The position numbers were made by a program, and so were the translations under genes. Source: an uncultured bacterium (GTDB lineage Bacteria; Bacteroidota; Ignavibacteria; Kapaibacteriales; UBA2268). Taken from it: a stretch of DNA of 64,000 nt. The DNA is taken from contig OW818676.1 of assembly GCA_942493235.1 (NCBI GenBank), positions 2,692,001 through 2,756,000 of the forward strand. Reading direction: 5' to 3'. The notes below the pieces were generated by a model. It had not been told where the DNA came from and did no database searches. It saw nothing but the letters and a program-made list of their open reading frames with translations. Below are positions 1 through 64,000 of this stretch, piece by piece. The stretch's first letter is position 1. Every line of letters starts with the position of its first letter.

Positions 1-452
1 ATTTTTAAATTGAGATTGAGCTGATTGTGAAGAATAAGCAACGAATTGATGGCCTATTTCGCTTGCAATAATCCAAGCTTTGGGATATTTGATTTCAAAT
101 TTTGTAGTCGCATCGGTGAATTTCACTAATTCACTGATTTCAGGTTTAGGGGATTGTTTACTGCCACAACCTGCTATAATAACTGCACTAATTACAGTTA
201 AAAACACATAAGAAAATACTTTTTTCATTAATCTACTCCTATAAATTTTATAAAATTAGAAATATCATTTTTCCAAAACATAAAGATAATAATTTTTGTG
301 ATAATAATAAAAAGATAATACAAATTATTTTTAAACTCAAGTAATTCAATTAGCTAAATCAAATATATTGTTAGAATTAACTCAATGCTATTACATCGAA
401 GATAAACGAGACTTTATATATAAGATTTGAAATTGAAATAAATTTAAAATCG

Positions 453-869
453 CTAATTATTCTTAGCTCCTTCATTTATCCAAGTCCTTAGCCCTTTTTT
501 TTGATTATCATTAATTCTGAAATACCTATATTCGTAATGAATTTTTTTACCTTCTAACATCTGAATCAGAATACTACCGTCAGGATTGCCTGGACGAATC
601 ATAGCCGAAGACATTGCGGCAGTCAAATCAAAGTAATTATCCAAGGACATTGAAAAAGCTAAGTCGAATGAATTATGGCAAGTAGCATAAGCACAAGTTA
701 GTTTGATAAATGGCTGTACCTGATTGAGATAGCTTACATTTGTATCAGGGAATACAATATCATCTACATTACTGATAGTATCCGAGCAAGAAATCAATGA
801 GATACTTGCCGTAATTATTATACTAAATAATAAGCATTTCAAATGCCTTGTTTTAAAAATATTTATCAT
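453..869 (-). CDS. hypothetical lipoprotein. Probable start is MINIFKTRHLK at 869 rather than the ORF start at 950
   Basis: Signal peptide plus lipobox (LISCSD). ATG at 869 avoids overlap with panB. No recognisable family. Confidence 0.4.
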   Translation of the reverse strand: MINIFKTRHLKCLLFSIIITASISLISCSDTISNVDDIVFPDTNVSYLNQVQPFIKLTCAYATCHNSFDLAFSMSLDNYFDLTAAMSSAMIRPGNPDGSILIQMLEGKKIHYEYRYFRINDNQKKGLRTWINEGAKNN

Positions 870-870
870 T

Positions 871-1698
871 TTAATAGCTCTCATCTTTTGAAGGGAATTC
901 TTGATTTCGTACATCTTCACCATATTGCTTAACGGCAATTTTGACAACATCCATCATATTGGCATATCGGCGAACAAATCTTGGCTGGAAGTCAATAGTT
1001 AATCCGAGCATATCGGTATAGACCAATATCTGCCCATCGCAATGAGGTCCGGCACCGATCCCAATAGTTGGAATAGAAATAGCATCTGTTATTTTTTTTG
1101 CCAATTCTAAAGGAATTTTTTCAAGAGTAATTGCGAAAGCTCCTGCTTTCTCTAATTTCAAAGCATCTTCGTATATCTTTTTTGCTTCTTTGGGGTCTTT
1201 ACCTCTTGCTTTATAAGAACCGAATTTATTAATACTCTGAGGAGTAAGCCCTAAATGCCCCATCACAGGAATACCGATTTCGGTCATTCGCTGGATAGCA
1301 TTCAATACTATTTCGTTAGCACCTTCGATTTTTACTGCTCCGCATCCGGTCTCTTTCATGATTCTGCCGGCATTTGTAAATGCTAAATCAGAACTAACCT
1401 GATAACTCATAAAAGGCATATCGGCAACAATTAGTGGACGCTTAGCCCCTTTAACAACAGCTTTAGTGTGATAAATGATTTCTTCAATTGTAACCGGAAG
1501 CGTAGTCTCATTACCTTGCACTACATTACCGAGTGAATCACCAACTAAAATGACATCTACGCAAGTCTCGTCAAATATTTTTGCTATTAAAGCATCATAA
1601 GCGGTAAGACATACTATCTTTCTGCCTGCTTTTTTCATTTCGTAGAGGCTGAGAGTAGTTATCTTTTTCGACAATGTATCTGATTGAATGTAATTCAT
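871..1698 (-). CDS. panB: 3-methyl-2-oxobutanoate hydroxymethyltransferase (ketopantoate hydroxymethyltransferase)
   Basis: Full-length collinear PanB-like sequence: VCLTAYD, ILVGDSLGNVVQG, ADMPFMSY, GAVKIEG. Confidence 0.9.
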   Translation of the reverse strand: MNYIQSDTLSKKITTLSLYEMKKAGRKIVCLTAYDALIAKIFDETCVDVILVGDSLGNVVQGNETTLPVTIEEIIYHTKAVVKGAKRPLIVADMPFMSYQVSSDLAFTNAGRIMKETGCGAVKIEGANEIVLNAIQRMTEIGIPVMGHLGLTPQSINKFGSYKARGKDPKEAKKIYEDALKLEKAGAFAITLEKIPLELAKKITDAISIPTIGIGAGPHCDGQILVYTDMLGLTIDFQPRFVRRYANMMDVVKIAVKQYGEDVRNQEFPSKDESY

Positions 1699-1843
1699 TG
1701 TATTCTTCTTTTTGTTTTATACATAAACATACAAAATTACGATAATATTTTAGAATTCCAAGTACGATTTTAATCTAATTTGTATATTGCGATTATATAC
1801 CTAGAAAAGAAATAATCTAATTCGATGAATATCATTTTATAGC

Positions 1844-3673
1844 TTATTCAATAATTATTTTTTCTGTTTTCAATACTTTACCTGATTTATTAGTAATTCT
1901 AATAAAATAAGCTCCAGAGCTAATATTTTCAATATTTATTTTGCTCTCTGAGAAAGTCTTGAAGATAGATATTGAATTAATATCTAATAGTTCAACATAA
2001 TAATTACAATCATAATTTGTTTTAATTGATATTTCGCAATATGCCGGATTTGGGGTGATTTGAAATTGCCAATCATAATTTGGCAAATTATTTATTGATA
2101 AACCAGAATTAGATAAAACATAATGACAGACAGTATATGCTGCTATTTCAACTGTTATTAAATTGCCGTTAATAGCATTTGGATTCAAAACATTATGATT
2201 AATGTGTTGGCTATTTTTATCAAAATAAAATACATCAATACTATCATAGGCATTATCGGAAATTAAATTTATAACAGCGGTAATAGGGGAGTCTGCATAT
2301 TTGTTATTAACAATAAAGTGTAATTTTGAATCAGCTTCGTCATCAACACTTGCATAAATAGTAGAGACCGCAGGATTATCACTTTCAGCTTTTACATTAA
2401 TTGCCCCGTACTTAGAACCGGCATTATCATAATTCAGAAATAGATCAAAAGCAGTTATCAAATAACCTTCGATTTTACTCCATAGCGAAGCATAGTCCAC
2501 ACCAGTCTTAGCAAAAGCACCTAATGCCTCAGCCTGTGCTATTCCGCCGCTAATGTCTTGTGCAGCCCCAAAGCCATATTCAGTAATTGCAAACTTAGTA
2601 TCGGGGTAAAATGCACTAATTGATTGCTTTATTCTCGGAATAATTGGCAGTTCATCACTATACCATTGACCTATCCAATTTGGCTCTATATATGTACTAT
2701 CCCAGAACGAACGGGGTCTCTGAACTCTATCGCTTCGAATTTCCTCAGAGATGCTATCAGAGTAAACATAGCCACCATCGGGATACCAATGAATAGTCAG
2801 TACATCAAGCAGGCGTTTACCTTCAAAATCATGAGCAGCTTTAAATGCTTTCAAATATGTATCTATAAACCAATAATCTTCGATATAATCATCGGCATCA
2901 ATAGCCTCCTGAAGATTCCAGTATTCGTTAAATCCATAAGGCTCTGAACCGAAAACTAAAGCATTGGCATCCATTCGTTTAATCGTTTTAGACAAATCAA
3001 TTGATTTATCAAGTAATTCGTTGTAAGTAACTTTATCTTTACGCATACGTGAAAATTGAGATGCCCACAATCCGGGTTCATTATCCATAATATACGCCTT
3101 TATTCCTGTTGGAGTATCCGAATAACCAAACTTATTAATTAAATAATTAATCTCTTCATCTACAAATACTTTACCGTCATTAAGCTCAGGGCTTAGAGTA
3201 AACGCGGTTCCTTTATTATTAATTACTTCCGCCCATCGAGCAGAAGGTGCAAGTTCCGTTTCGGATACTTCGCCAAGTGCGTCATTAGACACATAGCCAA
3301 GCATGGGAAGTGTAATGGCAGAAATGGCATTTTGCTGAATAGATTTATTATGAAAATTGCTTAGGCATATAGCCGGTATGACAACTTCATCTTGTAAAAC
3401 ATCGGTTATCCAAGTTAAATAAGTATCATTTTGGTTAAAATAATCTGCACCGGCATTAGAGAAATTATTCTCCCAATTGTATGCCGAAAGCCTATTACCA
3501 CCCATACGTCTAAAAGTAGCTTTGTCGTAATTACCATTGCAAATTCCGTATATATACGGGCTGATAACGGCTCTTTCTGATTTTGTATTTATAGTATAGT
3601 TGATAATTACCTGAGCATTTGAAAAAGAACTACAGATAATTAGGATAGCAAATAATGTAAGTTGTTTTTTCAT
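1844..3673 (-). CDS. secreted glycoside hydrolase, GH44-like, with T9SS C-terminal sorting domain
   Basis: Signal peptide. GGNRLSAYNWENNFSNAG block recalls the GH44 endoglucanase N-terminal motif. The C-terminal ~80 aa (YFIRITNKSGKVLKTEKIIIE) look like a Por/T9SS type-A CTD. Confidence 0.55.
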   Translation of the reverse strand: MKKQLTLFAILIICSSFSNAQVIINYTINTKSERAVISPYIYGICNGNYDKATFRRMGGNRLSAYNWENNFSNAGADYFNQNDTYLTWITDVLQDEVVIPAICLSNFHNKSIQQNAISAITLPMLGYVSNDALGEVSETELAPSARWAEVINNKGTAFTLSPELNDGKVFVDEEINYLINKFGYSDTPTGIKAYIMDNEPGLWASQFSRMRKDKVTYNELLDKSIDLSKTIKRMDANALVFGSEPYGFNEYWNLQEAIDADDYIEDYWFIDTYLKAFKAAHDFEGKRLLDVLTIHWYPDGGYVYSDSISEEIRSDRVQRPRSFWDSTYIEPNWIGQWYSDELPIIPRIKQSISAFYPDTKFAITEYGFGAAQDISGGIAQAEALGAFAKTGVDYASLWSKIEGYLITAFDLFLNYDNAGSKYGAINVKAESDNPAVSTIYASVDDEADSKLHFIVNNKYADSPITAVINLISDNAYDSIDVFYFDKNSQHINHNVLNPNAINGNLITVEIAAYTVCHYVLSNSGLSINNLPNYDWQFQITPNPAYCEISIKTNYDCNYYVELLDINSISIFKTFSESKINIENISSGAYFIRITNKSGKVLKTEKIIIE

Positions 3674-3902
3674 AATATATCTTTCGATTATTTTATTTTG
3701 CTATAAATATGTCTCAATTTGTCAAAAATGAGTTAGCTACAAAATTTGGGTTTTGGAAAAATTCCGATTACTTTAAGCTATCTGATGAATTTCTGCAATA
3801 GTAATATTTCAAATATATTGTTTAGCATCGACTCAGACTCCAAAGCAGTACAAATACGGACATGGATTCATTATTGCGATTTTAAATAGATAATGATATA
3901 GA

Positions 3903-3934
3903 ATACACCCCAAGTATTGAGTCTCGGGGTGTAT
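3903..3934 (-). terminator. putative hairpin terminator downstream of tyrS
   Basis: atacaccccaag / ctcggggtgtat imperfect 12-bp stem just 3' of the tyrS stop on the minus strand. The following T-stretch is weak. Confidence 0.35.
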
Positions 3935-3944
3935 CCTATTAAAA

Positions 3945-5156
3945 CTATTTGTAGACGAAGTACATAAATTTACGTTTACCGACTTTGATTAATTTCTGTT
4001 CGGAGAAATCAGCCCTTTGCATAATATCGGTTACTCTTTCGTTATCAATATAAACGCCGCCCTGCTCAATCATCTTTTTAACTTCTTTTTTTGATGCCAC
4101 CATAGCAGCCATTGCTACTGCATCAACAATTGACATTTCTCTTTCGGGAACTGTGAATGTATCAACTACATCAGGAATATCTTTTTTGACGAACATTCTC
4201 TCAAATTCTTCAAAAGCAGCTTTTGCTGTCTCTTCATCATAATAAATAGCAACAATATCCATAGCGGTTTTGACTTTTGCATCTCTTGGATGGTAAGTAC
4301 CGTTTTTCAAACCTTCTTCCATCTTTTTTACATCCCCAATATCAGAAAATGAAGCATATTGAGAATATCGGGTAATTAATTCATCGGGAATAGACATTAC
4401 TTTACCGAAAATCTCGCGAGGAGTATCGGTAAATGCGATATAATTATTAAGCGATTTACTCATTTTCTCAACTCCATCAGTGCCCTCGAGTATTGGCATA
4501 GTTACTATACACTGTGGTTCAATACCGTAAGCTCTTTGTATCTCTCTGCCGACAATAAGATTAAATTTTTGGTCTGTACCGCCAAGCTCAACATCAGAGC
4601 GAATAGCAACTGAATCATAAGCTTGAGCAAGGGGATACATAAACTCATGAATACCAATAGGAGTTCCGCTTTTATAGCGTTTATTGAAATCATCGCGTTC
4701 TAATATCTGAGCAACAGTATAATTTGCAGAAAGTTTAATCACGTCATGAAAATCCATTTTACCAAGCCATTCGGAATTGAATTTAACTTGAAGTGCTTCA
4801 GGAATTAATATTTTTGAAGCTTGCTCCAGATATGACTGCCCATTGATACGAGTCTCTTCTATAGTAAGAGCCGGACGTGTTTTTGATTTGCCGGTCGGGT
4901 CGCCTATCATTGCAGTAAAATCGCCGACAATTAAAATTGCTTGATGACCTAAATCCTGAAATTGTCTAAGTTTCTTTAATACTACCCCATGCCCGATATG
5001 AAGGTCGGGTCTTGAAGGGTCACAACCCAACTTAATAATCATAGGTTTATTTTCTTTGATAGAGCGATTAATTTTCAGCTCTAATTCCTGCTCAGGTAAA
5101 ACTTCGCTTATTCCCTGACGGATTATATCCATTTGTTCGTTAAGAGTTGGAAACAT
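3945..5156 (-). CDS. tyrS: tyrosine--tRNA ligase
   Basis: HIGH motif (PDLHIGHGV), KMSKS motif, C-terminal S4-like domain. Length 403 aa. Confidence 0.92.
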   Translation of the reverse strand: MFPTLNEQMDIIRQGISEVLPEQELELKINRSIKENKPMIIKLGCDPSRPDLHIGHGVVLKKLRQFQDLGHQAILIVGDFTAMIGDPTGKSKTRPALTIEETRINGQSYLEQASKILIPEALQVKFNSEWLGKMDFHDVIKLSANYTVAQILERDDFNKRYKSGTPIGIHEFMYPLAQAYDSVAIRSDVELGGTDQKFNLIVGREIQRAYGIEPQCIVTMPILEGTDGVEKMSKSLNNYIAFTDTPREIFGKVMSIPDELITRYSQYASFSDIGDVKKMEEGLKNGTYHPRDAKVKTAMDIVAIYYDEETAKAAFEEFERMFVKKDIPDVVDTFTVPEREMSIVDAVAMAAMVASKKEVKKMIEQGGVYIDNERVTDIMQRADFSEQKLIKVGKRKFMYFVYK

Positions 5157-5427
5157 TTATTGCCTTTATTATCATTATTCAAATATGCTATTTACGATAA
5201 AACTATATAAATATTATTTTTAGTATTTTCATTAGAATATAATTTCCTACTTGAAAAATATTCTTTAATATTAATGGTCTGTCAAAATAGTTTTAATTAT
5301 GCCAAATCGTCGCTGAAAGTGAAATTAAGAATCAAGAAATATAAACAAGTTAACTTTTTCCGGATTCTTTACTTCGTCTTAATGACAAGATTTGAGACAT
5401 AATTAATATTTTGAACTCACCTAAAAA

Positions 5428-8001
5428 CTAATAATCTAATGGATTTCTGCGTTTTTCAATTTTCAAGTCTTGTAATTGAGGAGCAGAAATCGCAAATCTC
5501 AAATAAAACCCACGATTAATACCGCTCGGATACCAGTCGAACATCAGATCCCAGCAGTGTAAAGTCTTAGTAAGAGAAACCATCGGTGCCTGCAATTCTT
5601 TATTAATGAAATCATAAGATGCAGAAGCTGTCAGAGCCCAAGTCTGAGTAATACTCATAGAGTAATTTGCTCTAATATTAAAAGACTCATTATTTGCAAA
5701 TCTAGATAATCGGGAATAAGAATAATTTATGCCAAGTGATAAGTTCCATTTTGGTCTCAATGGGGAATATCCCGATGAATTATCGCCCCAATTATCAAAC
5801 TCATCTTCTTCATAATTAACTCGTTTATTAAATCTATCACCAAGTGAAACAGAGTCATTTTTATCTTGTTTTGATTGGTAAATAGAAATTCCTTCATCAG
5901 TAAAAGAAGTATTCAAATTAACAGAGAAGTTTTTCATCATCAATAATCCACGACCTTGGTCGAGCAGTAGTTTATTAACTAATCTATAACCGTACTTTTT
6001 AGTACCGGGTATAAAACCGAATTCTTCGGCATAAGGAGTAAAAGCCCCATATCCTGAAAGATTGAATCCGGCAATTTGCGGTACAGAAAATGACATAGAA
6101 ATATCTCTCATTTTTAACGAATCGGCAGCCAAATTATAAGAACCGCTGATAGTCAAATTTAAAAGACTTACTCGCTTATCATTGCCACTGTCTTGCTTAA
6201 TACCAATATCAAAAGTATTGCCTAATGAATATGTAATGTTATTCTGTAAGCTACGAGAGGCAATGCCACCGTCGTCTTCGGCATAGCGGGAATATATTTC
6301 TTCGGTATTTGTAATTGGATTTACATACTTAGAATAAAATCCGTACTTAGGGTCTGAGAGGTCAGGTGTATAACTAAAACCAATTTTAGGAGTAAGTTTG
6401 TGTCTGATTGAATTAATGCCAAATATTTTGGGTTTGGCTACTCCCCATAGTACAGTTGATACATCGAAACCAAGCCTATAATTATATTCGGTGAAAAATC
6501 CATTCCGAAAATTTTTATGTTTACTGCTATCGGTATTATCAAATGTATAATCGACCTGACGGAAGTAATTATTAAACGAAAAATCGAAATACGGATTAAT
6601 TGTAAAATGTCCTAATTTGGGGCTAATACTAATTCTCGGGCTATGAACGATTTTTGTTTTATAAGATTGAACAAAGTCCGAATCTAATTTGCTTTTGCTT
6701 TCCGAATAAATTGCATTACCCGAATAGGAGAAACTAACATCACGGAGCCAGCTCCAAGAGCTTGTTGGCTTAATCAAATTCTTTAACGGATTAATGTTTG
6801 GCAAAGAATAAGAAATTCTTGGCATAGTCTGGTCATAAGTATTTGTAATAATGTTTTGATTTCTCGAATAACTAATCGAAAACGAAGAACCATTATCAAA
6901 GCTTTCGGTATAATCGGCATTTGAACTAATATATTGAGTGATTCTGGAGTTAAAATTATTCGTCGTATTGCGGTTATAATCTGACGATGAAAAATTCAAA
7001 TTTGCAACAATATTCGACTGAGGAGTAATAGTCTGATTATAATTCAAGCCAAGCTTCCAATTACTGGTATATTCGTCATCGGGCGAATAGCGAGTTTTAC
7101 CATATTCCAGATTAACATTGCCACTAAAGCTATATTTCTTTTTAAAGCGTGTGAAATTTTTCAGAGTAAAACCACCCTTTGAATAGAATGATGCTTTAAT
7201 CTGTGTATCATAATAATCACTCAATGCAAAATAATAACCAAAATCCTCGATACTAACACCGCGATTATTAGAAAAATAGGGAGACGGGATTATCAGCCCG
7301 CTTTGCCTTCCGGATTTATTAGGGAAGTACAGACCAACAGGCAAAATAAACAGAGGTACATCCTCTACATAAAAAATTATAGGGTCAATAAAGATTTTAT
7401 CTTTTACAATTACTTTCATTTTAGGTGAACCGAAATAATAATGAGGATGTGGGTGATTACAAGTAGTGTAGCAACCGTCTTGTATAAAAAGCTCGTTTTC
7501 GGATACTCTTTTGATTTTCGTACCATAATAGAATCCATCAGTTATTTCAGTTTCGCCAGTGCTGATAGTACCCTGATTTGTTTTGAAATTATATAAGATA
7601 TTAGAACCAATAAAGGATTGGGTACCATCTGCAAATTTCGGATATGTTCGTTTTGATTTTTCTTTTGTAGTATCTGAAGACGAAGTTAGAGTAGAATTAT
7701 CGAAGTTGATGGTAATAATATCCGCATTTAATTTCTGCACTTTATAGTCTATTTGGGCATTACTTTTTAATCTCATCGATTTGGTTTTAATATTATAAGT
7801 AAGTGAATCCGATGCTTTATAATTTACAATAGTGTCTAAATCGGATTTCTTTTTTGTAATTACTGTATCAATTGATGTTTTATTGATTTTTGGAATTGTA
7901 TCGTTCTGAGCCAATAGGGAATAGGGGTTATCCTTTACTCTGCTTAAAAACGGAGAAAATATAAAAATGAGCAATATATATATAAGGATAATTCTCTTCA
8001 T
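5428..8001 (-). CDS. large outer-membrane beta-barrel protein, LptD/OstA-like (putative LPS-assembly protein)
   Basis: 857 aa, N-terminal signal peptide, beta-rich composition with many aromatic/Gly alternations, C-terminal aromatic-rich region. The family assignment is tentative. Confidence 0.4.
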   Translation of the reverse strand: MKRIILIYILLIFIFSPFLSRVKDNPYSLLAQNDTIPKINKTSIDTVITKKKSDLDTIVNYKASDSLTYNIKTKSMRLKSNAQIDYKVQKLNADIITINFDNSTLTSSSDTTKEKSKRTYPKFADGTQSFIGSNILYNFKTNQGTISTGETEITDGFYYGTKIKRVSENELFIQDGCYTTCNHPHPHYYFGSPKMKVIVKDKIFIDPIIFYVEDVPLFILPVGLYFPNKSGRQSGLIIPSPYFSNNRGVSIEDFGYYFALSDYYDTQIKASFYSKGGFTLKNFTRFKKKYSFSGNVNLEYGKTRYSPDDEYTSNWKLGLNYNQTITPQSNIVANLNFSSSDYNRNTTNNFNSRITQYISSNADYTESFDNGSSFSISYSRNQNIITNTYDQTMPRISYSLPNINPLKNLIKPTSSWSWLRDVSFSYSGNAIYSESKSKLDSDFVQSYKTKIVHSPRISISPKLGHFTINPYFDFSFNNYFRQVDYTFDNTDSSKHKNFRNGFFTEYNYRLGFDVSTVLWGVAKPKIFGINSIRHKLTPKIGFSYTPDLSDPKYGFYSKYVNPITNTEEIYSRYAEDDGGIASRSLQNNITYSLGNTFDIGIKQDSGNDKRVSLLNLTISGSYNLAADSLKMRDISMSFSVPQIAGFNLSGYGAFTPYAEEFGFIPGTKKYGYRLVNKLLLDQGRGLLMMKNFSVNLNTSFTDEGISIYQSKQDKNDSVSLGDRFNKRVNYEEDEFDNWGDNSSGYSPLRPKWNLSLGINYSYSRLSRFANNESFNIRANYSMSITQTWALTASASYDFINKELQAPMVSLTKTLHCWDLMFDWYPSGINRGFYLRFAISAPQLQDLKIEKRRNPLDY

Positions 8002-8004
8002 AAA

Positions 8005-8883
8005 TTAATCCAGAATAAAAGTTTTTATCTTATTAGGTATTTTAAACGAAATCGGCTTATCAATTGTTACATTTGCTTGAACTTTGTCGTATTTGATTTT
8101 CAATTTAATATTTGAATTTGGTGCATTAATAGTGATTGTTTTTGCGATAAAATTATTATTATTATTAATATTGATAAAATCTCCATAAGAACAATTGAAT
8201 AACTCTTTAGTCGAATTAAACCTTTTTAAATATAATATCTTGTTAAGTTCTTGATTAATAAGTATTTCGTCGAATATTTCGTTATTATTTATCATAAATA
8301 CATAGTTATCTTCATATAATTTAATGTATTTATACTGCTTTACATGATACAACAATTTACTTTGAAGTATATTTATTAAGTCGTTGAAAGATAATGGTAT
8401 ATTCGCAACCTTTTCAAAGTTTTCTTTAGTTGGTTTACCTTTGTATAATTCACCGCTGAATGAGTTAATAAATATGAATTGATTTTTAGTTGCAAAAAGC
8501 TTCGCAACTGTGATTCCGAGCGGACCGCTGATAATCATGGACAATGAATCACTACCGCAGATAGTCAATTCAAAATCGGCAGAATTATCAAGTTGGGGAG
8601 AGTCTATATCAATTTCGCCTTCGATGATCAAATTTTTAATTGACGAATTAAAATCTTTCAGTACAGGTATCTTTGATTCCAGAGGCTTAACTTTCTCTAT
8701 TTTCGTTTCGGTTTTTGGCTTCTCTGACTGTTTAGTACTTGAGCAAGATACAATAACTAAAACTAAAGAAATAAAAATGATATATAAAAACTTTTGCATA
8801 ATTAGTTCCGCTAATAATTTTTTAAAAATAAAAAAAGTTCCAAATAAAGTTATTTCTATAAACGTCAACTTTTCCGAACTCAA
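8005..8883 (-). CDS. hypothetical lipoprotein, probably co-transcribed with the LptD-like gene
   Basis: Signal peptide plus lipobox (VSCSS). 4-bp gap to the downstream gene. Confidence 0.4.
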   Translation of the reverse strand: MSSEKLTFIEITLFGTFFIFKKLLAELIMQKFLYIIFISLVLVIVSCSSTKQSEKPKTETKIEKVKPLESKIPVLKDFNSSIKNLIIEGEIDIDSPQLDNSADFELTICGSDSLSMIISGPLGITVAKLFATKNQFIFINSFSGELYKGKPTKENFEKVANIPLSFNDLINILQSKLLYHVKQYKYIKLYEDNYVFMINNNEIFDEILINQELNKILYLKRFNSTKELFNCSYGDFININNNNNFIAKTITINAPNSNIKLKIKYDKVQANVTIDKPISFKIPNKIKTFILD

Positions 8884-8972
8884 AATTAAGCAGAAAATTT
8901 TTATTATCTAAAACTAAAATCATATTTTAAAATTTTATATTTTTGTAGTTCGTAAAAATTGAGGAAAAAAAA

Positions 8973-9416
8973 ATGGTATATATAACAAAAAGCGTAAGTT
9001 TTTCTGCTGCTCACAGATTATTTAATCCCGAGCTTAGTGACGAAGAAAATATGCGTATATATGATAAATGTAATAATATCAACGGTCATGGGCATAACTA
9101 TACATTAGAGGTAACAGTAGCCGGAGTACCGGACATAAGGACAGGCTATCTGCTTGATTTAAAACAATTAAAGCATATAATCAACGAAGAAATAATTGAT
9201 AAAGTTGACCATACGAATTTGAACTTTGACGTTCCGTTTTTAGAGGGAATTATCCCAACAGTTGAAAATTTAGCAGTTGTCTTCTGGGATATTTTAAAAG
9301 ATAAACTGCCCAACGGAGACTTATTCGAGATAAAATTAAGCGAGACAGATAGCAGTTGGGTTAGATATAGAGGGCAACCCATCGAAATTGCAAGATTAAA
9401 AAAGAAAGATAAATAA
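8973..9416 (+). CDS. queD: 6-carboxy-5,6,7,8-tetrahydropterin synthase / 6-pyruvoyl-tetrahydropterin synthase family
   Basis: SFSAAHRL, CNNINGHGHNY and ETDSSWV blocks typical of the PTPS/QueD family. 147 aa. Confidence 0.85.
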   Translation: MVYITKSVSFSAAHRLFNPELSDEENMRIYDKCNNINGHGHNYTLEVTVAGVPDIRTGYLLDLKQLKHIINEEIIDKVDHTNLNFDVPFLEGIIPTVENLAVVFWDILKDKLPNGDLFEIKLSETDSSWVRYRGQPIEIARLKKKDK

Positions 9417-10121
9417 ATGTTAGTAGAAATAATTCAAGCAAACGAAGAAATTTCAAAAAACGAAACAATAAAAAAAATATCAGATCCTTTCGTTGACGAG
9501 ATGGGTATGTATGACGCAAATGGCAATTTGTTTACTACTCAAGAAGAACGAGAGAATATGCTTTTACAGGTAGAGGGTAAGTTCCACGAAATATTTGATA
9601 TACTGAAAATTTCAAGGCAGGACCCTAATTCGACCAGAACACCTCATAGAATAGCAAAAATGATAATTAATGAACTGTTAGCCGGCAGATTTAATGAACC
9701 ACCAAAAGCTACAGTATTTCCTAATAGAAAGAAAGTAGATGAGTTAATTATCAGTAAGGGAATTACAGTAATGAGCGTCTGCTCGCATCACTGGCAGCCA
9801 ATTACCGGAGCTTGTGCTATCGGATATATACCTGATAAAAATGTAATTGGACTTTCAAAATTGAGCCGTATCGTAGATTGGTTCTCTCGACGCGGACAAA
9901 TACAAGAAGAATTAGGAGAACAAATTGCAGATTATATTGAAAATTTAATTAAGCCAAAAGCAATTGGTGTAGTTATAAAAGCAAAGCATTACTGTATGAT
10001 AGCTCGAGGTGTAAAAAGCTCCGAAGCCGACTCGTTGATGGTAACTTCTGTAATGAGGGGCTATTTACGTAAAGATGATAAACTTCGGAATGAGTTTCTC
10101 AAACTAACTGAAGAAAGATAA
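9417..10121 (+). CDS. folE: GTP cyclohydrolase I
   Basis: CSHHWQPITG (the CEHH-type zinc motif), QIQEELGEQIA, VVIKAKHYCM. The start ATG overlaps the queD stop (TAAATG). It carries an N-terminal extension of about 50 aa. Confidence 0.85.
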   Translation: MLVEIIQANEEISKNETIKKISDPFVDEMGMYDANGNLFTTQEERENMLLQVEGKFHEIFDILKISRQDPNSTRTPHRIAKMIINELLAGRFNEPPKATVFPNRKKVDELIISKGITVMSVCSHHWQPITGACAIGYIPDKNVIGLSKLSRIVDWFSRRGQIQEELGEQIADYIENLIKPKAIGVVIKAKHYCMIARGVKSSEADSLMVTSVMRGYLRKDDKLRNEFLKLTEER

Positions 10122-10126
10122 ATTCC

Positions 10127-10780
10127 ATGCAGTTGCCAAGTTTTGAATTTGAAGCTCAATACCGCGATAAGTATAAACTAATTGCAGGATTAGATGAAGC
10201 AGGGCGTGGACCATTGGCAGGTCCGGTTACTGCTGCTGCTGTGATTTTGCCGGATATAGATTTATCGTATTTAGGGATAAATGATTCAAAAAAGTTAAGT
10301 GAAAAGAAAAGGGAAGAGCTTTATGATAAAATAATTGCTTTAGCTCTGAGTTACGGAATTGCCAGTGTTGATAATTTTGAAATTGATAAAATAAATATAC
10401 TGCAAGCTACTCAGCTCGCCTTTAAAAAAGCTATTGATAATATGCCTATCAAGCCAGATTTTCTGCTTATTGACGGGAATTATTTTAACAGCAATCCCAA
10501 TAATAATCAAAATAATAGAGTAATTGAGTATAAAACAATTGTAAAAGGTGATTCTAAGTCATATTCAATTGCGGCAGCTTCTATATTGGCTAAGGTAACT
10601 CGCGACCGTTGGATGGCTGAGAATGCAGAAAAACTCTATCCGGGATACGATTTTTGTAAGCATAAGGGCTATGCTACTAAAAAACATTTTGAATTAATAA
10701 AAAAAAATGGTCTTTCTGCTATACATAGAAAGACTTTTTTGATTAAATTTGCGGAACGTGAAAATTCACTATTCGGATAA
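10127..10780 (+). CDS. rnhB: ribonuclease HII
   Basis: AGLDEAGRGPLAGPV, LLIDGN, DSKSYSIAAASILAKVTRD. Confidence 0.9.
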   Translation: MQLPSFEFEAQYRDKYKLIAGLDEAGRGPLAGPVTAAAVILPDIDLSYLGINDSKKLSEKKREELYDKIIALALSYGIASVDNFEIDKINILQATQLAFKKAIDNMPIKPDFLLIDGNYFNSNPNNNQNNRVIEYKTIVKGDSKSYSIAAASILAKVTRDRWMAENAEKLYPGYDFCKHKGYATKKHFELIKKNGLSAIHRKTFLIKFAERENSLFG

Positions 10781-10795
10781 CATATTTTATAAAAT

Positions 10796-10856
10796 GTTTT
10801 AGGTGAATGATGAACTTATTGGATAATATAATTTTATAATAAATTTTTAGGTGAAT
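10796..10856 (+). promoter_or_regulatory. tandem duplication of the pyrC ribosome-binding site and start region, creating a 10-codon upstream ORF (MMNLLDNIIL)
   Basis: ttttaggtgaatgatgaac occurs at 10796 and 10838. The first copy opens a 10-codon ORF ending in taa. The second copy is the pyrC start. Confidence 0.45.
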
Positions 10857-12144
10857 GATGAACATATTATTTAAAGAAATTAGAACAATCAATCCTGCTC
10901 AACAGCTTGATGATAGACTCTATATCTGGGTAAAAGATGGTGTAATTACTCATTGCGATAAAGCTATGCCGACTGTTGATGCCGATACTACTATAATTGA
11001 TGCGAAAAATTATGTATGTTCGCCTGGACTTTTCGATATGCACGTGCATTTGAGAGAGCCGGGTTTTGAATATAAAGAAGATATTAAAAGCGGAACAAAC
11101 GCTGCAGCTAACGGAGGTTTTACCGGCTTAGTTTGCATGCCAAATACTCATCCTACAATTGATAATATCACAGTAGTAGAATATATTAAGCAAAAAGCTA
11201 AAAATAAGCTTACTGACGTTCATATTGCTGCTGCTTTGACATTAGGCAGAGAAGGCAAGCAACTGACTGAAATGTTAGAACTCAATGACAACGGCGTTGT
11301 AATGTTTACTGACGACGGTTCTACAGTTATGAATTCAGATGTGATGAAAAAAGCATTTGATTATGCTTCTTCAAGAAACATACTTATTTCTCAACATTGT
11401 GAAGACCACAATTTAACCGAAGGCTTTACCGCCAATGAAAGCAAATTGACCACAAAGTTAGGATTGAAAGGATATCCGTCAATTGCCGAAGAAATTATCC
11501 TTTATAGAGATATAGAAATTGCTAAATTCGTAGGCAATCATTGCCGTTATCATGCTTCTCATTTATCTACTAAGGGTTCGGTTAATTTAGTTAGACGAGC
11601 TAAAGCTAAAGGTCATAATGTTACTTGTGAAGTTACACCACATCATTTTATCTTAACCGAAGAATTAGTAGCTACTTATAATACGAATGTTAAAATGAAC
11701 CCGCCACTAAGACAACAGGAAGATGTTGATGCCATGATTAACGGTTTAGTTGACGGTACAATTGATTGTATCGCTACAGACCATGCTCCACACGCATTGC
11801 ACGAGAAAGATGTGGAATTTGACCGTGCTCCTAATGGTATTATTGGTTTAGAGACATCTTTAGGATTATCTTTGACATTCTTAGTACATACGAATAAATT
11901 AACTTTAAATCAATTAATCGAAAAAATGTCGATTAATCCAAGACATATTTTAGGTCTGAAATCTATTGAAATTAAAACAGGCGAAGTTGCCAATTTATTG
12001 ATTTTTGCTCCAGACGAAGAATGGGTTGTTAATAAAGATTTGTTTAAAGCGAAATCTAAAAATACTCCGTTTAATCAATATAAATTAAAAGGTAAACCCA
12101 AATATACTATAAACAATAATTTGCTACATACTTGCGTTTTATAA
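10855..12144 (+). CDS. pyrC: dihydroorotase (amidohydrolase superfamily)
   Basis: DMHVHLREPG metal-binding motif, ATDHAPH, length 429 aa. Confidence 0.85.
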   Translation: MMNILFKEIRTINPAQQLDDRLYIWVKDGVITHCDKAMPTVDADTTIIDAKNYVCSPGLFDMHVHLREPGFEYKEDIKSGTNAAANGGFTGLVCMPNTHPTIDNITVVEYIKQKAKNKLTDVHIAAALTLGREGKQLTEMLELNDNGVVMFTDDGSTVMNSDVMKKAFDYASSRNILISQHCEDHNLTEGFTANESKLTTKLGLKGYPSIAEEIILYRDIEIAKFVGNHCRYHASHLSTKGSVNLVRRAKAKGHNVTCEVTPHHFILTEELVATYNTNVKMNPPLRQQEDVDAMINGLVDGTIDCIATDHAPHALHEKDVEFDRAPNGIIGLETSLGLSLTFLVHTNKLTLNQLIEKMSINPRHILGLKSIEIKTGEVANLLIFAPDEEWVVNKDLFKAKSKNTPFNQYKLKGKPKYTINNNLLHTCVL

Positions 12145-12175
12145 ACTATGTTAAATTTAAAGTCGGAGATGCGAA

Positions 12176-12352
12176 ATGAAATCTGAAAAAGATGATAAGA
12201 AAAAAGCTGTAAGAGACCAAGATTTATTAATGAGGGAAATGATTACTAAAGAGCTAAAAGATAAGCTCTCTAGAAAAATTGATTCTGAAGACCCTCAAAT
12301 TATAAATGCTATTAAAAATTTGATCAGCGAGTCCGACGAAGAAAAACCATAG
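12176..12352 (+). CDS. small hypothetical charged protein (58 aa)
   Basis: ATG preceded by GGAGA at -8. Lys/Asp/Glu-rich. Absent from the ORF track because it falls below the size cut-off. Confidence 0.25.
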   Translation: MKSEKDDKKKAVRDQDLLMREMITKELKDKLSRKIDSEDPQIINAIKNLISESDEEKP

Positions 12353-12798
12353 TTTTCTATTGTTTTATTGCATATATTATACGAATATAATCTGCATTAT
12401 GTAAACTAAAGGCTGAGTTGAAATACGCAGGTTTTAATTTAAACTATGTAAACTAAATTGTGAGTTATACTCCGTATGTTTACCTCTACTGTGAAAGACT
12501 ATGAGTAAAATTATTTATATAAACAAAATGATATATAAAAGATTAAGTAAGTAAAAATTGAAAAAATCTACTTTACACTTGAAAAATAGATTTTATGTTT
12601 CAAAATATTTGCAACATTTTAAATTTTAAATATCTTTTATATAATTTGAAATATCAATCAAATAATTACAATAATAGATAAGATAAATTATAATAATTAC
12701 AAAAATTCGTCTTTAAATGATATAAAATATTTGCGTAATTCCTAAGATTTTTAGTATTTTTGTACTCTATTAATAAAAAGAATTGTTAAATAATTAGA

Positions 12799-13341
12799 AT
12801 GAATAAAAAAATGAAAGACATTTTTAGCACAAGAAATCTAACAATTGCCGGTATAATTATATTTACTGCATTAAGCAGAATATTTACCGACCTAATGGGC
12901 ATAAATATGAATTTCAGCCCTGTTATGGCTTTAGCATTATTTGCCGGAGCATATTTAAATGATAAGAAATTAGCGTTCGCTTTACCAATTGGCTCTATGT
13001 TTTTAAGTGATTTATTTATTGGCTTCCACCCTACTATGTGGGCAGTCTATGCAAGTTTTGTTTTAGCAGTATATATCGGTAGATTTTTAAATAACAATAT
13101 TACTACCAAAAGAGTTATTGGTGCTTCACTTGCCGGCTCAATTTTATTTTTTGTAGTTACTAATTTTGCACATTGGATAGCATTCTGTCCGATAAGTGTA
13201 GCTGGATTTACACAGTGTTATATTGATGCAATTCCATTTTTTAGAAACTCACTTGCCGGAGATTTAATTTACTCTGCAGTATTTTTCGGTAGCTTTGAAT
13301 TAGCCGGAAAATTTGTACCTCAATTGAGTAGAATAAAATAA
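12799..13341 (+). CDS. hypothetical integral membrane protein (about 5 TM), possibly an ECF-type S-component-like transporter
   Basis: Hydrophobic helices throughout. Followed by a strong intrinsic terminator. Confidence 0.45.
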   Translation: MNKKMKDIFSTRNLTIAGIIIFTALSRIFTDLMGINMNFSPVMALALFAGAYLNDKKLAFALPIGSMFLSDLFIGFHPTMWAVYASFVLAVYIGRFLNNNITTKRVIGASLAGSILFFVVTNFAHWIAFCPISVAGFTQCYIDAIPFFRNSLAGDLIYSAVFFGSFELAGKFVPQLSRIK

Positions 13342-13370
13342 TTATCATTTAAATATATTAATATTAAAAA

Positions 13371-13402
13371 GAGACTTACGTTATTTCGTAGGTCTCTTTT
13401 TT
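13371..13402 (+). terminator. Rho-independent terminator
   Basis: gagacttacg-ttattt-cgtaggtctc stem followed by tttttt. Confidence 0.7.
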
Positions 13403-13599
13403 ATTTAATTGTGTACTATTTGATTTTTGATTTGGAGCTTTAGTCTTGTTTAAAATATAGCCTCTTCCCTGTATCTAATCACTTTAACCAGCTTGAGAAA
13501 ACCACCAGCCACTACTAAACACCTAAAGTTCGGTACAACAAATCTAATAAAACAAGTTAGAGTTCGTTTATATTAGCTAATAATCAAAGAAAGATAGCA

Positions 13600-15087
13600 A
13601 TGAAAATAAAAATAATTATTATATTTGCTTTTTTAAATTTATTGAATAATATCGGATTTTCTAAAATGAATGAAATAATTAGACCGGCAACAGTCGCAGG
13701 GAGTTTTTATCCCGAAGATAAAGACCGTTTACGCTCGCTAATTCAGGAATATCTGAGCAAAGCAAGTGTTAGTAAAGGGCAAGAAATAGATGACCTAATC
13801 GGAATAATCAGCCCTCACGCCGGATATGTCTATAGCGGCACTGTAGCGGCTCATTCTTTTAAAATCCTTCAAAACAGAAAGTTTGATGTAGCAATAGTAA
13901 TTGCTCCGAGCCACCAGAAACCATTTAGTGGCTGTGCAGTATTTCCGGGTGATTTTTATAGTACCCCACTTGGAAAGTTAAAAATAGATAAAACATTGGC
14001 TGATTTGATTAACGTCAATAATAAATACATTTATTCCTCAATGAACGGGCACGAATGGAGCAATTTTACAAGTGAGCATTCGCTTGAAGTTCAATTGCCA
14101 TTTTTGCAATCTGTTCAGCCTGAGCTGCCTATAGTTCCAATAGTTATGGGTTCTCAAGATGAAGAGACCTGCATAGAATTATCAAAAGCTATAATTGATG
14201 CAATTAAAAAGTATAATAAAAAAGTAATTATTATAGCCTCTACGGATTTATCACATTTTCATAGTCAGGTATCAGCTAAAGCATTAGATAGTAATGTGCT
14301 TAATGCCTTCGAAAATTTTGATTATTTCAAGCTTTCACATCAGCTTTTCAATAGAGCTTGGGAGGCATGCGGGGCTGGACCAGTAATAACCACTATGCTT
14401 ATTTGTGAAGCTCTCGGAGCTAATAAGTCAGTTTGTTTGAATTATGCAACCTCTGCTGATACTCCTGAAGGTAGGATTTCGCCCGATAGAGTAGTCGGAT
14501 ATTTCAGTGGAGCAATCGGTAAAACGAAAACTCAATCAAACTTATTGCCCGAATTAACAAAAGATGAGAAAGTATATTTAAGAGATTTAGCTAAACATGT
14601 AGTAGAAAACATAGCCAATAATCAGAAATTAAAATATTCTAAGATAGAATCAGACAATCTTAATTCGGAATTTGCAGCATTTGTTACTATTAATAAAAAC
14701 AAAGAGTTAAGAGCCTGTATGGGTCATTTGTTTTCCAATTCATCATTAATTGAAGAGGTTATAGAATCGGCTACCATTGCTTCGACTCAAGATTATAGAT
14801 TCGGCAAAATAAAAGCCGACGAATTAGAAGAATTAGAGTATGAAGTTACAGTGCTTTCAAGAATGAAATTAATAAGTGATTTTAACGAAATTGAAATTGG
14901 TAAGCACGGACTTTATATCAAATATGCTGATAAGAGCGGGCTATTATTACCTCAGGTAGCAAGCGAAAGGCAATGGGACAGAGAAAAGTTTTTAACTAAT
15001 GTATGCTTAAAAGCCGGTCTGCCTAAAGATTTATATTTAAAGGGGAAAGCCCAAATATTCATATTTGAGGCAATAATTATTGACTAA
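13600..15087 (+). CDS. AmmeMemoRadiSam system protein B (Memo-like) fused to an AMMECR1 domain (system protein A)
   Basis: N-terminal half has the MEMO family signature (ATVAGSFYP, ISPHAGYVYSG, LSHFHS). C-terminal ~180 aa is AMMECR1-like (AFVTINKNKELRACMGHL, LLLPQVA). Confidence 0.8.
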   Translation: MKIKIIIIFAFLNLLNNIGFSKMNEIIRPATVAGSFYPEDKDRLRSLIQEYLSKASVSKGQEIDDLIGIISPHAGYVYSGTVAAHSFKILQNRKFDVAIVIAPSHQKPFSGCAVFPGDFYSTPLGKLKIDKTLADLINVNNKYIYSSMNGHEWSNFTSEHSLEVQLPFLQSVQPELPIVPIVMGSQDEETCIELSKAIIDAIKKYNKKVIIIASTDLSHFHSQVSAKALDSNVLNAFENFDYFKLSHQLFNRAWEACGAGPVITTMLICEALGANKSVCLNYATSADTPEGRISPDRVVGYFSGAIGKTKTQSNLLPELTKDEKVYLRDLAKHVVENIANNQKLKYSKIESDNLNSEFAAFVTINKNKELRACMGHLFSNSSLIEEVIESATIASTQDYRFGKIKADELEELEYEVTVLSRMKLISDFNEIEIGKHGLYIKYADKSGLLLPQVASERQWDREKFLTNVCLKAGLPKDLYLKGKAQIFIFEAIIID

Positions 15088-16564
15088 AGATTTTAAAATG
15101 AGTATAAAAGAAGATAACGAACTAATTATCAAAGGCAAAATTGAGATTACCGAGCCTATCATATTGAAAATCGGTGAAATAGCTAAAGAGCATAATTTTG
15201 ATGTTTATATTGTCGGTGGCTATGTAAGAGATTATTTCCTCTCAAGAGAGCGAAATGATTTTGATTTTACGGTAGTCGGAGATTGCTTTACCTTTGCAGA
15301 GATTGTAGCCGAACGATTTAATACAAAAGCTGTTCATTATAAAAAATTCAGAACTGCATTAGTTCCGATTGGTGATTTCAAATGCGAATTTGTCGGTACA
15401 CGTAAAGAAGAATATTTACCCGACTCGCGTAATCCGATTGTAACCGAAGGTACTCTGCTTGACGACTTAAAGCGTCGTGATTTTACAATTAATGCTCTCG
15501 CCGCAAAGATTCATTCTGCCGAAATGGGCAATGTAATTGATATGTTTAACGGATTAGAAGATATGGATAATAAAATTCTCCGTACTCCACTCAACCCTAC
15601 TATAACATTTTCCGATGACCCATTAAGAATGATGAGAGCCGCAAGATTTGCTTCTCAATTAAATTTCAACATTTTGGACGAATTAATTACGAGTGCCAAA
15701 TCAATTAGCGACAGAATAAAAATAATATCTACCGAAAGAATAGCCGATGAGTTCTTGAAAATATTGGCTTCTGCTAAACCAAGCATCGGAATCGAATATT
15801 TGATTAAAATGGACTTGTTAGTATATGTTTTCCCTGAGCTTAGCAGACTTGGCGGAGTAGAAACTAAGGTAATAGATGAAATAGAATATCACCATAAAGA
15901 TATATTAAAACACACTTTAAAAGTATTGGATAAAACAGCAGAAGTCTCGGATAATTTATGGTTAAGATTTGCAGCTTTATTGCACGATATAGCAAAACCA
16001 AAGACAAAGCATTTCACCAAAGGAATCGGCTGGAGTTTTCATGGTCATGAAGATTTAGGTTCAAAATGGACTGCCGGTATTTTCAAAAAAATGAAGCTTC
16101 CATTTGACCATATTGAATATGTAGCTAAATTAGTAAAACTGCACCAGAGACCTATGGTATTAGTTAATGAAGAAGTAACGGACTCTGCAGTTAGAAGGCT
16201 TGCTTTTAATGCCGGTGATGCCTTAGAAGATTTATTTACGCTATGCAGAGCAGACATAACAACAAATAATCCCAAGCTTTCCGAAAAGTATCTTCAGAAT
16301 TACGAATTAGTAAAGCAAAAAGTAATCGAAGTTCAAGAAAAAGATAAGCTTAGAGAATTTCAATCTCCTGTACGCGGCGAAGAAATTATGGAGCTTTGCT
16401 CAATACCTCCGTCAATTAGTGTCGGCTTAATTAAGCAAGCAATTGAAGAGGCAATTTTAGACGGAATTATCCCGAATGATTACCAAATTGCCAAAGATTA
16501 TTTCCTTACAAATAAAGATATTTGGATAGATGAAATCAACAAAGGAATCAGAAAAAAATCATAA
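15080..16564 (+). CDS. cca: CCA-adding tRNA nucleotidyltransferase with HD domain
   Basis: GGYVRDYFL, DFDFTVVG, RDFTINALA and an HD-domain region (LLHDIAKP). Confidence 0.85.
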   Translation: MTKDFKMSIKEDNELIIKGKIEITEPIILKIGEIAKEHNFDVYIVGGYVRDYFLSRERNDFDFTVVGDCFTFAEIVAERFNTKAVHYKKFRTALVPIGDFKCEFVGTRKEEYLPDSRNPIVTEGTLLDDLKRRDFTINALAAKIHSAEMGNVIDMFNGLEDMDNKILRTPLNPTITFSDDPLRMMRAARFASQLNFNILDELITSAKSISDRIKIISTERIADEFLKILASAKPSIGIEYLIKMDLLVYVFPELSRLGGVETKVIDEIEYHHKDILKHTLKVLDKTAEVSDNLWLRFAALLHDIAKPKTKHFTKGIGWSFHGHEDLGSKWTAGIFKKMKLPFDHIEYVAKLVKLHQRPMVLVNEEVTDSAVRRLAFNAGDALEDLFTLCRADITTNNPKLSEKYLQNYELVKQKVIEVQEKDKLREFQSPVRGEEIMELCSIPPSISVGLIKQAIEEAILDGIIPNDYQIAKDYFLTNKDIWIDEINKGIRKKS

Positions 16565-16627
16565 TAAAATGTAGATTATATCAGTATTTTTTTGTATTTT
16601 TGTATGTAATATTTATTTAAAAATTGA

Positions 16628-18667
<2,040 letters not shown>

Positions 18668-18680
18668 TTGAAAGAAATAT

Positions 18681-18887
18681 ATGTCAAAAAAGCAAGAGCC
18701 TGAATTTGAATCTAAGCTCCAAGAATTTAATGAGATAATTAACAATTTAGATTCCGGTGATTATAATCTTGAAGATATGATTAAATATTATGAAAGAGGT
18801 ATGAGCTTAGCTACTGAGCTAAAAGAGTATCTAAGCTCAGCAGAACAGAAAATAATTGATATTACTAAAAAGTATAGCAAAGAATAA
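18681..18887 (+). CDS. xseB: exodeoxyribonuclease VII small subunit
   Basis: 68-aa helical protein with the XseB-like pattern (EFESKLQEFNEII..LE..Y..G). Confidence 0.7.
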   Translation: MSKKQEPEFESKLQEFNEIINNLDSGDYNLEDMIKYYERGMSLATELKEYLSSAEQKIIDITKKYSKE

Positions 18888-18889
18888 AT

Positions 18890-19684
18890 ATGTATAGTGA
18901 AATTACACTTTGTGCTATTAATGCGGCAATTAAAGCCGGCACTTTACTCAAACATGGATTAGGTACTTCATTTGAAATTTCTTCTAAAGAAGGGAAAAAT
19001 AATTTAGTAACCGAGTATGATAAAAAAGCAGAACAAACGATAATTGAACATATTAAAAATGCTTTTCCTACTCATTCATTCCTTGCCGAAGAAAGTGGTA
19101 AATCCGGTATTTTTCAGTCCGATGAAATTCATTGGATAATCGACCCGCTAGATGGAACAGTAAATTTCGCTCATTCTTTGCCTGTATTCTGCGTTAGTAT
19201 AGCTGCCGTAGTTAATGATGAAATTATTAGCGGAGTGATCTATCAACCCATTCTGGAAGAATTATTTATAGCTGAAAAAGGAATTCAAACAAGGCTAAAT
19301 GATAAATCAATTAAAGTATCCGATACTGAAGATTTTGAATCATCATTTTTAGTTACAGGATTTCCCTATAATGTAAATGAAAATCCTTCTAAGTGTATTG
19401 ATACTTTTGTTGATGTTATCCAAAGGGGGATTCCTATTCGCAGGCTTGGCTCTGCTGCATTGGATTTAGCATATACTGCTTGTGGCAGATTTGATGGATT
19501 CTGGGAAGTAAATTTAAATCCTTGGGACGTTGCAGCCGGCTCAATTATAGTCAAAGAAGCCGGCGGTACTGTTACTCAATATGATAATTCTAATTACACA
19601 ATTAATGATGACTCTATACTTGCTACTAACGGAATAATTCATGAGAAAATTGTGGACTTATTAAAATGCTATTGTAATATATAA
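18890..19684 (+). CDS. suhB: inositol monophosphatase family protein
   Basis: WIIDPLDGTVNFAH, AEESG, WDVAAG motifs. Confidence 0.8.
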   Translation: MYSEITLCAINAAIKAGTLLKHGLGTSFEISSKEGKNNLVTEYDKKAEQTIIEHIKNAFPTHSFLAEESGKSGIFQSDEIHWIIDPLDGTVNFAHSLPVFCVSIAAVVNDEIISGVIYQPILEELFIAEKGIQTRLNDKSIKVSDTEDFESSFLVTGFPYNVNENPSKCIDTFVDVIQRGIPIRRLGSAALDLAYTACGRFDGFWEVNLNPWDVAAGSIIVKEAGGTVTQYDNSNYTINDDSILATNGIIHEKIVDLLKCYCNI

Positions 19685-19717
19685 ATTTAATTATGCTCCC
19701 TGCTATGCCCTGCATAA

Positions 19718-20608
19718 TTGGAAGTGTTTATTAATCATCAAAAATGGCTAATCATTATGCTGATAAATTTATACTATATGTCCGGTGCCGGTAATCTCTT
19801 TAGTGTGATTAATAATGATATATATAAATTAACTAAAGCAGATGCCTGCAAAGTCGCACCATTGGTCTGCAATATAAATCAAGTAAACAATATTCGCACC
19901 GAAGGACTAATTTTAATAAATTCTTCAAATGATAATACTAATGATTTCTTAGTTGATTTCTATAATCCTGACGGCACTAACGATGCAATGTGCGGCAACG
20001 GCAGTCGCTGTGCAGTTCATTTTGCCGATAAATTTAATCTGATTACTAATAATAATAATTGCTTTGCGATGGCAAATGCTCAGTATAAATATATTATAAA
20101 AGCTAACGGAGTAAAAGTATTTTTCCCGCCGATGAATTCATTTGATTTCAATAGTTCTATAAAGTTAAATGGCGAAATATTACTTGGCTCATATATTGAT
20201 GTCGGCTCTAAGCATTTTGTCCTTAATTATCAAGATATTAAGCATTTAATTAATGAAGATTATTTTGAATTCAACATTAATAAATTTGCTCCCCAAATCA
20301 GATATGCCGAAGAATTTGCTCCAAATGGTGTAAATGTAAATATCTTTAATATTATTGATAATCATATATTTTTACGAACTTATGAGCGCGGAGTCGAGGC
20401 TGAAACCGGTGCCTGCGGAACAGGTTCGATTTCAACTGCTTTAGCATTAGAACATCAATTTGGTATGGTCTTCCCTATTACAATTATTCCTCCGTCAAAA
20501 AGTGAGTTAGTGATTGATATAATAGTAAATTCCGGTAAAATTCAAAATATCTCATTAGAAGGTGCTGCTGAGATTTTCGACTCTGCTGAAGTCGAAATAA
20601 GTTTATAA
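19718..20608 (+). CDS. dapF: diaminopimelate epimerase. True start is probably Met at 19757
   Basis: Two active-site Cys motifs (MCGNGSRC and TGACGTG) and MSGAGNLF near the N-terminus. Confidence 0.8.
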   Translation: MEVFINHQKWLIIMLINLYYMSGAGNLFSVINNDIYKLTKADACKVAPLVCNINQVNNIRTEGLILINSSNDNTNDFLVDFYNPDGTNDAMCGNGSRCAVHFADKFNLITNNNNCFAMANAQYKYIIKANGVKVFFPPMNSFDFNSSIKLNGEILLGSYIDVGSKHFVLNYQDIKHLINEDYFEFNINKFAPQIRYAEEFAPNGVNVNIFNIIDNHIFLRTYERGVEAETGACGTGSISTALALEHQFGMVFPITIIPPSKSELVIDIIVNSGKIQNISLEGAAEIFDSAEVEISL

Positions 20609-20711
20609 TAACATAATTAATCAATTTTATTGTTTCACATCAAGACTTGCTTCAACTGTGTGGATTTACATTATTTCGCCTCAATAATCCTAATAGTAAA
20701 TACTATAATTG

Positions 20712-23324
20712 TCAATACTTAAACTTCGTACACTTGAGATAAGCAAGGGCAATTCTTAATTCGTAAAATTCGCAATCCAAATCTAATTTCGAGCGTACTT
20801 CTTTTAAATTTAAATGTTTAAATGTATCCATTTTTGGTGCTAATATTTCGATTAATTTGGTATTAGAATAAACTTTATAATTGGGTAAATATCCTAATTC
20901 AATAATTGATTGTATATGCCTGGAGAACTCAACCAAAGTTAGCTTATGCTTTTTACAAATATCTGCAATCGGAAGTTTTTCTAGAGTATCTTCGTACAAA
21001 GGAACTAAATAGTCGGGGATATTTTTTCGTTCGGGTATAGCATAATGTTTGTTTATAATATTCAAAAAATATTCTGCAAAATTAAGCATAAACAATTTAC
21101 CAAGACTGCCTATCAATTCCATTTCTTTGATACTTCTGGGCGGAGAAACGGCAATTTTCTTGAGCATTATATCTGATATAATGCCTCTCTCCTGCACTCT
21201 TTCTTTTAAAGCTAAGCCCTGCCTTAAAGCTAATAGTTTTTTATAGAGAGACTCGTCATATTCTGCTTTTTTCTTGGTTCTATCATAGATAAATTTCTGT
21301 GGAGCAGATTTGGCAATATACTCGGAACCTTTATCAGTAATTGAAATTTTCCGATAAGTGTCGTCTCCATATCTAACTAATCCTTGAATAATGCACTTAT
21401 TAAATATCTCGCTAACTAATTCCTCGGGAATTTCTTTGCAGATTCCAAATAAATCAAATTTATCTAATTTAAATGCTAAAACAGCTTTTGAGTTTTTACC
21501 GAGTAACAAATCTAATAGAACCGATCGGGCAAATGATTCATTGAAATTGTGAACTACTAAAAGCAGATTTTTCTTAATAAATGCTGCACGACTTTCGATT
21601 TGTTTATTTTTTTCAGGCGATAAGCAAGAGCTGCATTTACCGCATTTCTCTTTGATATCATCTTCACCAAAATAATTAAGTATATAATTTCTTTTGCAAT
21701 TAGCTGTGTAAATATATTCTTCGACTAAGTCTAATTTTTTAAAAGCGTTATTTTTTCGGCGTTCTAAATCATCAAAATCAATTCCAGTATAATCAATTCC
21801 TGTGCGTTCTTTATAAAAGTAAATACCTTCGGAACTTCCAGCTCCATGATATTCTAAAATATTAGAGAAATTATAATTTTGCAAAGCTGCTTTAACTTCA
21901 TCGGCTTTTAAATTATATTTATAAAGAAATCTATTTAAATCAAATTCGATTTCTTCTTGAAAGGCATTGCTTGGAACAAATCGAAGCAAAGATTCTAAAA
22001 TAAAGGATTTCTGCATATCTTGGCTTTTTAAATATTCTTGAATTCTTCGAGGAGTTGAGGTAAATTTCACTGATGGATTAATACGTGAATTACCTTTAGC
22101 CATTATCCTATGTTTAGCAAATAATTTCATAATTGACGTAACTGTAAACAAGGGCAATTTCACTCGTTCGGCAATAGCATAATCATCAAGGAATATTTGA
22201 TTGTCCGGTCTCTGACCATAAGTAGCACCTGTTAATTCGTATAAATATTCGTATAATTTAGCTATATCTTGCTTTGATGGATAATTACTATTAATGAAAA
22301 ATAATTGCAAATCTTTATCTTCTTCTTGATATAAAATTGTACACTTTGATTCTTTGCCATCACGACCGGCACGACCGGCTTCTTGATAATAGCTTTCAAG
22401 TGTCTGAGTAAAATCACAATGAATAACATTTCGGACATTAGATTTGTCAATACCCATACCGAAAGCATTAGTTGCCACAATAACTGAATTATCCTTTTTA
22501 AAGAAATCGTCTTGAGCCTGCTTTCGGAAATTATCTTTAAGACCGGCATGATAATAACCGGCTTTAATACCAAGCTTTTTCAGTGAATCGGTAAGCGATT
22601 CGACTTTTTTTCGGGAGCCGCAATAAATCATATTAGAGCCCAGTTCAGAAGATTTGATTATCTCCGTTATTCTGTATGCTTTATCTGTGCAATTCTCAGA
22701 AAAATAAGACAAATTAGGTCTATTAAATCCCGTAATAAATCTATTAGTATTGTTCATATTTAATTGCTTGATAATATCTTCTTGCACTTCAGGGGTAGCA
22801 GTAGCGGTAAGAGCAATAATCGGAGGATTGCCTAATTCTTTGGATAAATTCGGAACGAGTAAATAAGAAGGTCTGAAGTCGTGCCCCCATTCCGAAATAC
22901 AGTGGGCTTCATCTACTGCGATAAATGATGTTTTTACTTCATTCATCAAGTTAATGAACCTTTTGGATTCGATTCTTTCCGGAGCAATATAAACCATTTT
23001 GAATTCTTTATTTCGGATTTGCTCAAATTTGAGTGCAACTTCTTCTGTTGATAAAGAACTATTGATAAAGACTGCGGGAATGTTATTTTTCTCGAGTGCA
23101 TCAACTTGGTCTTTCATCAGTGCTATAAGTGGAGATATAATTATTGCAATGCCATCTTTAATAAGTGCAGGCAATTGATAACAAATAGATTTACCTCCGC
23201 CTGTAGGCATTACAGCCAGTGTATTTTTGCCACTTAGAATAGACTCAATTATCTCCTCTTGACCGGAACGGAAACTTGAATACCCGAAATATTTTTTTAA
23301 ATAATTATTAAGCTCTTTACCCAT
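20712..23324 (-). CDS. recQ: ATP-dependent DNA helicase RecQ, atypically long
   Basis: FRSGQEEII, MPTGGGKS, DEAHCISEWGHDFRP, GRAGRDG, Zn-binding CGKCSSC, HRDC-like region. About 180 extra residues sit between the helicase core and the Zn motif, and there is a C-terminal extension. Confidence 0.88.
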   Translation of the reverse strand: MGKELNNYLKKYFGYSSFRSGQEEIIESILSGKNTLAVMPTGGGKSICYQLPALIKDGIAIIISPLIALMKDQVDALEKNNIPAVFINSSLSTEEVALKFEQIRNKEFKMVYIAPERIESKRFINLMNEVKTSFIAVDEAHCISEWGHDFRPSYLLVPNLSKELGNPPIIALTATATPEVQEDIIKQLNMNNTNRFITGFNRPNLSYFSENCTDKAYRITEIIKSSELGSNMIYCGSRKKVESLTDSLKKLGIKAGYYHAGLKDNFRKQAQDDFFKKDNSVIVATNAFGMGIDKSNVRNVIHCDFTQTLESYYQEAGRAGRDGKESKCTILYQEEDKDLQLFFINSNYPSKQDIAKLYEYLYELTGATYGQRPDNQIFLDDYAIAERVKLPLFTVTSIMKLFAKHRIMAKGNSRINPSVKFTSTPRRIQEYLKSQDMQKSFILESLLRFVPSNAFQEEIEFDLNRFLYKYNLKADEVKAALQNYNFSNILEYHGAGSSEGIYFYKERTGIDYTGIDFDDLERRKNNAFKKLDLVEEYIYTANCKRNYILNYFGEDDIKEKCGKCSSCLSPEKNKQIESRAAFIKKNLLLVVHNFNESFARSVLLDLLLGKNSKAVLAFKLDKFDLFGICKEIPEELVSEIFNKCIIQGLVRYGDDTYRKISITDKGSEYIAKSAPQKFIYDRTKKKAEYDESLYKKLLALRQGLALKERVQERGIISDIMLKKIAVSPPRSIKEMELIGSLGKLFMLNFAEYFLNIINKHYAIPERKNIPDYLVPLYEDTLEKLPIADICKKHKLTLVEFSRHIQSIIELGYLPNYKVYSNTKLIEILAPKMDTFKHLNLKEVRSKLDLDCEFYELRIALAYLKCTKFKY

Positions 23325-23392
23325 TTATTCACCAAAAGAGTGCTCTAAATATAAAATAATTATACTATAAGCACTCCAATTAATTATACTAA

Positions 23393-24040
23393 TTAGCTAA
23401 ATGAAGACTGTGAATCTTCTACATTTCCGCGACGTTTTTTTCTGACTACTACATAAATAATGAAGATAATTCCTCCGACAATAAGAATAGTAAATATTAA
23501 TTTGCCGGTAGAAAATGTTGGCGGATAGACTGCTACCGTTCCATCAGGATTTTCAACATAAGACGGACGGCTGTACCAGAAAGCACCATGCCAAGGGGCG
23601 TAAAACATCCAGCTTGATACTTGACCCATCATATAGCCTCTCATAAGTGCTGAGGAATATCCACCGTAATCATTCATTTGATAATTTCTTGAGACACCTT
23701 GACCATCTCTCATTGAATAATTATCTACTTTGCGTGGAGTACCGTATTTAGCTCTGGCTTCATAGTTCGAAGACATACGTGTGCCTCCGAAACTACTTGA
23801 TTTAGGTAATCGAGATGGTGCGGTGTAGGTACTTCTCGACGGGCTACTTGTTCTTGAGGTCTTATATGAACTCGAACGAGAGCCACCAAATGAACGGCTG
23901 CTGCTACGCGAACCTCCGAAACTTCTTCCGCCGCCACTACGCCCACCGCGAGCATATAAATCTTCAGGAAGTAATTCGCTGATCAAGAAAAAGGCAATTG
24001 CCAAAATTGTAAACCATCTAAAAAACTTAACTTTTTTCAT
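23393..24040 (-). CDS. hypothetical membrane protein with an RGG/SR-rich low-complexity region and an aromatic/Met-rich segment. Has an N-terminal signal or anchor and a C-terminal TM
   Basis: GGRSGGGRSFGGSRSSSRSFGGSRSSS repeats, then a Y/W/M-rich stretch, then the TM FTILIVGGIIFIIYVVV followed by basic residues. Confidence 0.5.
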   Translation of the reverse strand: MKKVKFFRWFTILAIAFFLISELLPEDLYARGGRSGGGRSFGGSRSSSRSFGGSRSSSYKTSRTSSPSRSTYTAPSRLPKSSSFGGTRMSSNYEARAKYGTPRKVDNYSMRDGQGVSRNYQMNDYGGYSSALMRGYMMGQVSSWMFYAPWHGAFWYSRPSYVENPDGTVAVYPPTFSTGKLIFTILIVGGIIFIIYVVVRKKRRGNVEDSQSSFS

Positions 24041-24510
24041 TAAAATATCCTTTCAGTATCTATGGTATCATCTTCATTTCTGAATGTTAATTCAGCTTTA
24101 AACTCAATATCAGCCGGCACATTTTTTTTGAAAATCGAAGAAATGCCGGTTTGAGCTTTAGCAGATTTAATATGAACAAATAGGTTAGTTACACCTTCTA
24201 AAGGTTCATCATTAATAAACAGCAGAGTATTATCCAATTCTCCGTTGCTTTCGACAACAAATAAAGTTAACTGACTTGCTTCATCATCGGTGAAGCTGGG
24301 AGGAACAATTTTAAGATTATCTAAATAGTCTTCAAATATATTTTTTGTGTATAGCTCACCGTTGGAGCCTTCGTATTGAATAACAGCATCTAAAGCACCG
24401 TCTTCGTCAATATTGAGAAATATTTCTTTTAAACCGCCAATCTGCTCTCCATTATAATAGACAGCTGTCTTCTCAATTCTTCCGTTACTTTCTATTGCTA
24501 ATGTAGCCAT
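24040..24510 (-). CDS. hypothetical cytoplasmic protein with an internal tandem ~50-aa repeat
   Basis: ESNGRIEKTAVYYNGEQIGG... and ESNGELDNTLLFINDEPLEG... repeat halves. Start overlaps the upstream stop. Confidence 0.45.
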   Translation of the reverse strand: MATLAIESNGRIEKTAVYYNGEQIGGLKEIFLNIDEDGALDAVIQYEGSNGELYTKNIFEDYLDNLKIVPPSFTDDEASQLTLFVVESNGELDNTLLFINDEPLEGVTNLFVHIKSAKAQTGISSIFKKNVPADIEFKAELTFRNEDDTIDTERIF

Positions 24511-24519
24511 TTTAATCCT

Positions 24520-25506
24520 CTATTTGTTTTTATTCTTTTTTGTTTTTTTAATCTTATTGTTCTTTTTAATATTCTTATCTAAAAACTTATTATACGAAGT
24601 AAGTGTAGAAAAAGTTGTAATATAATGTTTGCCGGGGATAATATCATCTTTACTTTTATGAATACTAAGCTTTTGCTCCATAGTCTGCATAATATGAATA
24701 GGAATATTTCGTGAATTACTAATGTCGAGAACCCCACCGGAGGCAATAACCGAAGTAATTCTTAATCCTTCTTTTTGACCTTTTTCAGGTGGCAAAGTTA
24801 TACTTCCCTGGCTTGTTTTAATAAATTCAAGCCTGTTACAATTTTCATTTAATGTATCAATTGTACCTTGATTGGAATATAAATAATTAGACCTAATAGC
24901 AGGGCATGGAAGTCCGTTCTCAACTAAATAATCAATATCTTCAAGCATCCATGAGCTATTAACGTTGAATTCGGAGTATTTAAAAGGGAATAGCAAAGTG
25001 TGCATAAATGCACCGCCCGGGGCGAGACCAACCTTGTTTGTGTCATCGTAAGTAGCATTGTATCTGAAACCTACCGAATCGATTTCAAGAAATACAGTTC
25101 TACCTAACCAAGGAGAATCATAATGCTTAACAGGTTCTCCAAGTGATTCACGTTCGTTAGCCTCGAAATTAATCAATTTGATTTGTAAGCAATAATTTCC
25201 TATTGAATTGATTGAATCGCATATTATCTGATGGACTTCCATTCTTTCTTTTAATAGTGGAGTTCCATAATTTATTACTATACTGTCTTTAGATGTTGAA
25301 GTATAGATTAAAGTGTCTTTCGGAATAAATTTATACTTAAACTTCGTTATAATTATGGGTTTTAATTCTGTAGTATCGGGAGTGTTCGGATTCGAATATT
25401 TAATATTTACCGAATCAATCAACTCAGGAGTTATCTGAGCTTGAGAATAAACAGATAATACACATACAATAGATATTATCATATAAGCTATTAATTTTTT
25501 GAGCAT
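24520..25506 (-). CDS. hypothetical secreted protein with a Lys-rich C-terminal tail
   Basis: Signal peptide. C-terminus KKNNKIKKTKKNKNK. First gene of an apparent three-gene operon. Confidence 0.45.
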   Translation of the reverse strand: MLKKLIAYMIISIVCVLSVYSQAQITPELIDSVNIKYSNPNTPDTTELKPIIITKFKYKFIPKDTLIYTSTSKDSIVINYGTPLLKERMEVHQIICDSINSIGNYCLQIKLINFEANERESLGEPVKHYDSPWLGRTVFLEIDSVGFRYNATYDDTNKVGLAPGGAFMHTLLFPFKYSEFNVNSSWMLEDIDYLVENGLPCPAIRSNYLYSNQGTIDTLNENCNRLEFIKTSQGSITLPPEKGQKEGLRITSVIASGGVLDISNSRNIPIHIMQTMEQKLSIHKSKDDIIPGKHYITTFSTLTSYNKFLDKNIKKNNKIKKTKKNKNK

Positions 25507-25685
25507 AACTTCTTTTCTTTTCTATATTAAAAAAACATACAACACATTACCAATACAAAATTATAAAAAATAATTGTATTTGACTAACTTTATTAAGCGT
25601 TTTAGTTGTTAAATTATTATATAAATATGCCGATAATATGAAGTGGACATATAAAAAATATTTATTATAAAGATAGAAAAATGCT

Positions 25686-28508
25686 ATGGAAGGCACAAAA
25701 GTAAATAGTATAATAATTTTAATTCTATTGATATGCGGGGGGATAGCAGTATCAGAGCTACCACTGTATGCACAGGATAATCAAAACAAAGTATTCCGTA
25801 ATCTCGGTGAAAAGATAAATTCGAAATTTGATGAGTTCTTGCCTAATGTTTATAAAGACACTCTATATTATAGAAAAAACATCAATAAAAAGAAAATATC
25901 AATTTATAAAGTTGAAATTAATAAATATTTATGCACTGACCCATATATAAAATCTTTCGCACCGGACCCAATTCCGATTAATGATTTCAAAGAATCGTCT
26001 GAACCAATAGAAAAGGATTATAAAATTGACCCTTCCGAACCCGATTTCTATAATTATTCAGATAGTATTAGCAGATGGGAACTTCCTAAAACTATGCAAT
26101 ATGGTATTTCAAGCCCATATAACGACTTACATCCGGCTTACGCACCAGACGGCAGCTTTATAGTATTTGCTTCAGACAGACCTGCTGAAGCCGGAGCTGA
26201 CCGAATGAAGCATACTGATTTGTATTTATCTATCCGGAAAAAAGACGGTACTTGGACTGCACCTAAATCGCTTGGCAATAAAATAAATACCGGGCAGAAT
26301 GAAATATCTCCATATATAGCTAAAGACTTTACATTGTATTTTGCTTCTAAGGGCTATAGAAACGGTAGTGCGGAAATGGTGTTTTCCGGTGAAGGTGAAA
26401 ATTTATCGGATATTCAAATAATGGAAAGTAAATATAACTATGATATTATCTCTGTTAAAGCGAATTTTGTTAATGGAAAAGTAAAATACAATTCTATACC
26501 ACAGAAATTAGCTTACCCAATAAATACCGAATGGGATGAAATAGGTCCTACCCTATTTAACGATTCGTTGATAATTTCTTCAAATAGGATTTCATCTACT
26601 GCATGGGGAATTGCTCAAGGTGGTTTTGATATTTACGGTTGGTGCTATGAGGTCTGCCCTTGCGACAGCCAATGCAAGCCGGTAATAGTGTATGGAAAAA
26701 TTAAAGGTACTGCTTTCAAGCATTTACCGGAAGCCGATATTAAAATATATGGCATTGATAAAAATAATCAAAAAGTATTTTTAAAAGACTTGATAGTTGG
26801 CAAAGAAGCAAAATACTCGGTAGAATTGCCATGGCATTGCAATTATTATTTCGAGCTTAGTCATAATTGCAGCAATATCGGAATAATAAAAGATTCTATT
26901 TGCCCGAAAAATCCTTGTAGAGTTGATTCTGTTCAAGAAATTCGCTTGGACTTTGAAATCGATGGTAACTGCCCGGGCAGATTAGCCGAAGACTGTCCGG
27001 ACTGCCCGGATAGATGCTTGCCTTATAATTTTGACGTTGATATAATCTGTGATAAGGACAGTTTGAATTTCGCCGGCGATTTGATTTTAATACAGAATAA
27101 TTTTGAAAAGCAAAGAATTAAAATATATAAACCCGGTAGGTACAAATTCAAAATCAGACAAGAAGACAAACGCACTGACGATATTACTATCCGCTATGAA
27201 AGCGAATGCTTGAGACAGGATCAATATATTGAAAAAAAATACGAGCATAATTGTAATCCTGATTCTATTGATAACTTCAAGTTAATTATGGAATTACCTG
27301 ACCAATGCTGCTCAAATTCCTGCAAGTTTAAGCTAAGCGGCAAAATCAAATGTGAAGACGGAGCTAATATTATTTCTGGAAAAGTCAGTATTATTTCAAT
27401 CAAAGACGGAGGAATATATACTGCCGAGCCAAATTCCAATGGTGATTATGAAGTTACTATTTCTCAATTATCTAATACAGGATTGTTCAAAGTATCTTTC
27501 GGTGAAAACGAATGCAGAAAAGAGTACAAGTTAGTTCATAAATGTACTGCTGGCGATATAAAGAATTTCGACATAGTTATTCCGTCTCCGTGCTGCAAGG
27601 AGTGTAATTCGAGAGTAAATATAGAGGGATTAATCTCTCCCGACAAATATAATTGTACTCTAAGCGGGAAAATCACCGTTATTGATTTGGATAAAAAGCT
27701 CAGATATTCAACTACTACTAATGAATCCGGTAAATTTTCAATTAAAGTAGATTTCTCAAAAAATTATAGAGTAATCTATGAGAACAACTGCACTCAAGAG
27801 AAAATCCGAAAAAATATAAATCTTGAAAAATGTCCTGACCAAGATATAAAAATCTCATTATTATTTGAAGTAAAAGGTCAAAATGACCTGATTGATATTG
27901 CAGGGTTTAATGTTCCATTTTTCGTTACCGGATATTGGAAGCCAAACACAAAGAATAACTTGTTTGAGCTATTAGAAAAATTCAATAATCCGAATTACGG
28001 CAAGGGCAGCACTTGCTGCATTAATGACCCGGCAAGTGATTTCGACGAATCCTTTAATAAAATCAACTATTTGGAATACTCTGACTCTGTTACGAAAATA
28101 ATTAAGCAGACAAAAGATTTTGTGATTAATAAGATTAAAACTATAGAATGCGGATGTGAAAATAAACCCGACAAAATCAGGATAGTATTCACCGGATATT
28201 CTGACAATCGTGATATTGAATGTGAATGTATTTATTCCGAAAATAGCATTAACGAGTTCGGAATTATAATCGATAAAGGCGACGCTATAAATAATTATAC
28301 TTTATCTGAATTAAGAGCATACTATACCGCAAAGGAAGTACTAAATCTATTACAAAACAATGAAATATATAATCAATATGCTGATTTAATCGAAGTAGTA
28401 GCAATAGGAGCCGGTGAAAGCATTGATAACGAAAAAGCAGATAAAATCAAGCGAAGCGTTGAAATCAATTTCGAAACCATATTCAATAATTACTATGGAA
28501 AACGATAG
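25686..28508 (+). CDS. large secreted Cys-rich protein: TolB-like (PD40) beta-propeller N-terminus, repeated Ig-like modules, OmpA-like C-terminus
   Basis: Signal peptide. HPAYAPDGSFIVFASDRP (PD40 repeat). Many Cys clusters (CYEVCPCDSQC, CPDCPDRC, PCCKEC) before modules of type SGKI.V.D. C-terminal GYSDNRD...NYTLSELRAYYTAKEV...GAGES matches the OmpA peptidoglycan-binding domain pattern. Confidence 0.6.
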   Translation: MEGTKVNSIIILILLICGGIAVSELPLYAQDNQNKVFRNLGEKINSKFDEFLPNVYKDTLYYRKNINKKKISIYKVEINKYLCTDPYIKSFAPDPIPINDFKESSEPIEKDYKIDPSEPDFYNYSDSISRWELPKTMQYGISSPYNDLHPAYAPDGSFIVFASDRPAEAGADRMKHTDLYLSIRKKDGTWTAPKSLGNKINTGQNEISPYIAKDFTLYFASKGYRNGSAEMVFSGEGENLSDIQIMESKYNYDIISVKANFVNGKVKYNSIPQKLAYPINTEWDEIGPTLFNDSLIISSNRISSTAWGIAQGGFDIYGWCYEVCPCDSQCKPVIVYGKIKGTAFKHLPEADIKIYGIDKNNQKVFLKDLIVGKEAKYSVELPWHCNYYFELSHNCSNIGIIKDSICPKNPCRVDSVQEIRLDFEIDGNCPGRLAEDCPDCPDRCLPYNFDVDIICDKDSLNFAGDLILIQNNFEKQRIKIYKPGRYKFKIRQEDKRTDDITIRYESECLRQDQYIEKKYEHNCNPDSIDNFKLIMELPDQCCSNSCKFKLSGKIKCEDGANIISGKVSIISIKDGGIYTAEPNSNGDYEVTISQLSNTGLFKVSFGENECRKEYKLVHKCTAGDIKNFDIVIPSPCCKECNSRVNIEGLISPDKYNCTLSGKITVIDLDKKLRYSTTTNESGKFSIKVDFSKNYRVIYENNCTQEKIRKNINLEKCPDQDIKISLLFEVKGQNDLIDIAGFNVPFFVTGYWKPNTKNNLFELLEKFNNPNYGKGSTCCINDPASDFDESFNKINYLEYSDSVTKIIKQTKDFVINKIKTIECGCENKPDKIRIVFTGYSDNRDIECECIYSENSINEFGIIIDKGDAINNYTLSELRAYYTAKEVLNLLQNNEIYNQYADLIEVVAIGAGESIDNEKADKIKRSVEINFETIFNNYYGKR

Positions 28509-28555
28509 CAGCACAGTGATAGAGTTTCAATACAAATAATTCTTAAAATCAATAA

Positions 28556-28957
28556 TTAGTTTACACCGTTTTTCGAATACGGTTTTAAAGCGGATATTAT
28601 TGATAAAGCATTTTCAAAACCGGATTCGACTGTCTTTATGCTTGTTATCCCGTCGTAATATCCATCAAGATGCAAAACATTATAAGCATTATTTAAGTCT
28701 TTGAGTAGTTTTTTATCAATTTTTGCTAAATTAGTCTGATAAAATTCAATTGCTTTTCTGCCTCTTTTTTTAGGAATATTTTTAATATCAAACAAAAAGT
28801 CTAACGCAAATAAAACACCTGAATATGCTGTTCCGCAGGCAATTTTGACATATTTCTCATCAACATAAAACCTATCTTCTTTACCTGCAGATTTTAATAT
28901 TTCGGTAGCATTATCAAGATAACGCATTGCTTCTTTATATGGGTCTTCATACTTCAT
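28556..28957 (-). CDS. small hypothetical protein, DUF5618-like
   Basis: 133 aa. N-terminal PYKEAMRYLDNATEIL..AGKEDRFYVDEKYVKIACGTAYSGVLFALD pattern recalled from the DUF5618 family. Confidence 0.4.
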   Translation of the reverse strand: MKYEDPYKEAMRYLDNATEILKSAGKEDRFYVDEKYVKIACGTAYSGVLFALDFLFDIKNIPKKRGRKAIEFYQTNLAKIDKKLLKDLNNAYNVLHLDGYYDGITSIKTVESGFENALSIISALKPYSKNGVN

Positions 28958-29409
28958 AAATAACCGTAATTATTTTATTACTTAAAGCATTAGTGACGAA
29001 AACTTTAAATTAATATTGAAGATTGATTTTATTTATAAAAACAAAATTTCAGCTCGATATTTCAAGTTATTGGTTCTACACTATTATGAGCTTATTGTAT
29101 TGGTGGTTGGAGGCAGGGAATTAATTTGAAATATACACGTCATCATACAACGCACTACCTAATGTGGCTCAAACGTGTATCCCCTGTTTTTTGATATTAA
29201 TTTTTCCCATCTTAAAACATGGAAAAACCATATTATTAGAACTCAATACGAGAGAATGACAAAATCAAACCATATTATTTTATCCTAAATCCAATCAATT
29301 GCATCTAACATAAAAATATTATGCTCTGAAAAAAATATATTTTTGTTTATTCGTCCCTTATATATTGAATTTTAAATTGAACGTTTTTTAAGAATAATGG
29401 AGTTATTTA

Positions 29410-31017
29410 ATGAAGACACTAAGTGCATTGCCGAATGCTGTACCCGGATTAGAATATTTGGGTTTATCAAATGTTAAAAAAGTGTATTGGAACCATAATA
29501 CACCCAAATTATATGAAGATGCAATTAAGAATAAAGAAGCTATTATTTCTCACTTAGGACCGCTTGTAGTCAACACCGGCAAGATAACCGGCCGCTCTCC
29601 TAATGATAAATATGTAGTAAAAGACGAATTTTCTGCCGATAAGGTTAACTGGGGGAAGACAAATGTACCTTATGAACCACATAAATTCGATATGCTTTTT
29701 GAAAGAGTTAAAGCATATTTACAAAACAGAGAACTATATATAGAAGATGCTTACGCCGGAACAGATGATAATTACAAATTGCCTATAAGAGTAATTACTC
29801 TTTATGCTTGGCAAGCACTCTTTGTACGTAATATGTTCATCAGATTTAAAGATAGAGAAGCTTTAAAAGGCTTTTCACCCGAATTTACTGTGATAGCAGT
29901 ACCAAATTTCTTGGCTAATCCCATATTAGATGAAATTAATTCCGAAACATTCATTATGATTAATTTCACTAAAAAAATTGTATTAATAGGCGGTACTCAC
30001 TATGCCGGTGAAATCAAAAAATCAATTTTTACTGTTATGAATTATATTCTTCCATTAAAAGGCGTTATGGGTATGCACTGTTCAGCTAATGTCGGCAAAG
30101 ACGGTGATTCTGCGTTGTTATTCGGTTTATCCGGTACAGGTAAGACTACTCTATCGGCTGACCCGAACAGAGCTTTAATCGGTGATGACGAACACGGCTG
30201 GAGTGAAAACGGTATCTTTAATTTCGAAGGTGGCTGCTATGCTAAGGTAATTAGATTGTCTGCCGAAGCCGAGCCTGAAATATGGGAAACTACTCGCAAA
30301 TTCGGCACTATTTTAGAAAATGTCGTTCTTAATGATGAGACAAGAATGGTTGACCTATATGACGACTCTATGACTGAAAACACCAGAGCTTCATATCCGC
30401 TAACTCACTTATCTAATATTGTTACCGATGGTAAAGGCGGGCATCCGAAAAATATTATTTTCTTAACTGCCGATGCTTTTGGCGTGTTACCTCCGATTTC
30501 CAAATTAACTCCTGAGCAGGCAATGTATCAATTCCTATTGGGCTATACTGCAAAAGTTGCCGGAACAGAAAAAGGTATTACCGAACCTCAAGCTACATTC
30601 TCTACTTGCTTCGGTGCTCCGTTTATGCCTTTGCATCCGAGCGTATATGCAAATATGCTTGGCGAGAAAATTAAAAAGCACAATGTAAAATGTTGGTTAG
30701 TTAACACCGGCTGGACAGGTGGACCTTATGGCGAAGGTCATCGAATTTCTATTAAGCACACAAGAGGATTATTAAATGCTGCTTTAGAAGGCAAATTGGA
30801 TAATGTCGAATATTGGATAGACCCAATCTTCGGATTGAGTGTTCCTTCTAAGTGTGAAGATGTGCCTACCGAGATATTAAATCCTAAAAACACTTGGACT
30901 AATAAAGACGCTTATGATATTAAAGCTAAAGATTTAGCCTCAAGATTTAAAGAGAACTTCAAGCAATACGACGCTTATGTAAATGATGATATTAGAAAAG
31001 CGGCTCCCCTTGCTTAA
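29410..31017 (+). CDS. pckA: phosphoenolpyruvate carboxykinase (ATP)
   Basis: GLSGTGKTTLS kinase-1a motif, IGDDEHGW, 535 aa collinear with ATP-dependent PckA. Confidence 0.92.
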   Translation: MKTLSALPNAVPGLEYLGLSNVKKVYWNHNTPKLYEDAIKNKEAIISHLGPLVVNTGKITGRSPNDKYVVKDEFSADKVNWGKTNVPYEPHKFDMLFERVKAYLQNRELYIEDAYAGTDDNYKLPIRVITLYAWQALFVRNMFIRFKDREALKGFSPEFTVIAVPNFLANPILDEINSETFIMINFTKKIVLIGGTHYAGEIKKSIFTVMNYILPLKGVMGMHCSANVGKDGDSALLFGLSGTGKTTLSADPNRALIGDDEHGWSENGIFNFEGGCYAKVIRLSAEAEPEIWETTRKFGTILENVVLNDETRMVDLYDDSMTENTRASYPLTHLSNIVTDGKGGHPKNIIFLTADAFGVLPPISKLTPEQAMYQFLLGYTAKVAGTEKGITEPQATFSTCFGAPFMPLHPSVYANMLGEKIKKHNVKCWLVNTGWTGGPYGEGHRISIKHTRGLLNAALEGKLDNVEYWIDPIFGLSVPSKCEDVPTEILNPKNTWTNKDAYDIKAKDLASRFKENFKQYDAYVNDDIRKAAPLA

Positions 31018-31087
31018 TTATTTAATTTAAAGGCAGTATCTATAAAAAGCCTTTTACCAAACTGCAATATTAATTATTATTTCAATC

Positions 31088-31114
31088 AACCCCACGCTTC
31101 AGCGTGGGGTTTTG
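31088..31114 (+). terminator. Rho-independent terminator of pckA (GC-rich palindrome)
   Basis: aaccccacgc-ttc-agcgtggggtt followed by ttttg. Confidence 0.65.
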
Positions 31115-31228
31115 CAAATAACGTACTTGTATCTCCATTTGTAAAGCAGAGCCTGACTAAAATTTGTCATTAACAGGTACCTTTACAGTTGCACTGTAAT
31201 TGTAGAGGTAATGACACAAAGTAAAATA

Positions 31229-31306
31229 GTCATTCTTAACAAAGTGAAGAATCCAGAAAAATCTATATGTTCATAATTCTGGATTCTTCTTTACACTCAG
31301 AATGAC
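31229..31306. repeat. long-stem hairpin repeat, copy A (MITE/REP-like)
   Basis: gtcattcttaacaaagtgaagaatccagaa ... ttctggattcttctttacactcagaatgac. About 28-bp imperfect inverted arms related to the copies at 45534 and 49144. Confidence 0.6.
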
Positions 31307-31325
31307 GATTTGGCTATATTATTTG

Positions 31326-32675
31326 TTACTCTTTTTCTTCCGATTCTTTTGTACCGGTCATGGCTTTTAGTATATCTACTCCGGTTACTGTTTTAATTGT
31401 TTCGCTTAGTTGAGCGATAGAGCCGGGTATTTGATTAACTAATCTTGAGAATGAACCATTCTCTGAGCTATTACCACCACTGTCAACCATAGTTAATTTA
31501 TCAATCTTAATGCCGTTTAGAGTACCGGTAAGTGATTCGATAATCTTAGGCAACATTACAAGTGTATAAATCTTCTCGGAATTACTACCGGCATCGGCAA
31601 ATGCCAGCATATTTTGCTTTAACACATTGAGCTGAGCTTCACCGTCGGCAATTATCTGCGATGCGTGACCACGAGCTTCAAGCTCGTAAGCTTCTTTTTT
31701 AGCTTTAGCCGGTTCGATAACATCCGCGATTAATTTTTTCTGCTGTAATATAATTCTTTGGGCTTCGAGCTCTTGCTCAAATAGAACTTGGGCTTTTTGC
31801 CCGGCAACTATGGCTTCTTTTTCTTTAATAACAGCATCTTTTTCAAGTTCTGCTTTTTTAATTCTCAAGTTGTTATTTTCGATTTCGATTAATTGATTTG
31901 CACGCGTTTTAGCAATTGCAACATTTTGCTGAGATTCAATCTGAGCAGTTTCGATTTCTTGTTTAGAGCGGGCTTTTGCTGTTTCTGCTTTTTGCTTTGC
32001 GAGAGCCTCGGCTTCTTCTGCTTCGGCTTGTCTGTCTGCTTCGGCTTTTTTAGCATTAGAGACTACTTCGGCAGATTTCATTCTACCGATAGAATCCATA
32101 TATCCTCTGTCGTCAGATATATTAGTGATTTTTAAAGTATCTAACTGAATACCGAGCTTCTGCAAATCAATATCTGCTTCATCCATCAATACTTCGGCAA
32201 ATTTCATTCTGTCTTCGTTGACTTCTTCGGGCGTAAGCGAGGCAAGCACTCCGCGTAAGTTACCTTCTAATGTTTCCTTAGCAATTTTTTGAATTTCAGC
32301 TTCTGTTCTTTGCAAAAACCTTTCTACGGCATTACCGAAAGTTGGCTCTTTTGAATCAATTTTAATATTTGCTATTGCATCTACTGCCAGCGGAATACCA
32401 CCTTTGGAATACGCATTTTGAATACTTAACTCTAAAGGTATTGTTTCAAGTGACATTTTTGCGGCTTTTTCAAGAAACGGAAGCCTAACAGCACGACCAC
32501 CGCGAATTATTCTATAGCCGACTATAGAACCGTCCGGGAGTGACCTTTTACGACCGGATAGAATTACTACTTCGTTAGGTTGGGCAATTAATAACAGCCT
32601 TGATATTGCTATTAAAATAATAAATATTGCAGCAAGTGCTATACCTGCTAATACAAAAACTCCTTCAACTTCCAT
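31326..32675 (-). CDS. flotillin-like SPFH/band-7 protein (YqiK-like)
   Basis: N-terminal TM, SPFH domain, long Ala/Glu/Lys/Gln coiled coil (EAEEAEALAKQKAETAKARSKQEIETAQ). Confidence 0.8.
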   Translation of the reverse strand: MEVEGVFVLAGIALAAIFIILIAISRLLLIAQPNEVVILSGRKRSLPDGSIVGYRIIRGGRAVRLPFLEKAAKMSLETIPLELSIQNAYSKGGIPLAVDAIANIKIDSKEPTFGNAVERFLQRTEAEIQKIAKETLEGNLRGVLASLTPEEVNEDRMKFAEVLMDEADIDLQKLGIQLDTLKITNISDDRGYMDSIGRMKSAEVVSNAKKAEADRQAEAEEAEALAKQKAETAKARSKQEIETAQIESQQNVAIAKTRANQLIEIENNNLRIKKAELEKDAVIKEKEAIVAGQKAQVLFEQELEAQRIILQQKKLIADVIEPAKAKKEAYELEARGHASQIIADGEAQLNVLKQNMLAFADAGSNSEKIYTLVMLPKIIESLTGTLNGIKIDKLTMVDSGGNSSENGSFSRLVNQIPGSIAQLSETIKTVTGVDILKAMTGTKESEEKE

Positions 32676-32692
32676 AATTTTACTCCAAATAG

Positions 32693-33310
32693 TTAAAAAT
32701 CTGCTGAAACAATATATGCAGTGTTACTTTTTATATCGGTAATTAAAACTTTTTCTCTCATTTTAAATTGCTCAATATCCGTACTTTCGTCTATTACGGC
32801 ACTAAGCTCTATACTTTGACCTTTGCATTGGGTCTGCACTTTTCCTCTTCCGTTTTTATTTATGTTAATGGTTACAATTGCCTGTTTACCGATTAATTCC
32901 GATAAATCTAATGACTGACCGCTTTCTGATTCGGCTAAATATTTCATTAATTTATAGCCGAACCAACCCGCAAATCCTCCCATTGCTATCGAAGATAAAA
33001 ATGTAATAAAAGGAATAAATGATAAGTAACTCAGTACAGTGCCGGTTAGCCCGAAAAATGCAGTGAAATATACTATATTGCGAAAGCTGACTAACTTAAC
33101 AGAGTCTGCCGTATCATTTTTGGAAATCTCCGTATGCTGTACATCTATATGAGAGAGTGAACTGTCTGAATGTATATCAAGACTGTGCCCGGTCTCTGTG
33201 TGCAAATCCAAATGTCCGTGAACATCTGTGCTCTGGTCTCCACCGGCAAATAGTGAAAATCCGAGCAGTCCGCCGCCCAGTATTAAACAAAATAGATATA
33301 GCTCAAACAT
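32693..33310 (-). CDS. NfeD-like membrane protein (YqiJ-like) with an internal His-rich segment
   Basis: N-terminal TM, His-rich DVHGHLDLHTETGHSLDIHSD, middle TM pair, C-terminal OB-fold-like QAIVTININKNGRGKV. Sits directly upstream of the flotillin gene. Confidence 0.6.
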   Translation of the reverse strand: MFELYLFCLILGGGLLGFSLFAGGDQSTDVHGHLDLHTETGHSLDIHSDSSLSHIDVQHTEISKNDTADSVKLVSFRNIVYFTAFFGLTGTVLSYLSFIPFITFLSSIAMGGFAGWFGYKLMKYLAESESGQSLDLSELIGKQAIVTININKNGRGKVQTQCKGQSIELSAVIDESTDIEQFKMREKVLITDIKSNTAYIVSADF

Positions 33311-33524
33311 TTTATTCTCCGGTCTTTCTCAAATAGAAAAAATAAAATTAAGTAATTTAGAATTAAAAACCAAATCTTAAATCATTTTCTACTTGAAATA
33401 ATATTTTTAATTCCAATTATTGATATTAGACCCGTCGATTTGTATTGCCCCAAATTAAGCCACACTCCGACTTTGAAGAATTATTACTAAAGATTAACAA
33501 TCGGTTTATAGGTTCTTCGCTATT

Positions 33525-33810
33525 ATATGTGGGTAAGCAAATTAAGAAATCTTTCTTACAACAGCGTTAGCTGTTGAACATCGGTAATAAACATTGTTTA
33601 GTCCCCACACTCTTTCTCCCAGTTTTGTTGTTAAAACAAGAGAGTGGTGTTGGTGTATCTCATTATGTTACCGATGTTTAACTCCTACCGGAGTTAAGAT
33701 ATTAAATCATTGATGTTTATCAAATAATATATCCAAAATCAATATTTGATATATTAAGGTTATGATTATACTAATAATAAATATTTGTTAACCCACTTAA
33801 AATAGCGAAA
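33525..33810. repeat. ~290-bp intergenic repeat, copy 1
   Basis: About 85-90% identical by eye to the copies at 50175 and 51483. Shares the hairpins acagcgttagctgt and aactcctaccggagtt and the palindrome atcaaaaatcaatatttgatat. Confidence 0.7.
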
Positions 33811-33993
33811 CTCATTTATCTCTGTAGTTTCTTCAATGGGCTTATTTGAAAATTTTGCAATTAATAGTGTCCATTTCGGACAAAGGGTACCAGGTGTTTC
33901 GCTCAAAGGGTACCACTATAGCCAACCAAAAATTCAATACAAAAATAATAAATTCTTACCTCTTGTAGCATCTTTTTTTCTTATATTTTCTTT

Positions 33994-34704
33994 CTAAGCG
34001 AAAGGCCCTTTTAATTCCAATTTGTAAGCATTGTGAACTAATCTGTCGAGAACGGCATCTGCAATAGTAGAGTCATCAATCAGATCGTGCCATTTGCTAA
34101 TTGGCAACTGTGAAGTAACAATAGTCGCCCTCTTACCATATCTGTCTTCAATGATTTCTAAAAGGTCGAGCCGATTTTGAGTGTCAAGTTTAGCAAGCCC
34201 AAAATCATCAAGAATAAGCAAATCCTGACGTGCAATTTTTTCAATTTCTTTGATATAAGTATTGTCAGAACGTCTCATTTTCAAGCTACTTAGCAGTTTT
34301 GATAAATTGTAATAAACTGTTTTGTATCCCATAAAGCAAGCTTGATTTCCCAGAGCAGAGGCGATATGACTTTTACCAACTCCCGTTGCTCCGGTAATAA
34401 TAATATTTTCTTTCTTTTCAATAAAATCACAACTTGCAAGCCTTAAAAAAGTGTTACGGTCTAAGTTCCTTTCTGTATTGCAATTTACTTCTTCAGTGCA
34501 AGATTGATAGCGGAACTTTGCCGTTTTAATAAGATTTTGTAATTTCTTGTTTTGCCTATCGTCCCACTCGGATTGCACTAAATAATTGACTAATTCATCG
34601 TTTGTCATTTCCTGACTTGCTCTACTTGTAAGCAATACTTCGTAAGCTCTTACTATACCGTATAGTTTCATCTGGTTGAGCTTTGTAATTGTTTGATTTT
34701 GCAT
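33994..34704 (-). CDS. istB: IS21-family helper ATPase IstB
   Basis: GATGVGKSHIASALG Walker A, LLILDDFG Walker B, DnaC-like AAA+. Confidence 0.9.
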   Translation of the reverse strand: MQNQTITKLNQMKLYGIVRAYEVLLTSRASQEMTNDELVNYLVQSEWDDRQNKKLQNLIKTAKFRYQSCTEEVNCNTERNLDRNTFLRLASCDFIEKKENIIITGATGVGKSHIASALGNQACFMGYKTVYYNLSKLLSSLKMRRSDNTYIKEIEKIARQDLLILDDFGLAKLDTQNRLDLLEIIEDRYGKRATIVTSQLPISKWHDLIDDSTIADAVLDRLVHNAYKLELKGPFA

Positions 34705-34831
34705 TTTTAATTTCCTATTGTAATTGATTTATGCTTTAAATAATATTTATTGTAATTGTATTATCATTGTCGAATATTTAATTTTTTCGCGAGATATAAG
34801 TGTTTATATACTATGTACTTTGTAAATATCC

Positions 34832-36382
34832 TCATATCTTACCGTAATATTGTGCTCCTCTTATATTTTCATGATTCGGGGTTTGATATTCAATTTCATC
34901 TTCTAATGATATTTTATCATAATTGCTTGCCAAAATGTTTTTTATAGTCCTATAGTTATAACTGTTGAACTGTATCGCTCTGTTGCAGGCTCGGTTCAAT
35001 CGCTCGTAACCAACTTTCTTTCCATAACTTAATATGCCGATACAGGACTTATAAGCCTGTTCGGGATGCTTCTTAGAACTGAGTACTTCATTGATTACTG
35101 TTTCAGTTTCTGCTCCAATTGCTCTTGCCCAAGTAATGAACTTCTCAGGGCTCCATTGGCTGACAAATTGATGAGTGCTCGGTAAATGTTCGGCATTAGT
35201 CGTATATTGATATTTTCCGTAATTCCTTTGGTGATATGCGATTCGCTCTCCTTTGCAATAGATGGATAAGGCAGAGTTTGTGTATTGTATTTTCACTTTC
35301 TGCCCTATATAGCTGTAAGGAATACTATAATAATGCTCATCAACTCCGAACCATATATGAGAGTTTTTATAAACTGTTGCCTGAGAGTATCTCTTTATTT
35401 CATAGTTGATTATAGGTAATTCTTGTAGTTCTTGCTCTTCTATTTCTGTAAATAGTTCTCGTCGGCTATAGTCTTTATTTTGAAATTTAGTGTTGTTATG
35501 AATATCTAATTTTTCTAATATTCTTGTGTTTAAATCTTGAATCGAGAAAAATTGTTCATTTCTGAGTGTAGCAAATACTCTTGTATAGCTTATGTTAACT
35601 GCACTTTCTACCAATGCTTTATCTCTTGGCTTGTAACTCCTTGTCGGTAATATTGTTGTGTTATAGTGCTCAGAAAAATCAGCAAATATCATGTTTAACT
35701 CTGCTTCATATTTGCTTGCTTTAGTTACTGCGGCTTTTAAATTGTCGGGAACTATTGCCAATGGTACACCACCAAAATAGCGGAGGGCATTCTCTACTGC
35801 TTTAATAAAATGCTCTGTTTTCTGGCTCGGGACTGCCTCTATATAGGTTAATTGGCTTGCTCCTAATATTGCTATAAATACTTCAACTTCAATTACTTCC
35901 GATGTCGCTTTATTTACATACTGTAACTTCTTACCTGTAAAATCCACATACATTTTGTCGCCGGATTTGTGCTCTAAGTGCATTGTTACTTCATTGGCTT
36001 TTAACCAATTTTTATAATGTTGGCAATATTGTGTGTAATTATATCCATCTGGATGCCTGATTTTATACTCTGACCACAATAACTGCTTTGTTACTCCCGT
36101 TCGCTTTAACTCCTTTTCTATTTCGGGGCATTGCTCTAATAATATTTGAAAGCGGTCTTTACTTGGTAATTCTTGATTTCTCATCAGTATTTCAAGCTCT
36201 CCTTCACTCTTTTGCTTGATTGTGTCGTAATCTATACCTATTGATTTATATAGCAATACGTATTTTGTTACGCATTTTCGGGATATGCCTAATAGCATGC
36301 ATATTTCACGATAGCTTTTACCATCATTATGAAGTTTAATGATTTGTTTGATATTGTACATTTCTAAACCTTTGTTTGCCAT
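34832..36382 (-). CDS. istA: IS21-family transposase IstA
   Basis: N-terminal HTH, DDE integrase core (YVDFTGKKL ... AIVPDNLKAAV), 516 aa. Confidence 0.9.
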   Translation of the reverse strand: MANKGLEMYNIKQIIKLHNDGKSYREICMLLGISRKCVTKYVLLYKSIGIDYDTIKQKSEGELEILMRNQELPSKDRFQILLEQCPEIEKELKRTGVTKQLLWSEYKIRHPDGYNYTQYCQHYKNWLKANEVTMHLEHKSGDKMYVDFTGKKLQYVNKATSEVIEVEVFIAILGASQLTYIEAVPSQKTEHFIKAVENALRYFGGVPLAIVPDNLKAAVTKASKYEAELNMIFADFSEHYNTTILPTRSYKPRDKALVESAVNISYTRVFATLRNEQFFSIQDLNTRILEKLDIHNNTKFQNKDYSRRELFTEIEEQELQELPIINYEIKRYSQATVYKNSHIWFGVDEHYYSIPYSYIGQKVKIQYTNSALSIYCKGERIAYHQRNYGKYQYTTNAEHLPSTHQFVSQWSPEKFITWARAIGAETETVINEVLSSKKHPEQAYKSCIGILSYGKKVGYERLNRACNRAIQFNSYNYRTIKNILASNYDKISLEDEIEYQTPNHENIRGAQYYGKI

Positions 36383-36468
36383 TTACTGCTCAATTATTAG
36401 TTGCAAAACTAATTATCTTCACAGCTAAATAAATTCCAATTATTTATTCTTTTGGCTGGCTTAGAAGT

Positions 36469-36582
36469 GGTAACCTTTCACCGAAATGAATGGTAACCTT
36501 TCACCGAAATGGGTGGTAACCTTTCACCGAAATGGGTGGTAACCTTTCACCGAAATGGGTGGTAACCTTTGAGCGAAATATC
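36469..36582. repeat. five tandem 23-bp direct repeats (ggtaacctttcaccgaaatgggt) at the istA-proximal IS21 terminus
   Basis: Units start at 36469, 36492, 36515, 36538 and 36561. The last unit is degenerate (ggtaacctttgagcgaaatatc). Two inverted copies lie at the other terminus (33869-33916). Confidence 0.8.
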
Positions 36583-36593
36583 CAATTAATAGT

Positions 36594-36856
36594 TCGCTTT
36601 CAAAAGATAGTTTTTCCCAATTCCCGTTAAATTCATTCCAAATATCTTCTTCTAATTTACTTCCATTGACTAAGCCTAATATTCATTGTTTTTTAAGCTC
36701 AGGGACTAATCGCCCAAAATTGCCTATCTTCATATTTAAGGCAGAAGGTGAACGCCCAATAATATTTGCATACTTAATTATTGTAGGATTAGTTTTACTA
36801 CTGCTTTTAAATGGTACTTTATAATAAACATTAAAAGCAATAATAGTTTCTTAGCG
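36594..36856 (-). pseudogene. decayed HNH-endonuclease-like ORF, frameshifted, with an in-frame TGA, and split by the IS21 insertion. Its 3' tail continues at 33751-33857
   Basis: Frame reads ...KYANIIGRSPSALNMKIGNFGRLVPELKKQ*ILGLVNGSKLEEDIWNEFNGNWEKLSFESELLI. After excising the IS and one target-site duplication (TSD) copy it continues AKFSNKPIEETTEINEFRYFKWVNKYLLLV*. There is no start codon in frame. Confidence 0.35.
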
Positions 36857-36863
36857 GTTCCAA

Positions 36864-37157
36864 TTATTTTTTGCCATTTTTATTTTCTATTATATCAAGA
36901 AAATCAACACAGTAATCTCCAAGTACATCATCTAATAATTTCTTTGTAAAATCAGAACTTCCAGTTAATATTTGCGAAAACACTTCTATCCTATCATCAG
37001 TTGATAGTTGATTTAACAACTCATCATTTCTGAAGAAATTCATAAAATCATCTCTTGTAAATTCTTGATTTGTATATATCATATTTAACAATTTATAAAA
37101 ATAGAAACTTAACAATAATATATTAAAAAATACAAATAGAAAATATATTTCCCTCAA
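36864..37157 (-). CDS. hypothetical small protein, possibly the N-terminal remnant of the same decayed gene. Likely start is MIYTNQEF at 37082
   Basis: ORF ends about 20 nt before the HNH-like fragment in a different frame. The first 25 codons overlap an AT-rich terminator region. Confidence 0.3.
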   Translation of the reverse strand: MREIYFLFVFFNILLLSFYFYKLLNMIYTNQEFTRDDFMNFFRNDELLNQLSTDDRIEVFSQILTGSSDFTKKLLDDVLGDYCVDFLDIIENKNGKK

Positions 37158-37196
37158 AAAAAAAAACCTCTCTTAACCATTGTCAAGAGAGGTTTT
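37151..37196. terminator. bidirectional intrinsic terminator
   Basis: aaaaaaaaaa-cctctctt-aaccattgtc-aagagagg-tttt. A-run before and T-run after, so it can act on either strand. Lies 3' of the oxidoreductase operon. Confidence 0.6.
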
Positions 37197-37216
37197 AATA
37201 TCAAATACAAAAGAGA

Positions 37217-37756
37217 TTAGTCTTTTACGAAAGTCATACCGATTTTAATTGCTTGCTCGTTTAGAGGAATCAATTTATGGTGTCTCTCTGGTAAAGCTTT
37301 ATATAAAGCTTTAACTAATGTTTCGTAAGGAACGGTTTTGCGAGCTTTCAAGAAAGCACCCAAAATAATCATATTTAAAACTTTCATGTTTTTCAATTTG
37401 AGAGCTTCTTCACTACCGGGTACGCAAATAATAGTTATGTCTTTGCGGGTAGGAGGATTAAGTACGCTTGCACTATCATAGATAATAGTACCGCCTACTT
37501 TTACTCTTGATTCAAATTTATCAACTGAAGGCTGGTTTAGAGCTACAGCAGTATCAAACATAGAAATGATAGGGGAGCTAATCGGTTTGTCCGAAACTAT
37601 AGTTATACAATTAGCAGTACCGCCTCTCATTTCAGGACCATAAGATGGCATCCAGCAAACTTCTTTGCCTTCAATCATTCCGGCATAAGCGAGCATCATA
37701 CCCATAGAGAGAACGCCTTGTCCTCCAAATCCTGCGAAAATTGCTTCTTCTGTCAT
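37217..37756 (-). CDS. 2-oxoacid:ferredoxin oxidoreductase gamma subunit
   Basis: FGGQGV motif, 179 aa, last gene of the delta-alpha-beta-gamma cluster. Confidence 0.85.
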   Translation of the reverse strand: MTEEAIFAGFGGQGVLSMGMMLAYAGMIEGKEVCWMPSYGPEMRGGTANCITIVSDKPISSPIISMFDTAVALNQPSVDKFESRVKVGGTIIYDSASVLNPPTRKDITIICVPGSEEALKLKNMKVLNMIILGAFLKARKTVPYETLVKALYKALPERHHKLIPLNEQAIKIGMTFVKD

Positions 37757-37757
37757 A

Positions 37758-38537
37758 TTACTTTACCTCCGGAACTTTAATGTCACCAAGCGGATAGAAA
37801 GGAATCATCTTTTCTTCCACGAATTTATTAGCATCAAGAGCACTTATTTTCAAATTAGAAGGACAGTTAGAAACTATCTCAACTAAGCAGTATCCCAAAC
37901 CTTTTTTCTGATATTCGATAGCATTTTTAATTGCTTTTTTAGCTTTACGAACATTAGAAGGAGTGTGAACTGACTGACGAGTAACATACGCTACGCCGGG
38001 CAAATGAGAAAGTAACTCGCTGATTTTAAGCGGATAGCCCATAGTATCGCAGTCTCTTCCATAAGGAGAAGTAGTAGTAATCATACCCTCTAAAGAGGTA
38101 GGAGCCATCTGACCGGAAGTCATACCATAGATACCATTATTGATAAATATAGTTAAGATGTTCTCGCCACGGTTAGCTGCATGCAAAGTTTCGGCAGTAC
38201 CGATAGCGGCTAAGTCGCCATCGCCTTGGTACGAGAATACAATTTTCTCAGGGAATAATCTTTTAACTGCTGTAGCACAAGCACAAGCTCTACCGTGAGC
38301 AGCTTGCTCCATATCAACATTTAAATAGTTATAAGCAAATACCGAGCAACCAACCGGAGCTACGCCGATAGTCTCGCCCTCTATACCCATCTCTTGAATA
38401 ACTTCTGCTAAAATTTTATGAACAGTACTGTGACCACAGCCTGGACAATAATGGAAAGCAGCATCTTTCAAAGTGGTAGGTTTAGCATATACTAAATTTT
38501 CAGGGCATACTATAGAATTATTTGTCATATCGCTCAT
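37758..38537 (-). CDS. 2-oxoacid:ferredoxin oxidoreductase beta subunit (TPP-binding)
   Basis: CPGCGH, GDGD TPP-binding motif, 259 aa. Confidence 0.88.
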   Translation of the reverse strand: MSDMTNNSIVCPENLVYAKPTTLKDAAFHYCPGCGHSTVHKILAEVIQEMGIEGETIGVAPVGCSVFAYNYLNVDMEQAAHGRACACATAVKRLFPEKIVFSYQGDGDLAAIGTAETLHAANRGENILTIFINNGIYGMTSGQMAPTSLEGMITTTSPYGRDCDTMGYPLKISELLSHLPGVAYVTRQSVHTPSNVRKAKKAIKNAIEYQKKGLGYCLVEIVSNCPSNLKISALDANKFVEEKMIPFYPLGDIKVPEVK

Positions 38538-39607
38538 TATTTGCCTCCATTGATATATACTTTTTCAAAATGCTCTAAGATTTCTTCAGGTGAAGGAATC
38601 ATGCCGCCCATTCTACCGTAGAATTCAACTTGAGTTGCACCGTTAATAGATAAACGAACGTCTTCGACCATTTGTCCGGCATTCATTTCTACATCGAGTA
38701 CGCCTTTAACTTTTTTGCCGGTTTGATTGTAAATCTCAGTTGGGAAAGGATACAAAGTAATCGGACGGATAAGACCAATTTTATAACCTTTAGCTCTTCC
38801 AAGCTCCATAGCTTTAGCACAAATTCTTGCACCCAAGCCAAAACCGGTAAATAAATATTCTGCATCTTCTAAATTAGCAGTTACATATCTAACTTCATCT
38901 TTTTCAACTACTCTATATTTAGCTTGAAGACGGTGATTAATTTCTTCCATTTTCTCCGGTTGAATATGAAGAGAAGTAACATAACGAGCTTCTTTTCTAT
39001 CGCCTTTGCCATTAGTAGCCCATTCAGGGAACTCAGTTTTTCTTGGCATTTGGTCGAATAATTCAACTTTTTCCATCATTTGACCGATAGCACCATCAGC
39101 CAAAATCATAACAGGATTTCTATATTTTTCAGCTAATTCAAAACCTAATTTAACGAAATCAACCATTTCTTGAACAGAAGAAGGAGCCAAAGTGATTAAT
39201 TTATAATCGCCGTGACCGCCGCCTTTAACAGCTTGAAAATAGTCTGATTGTGATGGTTGGATAGTGCCTAAGCCCGGTCCTCCACGGCTAACATTAGCCA
39301 AAACGCAAGGCAATTCAGCACCTGCTATATAAGAAATACCTTCTTGCATCAAGCTCATTCCCGGGCTGGAAGAAGTAGTCATAACTCTTTTGCCTGTACA
39401 GGCACCGCCATAAATCATGTTAATTGCAGATACTTCGCTCTCAGCTTGCAATACTACCATTCCGGTTCTTTTATTTGCGTCAATTGCAAGATATTCAAGT
39501 ACTTCGGACTGCGGAGTAATAGGGTATCCAAAATAAGCATCGCATCCAGCTCGTATCATAGCTTCTGCTAATGCTTCATTTCCCTTCATTAATTTTATTT
39601 CGCCCAT
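38537..39607 (-). CDS. 2-oxoacid:ferredoxin oxidoreductase alpha subunit
   Basis: YPITPQSE motif, 356 aa. Start overlaps the downstream gene. Confidence 0.88.
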   Translation of the reverse strand: MGEIKLMKGNEALAEAMIRAGCDAYFGYPITPQSEVLEYLAIDANKRTGMVVLQAESEVSAINMIYGGACTGKRVMTTSSSPGMSLMQEGISYIAGAELPCVLANVSRGGPGLGTIQPSQSDYFQAVKGGGHGDYKLITLAPSSVQEMVDFVKLGFELAEKYRNPVMILADGAIGQMMEKVELFDQMPRKTEFPEWATNGKGDRKEARYVTSLHIQPEKMEEINHRLQAKYRVVEKDEVRYVTANLEDAEYLFTGFGLGARICAKAMELGRAKGYKIGLIRPITLYPFPTEIYNQTGKKVKGVLDVEMNAGQMVEDVRLSINGATQVEFYGRMGGMIPSPEEILEHFEKVYINGGK

Positions 39608-39647
39608 TGCGTCTCCTTAAAATTCTTTTGGGTATTTGTAAATTCAA

Positions 39648-39872
39648 TTATTTATTAATTTTTCTATAAACTGTAATTGCCGCATCGGGGCAAACTAATG
39701 AACAGCTTGCACAGCCGGTGCAGTTCTGGTTAATCGTAATAGCATATCTGTAGCCATGTTGATTAATTGTGCCTGATAGACCAATTGTCTTTTCCGGGCA
39801 AGCATTGATGCATACTTCGCATCCTTTGCACTTTTCAATATCGACTATAATTTCGCCTACTGCTTTTGCCAT
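39648..39872 (-). CDS. 2-oxoacid:ferredoxin oxidoreductase delta subunit (2x[4Fe-4S] ferredoxin)
   Basis: CKGCEVCINACP and CTGCASCSLVCP cluster motifs, 74 aa. Confidence 0.8.
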   Translation of the reverse strand: MAKAVGEIIVDIEKCKGCEVCINACPEKTIGLSGTINQHGYRYAITINQNCTGCASCSLVCPDAAITVYRKINK

Positions 39873-40466
39873 ATTATTTCCTTCTTCTTATTAAAGTATT
39901 TATCTTTAAATGTACATTATTTATACAAACTCGTATAAAATATTATTTCTTAAATATTTCATACATAAAAAAAATGCAAGTTAATAACTTTAAACGAGAT
40001 TTCAAATTATTTTATAAAAATTCTTTGAACTTTTATATTATGTAATACTCGCTTTTAATTGAAATTATTAAAGATAATGATGTTGTAAATATTTTATTAT
40101 TTTATATTTATCTGATATGCTATAATAAAAATATTACTTGAGCAACAATTTAAAACTAAGACAATATTTGAACCCTGAATAAGTAATTTAACAACTTTGG
40201 TAATTCTAAACAAGAAAATTGGTATTGAATTATTTAGAAAACAAAAAGCAAATCCGATACTCTTATTAAATTCAAAGTTATTCATTATAGTTAAGTTGAT
40301 ACTGTACTGATTACTTTCTCAAAAGCAATTTATTAACAGTATTATTTTTTATTGTTATTTTTAATATATTTTTGTAATTTAACAATCCTTAATTGAAAGC
40401 CATTAGATTAACTATATAGAAAATCATATAATTGCTAATAATAAATAAATGAAATAATCAGATACT

Positions 40467-41915
40467 ATGCTTTTTAACTCAATAGATTTTGCAATATTTT
40501 TACCGATTGTTTTTATACTTTATTGGTTTGTAACTAATCGAAATTTAAGACTGCAAAACTTTCTTATCGTAGCATCGAGTTATTTGTTTTATGGCTGGTG
40601 GGATTGGAGATTCTTATCTTTATTGTTGTTCAGTTCTTTAGTTGACTTTTTTGTTGGTTGCGGCTTATCAAATCAAGAAAATCCTGTTAAAAGAAAGCTG
40701 CTTATCTCCATCAGTATTATTGTTAATCTCGGATTTCTCGGTTTCTTCAAGTATTTCAACTTCTTTGCTGATAATTTCGCGACAGCATTTTCATTTTTCG
40801 GTATGGATATAAATCCGGGTTCATTAAACGTAATTCTGCCGGTCGGAATCAGTTTCTATACATTTCAGATACTTAGTTATACAATTGACGTATATAAGCG
40901 AAAACTCGAACCGACTAAGGATTTCATTGCATTTTCGGCATTTGTAAGCTTTTTCCCTCAGTTAGTTGCCGGACCAATTGAAAGAGCGACCCATTTACTA
41001 CCTCAATTTTACCGAAAACGTACTTTTGATTATTCCAAAGCAGTTGATGGAATGCAGCAGATACTATGGGGGCTATTTAAAAAGATTGTAATTGCAGACA
41101 ACTGTGCCGAATTCGCCAATTTGATTTTCAATAACTCATCAAATTATTCAGGTAGCACATTAGTGCTGGGTGCTTTATTCTTTACGATTCAAATCTATGC
41201 GGACTTTTCTGGATATTCGGATATTGCAATTGGAACCTCTCGCCTCTTTGGCTTTGAGCTGATGCGTAATTTTAATTTCCCTTACTTTTCGAGAGATATT
41301 GCCGAGTTCTGGAGACGCTGGCATATTTCGCTATCTACTTGGTTCAGAGATTATTTATACATTCCAATTGGCGGTAGCAAAGGCAGTCTACGGACTAAAG
41401 TTCGTAATACCTTTATTATATTTATAGTAAGCGGTTTTTGGCATGGTGCAAATTGGACTTTTGTTGTCTGGGGGGCATTAAATGCAATCTATTTCTTACC
41501 GCTACTATTGACCAATAGTAATCATAAAAATATAGGTATTGTAGCAGAGGGAAAGTTGTTCCCTACATTAAAAGAATTCTTTATGATACTAATAACTTTC
41601 GGACTTACGGTATTTGCATGGATATTTTTCAGGGCAGAAAATATGACACATGCTATAAATTATATTTCCGGAATATTCTCTATGTCATTATTTATTATTC
41701 CTCAATTTGAAGGAATTGAAAAAGCGATAACAAGCCTACTTTTGGTAATATTTTTTATGCTTATTGAATGGAATGGCAGAGAGCAGCAGTATGCAATTGC
41801 TCAATTAGGAATCAGATGGAGGCTACCTCTTAGATATACATTTTATTATGCTTTGATTTTAATAATAGTATTCTTCGGCGGTAAAGAACAACAATTTATT
41901 TATTTTCAATTTTAA
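40467..41915 (+). CDS. MBOAT-family membrane O-acyltransferase (AlgI/DltB/PatA-like)
   Basis: Multi-TM. WRRWHISLSTWFRDYLYIPIGGS and FWHGANW contain the conserved MBOAT His. Confidence 0.85.
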   Translation: MLFNSIDFAIFLPIVFILYWFVTNRNLRLQNFLIVASSYLFYGWWDWRFLSLLLFSSLVDFFVGCGLSNQENPVKRKLLISISIIVNLGFLGFFKYFNFFADNFATAFSFFGMDINPGSLNVILPVGISFYTFQILSYTIDVYKRKLEPTKDFIAFSAFVSFFPQLVAGPIERATHLLPQFYRKRTFDYSKAVDGMQQILWGLFKKIVIADNCAEFANLIFNNSSNYSGSTLVLGALFFTIQIYADFSGYSDIAIGTSRLFGFELMRNFNFPYFSRDIAEFWRRWHISLSTWFRDYLYIPIGGSKGSLRTKVRNTFIIFIVSGFWHGANWTFVVWGALNAIYFLPLLLTNSNHKNIGIVAEGKLFPTLKEFFMILITFGLTVFAWIFFRAENMTHAINYISGIFSMSLFIIPQFEGIEKAITSLLLVIFFMLIEWNGREQQYAIAQLGIRWRLPLRYTFYYALILIIVFFGGKEQQFIYFQF

Positions 41916-41932
41916 GCTATGAATTGTAAATT

Positions 41933-42838
41933 ATGAAAAAGTTTCTATATAAATTCTTACTCTTTTTATTACCACTGATAGCATTATTTGTTTTTATTGA
42001 GTTTTCTTTACGAAATATTGACAGTATTTACGAATTAAAACGCAATGGTATAATTACTCAAAGCGATAGTATAGAAATACTAATTATGGGCAATTCGCAT
42101 GCAAATGATGGGATAAACCCGACCTGCTTCAGGCTTAATGCTTATAGCTTAGCCAATGCTACTCAATCGCTTTTATATGATAAAGAATTGCTATTAAAAT
42201 ATCTTCCCAAACTAAAAAATCTAAAATATGTTATTTTCAGCATAGATTATCCTTCATTATATTGGGGATTTATCGAAGAGAGAGATTTCTTCTACTATAA
42301 TTATTTCGGAATAAATATTAGAAATAAGAGCTATTTAAAAGAAAATCTTTCTTTCTTTTTCTATGTCTATTCACCATTAACTTCAATAAAACTTTTGTAT
42401 AGTAACACCTTTATTAATAAGAAAAACAAAATGATTAATGGCTGGACAGGTTACGATTTCACTAATTACAATACACTAACAAGAGAATATGCTGTCAAAA
42501 GAGTAGAAAATTTCAATAATGATATAAAAAATTCAAAAGAGCATAATTATATTTGCAAGGAATTTGAGTCTTTGATTATTTATCTATTAGATAGAAATAT
42601 TACTCCGATATTAATTACTCCGCCCTGCCATAAGTATTTAACTGAATGCTTAGATAGCAATATCCAAAAAATTAATTCTGATTACATTCAATATTTAACC
42701 CAAAAATATAATTTAAAGTATTTGAATTCCGAAGCAGACACTGCATTTAAGTCCAATCATTTTGTTAATGTTGACCATCTGAATAAGATTGGAGCCGAAA
42801 AATATACTAAAATGCTCGATAGACTTCTCTTTGAATAA
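41933..42838 (+). CDS. membrane-anchored partner protein of the MBOAT acyltransferase (AlgJ/DltD/PatB-like role is inferred)
   Basis: N-terminal TM. Gene sits 17 bp downstream of the MBOAT gene. MGNSHANDG resembles an SGNH-type block. No firm family match. Confidence 0.35.
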   Translation: MKKFLYKFLLFLLPLIALFVFIEFSLRNIDSIYELKRNGIITQSDSIEILIMGNSHANDGINPTCFRLNAYSLANATQSLLYDKELLLKYLPKLKNLKYVIFSIDYPSLYWGFIEERDFFYYNYFGINIRNKSYLKENLSFFFYVYSPLTSIKLLYSNTFINKKNKMINGWTGYDFTNYNTLTREYAVKRVENFNNDIKNSKEHNYICKEFESLIIYLLDRNITPILITPPCHKYLTECLDSNIQKINSDYIQYLTQKYNLKYLNSEADTAFKSNHFVNVDHLNKIGAEKYTKMLDRLLFE

Positions 42839-42911
42839 ATTCAAACACTGTTTTGACCAAAATATTTGATAAATTTGTATTGAATTATTAATTTAATTTT
42901 CGGAGCTATTA

Positions 42912-45290
42912 TTGAACTTCATTACTAAGAAATATCACTATACCCTAAAAAAAATCATTTATTTATTTAATAATCGTTTTTTTAAAAATGAGTTTATTGA
43001 TTTACTTGCCAAATATACAATAGTATTTTCAGTTTTCTGGGGTATATTGTTTCTATTTTCAATCATTATAATACCGATTAATACAGAGATAGATTACTCT
43101 CAAGAAATTTACTCCGATAATGGCGAACTGATTCACGCATTTCTCAGTAATGACCATAAGTGGCGATTAAAAACTGATTTGGATATGGTCTCTCCCCTTC
43201 TAATCAAGTCAATTATAAATAAAGAAGATAAATATTTTAACTATCATTGCGGATATAATCCCTATTCAATATTAAAGGCATTTTTTAATAATTTTACTTC
43301 AGGCAAAGTTAATTCTGGAGCTTCAACAATTTCTATGCAAGTAATCAGATTAATTGAGAAAAGAGACCGAACATATATCAATAAATTTATCGAAATATTT
43401 AGGGCTGTTCAATTAGAAATATTCCATTCAAAAGATGAAATACTTGAGCTGTACTTGAGCCTTCTGCCCTATGGCGGGAATATTGAAGGAGTGGAGTCGG
43501 CTTCTTATATTTACTTTAATACTCCACCATCTCGTTTAAGCTTAGCCCAATCGGTAACGCTTGCTATTATCCCGAATAACCCTAATTTATATAGAATTGA
43601 CCGTTCTACAAATGTAATGAATTTCAGAAATAAATGGCTGAAGATATTTAAAACAAAAAACACATTTGAAGCAAATGCAATTGATTATGCCCTTAGTGAG
43701 AGTATTGTTAGTGCCCGGTACGAGATGCCAAACCTTGCCCCACATTTCTGCGATTTTATAAAATCAAATTTCCACGATAAACTTGTAAATTCCAGCATAA
43801 ATTTAAGAGCACAAAACGAAATTGCAAATATATTAAAGAATTACAACAACATATTGAAATCAAAAGGAATTACTAATTCCTCAGCACTTGTAATAGATAA
43901 TTATACTCATAAAGTTATTGCATATTGCGGTTCAGTCGATTATAATGATACTATTTCCGAAGGTCAGAATAATGGAATTACTGCCGAGCGTTCACCCGGC
44001 TCTACATTAAAAGCCGCCCTCTATGCTCTGGCTTTCGATAAAGGTCTTTATACACCTAAATCAATAATCAATGATATTCCTACCGAATTTAACGGATATA
44101 TACCCGAAAATTTCGATTTAAAATTCTACGGTCCGGTTAGTGTTGAATTTGCTTTGTTCAGTTCATTGAATATTCCGGCAGTTAAAGTATTACAAAAAAT
44201 TGGATTAGATAATTTTCTTCAAATATTAAAATTCGGAGGATTCAAATCAATTAGCAAAGACTCAAAAAAGTTAGGATTATCAATGATTCTTGGTGGCTGT
44301 ACTGCTAATTTATTTGAGCTAACTCGATTGTTCTCGGCTTTTGCCTGCCAAGGTAAATTATATAATATTAGCTATTTCAGTAATAAAACTGATGATAATT
44401 TTGTTCAGTTATTTTCGCCCGAAGCTTCTTTTCTTATTAATGATATTTTATCTGTGAAAGACAATCGCATTGAAACTCAAGCAATTAAGATACGTAATAT
44501 CAAAATTCCAGATATTGCATGGAAGACAGGTACTTCGTTTGGAAAACGCGACGCATGGACTATAGGATTTAATTCTCGATACACCGTTGGAGTTTGGTCT
44601 GGTAATTTCAATGGTAACGGTTCTCCTTTTATTATCGGTTCTGAAATTGCTTTACCGATAGTCTGCGATATATTTAATTCATTACCAAATACAAATACAA
44701 ATACAAAAAAAATCAAGTTAACCAAAAATCTTGCTCATCGATATATCTGCAGATCCTCCGGAAAAGTACCGAATGAATTCTGTACAGAATTGGTTCAGGA
44801 TTATTATATCGGTAAAGTTACAAATTCTGAAAAATGTGATATTCATAAGCAAATATTTTTATCAAGCGATTCAAGTGTCGAATACTGCACCGGTTGCTTA
44901 CCCGATACAGGCTATATAAAAGCTGTATTTCCGGTATTTGAACCTTCGCTTACTATGTGGTTCGAGCAAAACAGCATCAACTACAGGAGTATTCCAAATC
45001 ATAATCTCGAATGCAAGGCTAAATTCACCGGCGAAGGACCGATTATTATCTCTCCAAGCTCAAATTATGTTTATTATATTGAGCAGGGGGCTGAACAGGA
45101 AATATCACTTCAAGCAATTAATAGAATTAATAAAGGAAGTATTTATTGGTATATAGACGGTACATTTTATAATAAAAGCAAGACCGGAGAAAAGATATTC
45201 TTTAAGCCGGAGAAAGAATATTATACTATCAAATGTATTGATTTCCAAGCAAGAGAAAGTAGTATTAATGTTAAGATTATATTTTATTAG
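42912..45290 (+). CDS. pbpC: penicillin-binding protein 1C (GT51 glycosyltransferase plus transpeptidase), TTG start
   Basis: EDKYFNYHCGYNP and GASTISMQV GT51 motifs. Transpeptidase SxxK (STLK) and KTGT. PBP1C-type C-terminal domain. 792 aa. Confidence 0.8.
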   Translation: MNFITKKYHYTLKKIIYLFNNRFFKNEFIDLLAKYTIVFSVFWGILFLFSIIIIPINTEIDYSQEIYSDNGELIHAFLSNDHKWRLKTDLDMVSPLLIKSIINKEDKYFNYHCGYNPYSILKAFFNNFTSGKVNSGASTISMQVIRLIEKRDRTYINKFIEIFRAVQLEIFHSKDEILELYLSLLPYGGNIEGVESASYIYFNTPPSRLSLAQSVTLAIIPNNPNLYRIDRSTNVMNFRNKWLKIFKTKNTFEANAIDYALSESIVSARYEMPNLAPHFCDFIKSNFHDKLVNSSINLRAQNEIANILKNYNNILKSKGITNSSALVIDNYTHKVIAYCGSVDYNDTISEGQNNGITAERSPGSTLKAALYALAFDKGLYTPKSIINDIPTEFNGYIPENFDLKFYGPVSVEFALFSSLNIPAVKVLQKIGLDNFLQILKFGGFKSISKDSKKLGLSMILGGCTANLFELTRLFSAFACQGKLYNISYFSNKTDDNFVQLFSPEASFLINDILSVKDNRIETQAIKIRNIKIPDIAWKTGTSFGKRDAWTIGFNSRYTVGVWSGNFNGNGSPFIIGSEIALPIVCDIFNSLPNTNTNTKKIKLTKNLAHRYICRSSGKVPNEFCTELVQDYYIGKVTNSEKCDIHKQIFLSSDSSVEYCTGCLPDTGYIKAVFPVFEPSLTMWFEQNSINYRSIPNHNLECKAKFTGEGPIIISPSSNYVYYIEQGAEQEISLQAINRINKGSIYWYIDGTFYNKSKTGEKIFFKPEKEYYTIKCIDFQARESSINVKIIFY

Positions 45291-45533
45291 CTGCCAAATA
45301 ACGCTGAAGCATGGGGTTGAATAAATAAGGTCTATAATTTGCCAATAGCTTTTAATATTTACACAGCCAATAAATCCACGATTCGATATCAATTAGATTT
45401 TTCAAATAGCTAATGAAAAAAATTAAGTTTACTGCAAAAGTCCAAAATATTCATTTACTATTAATTTTTCAAAGGTTTCAAGCTACTAAGTGCATATCAA
45501 GAGGTTGTATATAAAGTAACAATATTGTTAATT

Positions 45534-45613
45534 CGTTATTCTGAGCGAAACGAAGAATCCAGAATTATCAACATTTAGCTTTATCTGGATTCTTCACTGC
45601 GTTCAGAATGACT
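45534..45613. repeat. long-stem hairpin repeat, copy B
   Basis: cgttattctgagcgaaacgaagaatccaga-attatcaacatttagctttatc-tctggattcttcactgcgttcagaatgact. Its loop is identical to that of copy C. Confidence 0.65.
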
Positions 45614-45751
45614 ACTTTTTAGTCAGCCTCTTGAATAAATGGAAATTGAAAATTAGATAGTTTTGCAACAGACTTAAATTACACAAAAAAGTAGAATACG
45701 AAATTTTAAGATTGCGTATTCTACTTTATAATAATCGAGAAACATTAAGGC

Positions 45752-47479
45752 TTAAATCGCATTAGATTCTGCTGATTTTGCTTTCTTTTTTGAAAAATAA
45801 GAATAAAGTGTTTCTATAGCTACTAATACCGAAAGTATAATCAAAAGCATTGATACCCAAGGTACTGACGGATGTCCTTGACCAAGAATCCATCCCTTAC
45901 GTACATCAATTATTAATGCCCAATTCGACATAATAAACATCACAATAGCAGGAATGAACGAGACTAACCATACTTTTGATTTTTTACGAGTATTAACTAA
46001 CCAAATTGTAATACCAATTAGTGCTAAAGCAGCTAAAAGCTGATTAGAGGCTCCAAAAGTTCCCCAGAATATTTTCCAAGCCGGTACATGATTACCTTTA
46101 GCATCAGTCATTGTTTGAAAAATAAAGAATACCGGAACACCTGCAGAAAGAATAGTACCGAGAATCGTACCTAATTTATTTTTTAATCCTGTCAATTCTT
46201 CGACTATATATCTACCTAAACGGGTACATACATCAAGAGTATCATACACAAAAGTAGTAAAAGCCATTAATCCAAAAGTAATTCCAAAAGTAGCAGATAC
46301 ACCGATTAACTCCATAAATCTTCCTATACCTGATGCGTAAATAAAGTTTGGAGCTTTAGTTATCATCTCTGAATCTTGAGATAGAATCATTACGCAAGCA
46401 ATAGAAACTACTGCTACCATACCTTCGAGAAGCATAGCTCCATATCCGATAGGTTTGGCATCTGATTCTTTTTCAAGCTGTTTGCATGTAGTGCCTGACG
46501 AAACTAATGCATGAAATCCCGAGCATGCCCCACACGCTATAGTAATGAACAATACCGGAAACATAGGGAACCAAAAAGTAGAGCCGAAACCACCATTGGG
46601 ATCTATATTGATAAACGCCGGATAACTAATAGCATATCCTCCAAATACTAATCCTATAGCTGCAATTATTAACGAAGCGTACAAGAAATATCCACCGATA
46701 GCACCTCTTGGTTGAAGCAGTAACCACATTGGTAAAACCGATGCAATTAAGCAATATATTAAAATAATTAATCCCCATGCTTTTTGCGAAGTTGCTATAT
46801 CGTCAATTGGTAAATTCACCGGGAAGAATTGACCTGCCCAAATTGCAACACCTACAAGCGGAAGGAAAATTAATACGGCAAGTCCTTCTTTTAGTTTGGC
46901 ATATTTCATTAGAAGTCCCATTATTATCGGCAGGATAAGGTACATAATCGAAGACGAAGCTATAGCACCACCACTTACACTTTCACCTGATTCAAGCTTT
47001 ACCATTCCTACAAAGGAGCTTGCAGTTATATCGGTAAAAGCTATAATTACATAAACCAGCGAAATCCAAACGAATATCATAAATAGTATCCACGCCCTAT
47101 TAGATACATTAACCTTGATTACTTCTGTTATCGAATTTGCCTTATGGCGTACCGAGGCTATTAATGAGCCCATATCGTGGACTCCTCCGATAAATATAGA
47201 TCCGACTAATACCCAGAGCAGAGCCGGTGCCCAGCCAAACATTACACTTGCCAAAATTGGACCATTAATAGGACCGGCAGCAGCGATTGCTGAAAAATGC
47301 TGACCGAGTAACATCCCCTTTTTAGCTGGTACATAGTCTATACCATCATTATTTAGTACGGCGGGAGTAGTTTGATTGTCATCAAGATTAAATACTTTTT
47401 TACTTAGATAGCGTCCGTAAGTTAAATAAGCAAGGAATAAGATTATTCCTGCTCCAATCACAACAAATAATACATTCAT
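45752..47479 (-). CDS. cstA: carbon starvation protein A (CstA-family transporter)
   Basis: 575 aa, about 16 TM. N-terminal MNVLFVVIGAGIILFLAYLTYGRYL. CstA-like throughout. Confidence 0.85.
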   Translation of the reverse strand: MNVLFVVIGAGIILFLAYLTYGRYLSKKVFNLDDNQTTPAVLNNDGIDYVPAKKGMLLGQHFSAIAAAGPINGPILASVMFGWAPALLWVLVGSIFIGGVHDMGSLIASVRHKANSITEVIKVNVSNRAWILFMIFVWISLVYVIIAFTDITASSFVGMVKLESGESVSGGAIASSSIMYLILPIIMGLLMKYAKLKEGLAVLIFLPLVGVAIWAGQFFPVNLPIDDIATSQKAWGLIILIYCLIASVLPMWLLLQPRGAIGGYFLYASLIIAAIGLVFGGYAISYPAFINIDPNGGFGSTFWFPMFPVLFITIACGACSGFHALVSSGTTCKQLEKESDAKPIGYGAMLLEGMVAVVSIACVMILSQDSEMITKAPNFIYASGIGRFMELIGVSATFGITFGLMAFTTFVYDTLDVCTRLGRYIVEELTGLKNKLGTILGTILSAGVPVFFIFQTMTDAKGNHVPAWKIFWGTFGASNQLLAALALIGITIWLVNTRKKSKVWLVSFIPAIVMFIMSNWALIIDVRKGWILGQGHPSVPWVSMLLIILSVLVAIETLYSYFSKKKAKSAESNAI

Positions 47480-47990
47480 TAAATAACTCCAAGATAATTA
47501 TAATTCTAATATCATTTTCAACTTATATTATAATGAGACATTTGGCATCAACCCGCGGTTTTAGCCGCGATGACGGCTATATTTGATATATCCTATTTTA
47601 TGTAGGAAATGATCTTAATTTTGCTTTATTCAGTAAATCAATTATATTAAATTATTTATTACTATAAACATAGCTAATTCAATCATAATTTTACAATATA
47701 TATACCAAAGATATGCCATATCAAAAGTTATGCCATACAAATTACAAAAATATTTTATTACTACCAAAGTTAAATTTGGAATGCTAATCGGATATAATAC
47801 CGATATTAAGGAGTAAAATCGTATATAACAATATATTTATCTCAATTGCTATTTATATTTGGTGTTAGTCATCTATACTGAGGCTTAGGAGGTTGCTTAT
47901 AACTTCATTTACCGATTCTTAATCTGGAATTTATTTTCCAACCCACGCAGAGCGTGGGCTGGAGGTGATTTGGGATAAGCTAAATGTATT

Positions 47991-49028
47991 TCAAAAATAT
48001 TTCTTTTTAAAAAATAAAGCTACATTTACTAAAGCAATTAATGCAGGCACTTCAACTAATGGACCAATTACTGCTGTAAAAGCTTCACCAGAATTTATTC
48101 CGAATACAGAAATCGCTACTGCTATAGCCAGTTCAAAATTATTGCTTGCTGCTGTAAATGATAAAGTAGCAGTTTTGGCATATCCGGCGTTTGATTTCTT
48201 GCCCATATAGAAAGATACCAAAAACATAATTATAAAGTAAATCAAAAGCGGAATAGCAATTCTAATCACATCAAGCGGAATATTTATAATTACATTTCCT
48301 TTTAATGAGAACATTACTATTATTGTAAATAATAATGCGATTAGAGTAATCGGGCTGATTTTCGGAATGAATACACCATGATACCACTCTTTGCCTTTTA
48401 ATCTAACTAAAATCAATCGAGTTAAAAATCCGGCTATAAATGGTATTCCCAAATATACAAATACAGATTCAAAAATTTGCCCCATAGTTATGTCAACTGT
48501 AAAGGTCTGTAAGCCAAAATATTTTGGTAAAACAGTAATAAAGAAATACGCATAAACCGAGAAGAAAAGCACTTGGAATATTGAATTAAATGCTACTAAT
48601 CCTGCGGCATATTCTGTATCACCTTTTGCCAGATCATTCCAAACAATCACCATTGCAATACATCTGGCTAATCCTATTAAAATCAAGCCTGTCATATATT
48701 CGGGATAATCCTGTAGAAATACTACTGCGAGAATAAACATCAGTACCGGACCAATTATCCAGTTCTGAACTAATGATATTACAAGCACTTTAGTATTTTT
48801 AAATACATCGCCAAGTTCTTCATACTTGACTTTTGCAAGCGGCGGATACATCATCAGAATAAGCCCTACTGCAAGTGGAATATTTGTAGTACCTGAACTG
48901 AACTGATTCCAGAAGTCGGAAATATTCGGAAAGAAGTATCCCCATGATACTCCAATAGCCATAGCGAGAAATATCCATAGAGTTAAGTATCTATCCAAAA
49001 AGCTTAGTTTTTTTGTAATTTTTTCCAT
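47991..49028 (-). CDS. acr3: arsenite efflux transporter, ACR3 family
   Basis: 345 aa, 10 TM, N-terminal [20 protein letters not shown] typical of ACR3. Confidence 0.88.
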
Positions 49029-49143
49029 TATTTTTTATTTTAATAGTGATAAAATAAGTATGAAATATTTGATTAATCACCAATATCAACTTCTCTTAGT
49101 CCTTTGTATCAGGGTTGTCCCCAAAGTTATATTTAAGTCAAAT

Positions 49144-49222
49144 CGTCATTCTGAGTGCAACGAAAAATCCGGAATTATCAACATTTAGCTTTATCCGGAT
49201 TTTTGCTTCGTTCCTAATGACA
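49144..49222. repeat. long-stem hairpin repeat, copy C
   Basis: cgtcattctgagtgcaacgaaaaatccgga-attatcaacatttagctttatc-ccggatttttgcttcgttcctaatgac. Shows the compensatory atccaga/tctggat to atccgga/tccggat change relative to copy B. Confidence 0.65.
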
Positions 49223-49288
49223 AATTTGGCAAAGCACTGTTTAAATGGGTTAAGCATTTGAACAGTGTACTAATTCAACAATATTATC

Positions 49289-50095
49289 TTATTTATATGC
49301 TTTTACAGTTACACTTAAAATATCAGCCCCATTTGTTTTGAAATCTAAAATTTCTTCATCAGAGAGATAAGCCTTGAGTATAATTTCAGGTATATCAATT
49401 TTCTTTGATTTTAATATTTCAATATTCTTAAATCCGTTTTCTGAAATAACTTTCAAATAATCTTCTTTTTGTAAAGCTCCGGCAACACAGCCGGCGTACA
49501 TTTCTGCGGCATTTGCAATATTTGGAGGCAATTGCCCGGATAATACAATATCAGAAACACAGAAATGAGCATTATTTTTGAGCACTCTATAGATTTCACT
49601 AAATGCTTTGTTTTTATCCGGTACTAAATTCAGAACACAATTACTAATGATTACGTCAACGCTATCTGATTTCACAGGTATATCTTCAATATCACCTTTT
49701 ACAAATTCTACATTTGTATAACCGAGCATTTTGCAATTTTCTTTTGCTTTGTTAAGCATCTCTTCAGTAAAGTCTAAGCCAATCACCTTACCTAATCTAC
49801 CGGTTTCTCTGCGAGCTATGAATACATCATTGCCGGCACCGGAGCCGAGGTCTAATACCGTATCGCCCTGCTTAATTGCTGCAAATTCAGTTGGCATACC
49901 ACAGCCCAGTCCTAAATCTGCCTCGGAGTAATATCCGTCAACTTTAGCATAGTCGTCGCTCATTATATTATAATTTGTCGGCTTAGCTGTTCCTGTACCG
50001 CAACATGAGCATCCGCAGTTTTGATTTGATTTCGCTATCTCTGCATATTTTTCATTTACTGTTTTTTTAATTTCTTCATTGGTATTCATTTTCAT
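49289..50095 (-). CDS. arsM: arsenite S-adenosylmethionine methyltransferase
   Basis: N-terminal CGCSCCG cysteine cluster, SAM-binding VLDLGSGAGND, downstream conserved Cys. 268 aa. Confidence 0.85.
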   Translation of the reverse strand: MKMNTNEEIKKTVNEKYAEIAKSNQNCGCSCCGTGTAKPTNYNIMSDDYAKVDGYYSEADLGLGCGMPTEFAAIKQGDTVLDLGSGAGNDVFIARRETGRLGKVIGLDFTEEMLNKAKENCKMLGYTNVEFVKGDIEDIPVKSDSVDVIISNCVLNLVPDKNKAFSEIYRVLKNNAHFCVSDIVLSGQLPPNIANAAEMYAGCVAGALQKEDYLKVISENGFKNIEILKSKKIDIPEIILKAYLSDEEILDFKTNGADILSVTVKAYK

Positions 50096-50174
50096 TTCCT
50101 TAATCTTTATTATTAATATTATTATTTATTATAATTAAAATGTATTATTTTAAATATTTATCGTTTTTTACTAT

Positions 50175-50462
50175 TATGTGTAAGTACGCAAATAAATTAA
50201 TCTTTCTTACAACGGCGTTAGCTGTTGAACATCGGTAATAAATATTATTTAGTTCCCATACTCTTTCTTCTCTTTTTGTTGTTAAAACAAGAAAGTGTTG
50301 GTGGAGTATCTCATTATATTACTGATGCTTAACTCCTACCGGAGTTAAAATTTAAAATCAAAGATATTAATCCAATAAGATATCAAAAATCAATATTTGA
50401 TATATAAGGATTTTCTTTATACTTATAACAATTATTTGCTAACCCACTTAAAATAGCGAAGA
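50175..50462. repeat. ~290-bp intergenic repeat, copy 2
   Basis: See copy 1. Lies between arsC and arsM. Confidence 0.7.
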
Positions 50463-50503
50463 CCCATATTTATTATTATATTAAAATGTATTTTTATAGA
50501 TAT

Positions 50504-50926
50504 TTATTTTTTTAAAATATTATTATTATAAAATATTGTAAAATCTCTTTTGATTTCATCTCTTACTCGTCTGAATTCAGATAATATTTCTGTTTCAGTT
50601 CCTTTTGCTTCTGCGGGGTCATCAAATCCTATATGTAATCTATTTGATACTTTACCTGTAAATACAGGGCATACTTCTTTAGCATGGTCGCAGACAGTAA
50701 TTACATAATCGAACTCATGGTCTAAGAATTTATCAACCATTTTCGGGTAGTTCGAGCTGATGTCTATCCCGATTTCTGCCATTACTTTGATAGCTTTAGA
50801 GCTGACTTTTTCTGCCGGATTAGTTCCGGCGGAATAAACTTCAATACTGCTATCCAATGACTTGACTATTCCTTCTGCCATCTGAGAACGGCATGAATTA
50901 CCAGTGCATAGTATTAGTATTTTCAT
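50504..50926 (-). CDS. arsC: arsenate reductase, low-molecular-weight phosphatase family
   Basis: ILILCTGNSCRSQMAEG P-loop, 140 aa. Confidence 0.85.
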   Translation of the reverse strand: MKILILCTGNSCRSQMAEGIVKSLDSSIEVYSAGTNPAEKVSSKAIKVMAEIGIDISSNYPKMVDKFLDHEFDYVITVCDHAKEVCPVFTGKVSNRLHIGFDDPAEAKGTETEILSEFRRVRDEIKRDFTIFYNNNILKK

Positions 50927-50944
50927 TTTTTCCTTATTAAATAA

Positions 50945-51289
50945 TTAAACATTGCAATTATTATTTCTATTGATTTTATCAATTTTCGATAAATCCTCTA
51001 TTACTTGCTCATCGCTATTAAGCCACATCTGAAGCATAAGTAATGTTTGTTGAATTTTAGTATCGGTCGTTTCCATATTGATAGAATAGAATACCCACTT
51101 CCCCACTTTAGAATCAAGTAAAAAACCGGCTTCTTTTAATATTGATAAATGATTAGAAACAGTTGACGGCGATAAATCAAGATTATCTGTTATTTCGCAT
51201 ACACACAGTGTTTTACGAAGCAACATCATAATTATTCTTAACCTATTTTTGTCTGATAAGCAGTTGAATATTTTTATTGTATCTTTCAT
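50945..51289 (-). CDS. arsR: ArsR-family metalloregulator
   Basis: Winged HTH with CVCEITD metal-binding motif and SNHLSILKEAGF. Confidence 0.8.
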   Translation of the reverse strand: MKDTIKIFNCLSDKNRLRIIMMLLRKTLCVCEITDNLDLSPSTVSNHLSILKEAGFLLDSKVGKWVFYSINMETTDTKIQQTLLMLQMWLNSDEQVIEDLSKIDKINRNNNCNV

Positions 51290-51482
51290 ATATTGTCCAA
51301 TATCTTCTAATAATATCTAATAATTCTATATTGTCATTTCGTCGTACATCGAAATTATAAAAATTATTATTTATTTGCAAATTATTTTTTTCTTATTGCA
51401 AAAATAATTATTTATTTCTTTGAGAATTGTCGAAATTGTTAATATTTAGCGGTTATAAAACTATAAATGGTTCTTTGATATT

Positions 51483-51769
51483 ATGTGTGGATAAGCAAAT
51501 AAAGAAATCTTTCTTACAACAGCGTTAGCTGTTGAACATCGGTAATAAATATTGTTTAGTTCCCACACTCTTTCTTCTCTTTTTGTTACTAAAACAAGAA
51601 AGTACTGGTGGAGTTTCTCATTATGTTACCGATGTTTAAATCCTACCGGAGTTAAAATTTAAAATCAAAGATGTTTATCTAATAAGATATCAAAAATCAA
51701 TATTTGATATATAAGGATTTTCTTTATACTAATAACAATTACTTACTAACCCACTTTAAATAGCGAAGA
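51483..51769. repeat. ~290-bp intergenic repeat, copy 3
   Basis: See copy 1. Nearly identical to copy 2. Lies between arsR and the first serpin gene. Confidence 0.7.
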
Positions 51770-51964
51770 CTCGAAATATTATTGTTAACCATAATTCTTT
51801 TTTCTCAGTGCTAATGCGTGTGATTCAATGGAGAGGTCCGGCATTTGTACTAAAACAGTAGTTTTTACACCACCTTATGTAGAGCTAGAATTAAAAAAAA
51901 ATAAGCTTAAAAAAAACAATGTTTCAATTAAGCTTATTTCGTTCTTTCTCAACATGTTCTGTAT

Positions 51965-53170
51965 TTACAATTTATTAATTCTTCCCAGAAATAGAATCGA
52001 ATTACTTGTATTTTCTCTCAATACTATAATAAATGGTCTATTTGTATTGAAATAGAAACTGTTATTTGTATTTTTTCGGAAGTCAATCAGTGTAACAGCT
52101 GCTGCAGTAGTACCTACCTCATCAACATCCATAAATGTTTTATGAATAATATTGTCAATTGATAATAATTCTGACTTAGTAATTTTAGAAAAATCAGCAT
52201 TTTCAAATGGCACATTCATACCTAACCGCTTTAATATTTTCTTTAATTCAATTGTGAACTCAATTTTAAATTTCGGAATTTTAATTATGGCTTCTTTTTC
52301 TCGCATATTTTGAATTATTGCATTGTATTTTTCAACTGACATTTGATTAATATATTGATTAACATTATTATATTCATTCGGTAATATAATTGTCATTGAG
52401 TAATTGCCGCTTCCATATTTAAGGTCTATAGCTTTGATTTGCTCATCTGAATAGCAATTGATTGCCGAATCAGCCAAATACATCATATCTACTTGAGATT
52501 TCACTCCAGAGAAATTGGTAAATTCAGCTTTGGCTGTTTTTTCTTTATCAAATTGCTTAACCCAGTCTGCTTTGAAATATATAGCATTTACTAAAAATAA
52601 TACGGAATTCGGTTTAATTCGCTCTAATATTTTCTCGATTTTGCCATTTGTTTTATCCTTAACCCAATTATTTAATTCGATTAACGTAGCAGGGTCTGAG
52701 AAATCTCTTGTAAAGGATTCTGCTGAAAAATATTTACTTAAAATATTCTGATAATTGGTTTCAACTTGCAAGGTAGGTATATTCCAGATTGAATTTGCCG
52801 AACTCAATTTTACTTTAGAATCGGAACTAATTAATAATTTAATTAGCTTGGAATAATCCTCATTATAATCACCGATTGAGATATTATTTAGATTGAGAAC
52901 GCTTTTAATCTCGTCGGCTGTAGCACCATTTGCCCCATTATAAGCCATTGATAAAGCTATATTTATGCTTAAAGGTGAAATCAGGTAATTAGTATCGGCA
53001 CCACACTCAATTAACTTGAAAATGTTCATACCGGTTTGGTTAGATGAATTTGCCATAGACAATTGGTTTGCTGTCGGGGGCTCAATCACCTCAGCGATAA
53101 TTGTATTATCTGCTTTGCAAGAAATTAAAATCAGTAATGTGAAACAAGCTAAAATTTTCAAATACTTCAT
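51965..53170 (-). CDS. serpin-family lipoprotein (miropin-like serine protease inhibitor), paralog 1
   Basis: Lipoprotein signal (LILISCKAD). Serpin hinge EVGTTAAAVT and C-terminal NRPFIIVLRENTSNSILFLGRINKL serpin signature. 401 aa. Confidence 0.85.
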   Translation of the reverse strand: MKYLKILACFTLLILISCKADNTIIAEVIEPPTANQLSMANSSNQTGMNIFKLIECGADTNYLISPLSINIALSMAYNGANGATADEIKSVLNLNNISIGDYNEDYSKLIKLLISSDSKVKLSSANSIWNIPTLQVETNYQNILSKYFSAESFTRDFSDPATLIELNNWVKDKTNGKIEKILERIKPNSVLFLVNAIYFKADWVKQFDKEKTAKAEFTNFSGVKSQVDMMYLADSAINCYSDEQIKAIDLKYGSGNYSMTIILPNEYNNVNQYINQMSVEKYNAIIQNMREKEAIIKIPKFKIEFTIELKKILKRLGMNVPFENADFSKITKSELLSIDNIIHKTFMDVDEVGTTAAAVTLIDFRKNTNNSFYFNTNRPFIIVLRENTSNSILFLGRINKL

Positions 53171-53231
53171 AATGCACCTAAATTATTTAAAATAAATATT
53201 ATCAATAATATCGTTTTTCGATAATCCTGAT

Positions 53232-54455
53232 TTACAGCTTATTAATTCTTCCCAGAAATAGAATCGAATTACTTGTATTTTCTCTCAATACTATAATAAA
53301 AGGTCTATTTACTCTAATGAAAAAATTATCACTGACAGAAGTATTGTCAAATTGAATTGTAGTTACCGCCGCAGCTGTAGTACCGGCTTCATCAACTTCC
53401 ATAAATGTTTTATGTAAAATCTTACTTATAAAAATATCAAATGAATTAGTTATTTTTGAAAAATCAGCTGATTCTGAAAATGCGACTTTCATACCTAAAC
53501 TATATAATAAACTTTGAAGCTCAACTAAGTATTCGATTTTAAATTTAGGGAGGTATATTTCGCTTTCTTTAATTTTCATATTGCTGATAATATTATTATA
53601 TTTTTCAACTGTAAGCTCGTTTATATATTCATTAACAGAAGTTTCTTCATTTGGTAAGATGATTGTCATCGAATAATTGCCATTTCCGTATTTCAAATCC
53701 ATTGCTTGAACCTGAGCATCAGTATAGCAGCTAATTGCAGAATCTTTCATATACATCATATCTACTTGTGATTTCGCTCCTGAGAAATTAGTAAATTCAG
53801 CTTTGGCTGTTTTTTCTTTATCAAATTGCTTAACCCAGTCTGCTTTGAAATATATAGCATTGATTAAATACATTACTGCATTTGGGTCCATTTGCTCTAA
53901 TATTTTCTCGATTTTGCCATTTGTTTTATCCTTAACCCAATTATTTAATTCAGTCAATGTAGCAGGGGCTGAGAAATCTTTTGTAAAAGATTCTGCAGAA
54001 AAATACTTATTTAAAATATTCTGATAATTTGCTTCAACCTGCAAGGTAGGGACATTCCAGATTGAATTTGCCGAACTCAATTTTACTTTAGAATCGGAAT
54101 TAATAAGTAATTTAATTAGCTTAGAATAATCCTCATTATAATCACCGATTGCAATATTATTTAGATTGAGAACGCTTTTAATCTCGTCGGCTGTAGTACC
54201 GCTTGCCCCATTATAAGCCATCGATAAAGCAATATTTATGCTTAAAGGCGAAATCAGGTAATTAGTCTCGGAATCTTCATTTATCAATTTGAAGATATTA
54301 ATACCCGTTTGATTAGAAGAATTCGCAATAGACAATTGGTTTGCCGTCGGGGGCTCTACCACCTGTGTAACAACATTATTATCATCTTTGCACGAAATTA
54401 GAATCAGCAAAAAGAAACAAGTTAAAATGTTTAATTTTTTCATAATACACCTCAT
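53232..54455 (-). CDS. serpin-family lipoprotein, paralog 2. Probable start is MKKLNIL at 54443
   Basis: Highly similar to paralog 1 over most of its length. Same hinge and C-terminal signature, but a different reactive-centre loop (TIQFDNTSVSDNFFIRV versus LIDFRKNTNNSFYFNT). Confidence 0.85.
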   Translation of the reverse strand: MRCIMKKLNILTCFFLLILISCKDDNNVVTQVVEPPTANQLSIANSSNQTGINIFKLINEDSETNYLISPLSINIALSMAYNGASGTTADEIKSVLNLNNIAIGDYNEDYSKLIKLLINSDSKVKLSSANSIWNVPTLQVEANYQNILNKYFSAESFTKDFSAPATLTELNNWVKDKTNGKIEKILEQMDPNAVMYLINAIYFKADWVKQFDKEKTAKAEFTNFSGAKSQVDMMYMKDSAISCYTDAQVQAMDLKYGNGNYSMTIILPNEETSVNEYINELTVEKYNNIISNMKIKESEIYLPKFKIEYLVELQSLLYSLGMKVAFSESADFSKITNSFDIFISKILHKTFMEVDEAGTTAAAVTTIQFDNTSVSDNFFIRVNRPFIIVLRENTSNSILFLGRINKL

Positions 54456-54702
54456 ATATAGTAAAAAAAAATATCTATCAATAATATCGTTTTAAAATTG
54501 CAAAGGTTACAATTTATTACAATTTATTTTTCTTTATTGAATCTTTTTCAATATTATTGAGCGTCTTAATTTGAATTGATTTAGTTAAAAATACAATTAT
54601 GAATCCTTTTAATAATTAAAATATTACAATTCTTAACCGTCTCTATAATAATTGAAAATCGTAGTAGCTTATACATTAACTTATAATATTATTTTTTAGA
54701 AC

Positions 54703-57018
54703 ATGAAAATTAGAATAAAGTATTTAAAATTTTTGATATTTATATTTCTTATAACTACATATAGCAATATTTCCTCTAAAGAAATTACCGGTAATGTAAT
54801 TGGTAAAGACGGAGCAAACTTAGAATTTGTTCAAATAAAAATCAAAGAATTACAGAAACAGGCACAAACTAATATAAATGGTGAATTCAAATTCGAGAAT
54901 ATTGATGAATCTGCTTATTTATTTGAATTTTCGAGAGTAGGTGTTATTAAATTAGATACTTTGTTAAATACACGTACAACTAATAATTTCATAATCATCC
55001 TTGATAACGAAGCTACTAAGTGTGATAATATAATTATAACCGGCACTCGAACTGAAAAAGATATTAAATCGTCGCCAATACTTACACAAGTGTATTCATG
55101 TTCAGAAATACAGTCACATTCGGCGACTAATCTTAGTGAATTATTAGCTGCCTCTGCTTCTATGCAATTAATTAACAGCCATGGCAAAGGCATTCAGATG
55201 CAAGGCTTAGACCCGGCTTATACTGCTATTATGTTAGATGGTAATCCCTTGATTGGCAGAGAGGGCGGTACTCTGGACTTAGACCGAATCAATCTGAGCA
55301 ATATAAAACGCATCGAAATTATAAAAGGTGCAGTATCATCATTATATGGTTCTACTGCATTAGCCGGAGTAATAAATTTGATTTCTGACGAGCCGCAGTC
55401 GATACTTTCAACTAATACCTCAATTAAATACGAACAGAATAATACATTTAATGTAAGCTCTAATGTATCAAGCAAATTGCTTGATAATAAATTCAAAAAC
55501 AGCTTTGGTATAGATTACTCATATTGCGACGGATTTACAAATAATGATCTAAATTTAGGACTAATTGTACCAATATCTCATAATTTAACTCTTCAAGATA
55601 ATATCAAATATAATTTTAATGATGGTTTGATAGCTGGTATGTTTTTCAGATATAATTATTTATTGCAAGAAAATTCATATACTTCAATTATAAATGGGGT
55701 AAGCAATAAACTTGATGATAAAGGCAGCTTAGACGACTTAATGTATTCGGCTTCTATAGAAAAATCATTCGAGAAAATTGATTTCAATATAAAGTATAAT
55801 TATTCCGATTATAAGACAAAGTTGCAATATTTCTTCGCAGATACCGATGAATTAGAGTCTCAGGATATATTTCATCAATTCCTTCATAAAGTAGAATTAG
55901 TTTCTAATATTAAATATATTAAAGATATTAACTTTACTTATGGTATTGGGCTTGAATATGAAAAGGTAAATGCAGACAGAATCGAAATGAACTCAGACAA
56001 TACCCGCCTGCTATTTAGCTTTCTCCAAGCTGATTACAATGTAAATGATGATTTGAACATGATACTATCTGCCCGCTTTGATAAGCACAATGATTACCAA
56101 GAAAAGTTAAGTCCGAAATTTGCATTTTCTTATTCCGTATTTAATGACTTCTATATCAAGGCTTCTGTAGGAGCAGGGTTTAAAGCTCCGAGCTTCCAGC
56201 AATTATATATGAACTGGAACAATCCTCAAGTTGGCTATAGTGTATTTGGTTCTGCTTATTATGATCAAGGGCTAAAAAAACTCTTTGACCAAGGGCTTAT
56301 TATTCCCGAATCAATAACTTCTCAGACTGTTAAAAAACTAATGCCTGAATCATCAATTTCATATAATATTGGGTTTAATTTCAATTGGGAAATAATTGGT
56401 GTAAAAGCAAATGTTTTTCGCAACAATTTGACTGATATGATAGATGTAATCCCTGTAGCTCAAAAAACCAACAGTCAACAAGTATTTACTTACTTTAATC
56501 TCAATAAAGTTCATACGCAGGGTATAGAAGCAGATATTGATATTAATCTATATGATAATCTTAACTTATCCCTATCATATCAGTATCTTTCGGCAATTGA
56601 CGATTTAGTAATGGACAAAATTGAAAAAAAAGAAATATTCAAAAATGGTACAAACGGAATTTTCCGTGCTGTAACAAAAAGTGAATACGGAGGTCTATTC
56701 AACCGCTCCCCACATTCAATGAGTGCTAAAGTCGAATACCGTTTTGAAACTATCGGATTGAATGCAATTCTGCAAGGACTTTATAGGTCAAGATATGGAT
56801 ATGAAGATAATAATTCAAATTCAATTTTAGACGATGATTCGGAATATGCCGATGCCTATACACTTTGGGATATTTATTTGAATTATCAACTAAACGATAA
56901 TGTAATAATCAAAGGCGGAATCAAAAATATTTTTGACTATACTAACGAAAAGTTTTTGGTCTATAATGTTGGGTTTAAAGCTTTTATCTCTTGTGCTATT
57001 AAATTTTCTTTATTATAA
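54703..57018 (+). CDS. TonB-dependent outer-membrane receptor with an N-terminal carboxypeptidase-regulatory-like domain
   Basis: Signal peptide. Plug domain (IIITGTRTEKDIKSSPILTQV), 22-strand barrel features. The C-terminus lacks the usual terminal Phe, and the last ~30 codons overlap the next gene. Confidence 0.78.
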   Translation: MKIRIKYLKFLIFIFLITTYSNISSKEITGNVIGKDGANLEFVQIKIKELQKQAQTNINGEFKFENIDESAYLFEFSRVGVIKLDTLLNTRTTNNFIIILDNEATKCDNIIITGTRTEKDIKSSPILTQVYSCSEIQSHSATNLSELLAASASMQLINSHGKGIQMQGLDPAYTAIMLDGNPLIGREGGTLDLDRINLSNIKRIEIIKGAVSSLYGSTALAGVINLISDEPQSILSTNTSIKYEQNNTFNVSSNVSSKLLDNKFKNSFGIDYSYCDGFTNNDLNLGLIVPISHNLTLQDNIKYNFNDGLIAGMFFRYNYLLQENSYTSIINGVSNKLDDKGSLDDLMYSASIEKSFEKIDFNIKYNYSDYKTKLQYFFADTDELESQDIFHQFLHKVELVSNIKYIKDINFTYGIGLEYEKVNADRIEMNSDNTRLLFSFLQADYNVNDDLNMILSARFDKHNDYQEKLSPKFAFSYSVFNDFYIKASVGAGFKAPSFQQLYMNWNNPQVGYSVFGSAYYDQGLKKLFDQGLIIPESITSQTVKKLMPESSISYNIGFNFNWEIIGVKANVFRNNLTDMIDVIPVAQKTNSQQVFTYFNLNKVHTQGIEADIDINLYDNLNLSLSYQYLSAIDDLVMDKIEKKEIFKNGTNGIFRAVTKSEYGGLFNRSPHSMSAKVEYRFETIGLNAILQGLYRSRYGYEDNNSNSILDDDSEYADAYTLWDIYLNYQLNDNVIIKGGIKNIFDYTNEKFLVYNVGFKAFISCAIKFSLL

Positions 57019-57034
57019 ATTGAAAGGTTTTACT

Positions 57035-57658
57035 ATGAAAAAATTATTCTTTATGTTCTCTATTATGATTTCAGTAATCGCACTTTACTCCTGCTCAGAC
57101 GACGACAGTGTTACAGAAGCTATTGACCGCAGTAAACAAATTACTCCTGATACTGTGCTCAATTTCAAAACATACTATACAGGAACTGCAGATACAATTA
57201 CTTATTTTAGTTTACGCGAAAATATGAAAATTGACAGTTCAGATGTTAATACAGACAAATGGGATATTGCTTTTAATCGTACTAACATTTTTGTTAACTG
57301 TGGCTATCGCGGTCTGGCTCAAGGTGGAGCATTTCTTTTGAAGAATATAGATTTCTGGTCTGTAACAGAAGTCCCAGCCGACAGTACTTTTTATATTGAA
57401 TCCGAAGCCACAAAAGCTATTCCTACTTCCGGCTATGGATGGTATTCTTATGATTTCGACAAAACTGAAATAAAAGCTATACCCGGCAGAGTATTAATTA
57501 TTCGCACAGCCAACGGTAATTATGCAAAAGTTCAAATCTTAGGCTATTATAAAGGCTTTCCAGATAGTATTCCGGATGATGTTAACAATAGAGAAGAAAG
57601 ATATTATTCCTTTAGATATTCTTATCAACCTAACGGAACAAAAAGTTTTCTCAAGTAA
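57035..57658 (+). CDS. HmuY-like lipoprotein
   Basis: Lipoprotein signal (ALYSCSDDD). TDKWDIAFNR resembles the HmuY family. Position immediately downstream of a TonB receptor matches the hmuY-hmuR arrangement. RBS gaaagg. The ORF-track start at 56933 is upstream read-through. Confidence 0.4.
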   Translation: MKKLFFMFSIMISVIALYSCSDDDSVTEAIDRSKQITPDTVLNFKTYYTGTADTITYFSLRENMKIDSSDVNTDKWDIAFNRTNIFVNCGYRGLAQGGAFLLKNIDFWSVTEVPADSTFYIESEATKAIPTSGYGWYSYDFDKTEIKAIPGRVLIIRTANGNYAKVQILGYYKGFPDSIPDDVNNREERYYSFRYSYQPNGTKSFLK

Positions 57659-57775
57659 CATATCCTAATTAGGTTATATGATTGTTACTTGCTGAGTTTA
57701 CTTAATACATATAAAGTCCAATAGAATTAACAATTTTATTGGACTTTAAATTTAATAAGAACCTTATAAATAGAA

Positions 57776-57842
57776 AAAAGCTTGCAATTTAGTTTTGAAG
57801 AGCGAGGCTAAGTAGCAAGCTTTTTGTTTTTTGACGAACAAC
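57776..57842. terminator. bidirectional terminator between convergent genes
   Basis: aaaagcttgc ... gcaagctttt 10-bp stem followed by tttttgtttttt, and A-rich on the other side. A second perfect 11-bp hairpin (aaagtccaata/tattggacttt) lies at 57708-57742. Confidence 0.5.
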
Positions 57843-57969
57843 AACTTTTCAGTTGTGAAGAGAAAGATATTTCATTAGCTATATAAAATAGTATTTATTA
57901 ATCTCAGTTATCAACATATCTAAAGCCAAGAGTTGATAATAAACGTATCATTTCAAATACAAAATGATA

Positions 57970-59184
57970 TTATAATTGCTGAAGCATTTTTTTTGCTCTC
58001 GGAGCATATTGGCTTTTAGGATAATTAGTTAAAAATGACTGAAAAGCATCTTTAGCTGAATCAACTTTACCCATTCTAATAAAGGATTCACCTATCATAA
58101 TGCGAGCTTCAGCATTTTTAGGTGAACCATTATCATTAGCCGTTTTGTAGAAAAATTTAATAGCTTCAGAATAATTAGTTAATCTAAAATAGGACTCCCC
58201 TAACCAATAATTACAGTTAGAAAGTGTTTGATTATCATTAGATTTAGTCATAATTGTATTTAATTCGTTGATAGCTTTGTGATAATCTTTTTTAGCAAAA
58301 TAATCCAAAGCAGATTTAACGGAATTATTTAAGTCATTAGGAATATTTGTATTTGTTTGTACAGGTTTAGTTTCAATTTTTGTAGCAGCTTTGAAATTAT
58401 TAGGTTCCGCTTTTTTAGTGTTATTTGGTTTAATTTCAGACTTTTTATCAATTGATTTTTGAATATGGTTCAAATCATTATTGGTAGGTTTTACTTTTTT
58501 AGTTACCGGTTTAGTAATTTTCTTAGTATTATTTTTTGCAATTGGTTTAGCAGAAACATTTTTTTTACTTATCTTCTCGTCAGGTTGAACTACGGAATAA
58601 TCCTCCTCGATTATTTCTTCTTGTAGCTGTTCATCAGTCGGCTCATAATCATAATCATCTTCAGGTTCGATACCTTTTTGAGGAGTTTTTTCGGGTGAAA
58701 ATTTCAGAATAGTGATAGCATCTTTTATATCATCAATAGAGTTTTTAATTTCATTTACATCTGTTTGTAAAGTATTAACTTGCGTTTTTATTGATTCTTG
58801 GTCTTGAGCAAGCAAATTCATTTGCTCTCTGAGAGTAGGCAGTCTTTTAGCTGTAATGTCGATTGCGGACTGTGTGCTGTTAGATATGCTTTCGTCTTCA
58901 AAATCATCGGAATTAGAATTGGCTTTATTTAGTAAAGCTTTATTCGTCAATATTTTCTCCTCAAATTGAGAAATATTTCCGCTTACGGTATCAATTTTTT
59001 CGTAATTTTTTTTGCTTTTTTCTGCTTTAGAAATGCCTTGATAATTCTTAGATTTCACACTTCGCATATTTGAGCAGCCCGAAAAGGCGAATATCATACA
59101 AACGGCGGCGAATATTGCACAATAGAAGTATAATATTCTGTTTAATTTTTTCTCAATATTTGTAAGTCTATGTAACATAAGCAT
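57970..59184 (-). CDS. membrane-anchored coiled-coil / TPR protein, YbgF(CpoB)-like C-terminus
   Basis: N-terminal TM, Lys/Pro-rich linker, C-terminal TPR motifs (YWLGESYFRLTNYSEAIKFFY ... TNYPKSQYAPRA). Confidence 0.55.
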   Translation of the reverse strand: MLMLHRLTNIEKKLNRILYFYCAIFAAVCMIFAFSGCSNMRSVKSKNYQGISKAEKSKKNYEKIDTVSGNISQFEEKILTNKALLNKANSNSDDFEDESISNSTQSAIDITAKRLPTLREQMNLLAQDQESIKTQVNTLQTDVNEIKNSIDDIKDAITILKFSPEKTPQKGIEPEDDYDYEPTDEQLQEEIIEEDYSVVQPDEKISKKNVSAKPIAKNNTKKITKPVTKKVKPTNNDLNHIQKSIDKKSEIKPNNTKKAEPNNFKAATKIETKPVQTNTNIPNDLNNSVKSALDYFAKKDYHKAINELNTIMTKSNDNQTLSNCNYWLGESYFRLTNYSEAIKFFYKTANDNGSPKNAEARIMIGESFIRMGKVDSAKDAFQSFLTNYPKSQYAPRAKKMLQQL

Positions 59185-59295
59185 CTCCGAATATATTTAT
59201 TATATAATTATCTAATTCGTAAGTATATAATTCAATGATTGTGCCAATTAGATAGCATGAGGTTAAATATGATGGATTTTGATTAGAATGAGCTA

Positions 59296-62200
59296 CTATT
59301 TATCTTTAAATTTTAATTCAACTCGTCTGTTTTTTTGTCTTCCGGCTTCATTTTTGTTTTCTGCAATCGGATAGAGCGAACCTTTACCATTAGATAATAA
59401 ACGATTTTTATCGACACCTTTACTTGCTAAATATGTTCTAACTTCATTAGCACGGGTTTCTGAGACTTTTTGATGTTCTTCGGTACTACCAAATACATCG
59501 GTATGCCCCTCTATATAAAGTTTAATTTTAGGATTTGCAATCATATATGCAGCAATAATATTTAAGTAAGATTTTGAACCAGGGGATAAGTATGTAACTT
59601 TAGAGCCGGAATATCGAATTGCCTTTAAATTGTCAGGATTAGTCAATTCAGACGCTTGTGAATTAGCTAATTCAATTGGTTTGTTAGTATTCGGATTGAT
59701 AATTGTGTTAGCAGGAAGTTGTTCAGTTATAAGTGGTTGTTCAACAATATTAGGAGTAATATTTGTTTCGGAGATTGAATTTTTCAATACTTCACCTGCT
59801 ATTGTTTCATGAGTATCGTTAGTAGTATTCGATTTCAATAAAAAGTCTAAATTACTAATATAATCACCTTCGGTAGAAATACTTACATCAAATTCTAAGA
59901 ATTTAGGCTCGCTTTGACAATTCAACAAATTTAACTGAACTGAATCGACATAAGCTACATATTTATCAGGGATTAATTTATTAGCATAGAATGTACCGTC
60001 AGAGAACACTGGAACAATTTTTTTATCATCAATATTGTTTTTACTGACAATATGAATTTTAACTCCACTTTGCCCTTCTTTATTATTTTTTGAATCAAAA
60101 CGATAGACTGTTCCCTCTGCCATTCCAGACATATAGCATGGAATATCAATATTTTTAATTGAATTCGGGTCTGCAATAAATGCGAATTGAGATACTTTAG
60201 GTAATATATTCGGATTTTTGAAAGAATTATTTTTAACATATAGATTATATCTTCCGCCGGGTAGTAAATTCAAAACACGTTTTAGCCCCTTTTGGTCTCT
60301 TTCTATTGTAGCTCCCGGTACATATACGGAGCCATCTTCAATCTCTTCATCTGATTCATCAAATACTGCATTTGAGTTTCTGTCTATATAGAATCTAATA
60401 CTTGCACCGCCCGAACTTGACGAGCTAAATCCACCGCTATTACTAAGAAAGAGCTTGCCTTTGTTTGAATCAAACCTTAATGAACCACTAATATTTTCGG
60501 AATATGAATTATCTGAGCCTTGAGCGGACTGCATTGAAGAATTCATTCTGAAAATCGAAGTATTAACCATAGCAGACAAATTCAGAGAAAACATTTTTGA
60601 CTCTACTATATATTGACTTGAAATATTAAAATTAATAAGTCTTGCAATTTCTTGACTTATAGCAAAGCCAATTGAAGGAATTTTTTTTGTTTCAAATATA
60701 TAGCTGGAGTTAACTGACAATCTGGTATTACCCATAAATGATAGAAAAGAAGGCTTATCGTACCAACTATAATCAATTTGATAAAATAAATTCTGATTAA
60801 ATCTGTTTTCTGAATTTATTTTATCATAATTATTTGTAATTCCATATCTCGTAGAAATATAAAATTTTTGCAAATTAAATGCTAAGCTGAGATTGCCGCC
60901 ATTTGTAGCTGCATTATCGGTTTCAAGTCTATTTGCTCTGAAAGATATATTTACCGGCAAATTGAATAATCTCGGAAAGCCCCCCGATATATCATAGCTA
61001 CGGCTGGCTTTAGTATTATATTGTCCTTGATTATTATAAGAGTAAACGAAATCATAAGCTCCCATATTATCAAAAAATACTCTGATACCGGCTTTATAGA
61101 AATTATCCGGAGAAATTGAAGTATTCAGCAATACACTATTTAGAAGTCTTATTGAAGAATTATCTATGATGCTATAGCCTTTAGCTAAATACTCTTTTTC
61201 AAAACTGACTGAGTTAGTTAGCCAATTAGTAATACCGACAGAAACATTTGCACTACCAAAATATTTTTTATTTAGTATCTCTTGACCTGCTCCAATATTA
61301 TATTTGATTTCGCCGGGCACAAGAATTTCGCTTGGTACTGAGATAATATCTTTTTTGCTGACAAACTCTCCGTGAGGACCATAGATTCTGATTTCAGTAT
61401 TGGTATTGCCATATTTAATAGGTAAGTCAAATCTATAATAACCAAGATTATCAGACCGAGTCTGAGAATATAATTTGTCTGCTACATACAGCTCAACCTG
61501 CCAATCAGGTTCTATTTTATCTTCAATAATAAATGTAGTAAAAGCAGTGGGCATTTTAATTGATTCATTAGATATCTGAATGCCGAGCAAATTCCTACTT
61601 GATAGGTTTGAGTTAATTATTGAATTTCCTCTTGACTGACTATTGTTGATGCTTCCTAATGCAATTTGAGAAATGATATTATTCTCAGTAAAACTATATC
61701 GCCACCTATAATTATCATTTCTTGTGATATTTCTACTCTGATTATCATAATTGGTATTGATATTATATTGTACTTCTCCACCAAGCAACTGAAAACCTAA
61801 ATTTGCACCAAGACCGTAGTTTTGCCTGCTGTTGGACTGTGAACCAGTTAAATAATAATCAAGCATGCCGCCATCAATAAAATTCCAATCTCTACCATAG
61901 AGCAAGGGTAGCTCCGGATTATCAGCATTTTCGTTAAAAGAAAAGTTATTATATTTGTTGCTTCGTTCATCTTCTAATATCAAAGGGAATTTATAGTCGC
62001 TTATAATATAGATTTTCAATTGTTTGGGTTTAACAATTACATTGATATGGAATATCCTTTCAATAACTGATGGCAGTACATATATTTCTAACTCTGTTTT
62101 GACAAATTCTTCGGCATATATATTTGCATATTTTTGACTAATATCTAATATTGATAAATCTTTAGTATTAATTGAAAAACTTGAATCCTTATTAAAGACG

Positions 62201-62445
62201 AATCCTTTTACTTCATTTTTATCAGAAACATCATAATAGACTTTCAGCATGTTCAATAAGTCAAGTAGTGGAATATATACTGAATCTTTATAAATCACAG
62301 TGCTAACATCAATTGAAAAATAGGAATATTTTATAGTAAAAAGCCCCTCTTCGGCTCCTTCGGGCATGTAGTCAAGAGCTTTAAGGTTTATACTTGACAT
62401 ACAAAGTATAATTATAATTACGATATGTGTTAGTATTTGCTTCAA
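59296..62445 (-). CDS. giant OmpA-family outer-membrane protein (1049 aa), TTG start
   Basis: Signal peptide and a long beta-rich N-region. C-terminal OmpA-like domain (YIEGHTDVFGSTEEHQKVSETRANEVRTYL ... NRRVELKF). Confidence 0.75.
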   Translation of the reverse strand: MKQILTHIVIIIILCMSSINLKALDYMPEGAEEGLFTIKYSYFSIDVSTVIYKDSVYIPLLDLLNMLKVYYDVSDKNEVKGFVFNKDSSFSINTKDLSILDISQKYANIYAEEFVKTELEIYVLPSVIERIFHINVIVKPKQLKIYIISDYKFPLILEDERSNKYNNFSFNENADNPELPLLYGRDWNFIDGGMLDYYLTGSQSNSRQNYGLGANLGFQLLGGEVQYNINTNYDNQSRNITRNDNYRWRYSFTENNIISQIALGSINNSQSRGNSIINSNLSSRNLLGIQISNESIKMPTAFTTFIIEDKIEPDWQVELYVADKLYSQTRSDNLGYYRFDLPIKYGNTNTEIRIYGPHGEFVSKKDIISVPSEILVPGEIKYNIGAGQEILNKKYFGSANVSVGITNWLTNSVSFEKEYLAKGYSIIDNSSIRLLNSVLLNTSISPDNFYKAGIRVFFDNMGAYDFVYSYNNQGQYNTKASRSYDISGGFPRLFNLPVNISFRANRLETDNAATNGGNLSLAFNLQKFYISTRYGITNNYDKINSENRFNQNLFYQIDYSWYDKPSFLSFMGNTRLSVNSSYIFETKKIPSIGFAISQEIARLINFNISSQYIVESKMFSLNLSAMVNTSIFRMNSSMQSAQGSDNSYSENISGSLRFDSNKGKLFLSNSGGFSSSSSGGASIRFYIDRNSNAVFDESDEEIEDGSVYVPGATIERDQKGLKRVLNLLPGGRYNLYVKNNSFKNPNILPKVSQFAFIADPNSIKNIDIPCYMSGMAEGTVYRFDSKNNKEGQSGVKIHIVSKNNIDDKKIVPVFSDGTFYANKLIPDKYVAYVDSVQLNLLNCQSEPKFLEFDVSISTEGDYISNLDFLLKSNTTNDTHETIAGEVLKNSISETNITPNIVEQPLITEQLPANTIINPNTNKPIELANSQASELTNPDNLKAIRYSGSKVTYLSPGSKSYLNIIAAYMIANPKIKLYIEGHTDVFGSTEEHQKVSETRANEVRTYLASKGVDKNRLLSNGKGSLYPIAENKNEAGRQKNRRVELKFKDK

Positions 62446-62468
62446 TTTTTAAATGTAGATTATAATAT

Positions 62469-62618
62469 TTGATTGATAATTCTTTTACAGTTAATGTTTT
62501 TATTGAAAATATTATTTTTGATAATGTCTTTATTAATAATAATTTTATTGATAATAACATAATTTATAATGTCTTTATTTATCATAACTTTATTGATAAT
62601 ATTGTTATTGATAATGTA
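62469..62618. repeat. ten tandem copies of a degenerate 15-bp unit (consensus tttattgataatRtY) in the 5' region of the giant OmpA gene
   Basis: Units: ttgattgataattct, tttacagttaatgtt, tttattgaaaatatt, atttttgataatgtc, tttattaataataat, tttattgataataac, ataatttataatgtc, tttatttatcataac, tttattgataatatt, gttattgataatgta. Confidence 0.7.
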
Positions 62619-62636
62619 TTAAAAGTGCATAGAAAT

Positions 62637-63464
62637 TTATTGCACTACGAAATCAAATGTTTTTTTCATTTTTTCAAAAGGAACTCTTTTATCTTCCGGA
62701 ACATCAGCCTGTTCGTTAGTCAATATAATTTCAGCCTTATAATTACCGGGTTTTAGGATATTCTTTTCAACTGGAAATGCTTTTACGCCTTGAAAATACG
62801 CTGCAAATGTTTCTTCTATTATTTTTACTTCATCACCATTGCTATCGTAAATTCTAATTTTACTAGTTCCAAAAAACGGTGAATTACCTTCGCGATAGAA
62901 AGACAGTAACAAGTTTATCATATTACTATCAGTTCTGGCTGTGAAAGAATCAATATTGACTTTAGTATTAAGTTTTCCTTTTTGAAAAATAAAAGCTGAC
63001 ACCATATTAAATTTAATACTAAGACCAACAGATACTTTATCAGTGATATTAGTAGAATCAATTTGTTTTTTTACGTCCTTACTTTCAGTAACTATACGAG
63101 TCCAATATGTACCGTCTGCTAACGCATTAGTATTTTTTACCATAAACTTTACAGTTTGGCTGGTGCCGGGCTGAATAATAAGTTTTTTCGGATAAACCGT
63201 AATAAAAGGAGATATTGAGTTGTCTTTAGAAGTAATCGTATCTTCCATATTTAACTTACTTTTACCGGTGGAATCATAATCAATATAGCCATAATTGAGT
63301 TTAATATTGATTTCTTTAGGTTCAATACCTTGGTTAAATATTGTCATATCACCGGTACGGGAATTATTATCAACAAACAAAACTAAGGGAGACACTGCAA
63401 TCTGCCCATAGGAATAATAGAAAGAAAACAAAAATAGTCCGAATAATAATAAGAAACGCTTCAT
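62637..63464 (-). CDS. hypothetical secreted protein
   Basis: Signal peptide MKRFLLLFGLFLFSFYYSYGQ, beta-rich, 275 aa. Confidence 0.45.
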   Translation of the reverse strand: MKRFLLLFGLFLFSFYYSYGQIAVSPLVLFVDNNSRTGDMTIFNQGIEPKEINIKLNYGYIDYDSTGKSKLNMEDTITSKDNSISPFITVYPKKLIIQPGTSQTVKFMVKNTNALADGTYWTRIVTESKDVKKQIDSTNITDKVSVGLSIKFNMVSAFIFQKGKLNTKVNIDSFTARTDSNMINLLLSFYREGNSPFFGTSKIRIYDSNGDEVKIIEETFAAYFQGVKAFPVEKNILKPGNYKAEIILTNEQADVPEDKRVPFEKMKKTFDFVVQ

Positions 63465-63485
63465 CTCGATTCCTTTTAGAAAATG

Positions 63486-63983
63486 TTACAATTCATAATA
63501 TGAACAATTAAATTTAAATTCAAAATAAATAGTTAAATTTTCAATATTATCATTAGCGGTTATACTTTCGGGATATACTGTTATCCAGCCATCGCCACTA
63601 TCTTCATTTAATTGAGAAATATATGGGAATGATAATATTTGATTATAATCTTGATTATTTGAATTACGATAGCTCCATTTTAAGCCATTTAATGTAACTC
63701 CGTTATTAGTAAAGCTTTGCTCTATCAAGTTAATTATAAATTTTGAATTTGCTTGACCAATCATGTGAAAGACAGCTTTATAATCTGCACCTAATGGCTT
63801 TGTTTGCCCGGCAGAGATTTTCCCTACATTCAATTCCAGAACATCGTTTTCCATATAAAGCAATTTAACCACTTCTGCTTTAAAAGTAATCCTTGCAGTT
63901 GCTCCACCGTTATTATCATTTACTACTTTTACAAGTTGCTGACCATCAGTAGCAAAGCATAATAAGCTATTAATTAACATCAT
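63486..63983 (-). CDS. hypothetical protein, possibly N-terminally incomplete at the window edge
   Basis: ORF only. No recognisable motifs. Confidence 0.3.
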   Translation of the reverse strand: MMLINSLLCFATDGQQLVKVVNDNNGGATARITFKAEVVKLLYMENDVLELNVGKISAGQTKPLGADYKAVFHMIGQANSKFIINLIEQSFTNNGVTLNGLKWSYRNSNNQDYNQILSFPYISQLNEDSGDGWITVYPESITANDNIENLTIYFEFKFNCSYYEL

Positions 63984-64000
63984 TACTATTAAAACTGATA

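Follow-up and report, generated by a model that had tools for sequence, protein, structure and literature searches.

Intergenic MITEs with inverted-repeat ends include the Correia/NEMIS elements of Neisseria and the ERIC elements of enterobacteria, which are co-transcribed with their neighbours and fold into long hairpins, and for which experiments have established RNase III processing, promoters, and IHF sites. These belong to other transposase families than ISL3 and are associated with other duplications. MITEs mobilized by ISL3 elements are likewise a kind of element already described. In Microcystis aeruginosa PCC 7806, a 187-nt MITE carries ITRs (GGCTCTTCG) that match those of ISL3 elements and is flanked by 8-nt duplications; it inserts in or near genes, whose expression is affected, its interior forms a stem-loop, and its movement has been observed in a laboratory lineage (PMC11448079). 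The ISL3-family element Tn7546 carries the inverted repeat GGGTCTTCGGA and an 8-bp duplication (PMC9782665). Here, we compare with these systems a non-coding repeat found three times in a single 64-kb stretch of DNA (hereafter, the window), which is very probably a non-autonomous MITE of the ISL3 family.

Three copies of an intergenic unit with terminal inverted repeats

The repeat unit occurs in three intergenic copies of 303–304 bp each, all in the same orientation and with unrelated flanks:

33511–33813, plus strand: repeat unit (putative MITE), copy 1, 303 bp
50162–50465, plus strand: repeat unit (putative MITE), copy 2, 304 bp, between arsC and arsM
51469–51772, plus strand: repeat unit (putative MITE), copy 3, 304 bp, upstream of arsR

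An initial annotation of this DNA had placed the copies at 33525–33810, 50175–50462, and 51483–51769, which locates all three essentially correctly. With its bounds defined by terminal inverted repeats, each copy extends about 14 bp more to the left and 3–10 bp more to the right. Pairwise identity among the copies is 83.6–90.1%, and their alignment decays exactly at the inverted-repeat tips. The distances to the downstream genes, first estimated at 80–215 bp, become 200, 66, and 179 bp for copies 1, 2, and 3, measured to the starts of an nfeD-like gene, an arsM-like gene, and arsR, respectively, and copy 3 lies beyond the promoter/operator region of arsR itself. The ars gene labels hold (an arsM-like methyltransferase, an LMWPc-type arsC, and ArsR), while the label nfeD depends on a weak NfeD match (E = 0.014) and an adjacent SPFH gene.

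The ends of the unit are imperfect inverted repeats of 27–32 bp (GGTTCTTCGCTATT.T..GTGGGTAAGCAAAT) of the ISL3 insertion-sequence type (GG.TCTTCG...):

33511–33542, plus strand: left terminal inverted repeat of copy 1, GGTTCTTCGCTATTATATGTGGGTAAGCAAAT, identical at 24/26 positions to the consensus right-end inverted repeat of ISL3 elements; equivalents at 50162–50193 (copy 2) and 51469–51500 (copy 3)
50434–50465, minus strand: right terminal inverted repeat of copy 2, read inward GGGTCTTCGCTATTTTAAGTGGGTTAGCAAAT, 23/26; equivalents at 33782–33813 (copy 1) and 51741–51772 (copy 3)
50154–50161, unstranded: target duplication of copy 2, left arm, perfect (8/8)
50466–50473, unstranded: target duplication of copy 2, right arm, perfect (8/8)

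The six ends of the three copies match the terminus consensus derived from 15 ISL3 ends with a linked transposase at 24, 23, 21, 20, 20, and 16 of 26 positions. At least one tip is eroded in each of the three copies, including the right tip of copy 1 (..GCGAAACTC) and the left inverted repeat of copy 2 (16/26), the right one of which is well preserved. The perfect 8-bp duplication flanking copy 2, ATATTTAT, has a chance probability of 2e-4 at a fixed offset; no clean 8-bp duplication was recognized around copies 1 and 3. Neither the terminal inverted repeats nor this duplication had been noticed in the initial annotation.

Copy 1 is separated by 46 bp and an 8-bp duplication from an unrelated IS21 element:

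33868–36584: IS21 element with its own termini and duplication, ATTAATAG

A derivation of copy 1 from this neighbour was rejected, as the IS21 element has its own termini and duplication and copy 1 ends outside it, at 33813.

Relationship to ISL3 elements

A scan of public sequences, a set that does not contain the source chromosome, with the terminal-inverted-repeat pattern yielded 44 matches, 32 of them with the GG-prefixed terminus GGYTCTTCGCTATTTTATGTGGGTAA. At 15 of these 32 loci, the coding sequence of an ISL3 transposase runs into the terminus, always stopping there at the same nucleotide. Pfam assigned DDE_Tnp_ISL3 to the transposase of locus L002 (3e-61), and Zn_ribbon_ISL3, HTH_Tnp_ISL3, and DDE_Tnp_ISL3 to those of L030 and L024. 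Complete ISL3 elements with this terminus span 1300–1435 bp with both inverted repeats present, and the one at L030 is flanked by a perfect 8-bp duplication (TCTTTTTT). The same ends, with perfect 8-bp duplications, also bound other short derivatives of 219 bp (L019) and 321 bp (L027).

The autonomous ISL3 elements that share the terminus GGCTCTTCGCTATTTTATGTGGGTAA (e.g., those at L030, L024, L039, and L007) have the same terminal 26–34 nt as the unit, up to 31/34 identical positions between the left end of copy 1 and the L007 inverted repeat, and, like the unit at copy 2, show 8-bp duplications in AT-rich DNA. These elements are 1.3–1.44 kb long and encode a Zn-ribbon/HTH/DDE transposase of 404–438 aa, whose stop codon lies inside the right inverted repeat, whereas no coding remnant is left in the unit, whose two ends are both similar to the right-end type of inverted repeat. 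Between its termini lies a 240-bp non-coding, palindrome-rich interior that is not shared by any ISL3 element found, similarity ending at about 30–34 nt. No conserved ORF or transposase remnant was detected in the unit, which has stops in all six frames, in agreement with the earlier view that it lacks coding potential, and a tblastn comparison with ISL3 transposases returned nothing better than E = 0.19. The 64-kb window contains no ISL3 transposase. Searches with parts of the unit gave no further relatives: blastn of the unit and its 32-nt terminus found no match among PLSDB plasmids, an internal 20-mer had 0 matches in metagenomes, the terminal pattern had 0 matches in viral contigs, and two internal 18-mers found in viral contigs only chance or coding matches of 18–24 nt.

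Because its inverted repeats match the ends of bona fide ISL3 elements, copy 2 has an 8-bp duplication, coding capacity is absent, and the insertion sites are independent, the unit is best assigned to the ISL3-family MITEs. This upholds the earlier suggestion of a mobile element and, among the options then listed, that of a MITE, which can now be given a family. The unit is similar to the Microcystis MITE in being short and non-coding, with ISL3-type inverted repeats, an 8-nt duplication (at copy 2), and a stem-loop-forming interior, yet it differs in host phylum and in length (304 vs. 187 bp) and has no sequence similarity to it past the terminal motif. Whereas the Microcystis MITE has been seen to move, the mobility of the unit is inferred.

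An ISL3 DDE transposase supplied in trans would move such a unit by binding both inverted repeats and then excising or copying it, and, on insertion into AT-rich DNA, a staggered cut of 8 bp would become an 8-bp duplication. We infer that the unit was mobilized in trans by an ISL3 element at another place on the 4.23-Mb source chromosome. The three copies are probably now immobile fossils, given their divergence of 10–16% and the erosion of one or more tips in every copy.

Palindromes and conservation of the interior

All motifs first described in the unit are present, i.e., the hairpins ACAGC-GTTA-GCTGT and AACTCC-TACC-GGAGTT, the long-range complement CATCGGTAATA/TATTACCGATG, and the palindrome ATATCAAAAATCAATATTTGATAT. 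The separate hairpins and the long-range complement are, however, parts of one internal inverted repeat of 28–30 nt:

51518–51545, plus strand: left arm of the internal inverted repeat, copy 3, AACAGC-GTTA-GCTGTT-GAACATCGGTAA, a 6-bp hairpin followed by a conserved tail; equivalents at 33560–33587 (copy 1) and 50211–50240 (copy 2)
51626–51653, minus strand: right arm of the internal inverted repeat, copy 3, minus-strand consensus AACTCC-GGTA-GGAGTT-AAACATCGGTAA, with GGATTT in copy 3 where the consensus has GGAGTT; equivalents at 33668–33695 (copy 1) and 50317–50346 (copy 2)
51687–51710, unstranded: near-perfect 24-bp palindrome, copy 3, ATATCAAAAATCAATATTTGATAT; equivalents at 50380–50403 (copy 2) and about 33729–33752 (copy 1)

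Conservation is somewhat higher in the interior than in the terminal inverted repeats. The left arm of the internal inverted repeat falls inside the best-conserved part of the unit, a near-invariant 44-bp block in which 1/44 columns is variable (scan P = 0.018), and stem columns vary less often than the others (6/70 vs. 54/234, P = 0.006). Neutral decay alone does not predict such a pattern, which counts against the ISL3 MITE reading. It is nonetheless unlikely that the interior, especially the 44-bp block, is under selection of its own, as a structured RNA or protein-binding module carried on an ISL3 MITE and co-opted for the downstream genes. Such selection would explain the better preservation of the interior relative to the transposition ends, as well as the presence of a hairpin in both arms despite their different stem sequences.

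Alternative readings of the unit

In a first alternative, which we consider very unlikely, the unit represents or contains a structured small RNA or cis-acting RNA with selected hairpins, for which the MITE ends are just a vehicle. Several features point in that direction: the unit folds significantly more stably than shuffled sequences, stem columns are the more conserved ones, three changes on one side of a stem still allow G-U pairing when read on the plus strand, and the two arms differ at two stem positions while each remains self-complementary (AACAGC/GCTGTT and AACTCC/GGAGTT). However, the fold of the minus strand is at least as good (z of −4.7 vs. −4.1 on the plus strand), as is expected of DNA inverted repeats, and no promoter or terminator common to the copies was found. 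Among 35 pairs in the four named helices, none is compensatory, three are wobble, and three are broken, a count that has very low power with three sequences; across the same three sequences, the RNAalifold covariation term is unfavourable (+5.79), and 1/96 predicted pairs is compensatory. Wobble-compatible substitutions had been noted from the outset, and the two in copy 2 are real, but pair-breaking stem changes, overlooked then, are just as numerous (C-T in copy 1, A-C in copy 2, and A-G in copy 3). Rfam gave 0 matches at gathering scores across the window and noise alone (E > 2) in permissive mode for copies 2 and 3, in line with the earlier statement that no RNA family could be assigned; that the unit is not a riboswitch was also judged correctly. 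The option of a small RNA family is not supported, given the lack of covariation among the copies, the equal folding of both strands, and the balance of wobble and breaking changes. The hairpins are instead DNA-level inverted symmetry, typical of MITEs.

A domesticated portable cassette, in which a promoter, an operator, or protein-binding palindromes control the downstream genes, would explain both the shared orientation and the conserved interior. All three copies are indeed oriented alike relative to a downstream minus-strand gene, although this has a chance of 1/4; the best-conserved block is the one nearest the downstream gene, the left inverted repeat of copy 1 contains an outward-facing TATAAT as read from the sequence, and the 24-bp palindrome looks like a dimer-binding site. 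Against this, matches to sigma-70-like promoters stay at background, with none common to the copies, nor do the copies share the Bacteroidota-type −7 motif TAnnTTTG, and the downstream genes are functionally unrelated. Moreover, the promoter-like sites that belong to arsR itself, together with a palindrome conserved in the nearest relative (L015), are all external to copy 3. As this palindrome is not within copy 3 and its sequence bears no relation to those in the unit, the palindromes of the unit were rejected as ArsR operators. The portable promoter/operator proposed earlier is therefore not borne out, as the copies share no promoter or terminator motif and the likely ArsR operator is external to copy 3; we regard a cassette as quite improbable. 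A comparably low probability attaches to the interior (unit positions about 50–185) being a separate REP/REPIN-type palindromic element that nested in the ISL3 MITE before the family spread. Its two inverted units of hairpin plus conserved tail lie about 80 nt apart, and they are concentric with the central hairpin but off-centre with respect to the outer inverted repeats, as a nested element might be. Yet the arm unit is confined to the three copies, as neither solo units nor doublets occur in the rest of the window, and the inner module has no flanking duplication. Among the annotated ORFs, none stood out as RAYT-like; in the absence of solo units within the window, a REPIN-like element is unsupported.

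Copy 2 within the ars operon

The layout of the ars genes also favours the ISL3 MITE reading. In L015 (72% ArsM), the ancestral gene order is arsR-arsC-arsM-acr3 and arsC and arsM are 13 nt apart without the unit, although this relative is too distant for an empty-site comparison at the nucleotide level. The operon gaps are 18/408/260 nt in the window vs. 17/13/0 nt in L015; copy 2 separates arsC and arsM, which in the nearest relative belong to a compact operon. Copies 2 and 3 are directly oriented and lie on either side of arsR and arsC (50466–51468), an arrangement that might suggest a MITE-flanked composite transposon carrying both genes. This is extremely unlikely: copy 2 is flanked on each side by a perfect duplication of its own, the outer flanks of the pair differ (ATATTTAT vs. 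GAAATATT), and the gene order is ancestral in L015, so arsR and arsC were not brought in separately. The composite was accordingly rejected on duplications and synteny.

If co-transcribed in the ars operon, the RNA of copy 2 would fold stably (about −70 kcal/mol) between arsC and arsM, and would then likely behave as the Correia/NEMIS and ERIC elements do, as a co-transcribed long hairpin. Since the unit contains no canonical terminator or promoter, the effect of copy 2 on the operon is most likely neutral or mildly polar.

Implications

For annotators, the 408-nt gap in the arsR-arsC-arsM-acr3 operon should be read as an insertion and not as a regulatory region. A new biological question arises only if the conserved interior of the unit proves functional. 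With the assignment proposed here, an otherwise unexplained repeat very probably gains a definite identity as a non-autonomous ISL3-family transposon. Its terminus, GGCTCTTCGCTATTTTATGTGGGTAA, is common to full elements and to several unrelated MITEs across bacterial and archaeal metagenomes, and provides a practical search key for this class of ISL3 MITEs.

An ISL3-type MITE in three copies

Alignment with MAFFT and a repeat finder bore out the three-copy intergenic repeat proposed in the initial annotation: a unit of roughly 300 bp occurs at about 33.5, 50.2 and 51.5 kb of the window (G+C 32.6%), with 84-90% identity between copies, one common orientation and an abrupt loss of similarity on both sides. 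Every motif listed in that annotation was found in the unit, but its key feature, the inverted repeats at the unit ends, had been overlooked. These repeats are imperfect, span 27-32 bp (left end, GGTTCTTCGCTATTATATGTGGGTAAGCAAAT; right end, reading inward, GGGTCTTCGCTATTTTAAGTGGGTTAGCAAAT), and set the limits of the copies:

33511-33813, MITE copy 1
50162-50465, MITE copy 2
51469-51772, MITE copy 3

A perfect 8-bp direct repeat, ATATTTAT, lies on both sides of copy 2 (the chance of an 8/8 match at one fixed offset in the window is 2e-4), and no clean target duplication was found at copies 1 and 3. The unit has stop codons in all frames, and a search for a transposase remnant within it found none.

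A degenerate terminus pattern, scanned across 596 Gb of genomes and JGI metagenomes, gave 44 matches. An extra prefix, GG.(T/C), was present in 32 of these without being demanded by the pattern, and thus defines a terminus, GGCTCTTCGCTATTTTATGTGGGTAA, common to very diverse bacteria and archaea. At 15 of the 32 loci an ISL3 transposase runs into the terminus, its end always at the identical nucleotide inside it (...GLPT*). The transposase at locus L002 matched Pfam DDE_Tnp_ISL3 (3e-61), and those at L030 and L024 have the complete Zn_ribbon_ISL3, HTH_Tnp_ISL3 and DDE_Tnp_ISL3 architecture. Complete two-ended ISL3 elements measured 1300, 1302, 1381 and 1435 bp, with a perfect 8-bp duplication at the L030 element. 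The six unit ends in the window match the terminus consensus at 16-24 of 26 positions, both ends being closest in type to the right-end inverted repeat of ISL3 elements; the window holds no ISL3 transposase. With its ISL3-type ends, the 8-bp duplication at copy 2 and stops in all frames, the unit is identified as a MITE of the ISL3 type, and it is probably now immobile. Separately, in a Verrucomicrobiae MAG (L003), an IS1380-type transposase (DDE_Tnp_1_4, E=5e-133) occupies the place expected of the ISL3 transposase, about 1.2-2.7 kb inside an ISL3-type terminus; this locus may be a nested insertion of two ISs, or a solo terminus.

Terminal repeats like those of the unit, and an 8-bp duplication as at copy 2, are also features of published ISL3 elements, including Tn7546 (IR GGGTCTTCGGA; PMC9782665) and a 187-nt Microcystis MITE whose ITRs, GGCTCTTCG, were matched to ISL3 elements (8-nt duplications; PMC11448079). 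The unit is a new ISL3-family MITE of a kind already known. Further MITEs with this ISL3-type terminus came from unrelated metagenomes:

L019, 1457-1675, 219 bp, coding-free, perfect 8-bp duplication
L027, 2043-2363, 321 bp, coding-free, perfect 8-bp duplication
L021/L022/L036, 176-bp units
L040

The two perfect duplications are AATATTAA and ATTATTTT. L027 keeps the first transposase codons and is therefore a plain internal-deletion derivative. None of these MITEs has the interior of the window's unit, internal words of which had no match in metagenomes or viral contigs.

Interior of the unit and alternative readings

The "5-bp hairpin", "6-bp hairpin" and "long-range complement" described initially are present, not as separate features but within one 28-30-nt inverted repeat in the interior, whose arms each consist of a 6-bp hairpin followed by AACATCGGTAA. 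The arms differ in stem sequence, each still being self-complementary, and within the window the arm unit occurs only in the three copies. A hairpin at the centre and, separately, a 24-bp palindrome make up the rest of an interior that is palindromic at several levels. The interior is also more conserved than the ends: only one change falls in a block of 44 columns (P=0.018, permutation scan), variable columns number 6/70 in stems vs 54/234 elsewhere (P=0.006) and 17/64 in the inverted repeats, and at least one tip is eroded in each copy. Across these three sequences, such conservation could reflect weak constraint, gene conversion between copies, templated quasi-palindrome mutation or chance. 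There is a small residual chance that the interior is functional.

The initial annotation had read this structure as a possible structured RNA, citing two wobble-compatible substitutions. The unit does fold stably, on the + strand (-66.3 kcal/mol, z -4.1) and on the - strand (-70.0 kcal/mol, z -4.7), and such symmetry is the result expected of DNA inverted repeats. Rfam returned no match to the unit, and the three-copy consensus fold had an unfavourable covariation term (+5.79), with compensatory changes in 1 of 96 pairs. Among the 35 pairs of the four helices originally proposed, 29 are invariant, 3 wobble-compatible, 3 broken and 0 compensatory; because roughly half of stem transitions on a given strand are wobble-compatible, the two cited changes carry no weight. 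A structured RNA is accordingly not supported. Nor is a portable promoter or operator, another of the proposed roles. All three copies would point the same way by chance one time in four; sigma-70-like promoter counts equalled background, with none common to the copies, the Bacteroidota-type TAnnTTTG motif was not common to them either, and the copies contain no intrinsic terminator. Promoter-like sites of arsR fall within the 179 bp separating its start from copy 3, as does a candidate ArsR operator:

about 51336-51355, palindrome ATTTCGATGTACGACGAAAT, upstream of arsR

This palindrome, outside copy 3, is conserved upstream of arsR in the nearest relative (L015, TTTCGATGTGCGTCGAAT), which has no unit.

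Other elements in the window

An istA/istB pair adjoins copy 1, within a complete IS21-family element that looks like a recent insertion:

33868-36584, minus strand, IS21-family element with its own termini
33994-34704, minus strand, istB
34832-36382, minus strand, istA
36467-36581, five tandem terminal repeats of 23 bp each
33860-33867 and 36585-36592, perfect 8-bp target duplication, ATTAATAG

Copy 1 was rejected as part of this element: it stops at 33813, 46 bp from the IS21 duplication, and the IS21 termini and duplication are the element's own.

A second intergenic repeat family, unrelated to the MITE, is made up of long hairpin elements, each about 85 nt, with the layout GTCATTCTGAG..GAAGAATCCAGAA..loop..TTCTGGATTCTTC..CTCAGAATGAC:

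31221-31311, 45503-45617 and 49113-49204, hairpin element

The third copy (minus-strand RNA fold z -3.75) reads CCGGA/TCCGG against CCAGA/TCTGG in another copy, a difference on both stem sides. A tandem intergenic pair of 47-bp repeats, 72% identical, lies at 12388-12481. Serpins are uncommon in bacteria, and the window encodes two tandem paralogs (Pfam Serpin, E about 1e-100) with patches of 70-96% nucleotide identity:

51965-53170, serpin, 401 aa
53232-54455, serpin, 407 aa

Copy 2 within the ars operon

The arsR-arsC-arsM-acr3 operon is compact in the closest relative available (ArsM identity 72%), with gaps of 17, 13 and 0 nt, vs 18, 408 and 260 nt in the window, where copy 2 lies in the second gap and the third copy of the hairpin element in the third gap, between arsM and acr3. 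Copy 2 thus represents an insertion into the ars operon. Beyond its 8-bp duplication, copy 2 is flanked by a 28-nt near-duplicate (24/28; 50134-50161 and 50480-50507), which implies that, before the insertion, a tandem duplication about 34 bp long was already present in the target, the 3' end of arsC. Because copy 2 has no terminator, the most likely consequence of the insertion would be that transcription continues through it, placing a large RNA structure between arsC and arsM.

Follow-up and report, generated by a model that had tools for sequence, protein, structure and literature searches.

To our knowledge, the only well-studied lipoprotein serpin is miropin, a surface protein of Tannerella forsythia, and its source is a pathogen. 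Miropin inhibits proteases of different classes through the P3-P2, P2-P1, and P1-P1' bonds of its unusual multi-site reactive-centre loop, and an engineered Arg-containing derivative, RVK-miropin, gained the ability to inhibit Rgp. What prokaryotic serpins do physiologically is still called enigmatic (PMC8233489). Siropins 1 and 2 of the Firmicute Eubacterium siraeum are two serpin paralogs within one bacterium, one with a predicted intracellular location and one that is predicted to be exported from the cell by secretion; they are 60-63% identical, with loops that are 48% identical, their inhibition properties differ, and their authors ascribed the divergence to horizontal transfer (PMC5127057). 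Tandem serpin clusters of animals (rodent Serpina1 and Serpina3, the snake-prey SERPINA arrays [PMC12646145], and tick arrays [PMC13116602]) show accelerated reactive-centre evolution.

We analysed a 64,000-nucleotide stretch of DNA (the window) that encodes two adjacent serpins, A and B. We consider it probable that these are tandem duplicated, inhibitory serpins of the miropin type (group T) that carry different baits and have been partly gene-converted, and that the receptor operon beside them is independent. Miropin, which also has a lipoprotein signal and belongs with A and B to bacterial serpin group T (PMC8233489), is the best match among solved structures (5ncs, 5nct, 5ncu, and 5ncw; 34-38% identity). 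Its hinge reads GTEAAAVT, compared with GTTAAAVT here; it has Lys at P2, as A does (K366), and Thr-Ser at P1-P1' (T369-S370), as B does. The Arg at P3 of A positionally resembles RVK-miropin, whereas B is without the Lys, and the P' side of the loop is two to three residues shorter in A and B than in miropin. The oral pathogen that encodes miropin is host-associated and has one gene for it, whereas A and B are tandem copies in an Ignavibacteria/Kapabacteria-like genome; surface exposure and the use of several loop sites have been demonstrated for miropin and would be possibilities for A and B. The siropins resemble A and B as paralogs within one bacterium, but they are not lipoproteins, and we propose duplication and conversion for A and B instead of horizontal transfer. 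Like A and B, the animal clusters are tandemly duplicated, keep their scaffold and hinge conserved beside a distal loop that is hypervariable, and show signs of flank homogenisation. They are eukaryotic, multi-exon, secreted, and often present in many more copies, and positive selection on their loops has been shown statistically, a test that synonymous saturation precludes for A and B.

The original prediction of two tandem paralogous ORFs, each with a lipoprotein signal, was borne out. Serpin A, the downstream copy (51965-53170, minus strand; 401 aa), and serpin B, the upstream copy (53232-54443, minus strand; 403 aa), are 76% identical over the whole protein alignment. The mechanical ORF for serpin B reaches 54455, but we prefer the start at 54443 (MKKLNIL), which is the most likely one because it agrees with the database gene call (P0002, 403 aa) and with the alignment to the start of serpin A and its 46 nt leader. 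The leader of serpin A (53171-53216, minus strand) lies within the 61 nt spacer between the genes and has AGGTG 5 nt upstream of the ATG. A homologous copy precedes serpin B (54444-54489, minus strand); the two leaders are identical at 25/30 and 20/30 nt, and their similarity ends about 46 nt upstream of the ATG. The serpin A leader was duplicated along with its gene, and the duplicated unit is sharply bounded, beginning 46 nt before the ATG and ending at the stop codon.

Both proteins give full-length matches to the Pfam Serpin model (PF00079; 338 and 350 bits, cut-off 27; E about 1e-100, being 9e-101 for A and 3e-104 for B), and residues 42-400 of serpin A cover positions 2-369 of the 370-position model. 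Miropin (5ncs) is the best PDB sequence match to serpin A (E = 2e-70), and the AF2 model of this copy (pLDDT 83, pTM 0.83) superimposes on cleaved miropin with an rmsd of 1.2-1.5 Å and a TM score of 0.94-0.95 (Foldseek), which upholds the proposed likeness to miropin as the closest solved relative. When the model was compared with the PDB in Foldseek, 415 matches were obtained at E ≤ 0.001, and the best 50 of the 415 were all serpins. These results establish A and B as serpins in family and, as modelled for copy A, in fold, which in serpins comprises three sheets and about nine helices. The loop is inserted in the model of A (strand 353-363), a feature that reflects the training structures and is silent on the native state.

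The hinges read E-V-G-T-T-A-A-A-V-T in A and E-A-G-T-T-A-A-A-V-T in B, so that P15-P8 is G-T-T-A-A-A-V-T in both. They fit the inhibitory consensus ExGTEAAA (PMC8233489), with Glu at P17, Gly at P15, Thr/Ser at P14, and small uncharged residues at P12-P9; bulky or charged residues at P12-P9, which had been named as the mark of a non-inhibitory hinge, are absent from both. A and B agree at nine of the ten hinge positions (pN = 0.05), and because the synonymous sites are saturated there (pS = 0.86), this agreement reflects selection rather than recent copying. In every large block of the pair dN/dS is 0.20, indicating that both copies are under purifying selection. We predict that A and B would inhibit proteases.

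The two serpins share a lipoprotein signal of the form M-K-x-L-x-I-L-x-C-F-x-L-L-I-L-I-S-C, in which L-I-S-C18 follows the hydrophobic core, and Cys18 is invariant in 18 of 18 aligned homologs. The signal peptide and lipobox Cys of serpin A (MKYLKILACFTLLILIS-C18; 53117-53170, minus strand) leave a mature N-terminus of C-K-A-D-N, and those of serpin B (MKKLNILTCFFLLILIS-C18; 54390-54443, minus strand) leave C-K-D-D-N, which contains a motif resembling the K-(D/E)2 surface-export signal. This signal, with an optimum of C-X-K-(D/E)2, was defined in Capnocytophaga, Bacteroides, and Flavobacterium (PMC5080379), which are lineages other than that of the host. The C-K-D-D of B places the motif one position before the optimum, and the C-K-A-D of A, with one acidic residue, is a weak match; the relatives P0003 (C-K-D-D) and P0004 (C-K-E-T) resemble B. 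We take B to be probably anchored in the outer membrane with its outer face as the site; for A this location is less certain.

Upstream of serpin B, across a 259 nt spacer, a divergently oriented gene (54703-57018, plus strand) encodes a TonB-dependent receptor of 771 aa with CarboxypepD_reg, Plug (PF07715, 66 bits), and beta-barrel (PF00593, 138 bits) domains. The gene for an HmuY-family lipoprotein (57035-57658, plus strand; 207 aa) starts 16 nt past the receptor stop codon, and given this short gap the two genes probably form one operon. The HmuY-family protein has the lipobox ALYS-C and a mature N-terminus of C-S-D-D-D, and it matches PF14064 (48.1 bits, cut-off 27), PDB entry 8b6a (E = 1e-14), and HmuY (3h8t, E = 4e-9), the haem-ligand region of 3h8t being covered weakly (second stretch E = 27). 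The haem-coordinating residues are His/His in HmuY and Met in some homologs. Both genes are real, as originally predicted. Their arrangement, an HmuY-family lipoprotein beside a TonB-dependent receptor, is that of the Porphyromonas gingivalis hmuY-hmuR operon, but the order is reversed here (receptor first), and the NCBIfam matches of the receptor, which are of heme, B12, and siderophore type, are all below the curated cut-offs. No hmuSTUV-like genes were found downstream of the pair, and no link to serpins was found in this comparison.

The reactive-centre loop of serpin A (residues 351-377; 52040-52120, minus strand) is E(P17)-V-G-T-T-A-A-A-V-T-L-I-D-F(P4)-R(P3)-K(P2)-N(P1)-T(P1')-N-N-S-F-Y-F-N-T-N, and that of serpin B (residues 352-379; 53307-53390, minus strand) is E(P17)-A-G-T-T-A-A-A-V-T-T-I-Q-F(P4)-D(P3)-N(P2)-T(P1)-S(P1')-V-S-D-N-F-F-I-R-V-N; translation gives the same loop strings that had been quoted before. 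From P4 to P1', A has F-R-K-N-T and B has F-D-N-T-S. An alignment to miropin, which had been suggested as a way of placing P1-P1', sets the register, with K366 of A on K368 (P2) of miropin; in the model of A, pLDDT is below 50 across residues 366-377, which are modelled as flexible. Alpha-1-antitrypsin has 16 residues from P8 to the N-[RK]-P-F motif. The same interval, across the predicted scissile bond, is 17 residues in A, 18 in B, and 20 in miropin; the spacing in A and B is within the range of known inhibitors, and the 17 residues from hinge to P1 follow by construction of the count. Canonical counting places Asn at P1 of A and Thr at P1 of B, neither of which is a classic P1. Because A has Arg-Lys at P3-P2, and because miropin sets a precedent for the use of neighbouring bonds, A is predicted to trap Arg/Lys-specific enzymes (trypsin-like or gingipain-like) via its R-K bonds. 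The loop of B (F-D-N-T-S-V) is without a basic residue and retains the family-typical Thr-Ser at P1-P1'; this copy should trap subtilisin-, elastase-, or chymotrypsin-like enzymes.

The pair had been described as highly similar except in the reactive-centre loop and a few surface segments. The first part of this description stands: the distal loop is the lowest-identity 16-residue window of the alignment, with 3 of 16 residues identical (binomial P of 2e-4 relative to the C-terminal block around it and of 5e-7 relative to the remaining protein). The second is too simple, because residues 231-376 as a whole (65% aa identity, about 60-73% nt) have diverged markedly more than either residues 61-230 (89% aa) or the final 25 residues (100% aa). 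The value of dS is 0.26 in codons 61-230, 1.40 in codons 231-350, and 0.20 in codons 377-401. At its 3' end serpin A has a high-identity tract comprising the last 25 codons and the stop codon (51965-52043, minus strand; repeat family D5), whose counterpart in B, 53232-53310, is about 96% identical to it at the nt level (30/30 and 28/30 nt; pS = 0.18, pN = 0); in the adjoining loop-coding segment, 13 of 30 nt match. The A-B identity of 0.89 in the core block falls to 0.65 in the C block, where that between B and P0003 is 0.75, and odd-one-out counts flip between blocks (Fisher P = 2e-5). The mosaic of dS values and the fact that the tree differs between blocks suggest that the duplication is old and has been partly homogenised by gene conversion, as judged from two genes and protein-only outgroups; recombination of a foreign 3' segment into A would yield an identical mosaic pattern.

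Divergence of the distal loops might alternatively reflect neutral drift in the least constrained region of the protein, with the copies largely redundant (a dosage effect) or one of them under less constraint. Orthologs and distant homologs, too, show their lowest conservation in the distal loop (across which the conservation line of the 18-sequence alignment is blank), in about 4 of 13 other tandem pairs the loop is not an outlier, and the synonymous sites of the loop are saturated (pS = 0.81), so that dN/dS is not computable and positive selection cannot be shown. We nevertheless hold drift to be somewhat unlikely, because the changes are of a kind that alters specificity (the Lys found at P3 in P0003 and P0004 is replaced by Asp in B, which reverses the charge, and A has an added Arg together with a register shift) and because the near-identical 3' tract lies directly against the loop-coding segment. 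If conversion did reach so near the loop, either the loop escaped it or converted variants were removed. Siropins 1 and 2 also show that bacterial paralogs with such dissimilar loops can have measurably different inhibition (PMC5127057). The distal loop differences between A and B should alter specificity. It is very unlikely that A is a degenerating or non-inhibitory paralog whose function was lost or changed after duplication, even though it stands apart in the C-terminal block (23 unique differences versus 6 for B), is slightly farther from the outgroup P0004 (0.58 versus 0.64 for B), and has Asn as its canonical P1 and the weaker export motif. Its ORF and hinge are intact, its Pfam match is full length, its model is confident, and a dN/dS of 0.20 in the C-terminal block combined with saturated dS points to age rather than to relaxed constraint.

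Two further alternatives concern where the serpins act and with what. Instead of shielding the surface, they could be lipoproteins that face the periplasm and restrain proteases of the same cell, exported or T9SS-bound, until these are secreted. This would accord with an export signal that is imperfect in B and weak in A, with the use of type IX secretion by the genome (the protein at 1844-3673 carries a T9SS sorting domain), and with the statement of the miropin authors that lipoprotein topology is not reliably predictable; we consider it unlikely in view of the K-D-D immediately after the lipidated Cys of B, the similar N-termini of its relatives, and the surface exposure of miropin, the closest characterised relative. 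Far less credence attaches to a single functional surface module in which the serpins would shield the haemophore or receptor, or tune protease-dependent haem release. The genes are adjacent and have the divergent intergenic region in common, the three proteins other than the receptor are all predicted to be lipoproteins and have acidic N-termini, and a connection between proteases and haem uptake is conceivable from the example of Porphyromonas, in which haem acquisition by HmuY depends on gingipain proteolysis. However, the serpin and receptor genes are on opposite strands, so that there is no shared transcript, and in a survey of serpin neighbours a receptor homolog was within reach in 2 of 134 loci and an HmuY homolog in 0 of 134 (single-sequence phmmer, E < 1e-5, by which very divergent TonB receptors could be missed). 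The closest syntenic relative (L002) retains the serpin-ars order (serpin, then arsR-arsC-ACR3), with CMD and DnaJ-like genes taking the upstream place, a second locus (L001) has the arrangement TetR-serpin, and neither the receptor nor the HmuY gene was found in either locus. No Fur-box-like site was found anywhere in the window. The neighbourhood of the serpins is not conserved, and the receptor/HmuY-like operon appears to be an independent nutrient-uptake unit that lies outside the serpin unit; we therefore do not retain the proposal of a surface locus joining the two.

Nor are such genes as uncommon, or a tandem pair as notable, as had been supposed. We found at least 4,244 serpin homolog clusters at E ≤ 1e-20 (among 8,000 scored candidates) and at least 580 confirmed serpin matches in a species-genome scan, and a lipobox is present in 58 of 97 sampled relatives (about 60%). 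Serpins stand in tandem at 16 of the 129 loci sampled, with two to five genes per array and loops that are usually divergent, and the siropins of E. siraeum are a published precedent for bacterial serpin paralogs whose loops differ (PMC5127057); in roughly 9 of 13 scorable tandem pairs, the hinge is conserved and the distal loop is among the least conserved windows. The pair is real yet fairly ordinary, and its arrangement recurs in many bacteria. Environmental Bacteroidota, Ignavibacteria, Gemmatimonadota, Poribacteria, and cyanobacteria frequently carry lipoprotein serpins and have them in tandem arrays, which makes it unlikely that their main role is defence against host proteases. The expectation of a locus facing host proteases is likewise at odds with GyrB, which places the genome among Ignavibacteria/Kapabacteria-type MAGs and in no known host-associated genus (it is not Tannerella-like). 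The locus had also been placed inside a repeat-bounded accessory region, but the repeat copies that we found are all at or below 51780, on one side of the serpins, and none was found beyond them.

In the model that we favour, of duplicated inhibitory serpins with different baits, each protein would be exported by Sec, lipidated on Cys18, and anchored in a membrane. By the standard serpin suicide mechanism, a protease would cleave the exposed loop and form an acyl intermediate, whereupon the loop would insert as strand 4A and the enzyme would be trapped. With one hinge in common and different baits (Arg-Lys at P3-P2 in A, F-D-N-T-S-V in B), the pair may widen the range of proteases, whether the cell's own secreted enzymes or those of competitors, against which the envelope is shielded. 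After the duplication, which is old, gene conversion would have homogenised codons 61-230 and the final 25 codons, and codons 231-376, including the loop, would have kept separate histories.

These findings change current understanding little, since work on other serpins has already made both mechanism and evolutionary mode familiar. A and B nonetheless form a matched natural pair, with a common scaffold and hinge and different loops, in which A has Arg-Lys where miropin has Val-Lys, and they offer a convenient experimental system for the control of bacterial serpin specificity by the loop. A broader and more speculative proposition, which we regard as doubtful, is that bacterial tandem serpin arrays are a widespread strategy mirroring the mammalian SERPINA clusters, in which conversion keeps the scaffold uniform while the loop and the adjacent sheet-A/C segment are protected, this pair being a young, clear example. 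If it were true, serpins across the domains of life would follow one general, convergent rule, in which evolution is concerted but the hypervariable loop is protected. The cell would carry a small set of protease traps on its surface, tuned to the secreted proteases of its competitors, and environmental bacteria of the FCB group would use surface serpins in interbacterial protease warfare and not against hosts.

Two serpin genes lie side by side on the minus strand: the downstream gene, A, at 51965-53170 (an ORF of 401 aa; Pfam Serpin E = 9e-101) and the upstream gene, B, at 53232-54443 (403 aa, starting MKKLNIL; E = 3e-104). A mechanical ORF for B extends to 54455 and encodes 407 aa; we took 54443 as the start because P0002, the database gene call for B, begins there and because the ATG and 46-nt leader of B align with those of A. 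Each protein covers positions 2-369 of the 370 in the Pfam Serpin model and is therefore full length, and the two are 76% identical, with two gaps of one residue each, as expected of the adjacent paralogs named in the original prediction. There is no further serpin gene elsewhere in the 64-kb window. The duplicated unit is 1.27 kb long: it starts 46 nt ahead of the ATG, has an AGGTG motif 5 nt before that codon, and finishes with the stop codon; because the unit includes the leader, each copy has kept its own translation-initiation region. The G+C content of the serpin genes (0.30-0.31) is near the window mean (0.326). A scan of 51200-57900 was uninformative: it returned 51 promoter-like sites where 42 +/- 6 would be expected in this AT-rich DNA, using a method ill-suited to Bacteroidota promoters, and 2 terminators against 2.4 expected.

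The predicted likeness to miropin, the serpin of Tannerella forsythia, was confirmed, as miropin is the nearest solved structure (5ncs, E = 2e-70). For A, we used an alignment of 18 sequences to build an AlphaFold2 model with a pLDDT of 83 and a pTM of 0.83, in which low confidence affects the signal peptide and residues 366-377 alone. This model superimposes on protease-cleaved miropin structures with an rmsd of 1.2-1.5 Å and a TM score of 0.94-0.95. The loop is modeled in the inserted state, as a strand at 353-363. We rejected this conformation as a guide to the native state, because it reflects modeling bias, but the model fits a loop that is capable of insertion.

At the N-terminus of both proteins, a short basic segment and a hydrophobic core lead into L-I-S-C18, and the lipobox cysteine is common to 18/18 aligned homologs, down to 35% identity, which supports the assignment of lipoprotein signals. 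In Capnocytophaga, export of lipoproteins is signaled by K-(D/E)2, with an optimum of C-X-K-(D/E)2; the corresponding signal of B. fragilis is SDDDD, and that of F. johnsoniae is SDDFE (PMC5080379). Mature B begins C-K-D-D-N, which places K-(D/E)2 one position earlier than the optimum, and mature A begins C-K-A-D-N, a weak fit. The mature HmuY-like protein encoded nearby begins C-S-D-D-D, a good fit to the Bacteroides form. By analogy with these motifs, which come from other classes of the phylum, surface display is plausible, foremost for B and the HmuY-like protein.

We compared the reactive-centre loops of A and B with those of miropin and the closest homologs. The hinge of both copies reads E-[VA]-G-T-T-A-A-A-V-T, similar to that of miropin (GTEAAAVT) and in agreement with the inhibitory consensus ExGTEAAA (PMC8233489). 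Neither copy carries at P12-P9 the bulky or charged residues of a non-inhibitory hinge, so the prediction withstood this check. In miropin, Lys368-Thr369 form P2-P1, and three bonds are used: V367-K368, K368-T369, and T369-S370 (10.1101/2025.09.05.674453). K366 of A pairs with miropin K368 in a HMMER alignment, which gives the loop of A as L-I-D-F(P4)-R(P3)-K(P2)-N(P1)-T(P1') and that of B as T-I-Q-F(P4)-D(P3)-N(P2)-T(P1)-S(P1'), extending as F-D-N-T-S-V-S-D-N-F. The loops of the nearest relatives read I-K-N-S-S (in P0003, the closest homolog cluster, at 70% identity) and M-K-N-T-S-V-P-D-Y-F (in P0004, another close cluster), and so the B loop appears to be the ancestral one in which Asp has replaced Lys at P3, reversing the charge. 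In A, the likely direction of change is the gain of an Arg and a shift of the register by one. Basic residues at P3 or P2 are common in this family: B aside, 11 of 17 aligned relatives (A being counted) have one, and so does miropin. Both copies would act through the standard serpin trap with two predicted specificities: the loops suggest Arg/Lys-specific enzymes as the targets of A and, for B, enzymes that cut elsewhere than after basic residues.

The original prediction placed the pair in a surface locus facing host or competitor proteases. The window contains gyrB (16652-18667), whose product has as its closest named homologs (72-73% identity) proteins of Ignavibacteria, Kapabacteria, and unclassified Bacteroidota MAGs, with homologs on further contigs reaching 80-88%; the protein encoded at 1844-3673 carries a T9SS sorting domain. 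This is not a Tannerella-like host-associated organism, and host proteases are therefore an unlikely target.

The TonB-dependent receptor and HmuY-like lipoprotein that were predicted beside the serpins do exist. The receptor gene (plus strand; 771 aa with CarboxypepD_reg, Plug, and barrel domains) lies 259 nt from B, and the gene for the HmuY-family lipoprotein (plus strand, 207 aa) starts 16 nt past the receptor stop codon; its product matches PF14064 with 48 bits and PDB entries 8b6a (E = 1e-14) and 3h8t, which is P. gingivalis HmuY (E = 4e-9). The receptor is nearest to NCBIfam models of haem/haemoglobin, B12, and siderophore receptors, all under the curated cut-offs, and no Fur box was found across the window at up to 3 mismatches. 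A functional link between these genes and the serpins found no support. They lie on the strand opposite to the serpins, and among 134 fetched serpin loci a receptor homolog was found in 2 (phmmer E < 1e-5) and a HmuY homolog in none, in single-sequence searches that very divergent TonB receptors may escape. In L002, the closest syntenic relative, the serpin shows 65% identity across its first 300 aa and is preceded by CMD and DnaJ-like genes, and the locus lacks the receptor, HmuY, and any second serpin; in L001, another related locus, a TetR gene precedes the serpin (55% identical). From these strands, counts, and gene orders, and within the limits of phmmer, we conclude that the adjacency is probably coincidental. 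The sole serpin of L002 (3495-4706) is called as two genes (300 aa and 56 aa), yet the tblastn alignment runs end to end; the split is either a pseudogene or a long-read assembly error. Adjoining the HmuY-like gene, at 57970-62445 on the minus strand, a 404-aa protein whose middle is Lys/Glu-rich and of low complexity, and whose C-terminal domain is a YbgF/CpoB-like TPR domain, is preceded by a 1049-aa protein ending in an OmpA-like peptidoglycan-binding domain, and the two look like an envelope-tethering pair.

Directly downstream of A, on the minus strand, an arsenic-resistance cluster of arsR, an LMW-phosphatase-type arsC, an ArsM-like SAM methyltransferase gene, and ACR3 occupies 47991-51289. 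L002, a metagenomic contig, retains the order serpin-arsR-arsC (LMW phosphatase)-ACR3, its arsenic cluster lying at 4860-6858, with an extra ArsP permease and without the methyltransferase and the MITE-like copies described below.

The proposal that the serpins lie inside a repeat-bounded region found no support, because every repeat copy found in a scan of the window is to their left and none is to their right. A non-coding element of about 300 nt is present in three plus-strand copies (33511-33813, 50152-50463, and 51440-51780; BLAST identity 87-90% to the last). Its ends carry imperfect inverted repeats of 27 nt (33516-33542 and 33783-33809, 85% complementary), a further inverted repeat of 28 nt lies in its interior, and on these grounds it appears to be MITE-like. 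The arsR-arsC pair lies between two of the copies, and the remaining copy adjoins an IS21 element; no copy occurs in any fetched locus. The element is not a known RNA family, since an Rfam search of the whole window gave no match. Palindromic intergenic repeats of about 90-100 nt (31221-31323, 45503-45618, and 49113-49204; both orientations, 70-83% alike) follow convergent or terminal gene ends, carry the motif …GTCATTCTGAG…GAATCCAGA…TCTGGATTC…CAGAATGAC…, and may be REP-like elements or terminators. The IS21 element (33994-36581, minus strand) encodes a transposase (34832-36382; NF033546 E = 3e-67) with a 236-aa ORF (33994-34704) downstream, and on its flank, at 36467-36581, a tandem 23-nt unit, GTGGTAACCTTTCACCGAAATGG, recurs in four overlapping register copies (step 23 nt). 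Multiple terminal repeats of this kind are typical of IS21 ends. Candidate paralogous gene clusters at the window ends (ORFs of 165, 275, and about 403 aa at both) were rejected, as one end carries panB and tyrS and the other unrelated proteins.

Bacterial serpins proved to be less uncommon, and tandem pairs less notable, than predicted. We found at least 4,244 homolog clusters at E <= 1e-20 (8,000 candidates scored) and, in a scan of one genome per species, at least 580 confirmed matches; those listed include Bacteroidota, Ignavibacteriota, Calditrichota, Gemmatimonadota, Poribacteria, Zixibacteria, cyanobacteria, and others. Close relatives of this pair are very scarce: the top identity among the listed species-genome matches is about 40%, no match in a metagenome contig collection is above 41%, and only P0003, P0004, P0005, and P0006 exceed 50% among the 8,000 candidates scored from 5.8 billion clusters. 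A crude lipobox test classed 58 of the 97 near-full-length serpin ORFs from the sampled loci as lipoprotein-like. Two or more serpin genes stand side by side in 11/82 loci (80 from the species-genome scan, plus L001 and L002) and in 5/47 metagenome loci, so that the tandem arrangement, found in about 12% of the bacterial loci sampled for serpins, is plainly common. About 9 of 13 scorable tandem pairs elsewhere have a hinge identical at 7-8 of 8 positions and a distal loop among the least conserved windows. The biggest bacterial arrays found were five successive same-strand genes, one split or frameshifted, in a Prolixibacteraceae MAG (L026, 4908-11215) and three genes on a 4.9-kb metagenome contig (L085, 1-4222), with reactive-centre loops all different. 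Siropins 1 and 2 of E. siraeum are likewise paralogs (60-63% identity, 48% in the loop) with unlike inhibition properties (PMC5127057), and in animals, serpins that are duplicated in tandem and vary in their loops are well known (e.g., PMC12646145, PMC13116602); a literature search found no paper on bacterial tandem serpin arrays as such. We conclude that A and B are genuine tandem miropin-type lipoprotein serpins with divergent bait loops, for which biochemical and evolutionary precedent exists.

The two copies had been described as highly similar except in the loop and a few surface segments. The distal loop is indeed the lowest-identity 16-residue window in their alignment (3/16 identical; binomial P 2e-4 relative to the C-terminal block, 5e-7 relative to the rest of the protein), but the remainder of the gene is not uniform. 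By the Nei-Gojobori method, pS, dS, and dN/dS between A and B are 0.52, 0.90, and 0.21 for codons 1-60; 0.22, 0.26, and 0.20 for codons 61-230; and 0.63, 1.40, and 0.20 for codons 231-350. In codons 377-401, pS is 0.18, dS is 0.20, and pN and dN/dS are 0. Synonymous sites are saturated in the hinge (codons 351-360; pS 0.86, pN = 0.05) and in the distal loop (codons 361-376; pS 0.81, pN = 0.48), and dN/dS, not being computable there, was discarded as a test of positive selection. DNA identity is 13/30 in the loop-coding segment and then 30/30 and 28/30 over the last 60 nt (repeat family D5).

Comparison with P0003 at the protein level pointed to a mosaic. In residues 61-230, A and B are mutually closest (0.89; their values to P0003 are 0.81 and 0.78); over residues 231-360, B resembles P0003 (0.75) more than it does A (0.65). 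Odd-one-out sites for A, B, and P0003 number 4, 9, and 24 in the core; in the C block, the numbers are 23, 6, and 10 (Fisher P = 2e-5). This pattern cannot be put down to accelerated protein evolution in A alone, because dS differs five-fold between blocks at a constant dN/dS of 0.20. The simplest account of these alignments is that the duplication predates the split from the P0003 lineage and that gene conversion homogenized two-thirds of the gene from the 5' side, together with the very 3' end; alternatively, recombination may have brought a foreign 3' segment into A. Within the old block, which under the conversion account would have escaped homogenization, 9 of 10 hinge residues are kept despite saturated synonymous sites. 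This is direct evidence, at the level of codons, that selection maintains the predicted inhibitory competence of both A and B, and both copies are under purifying selection with an inhibitory-type hinge intact. The conversion-like mosaic with a protected loop is the single mildly new observation here.
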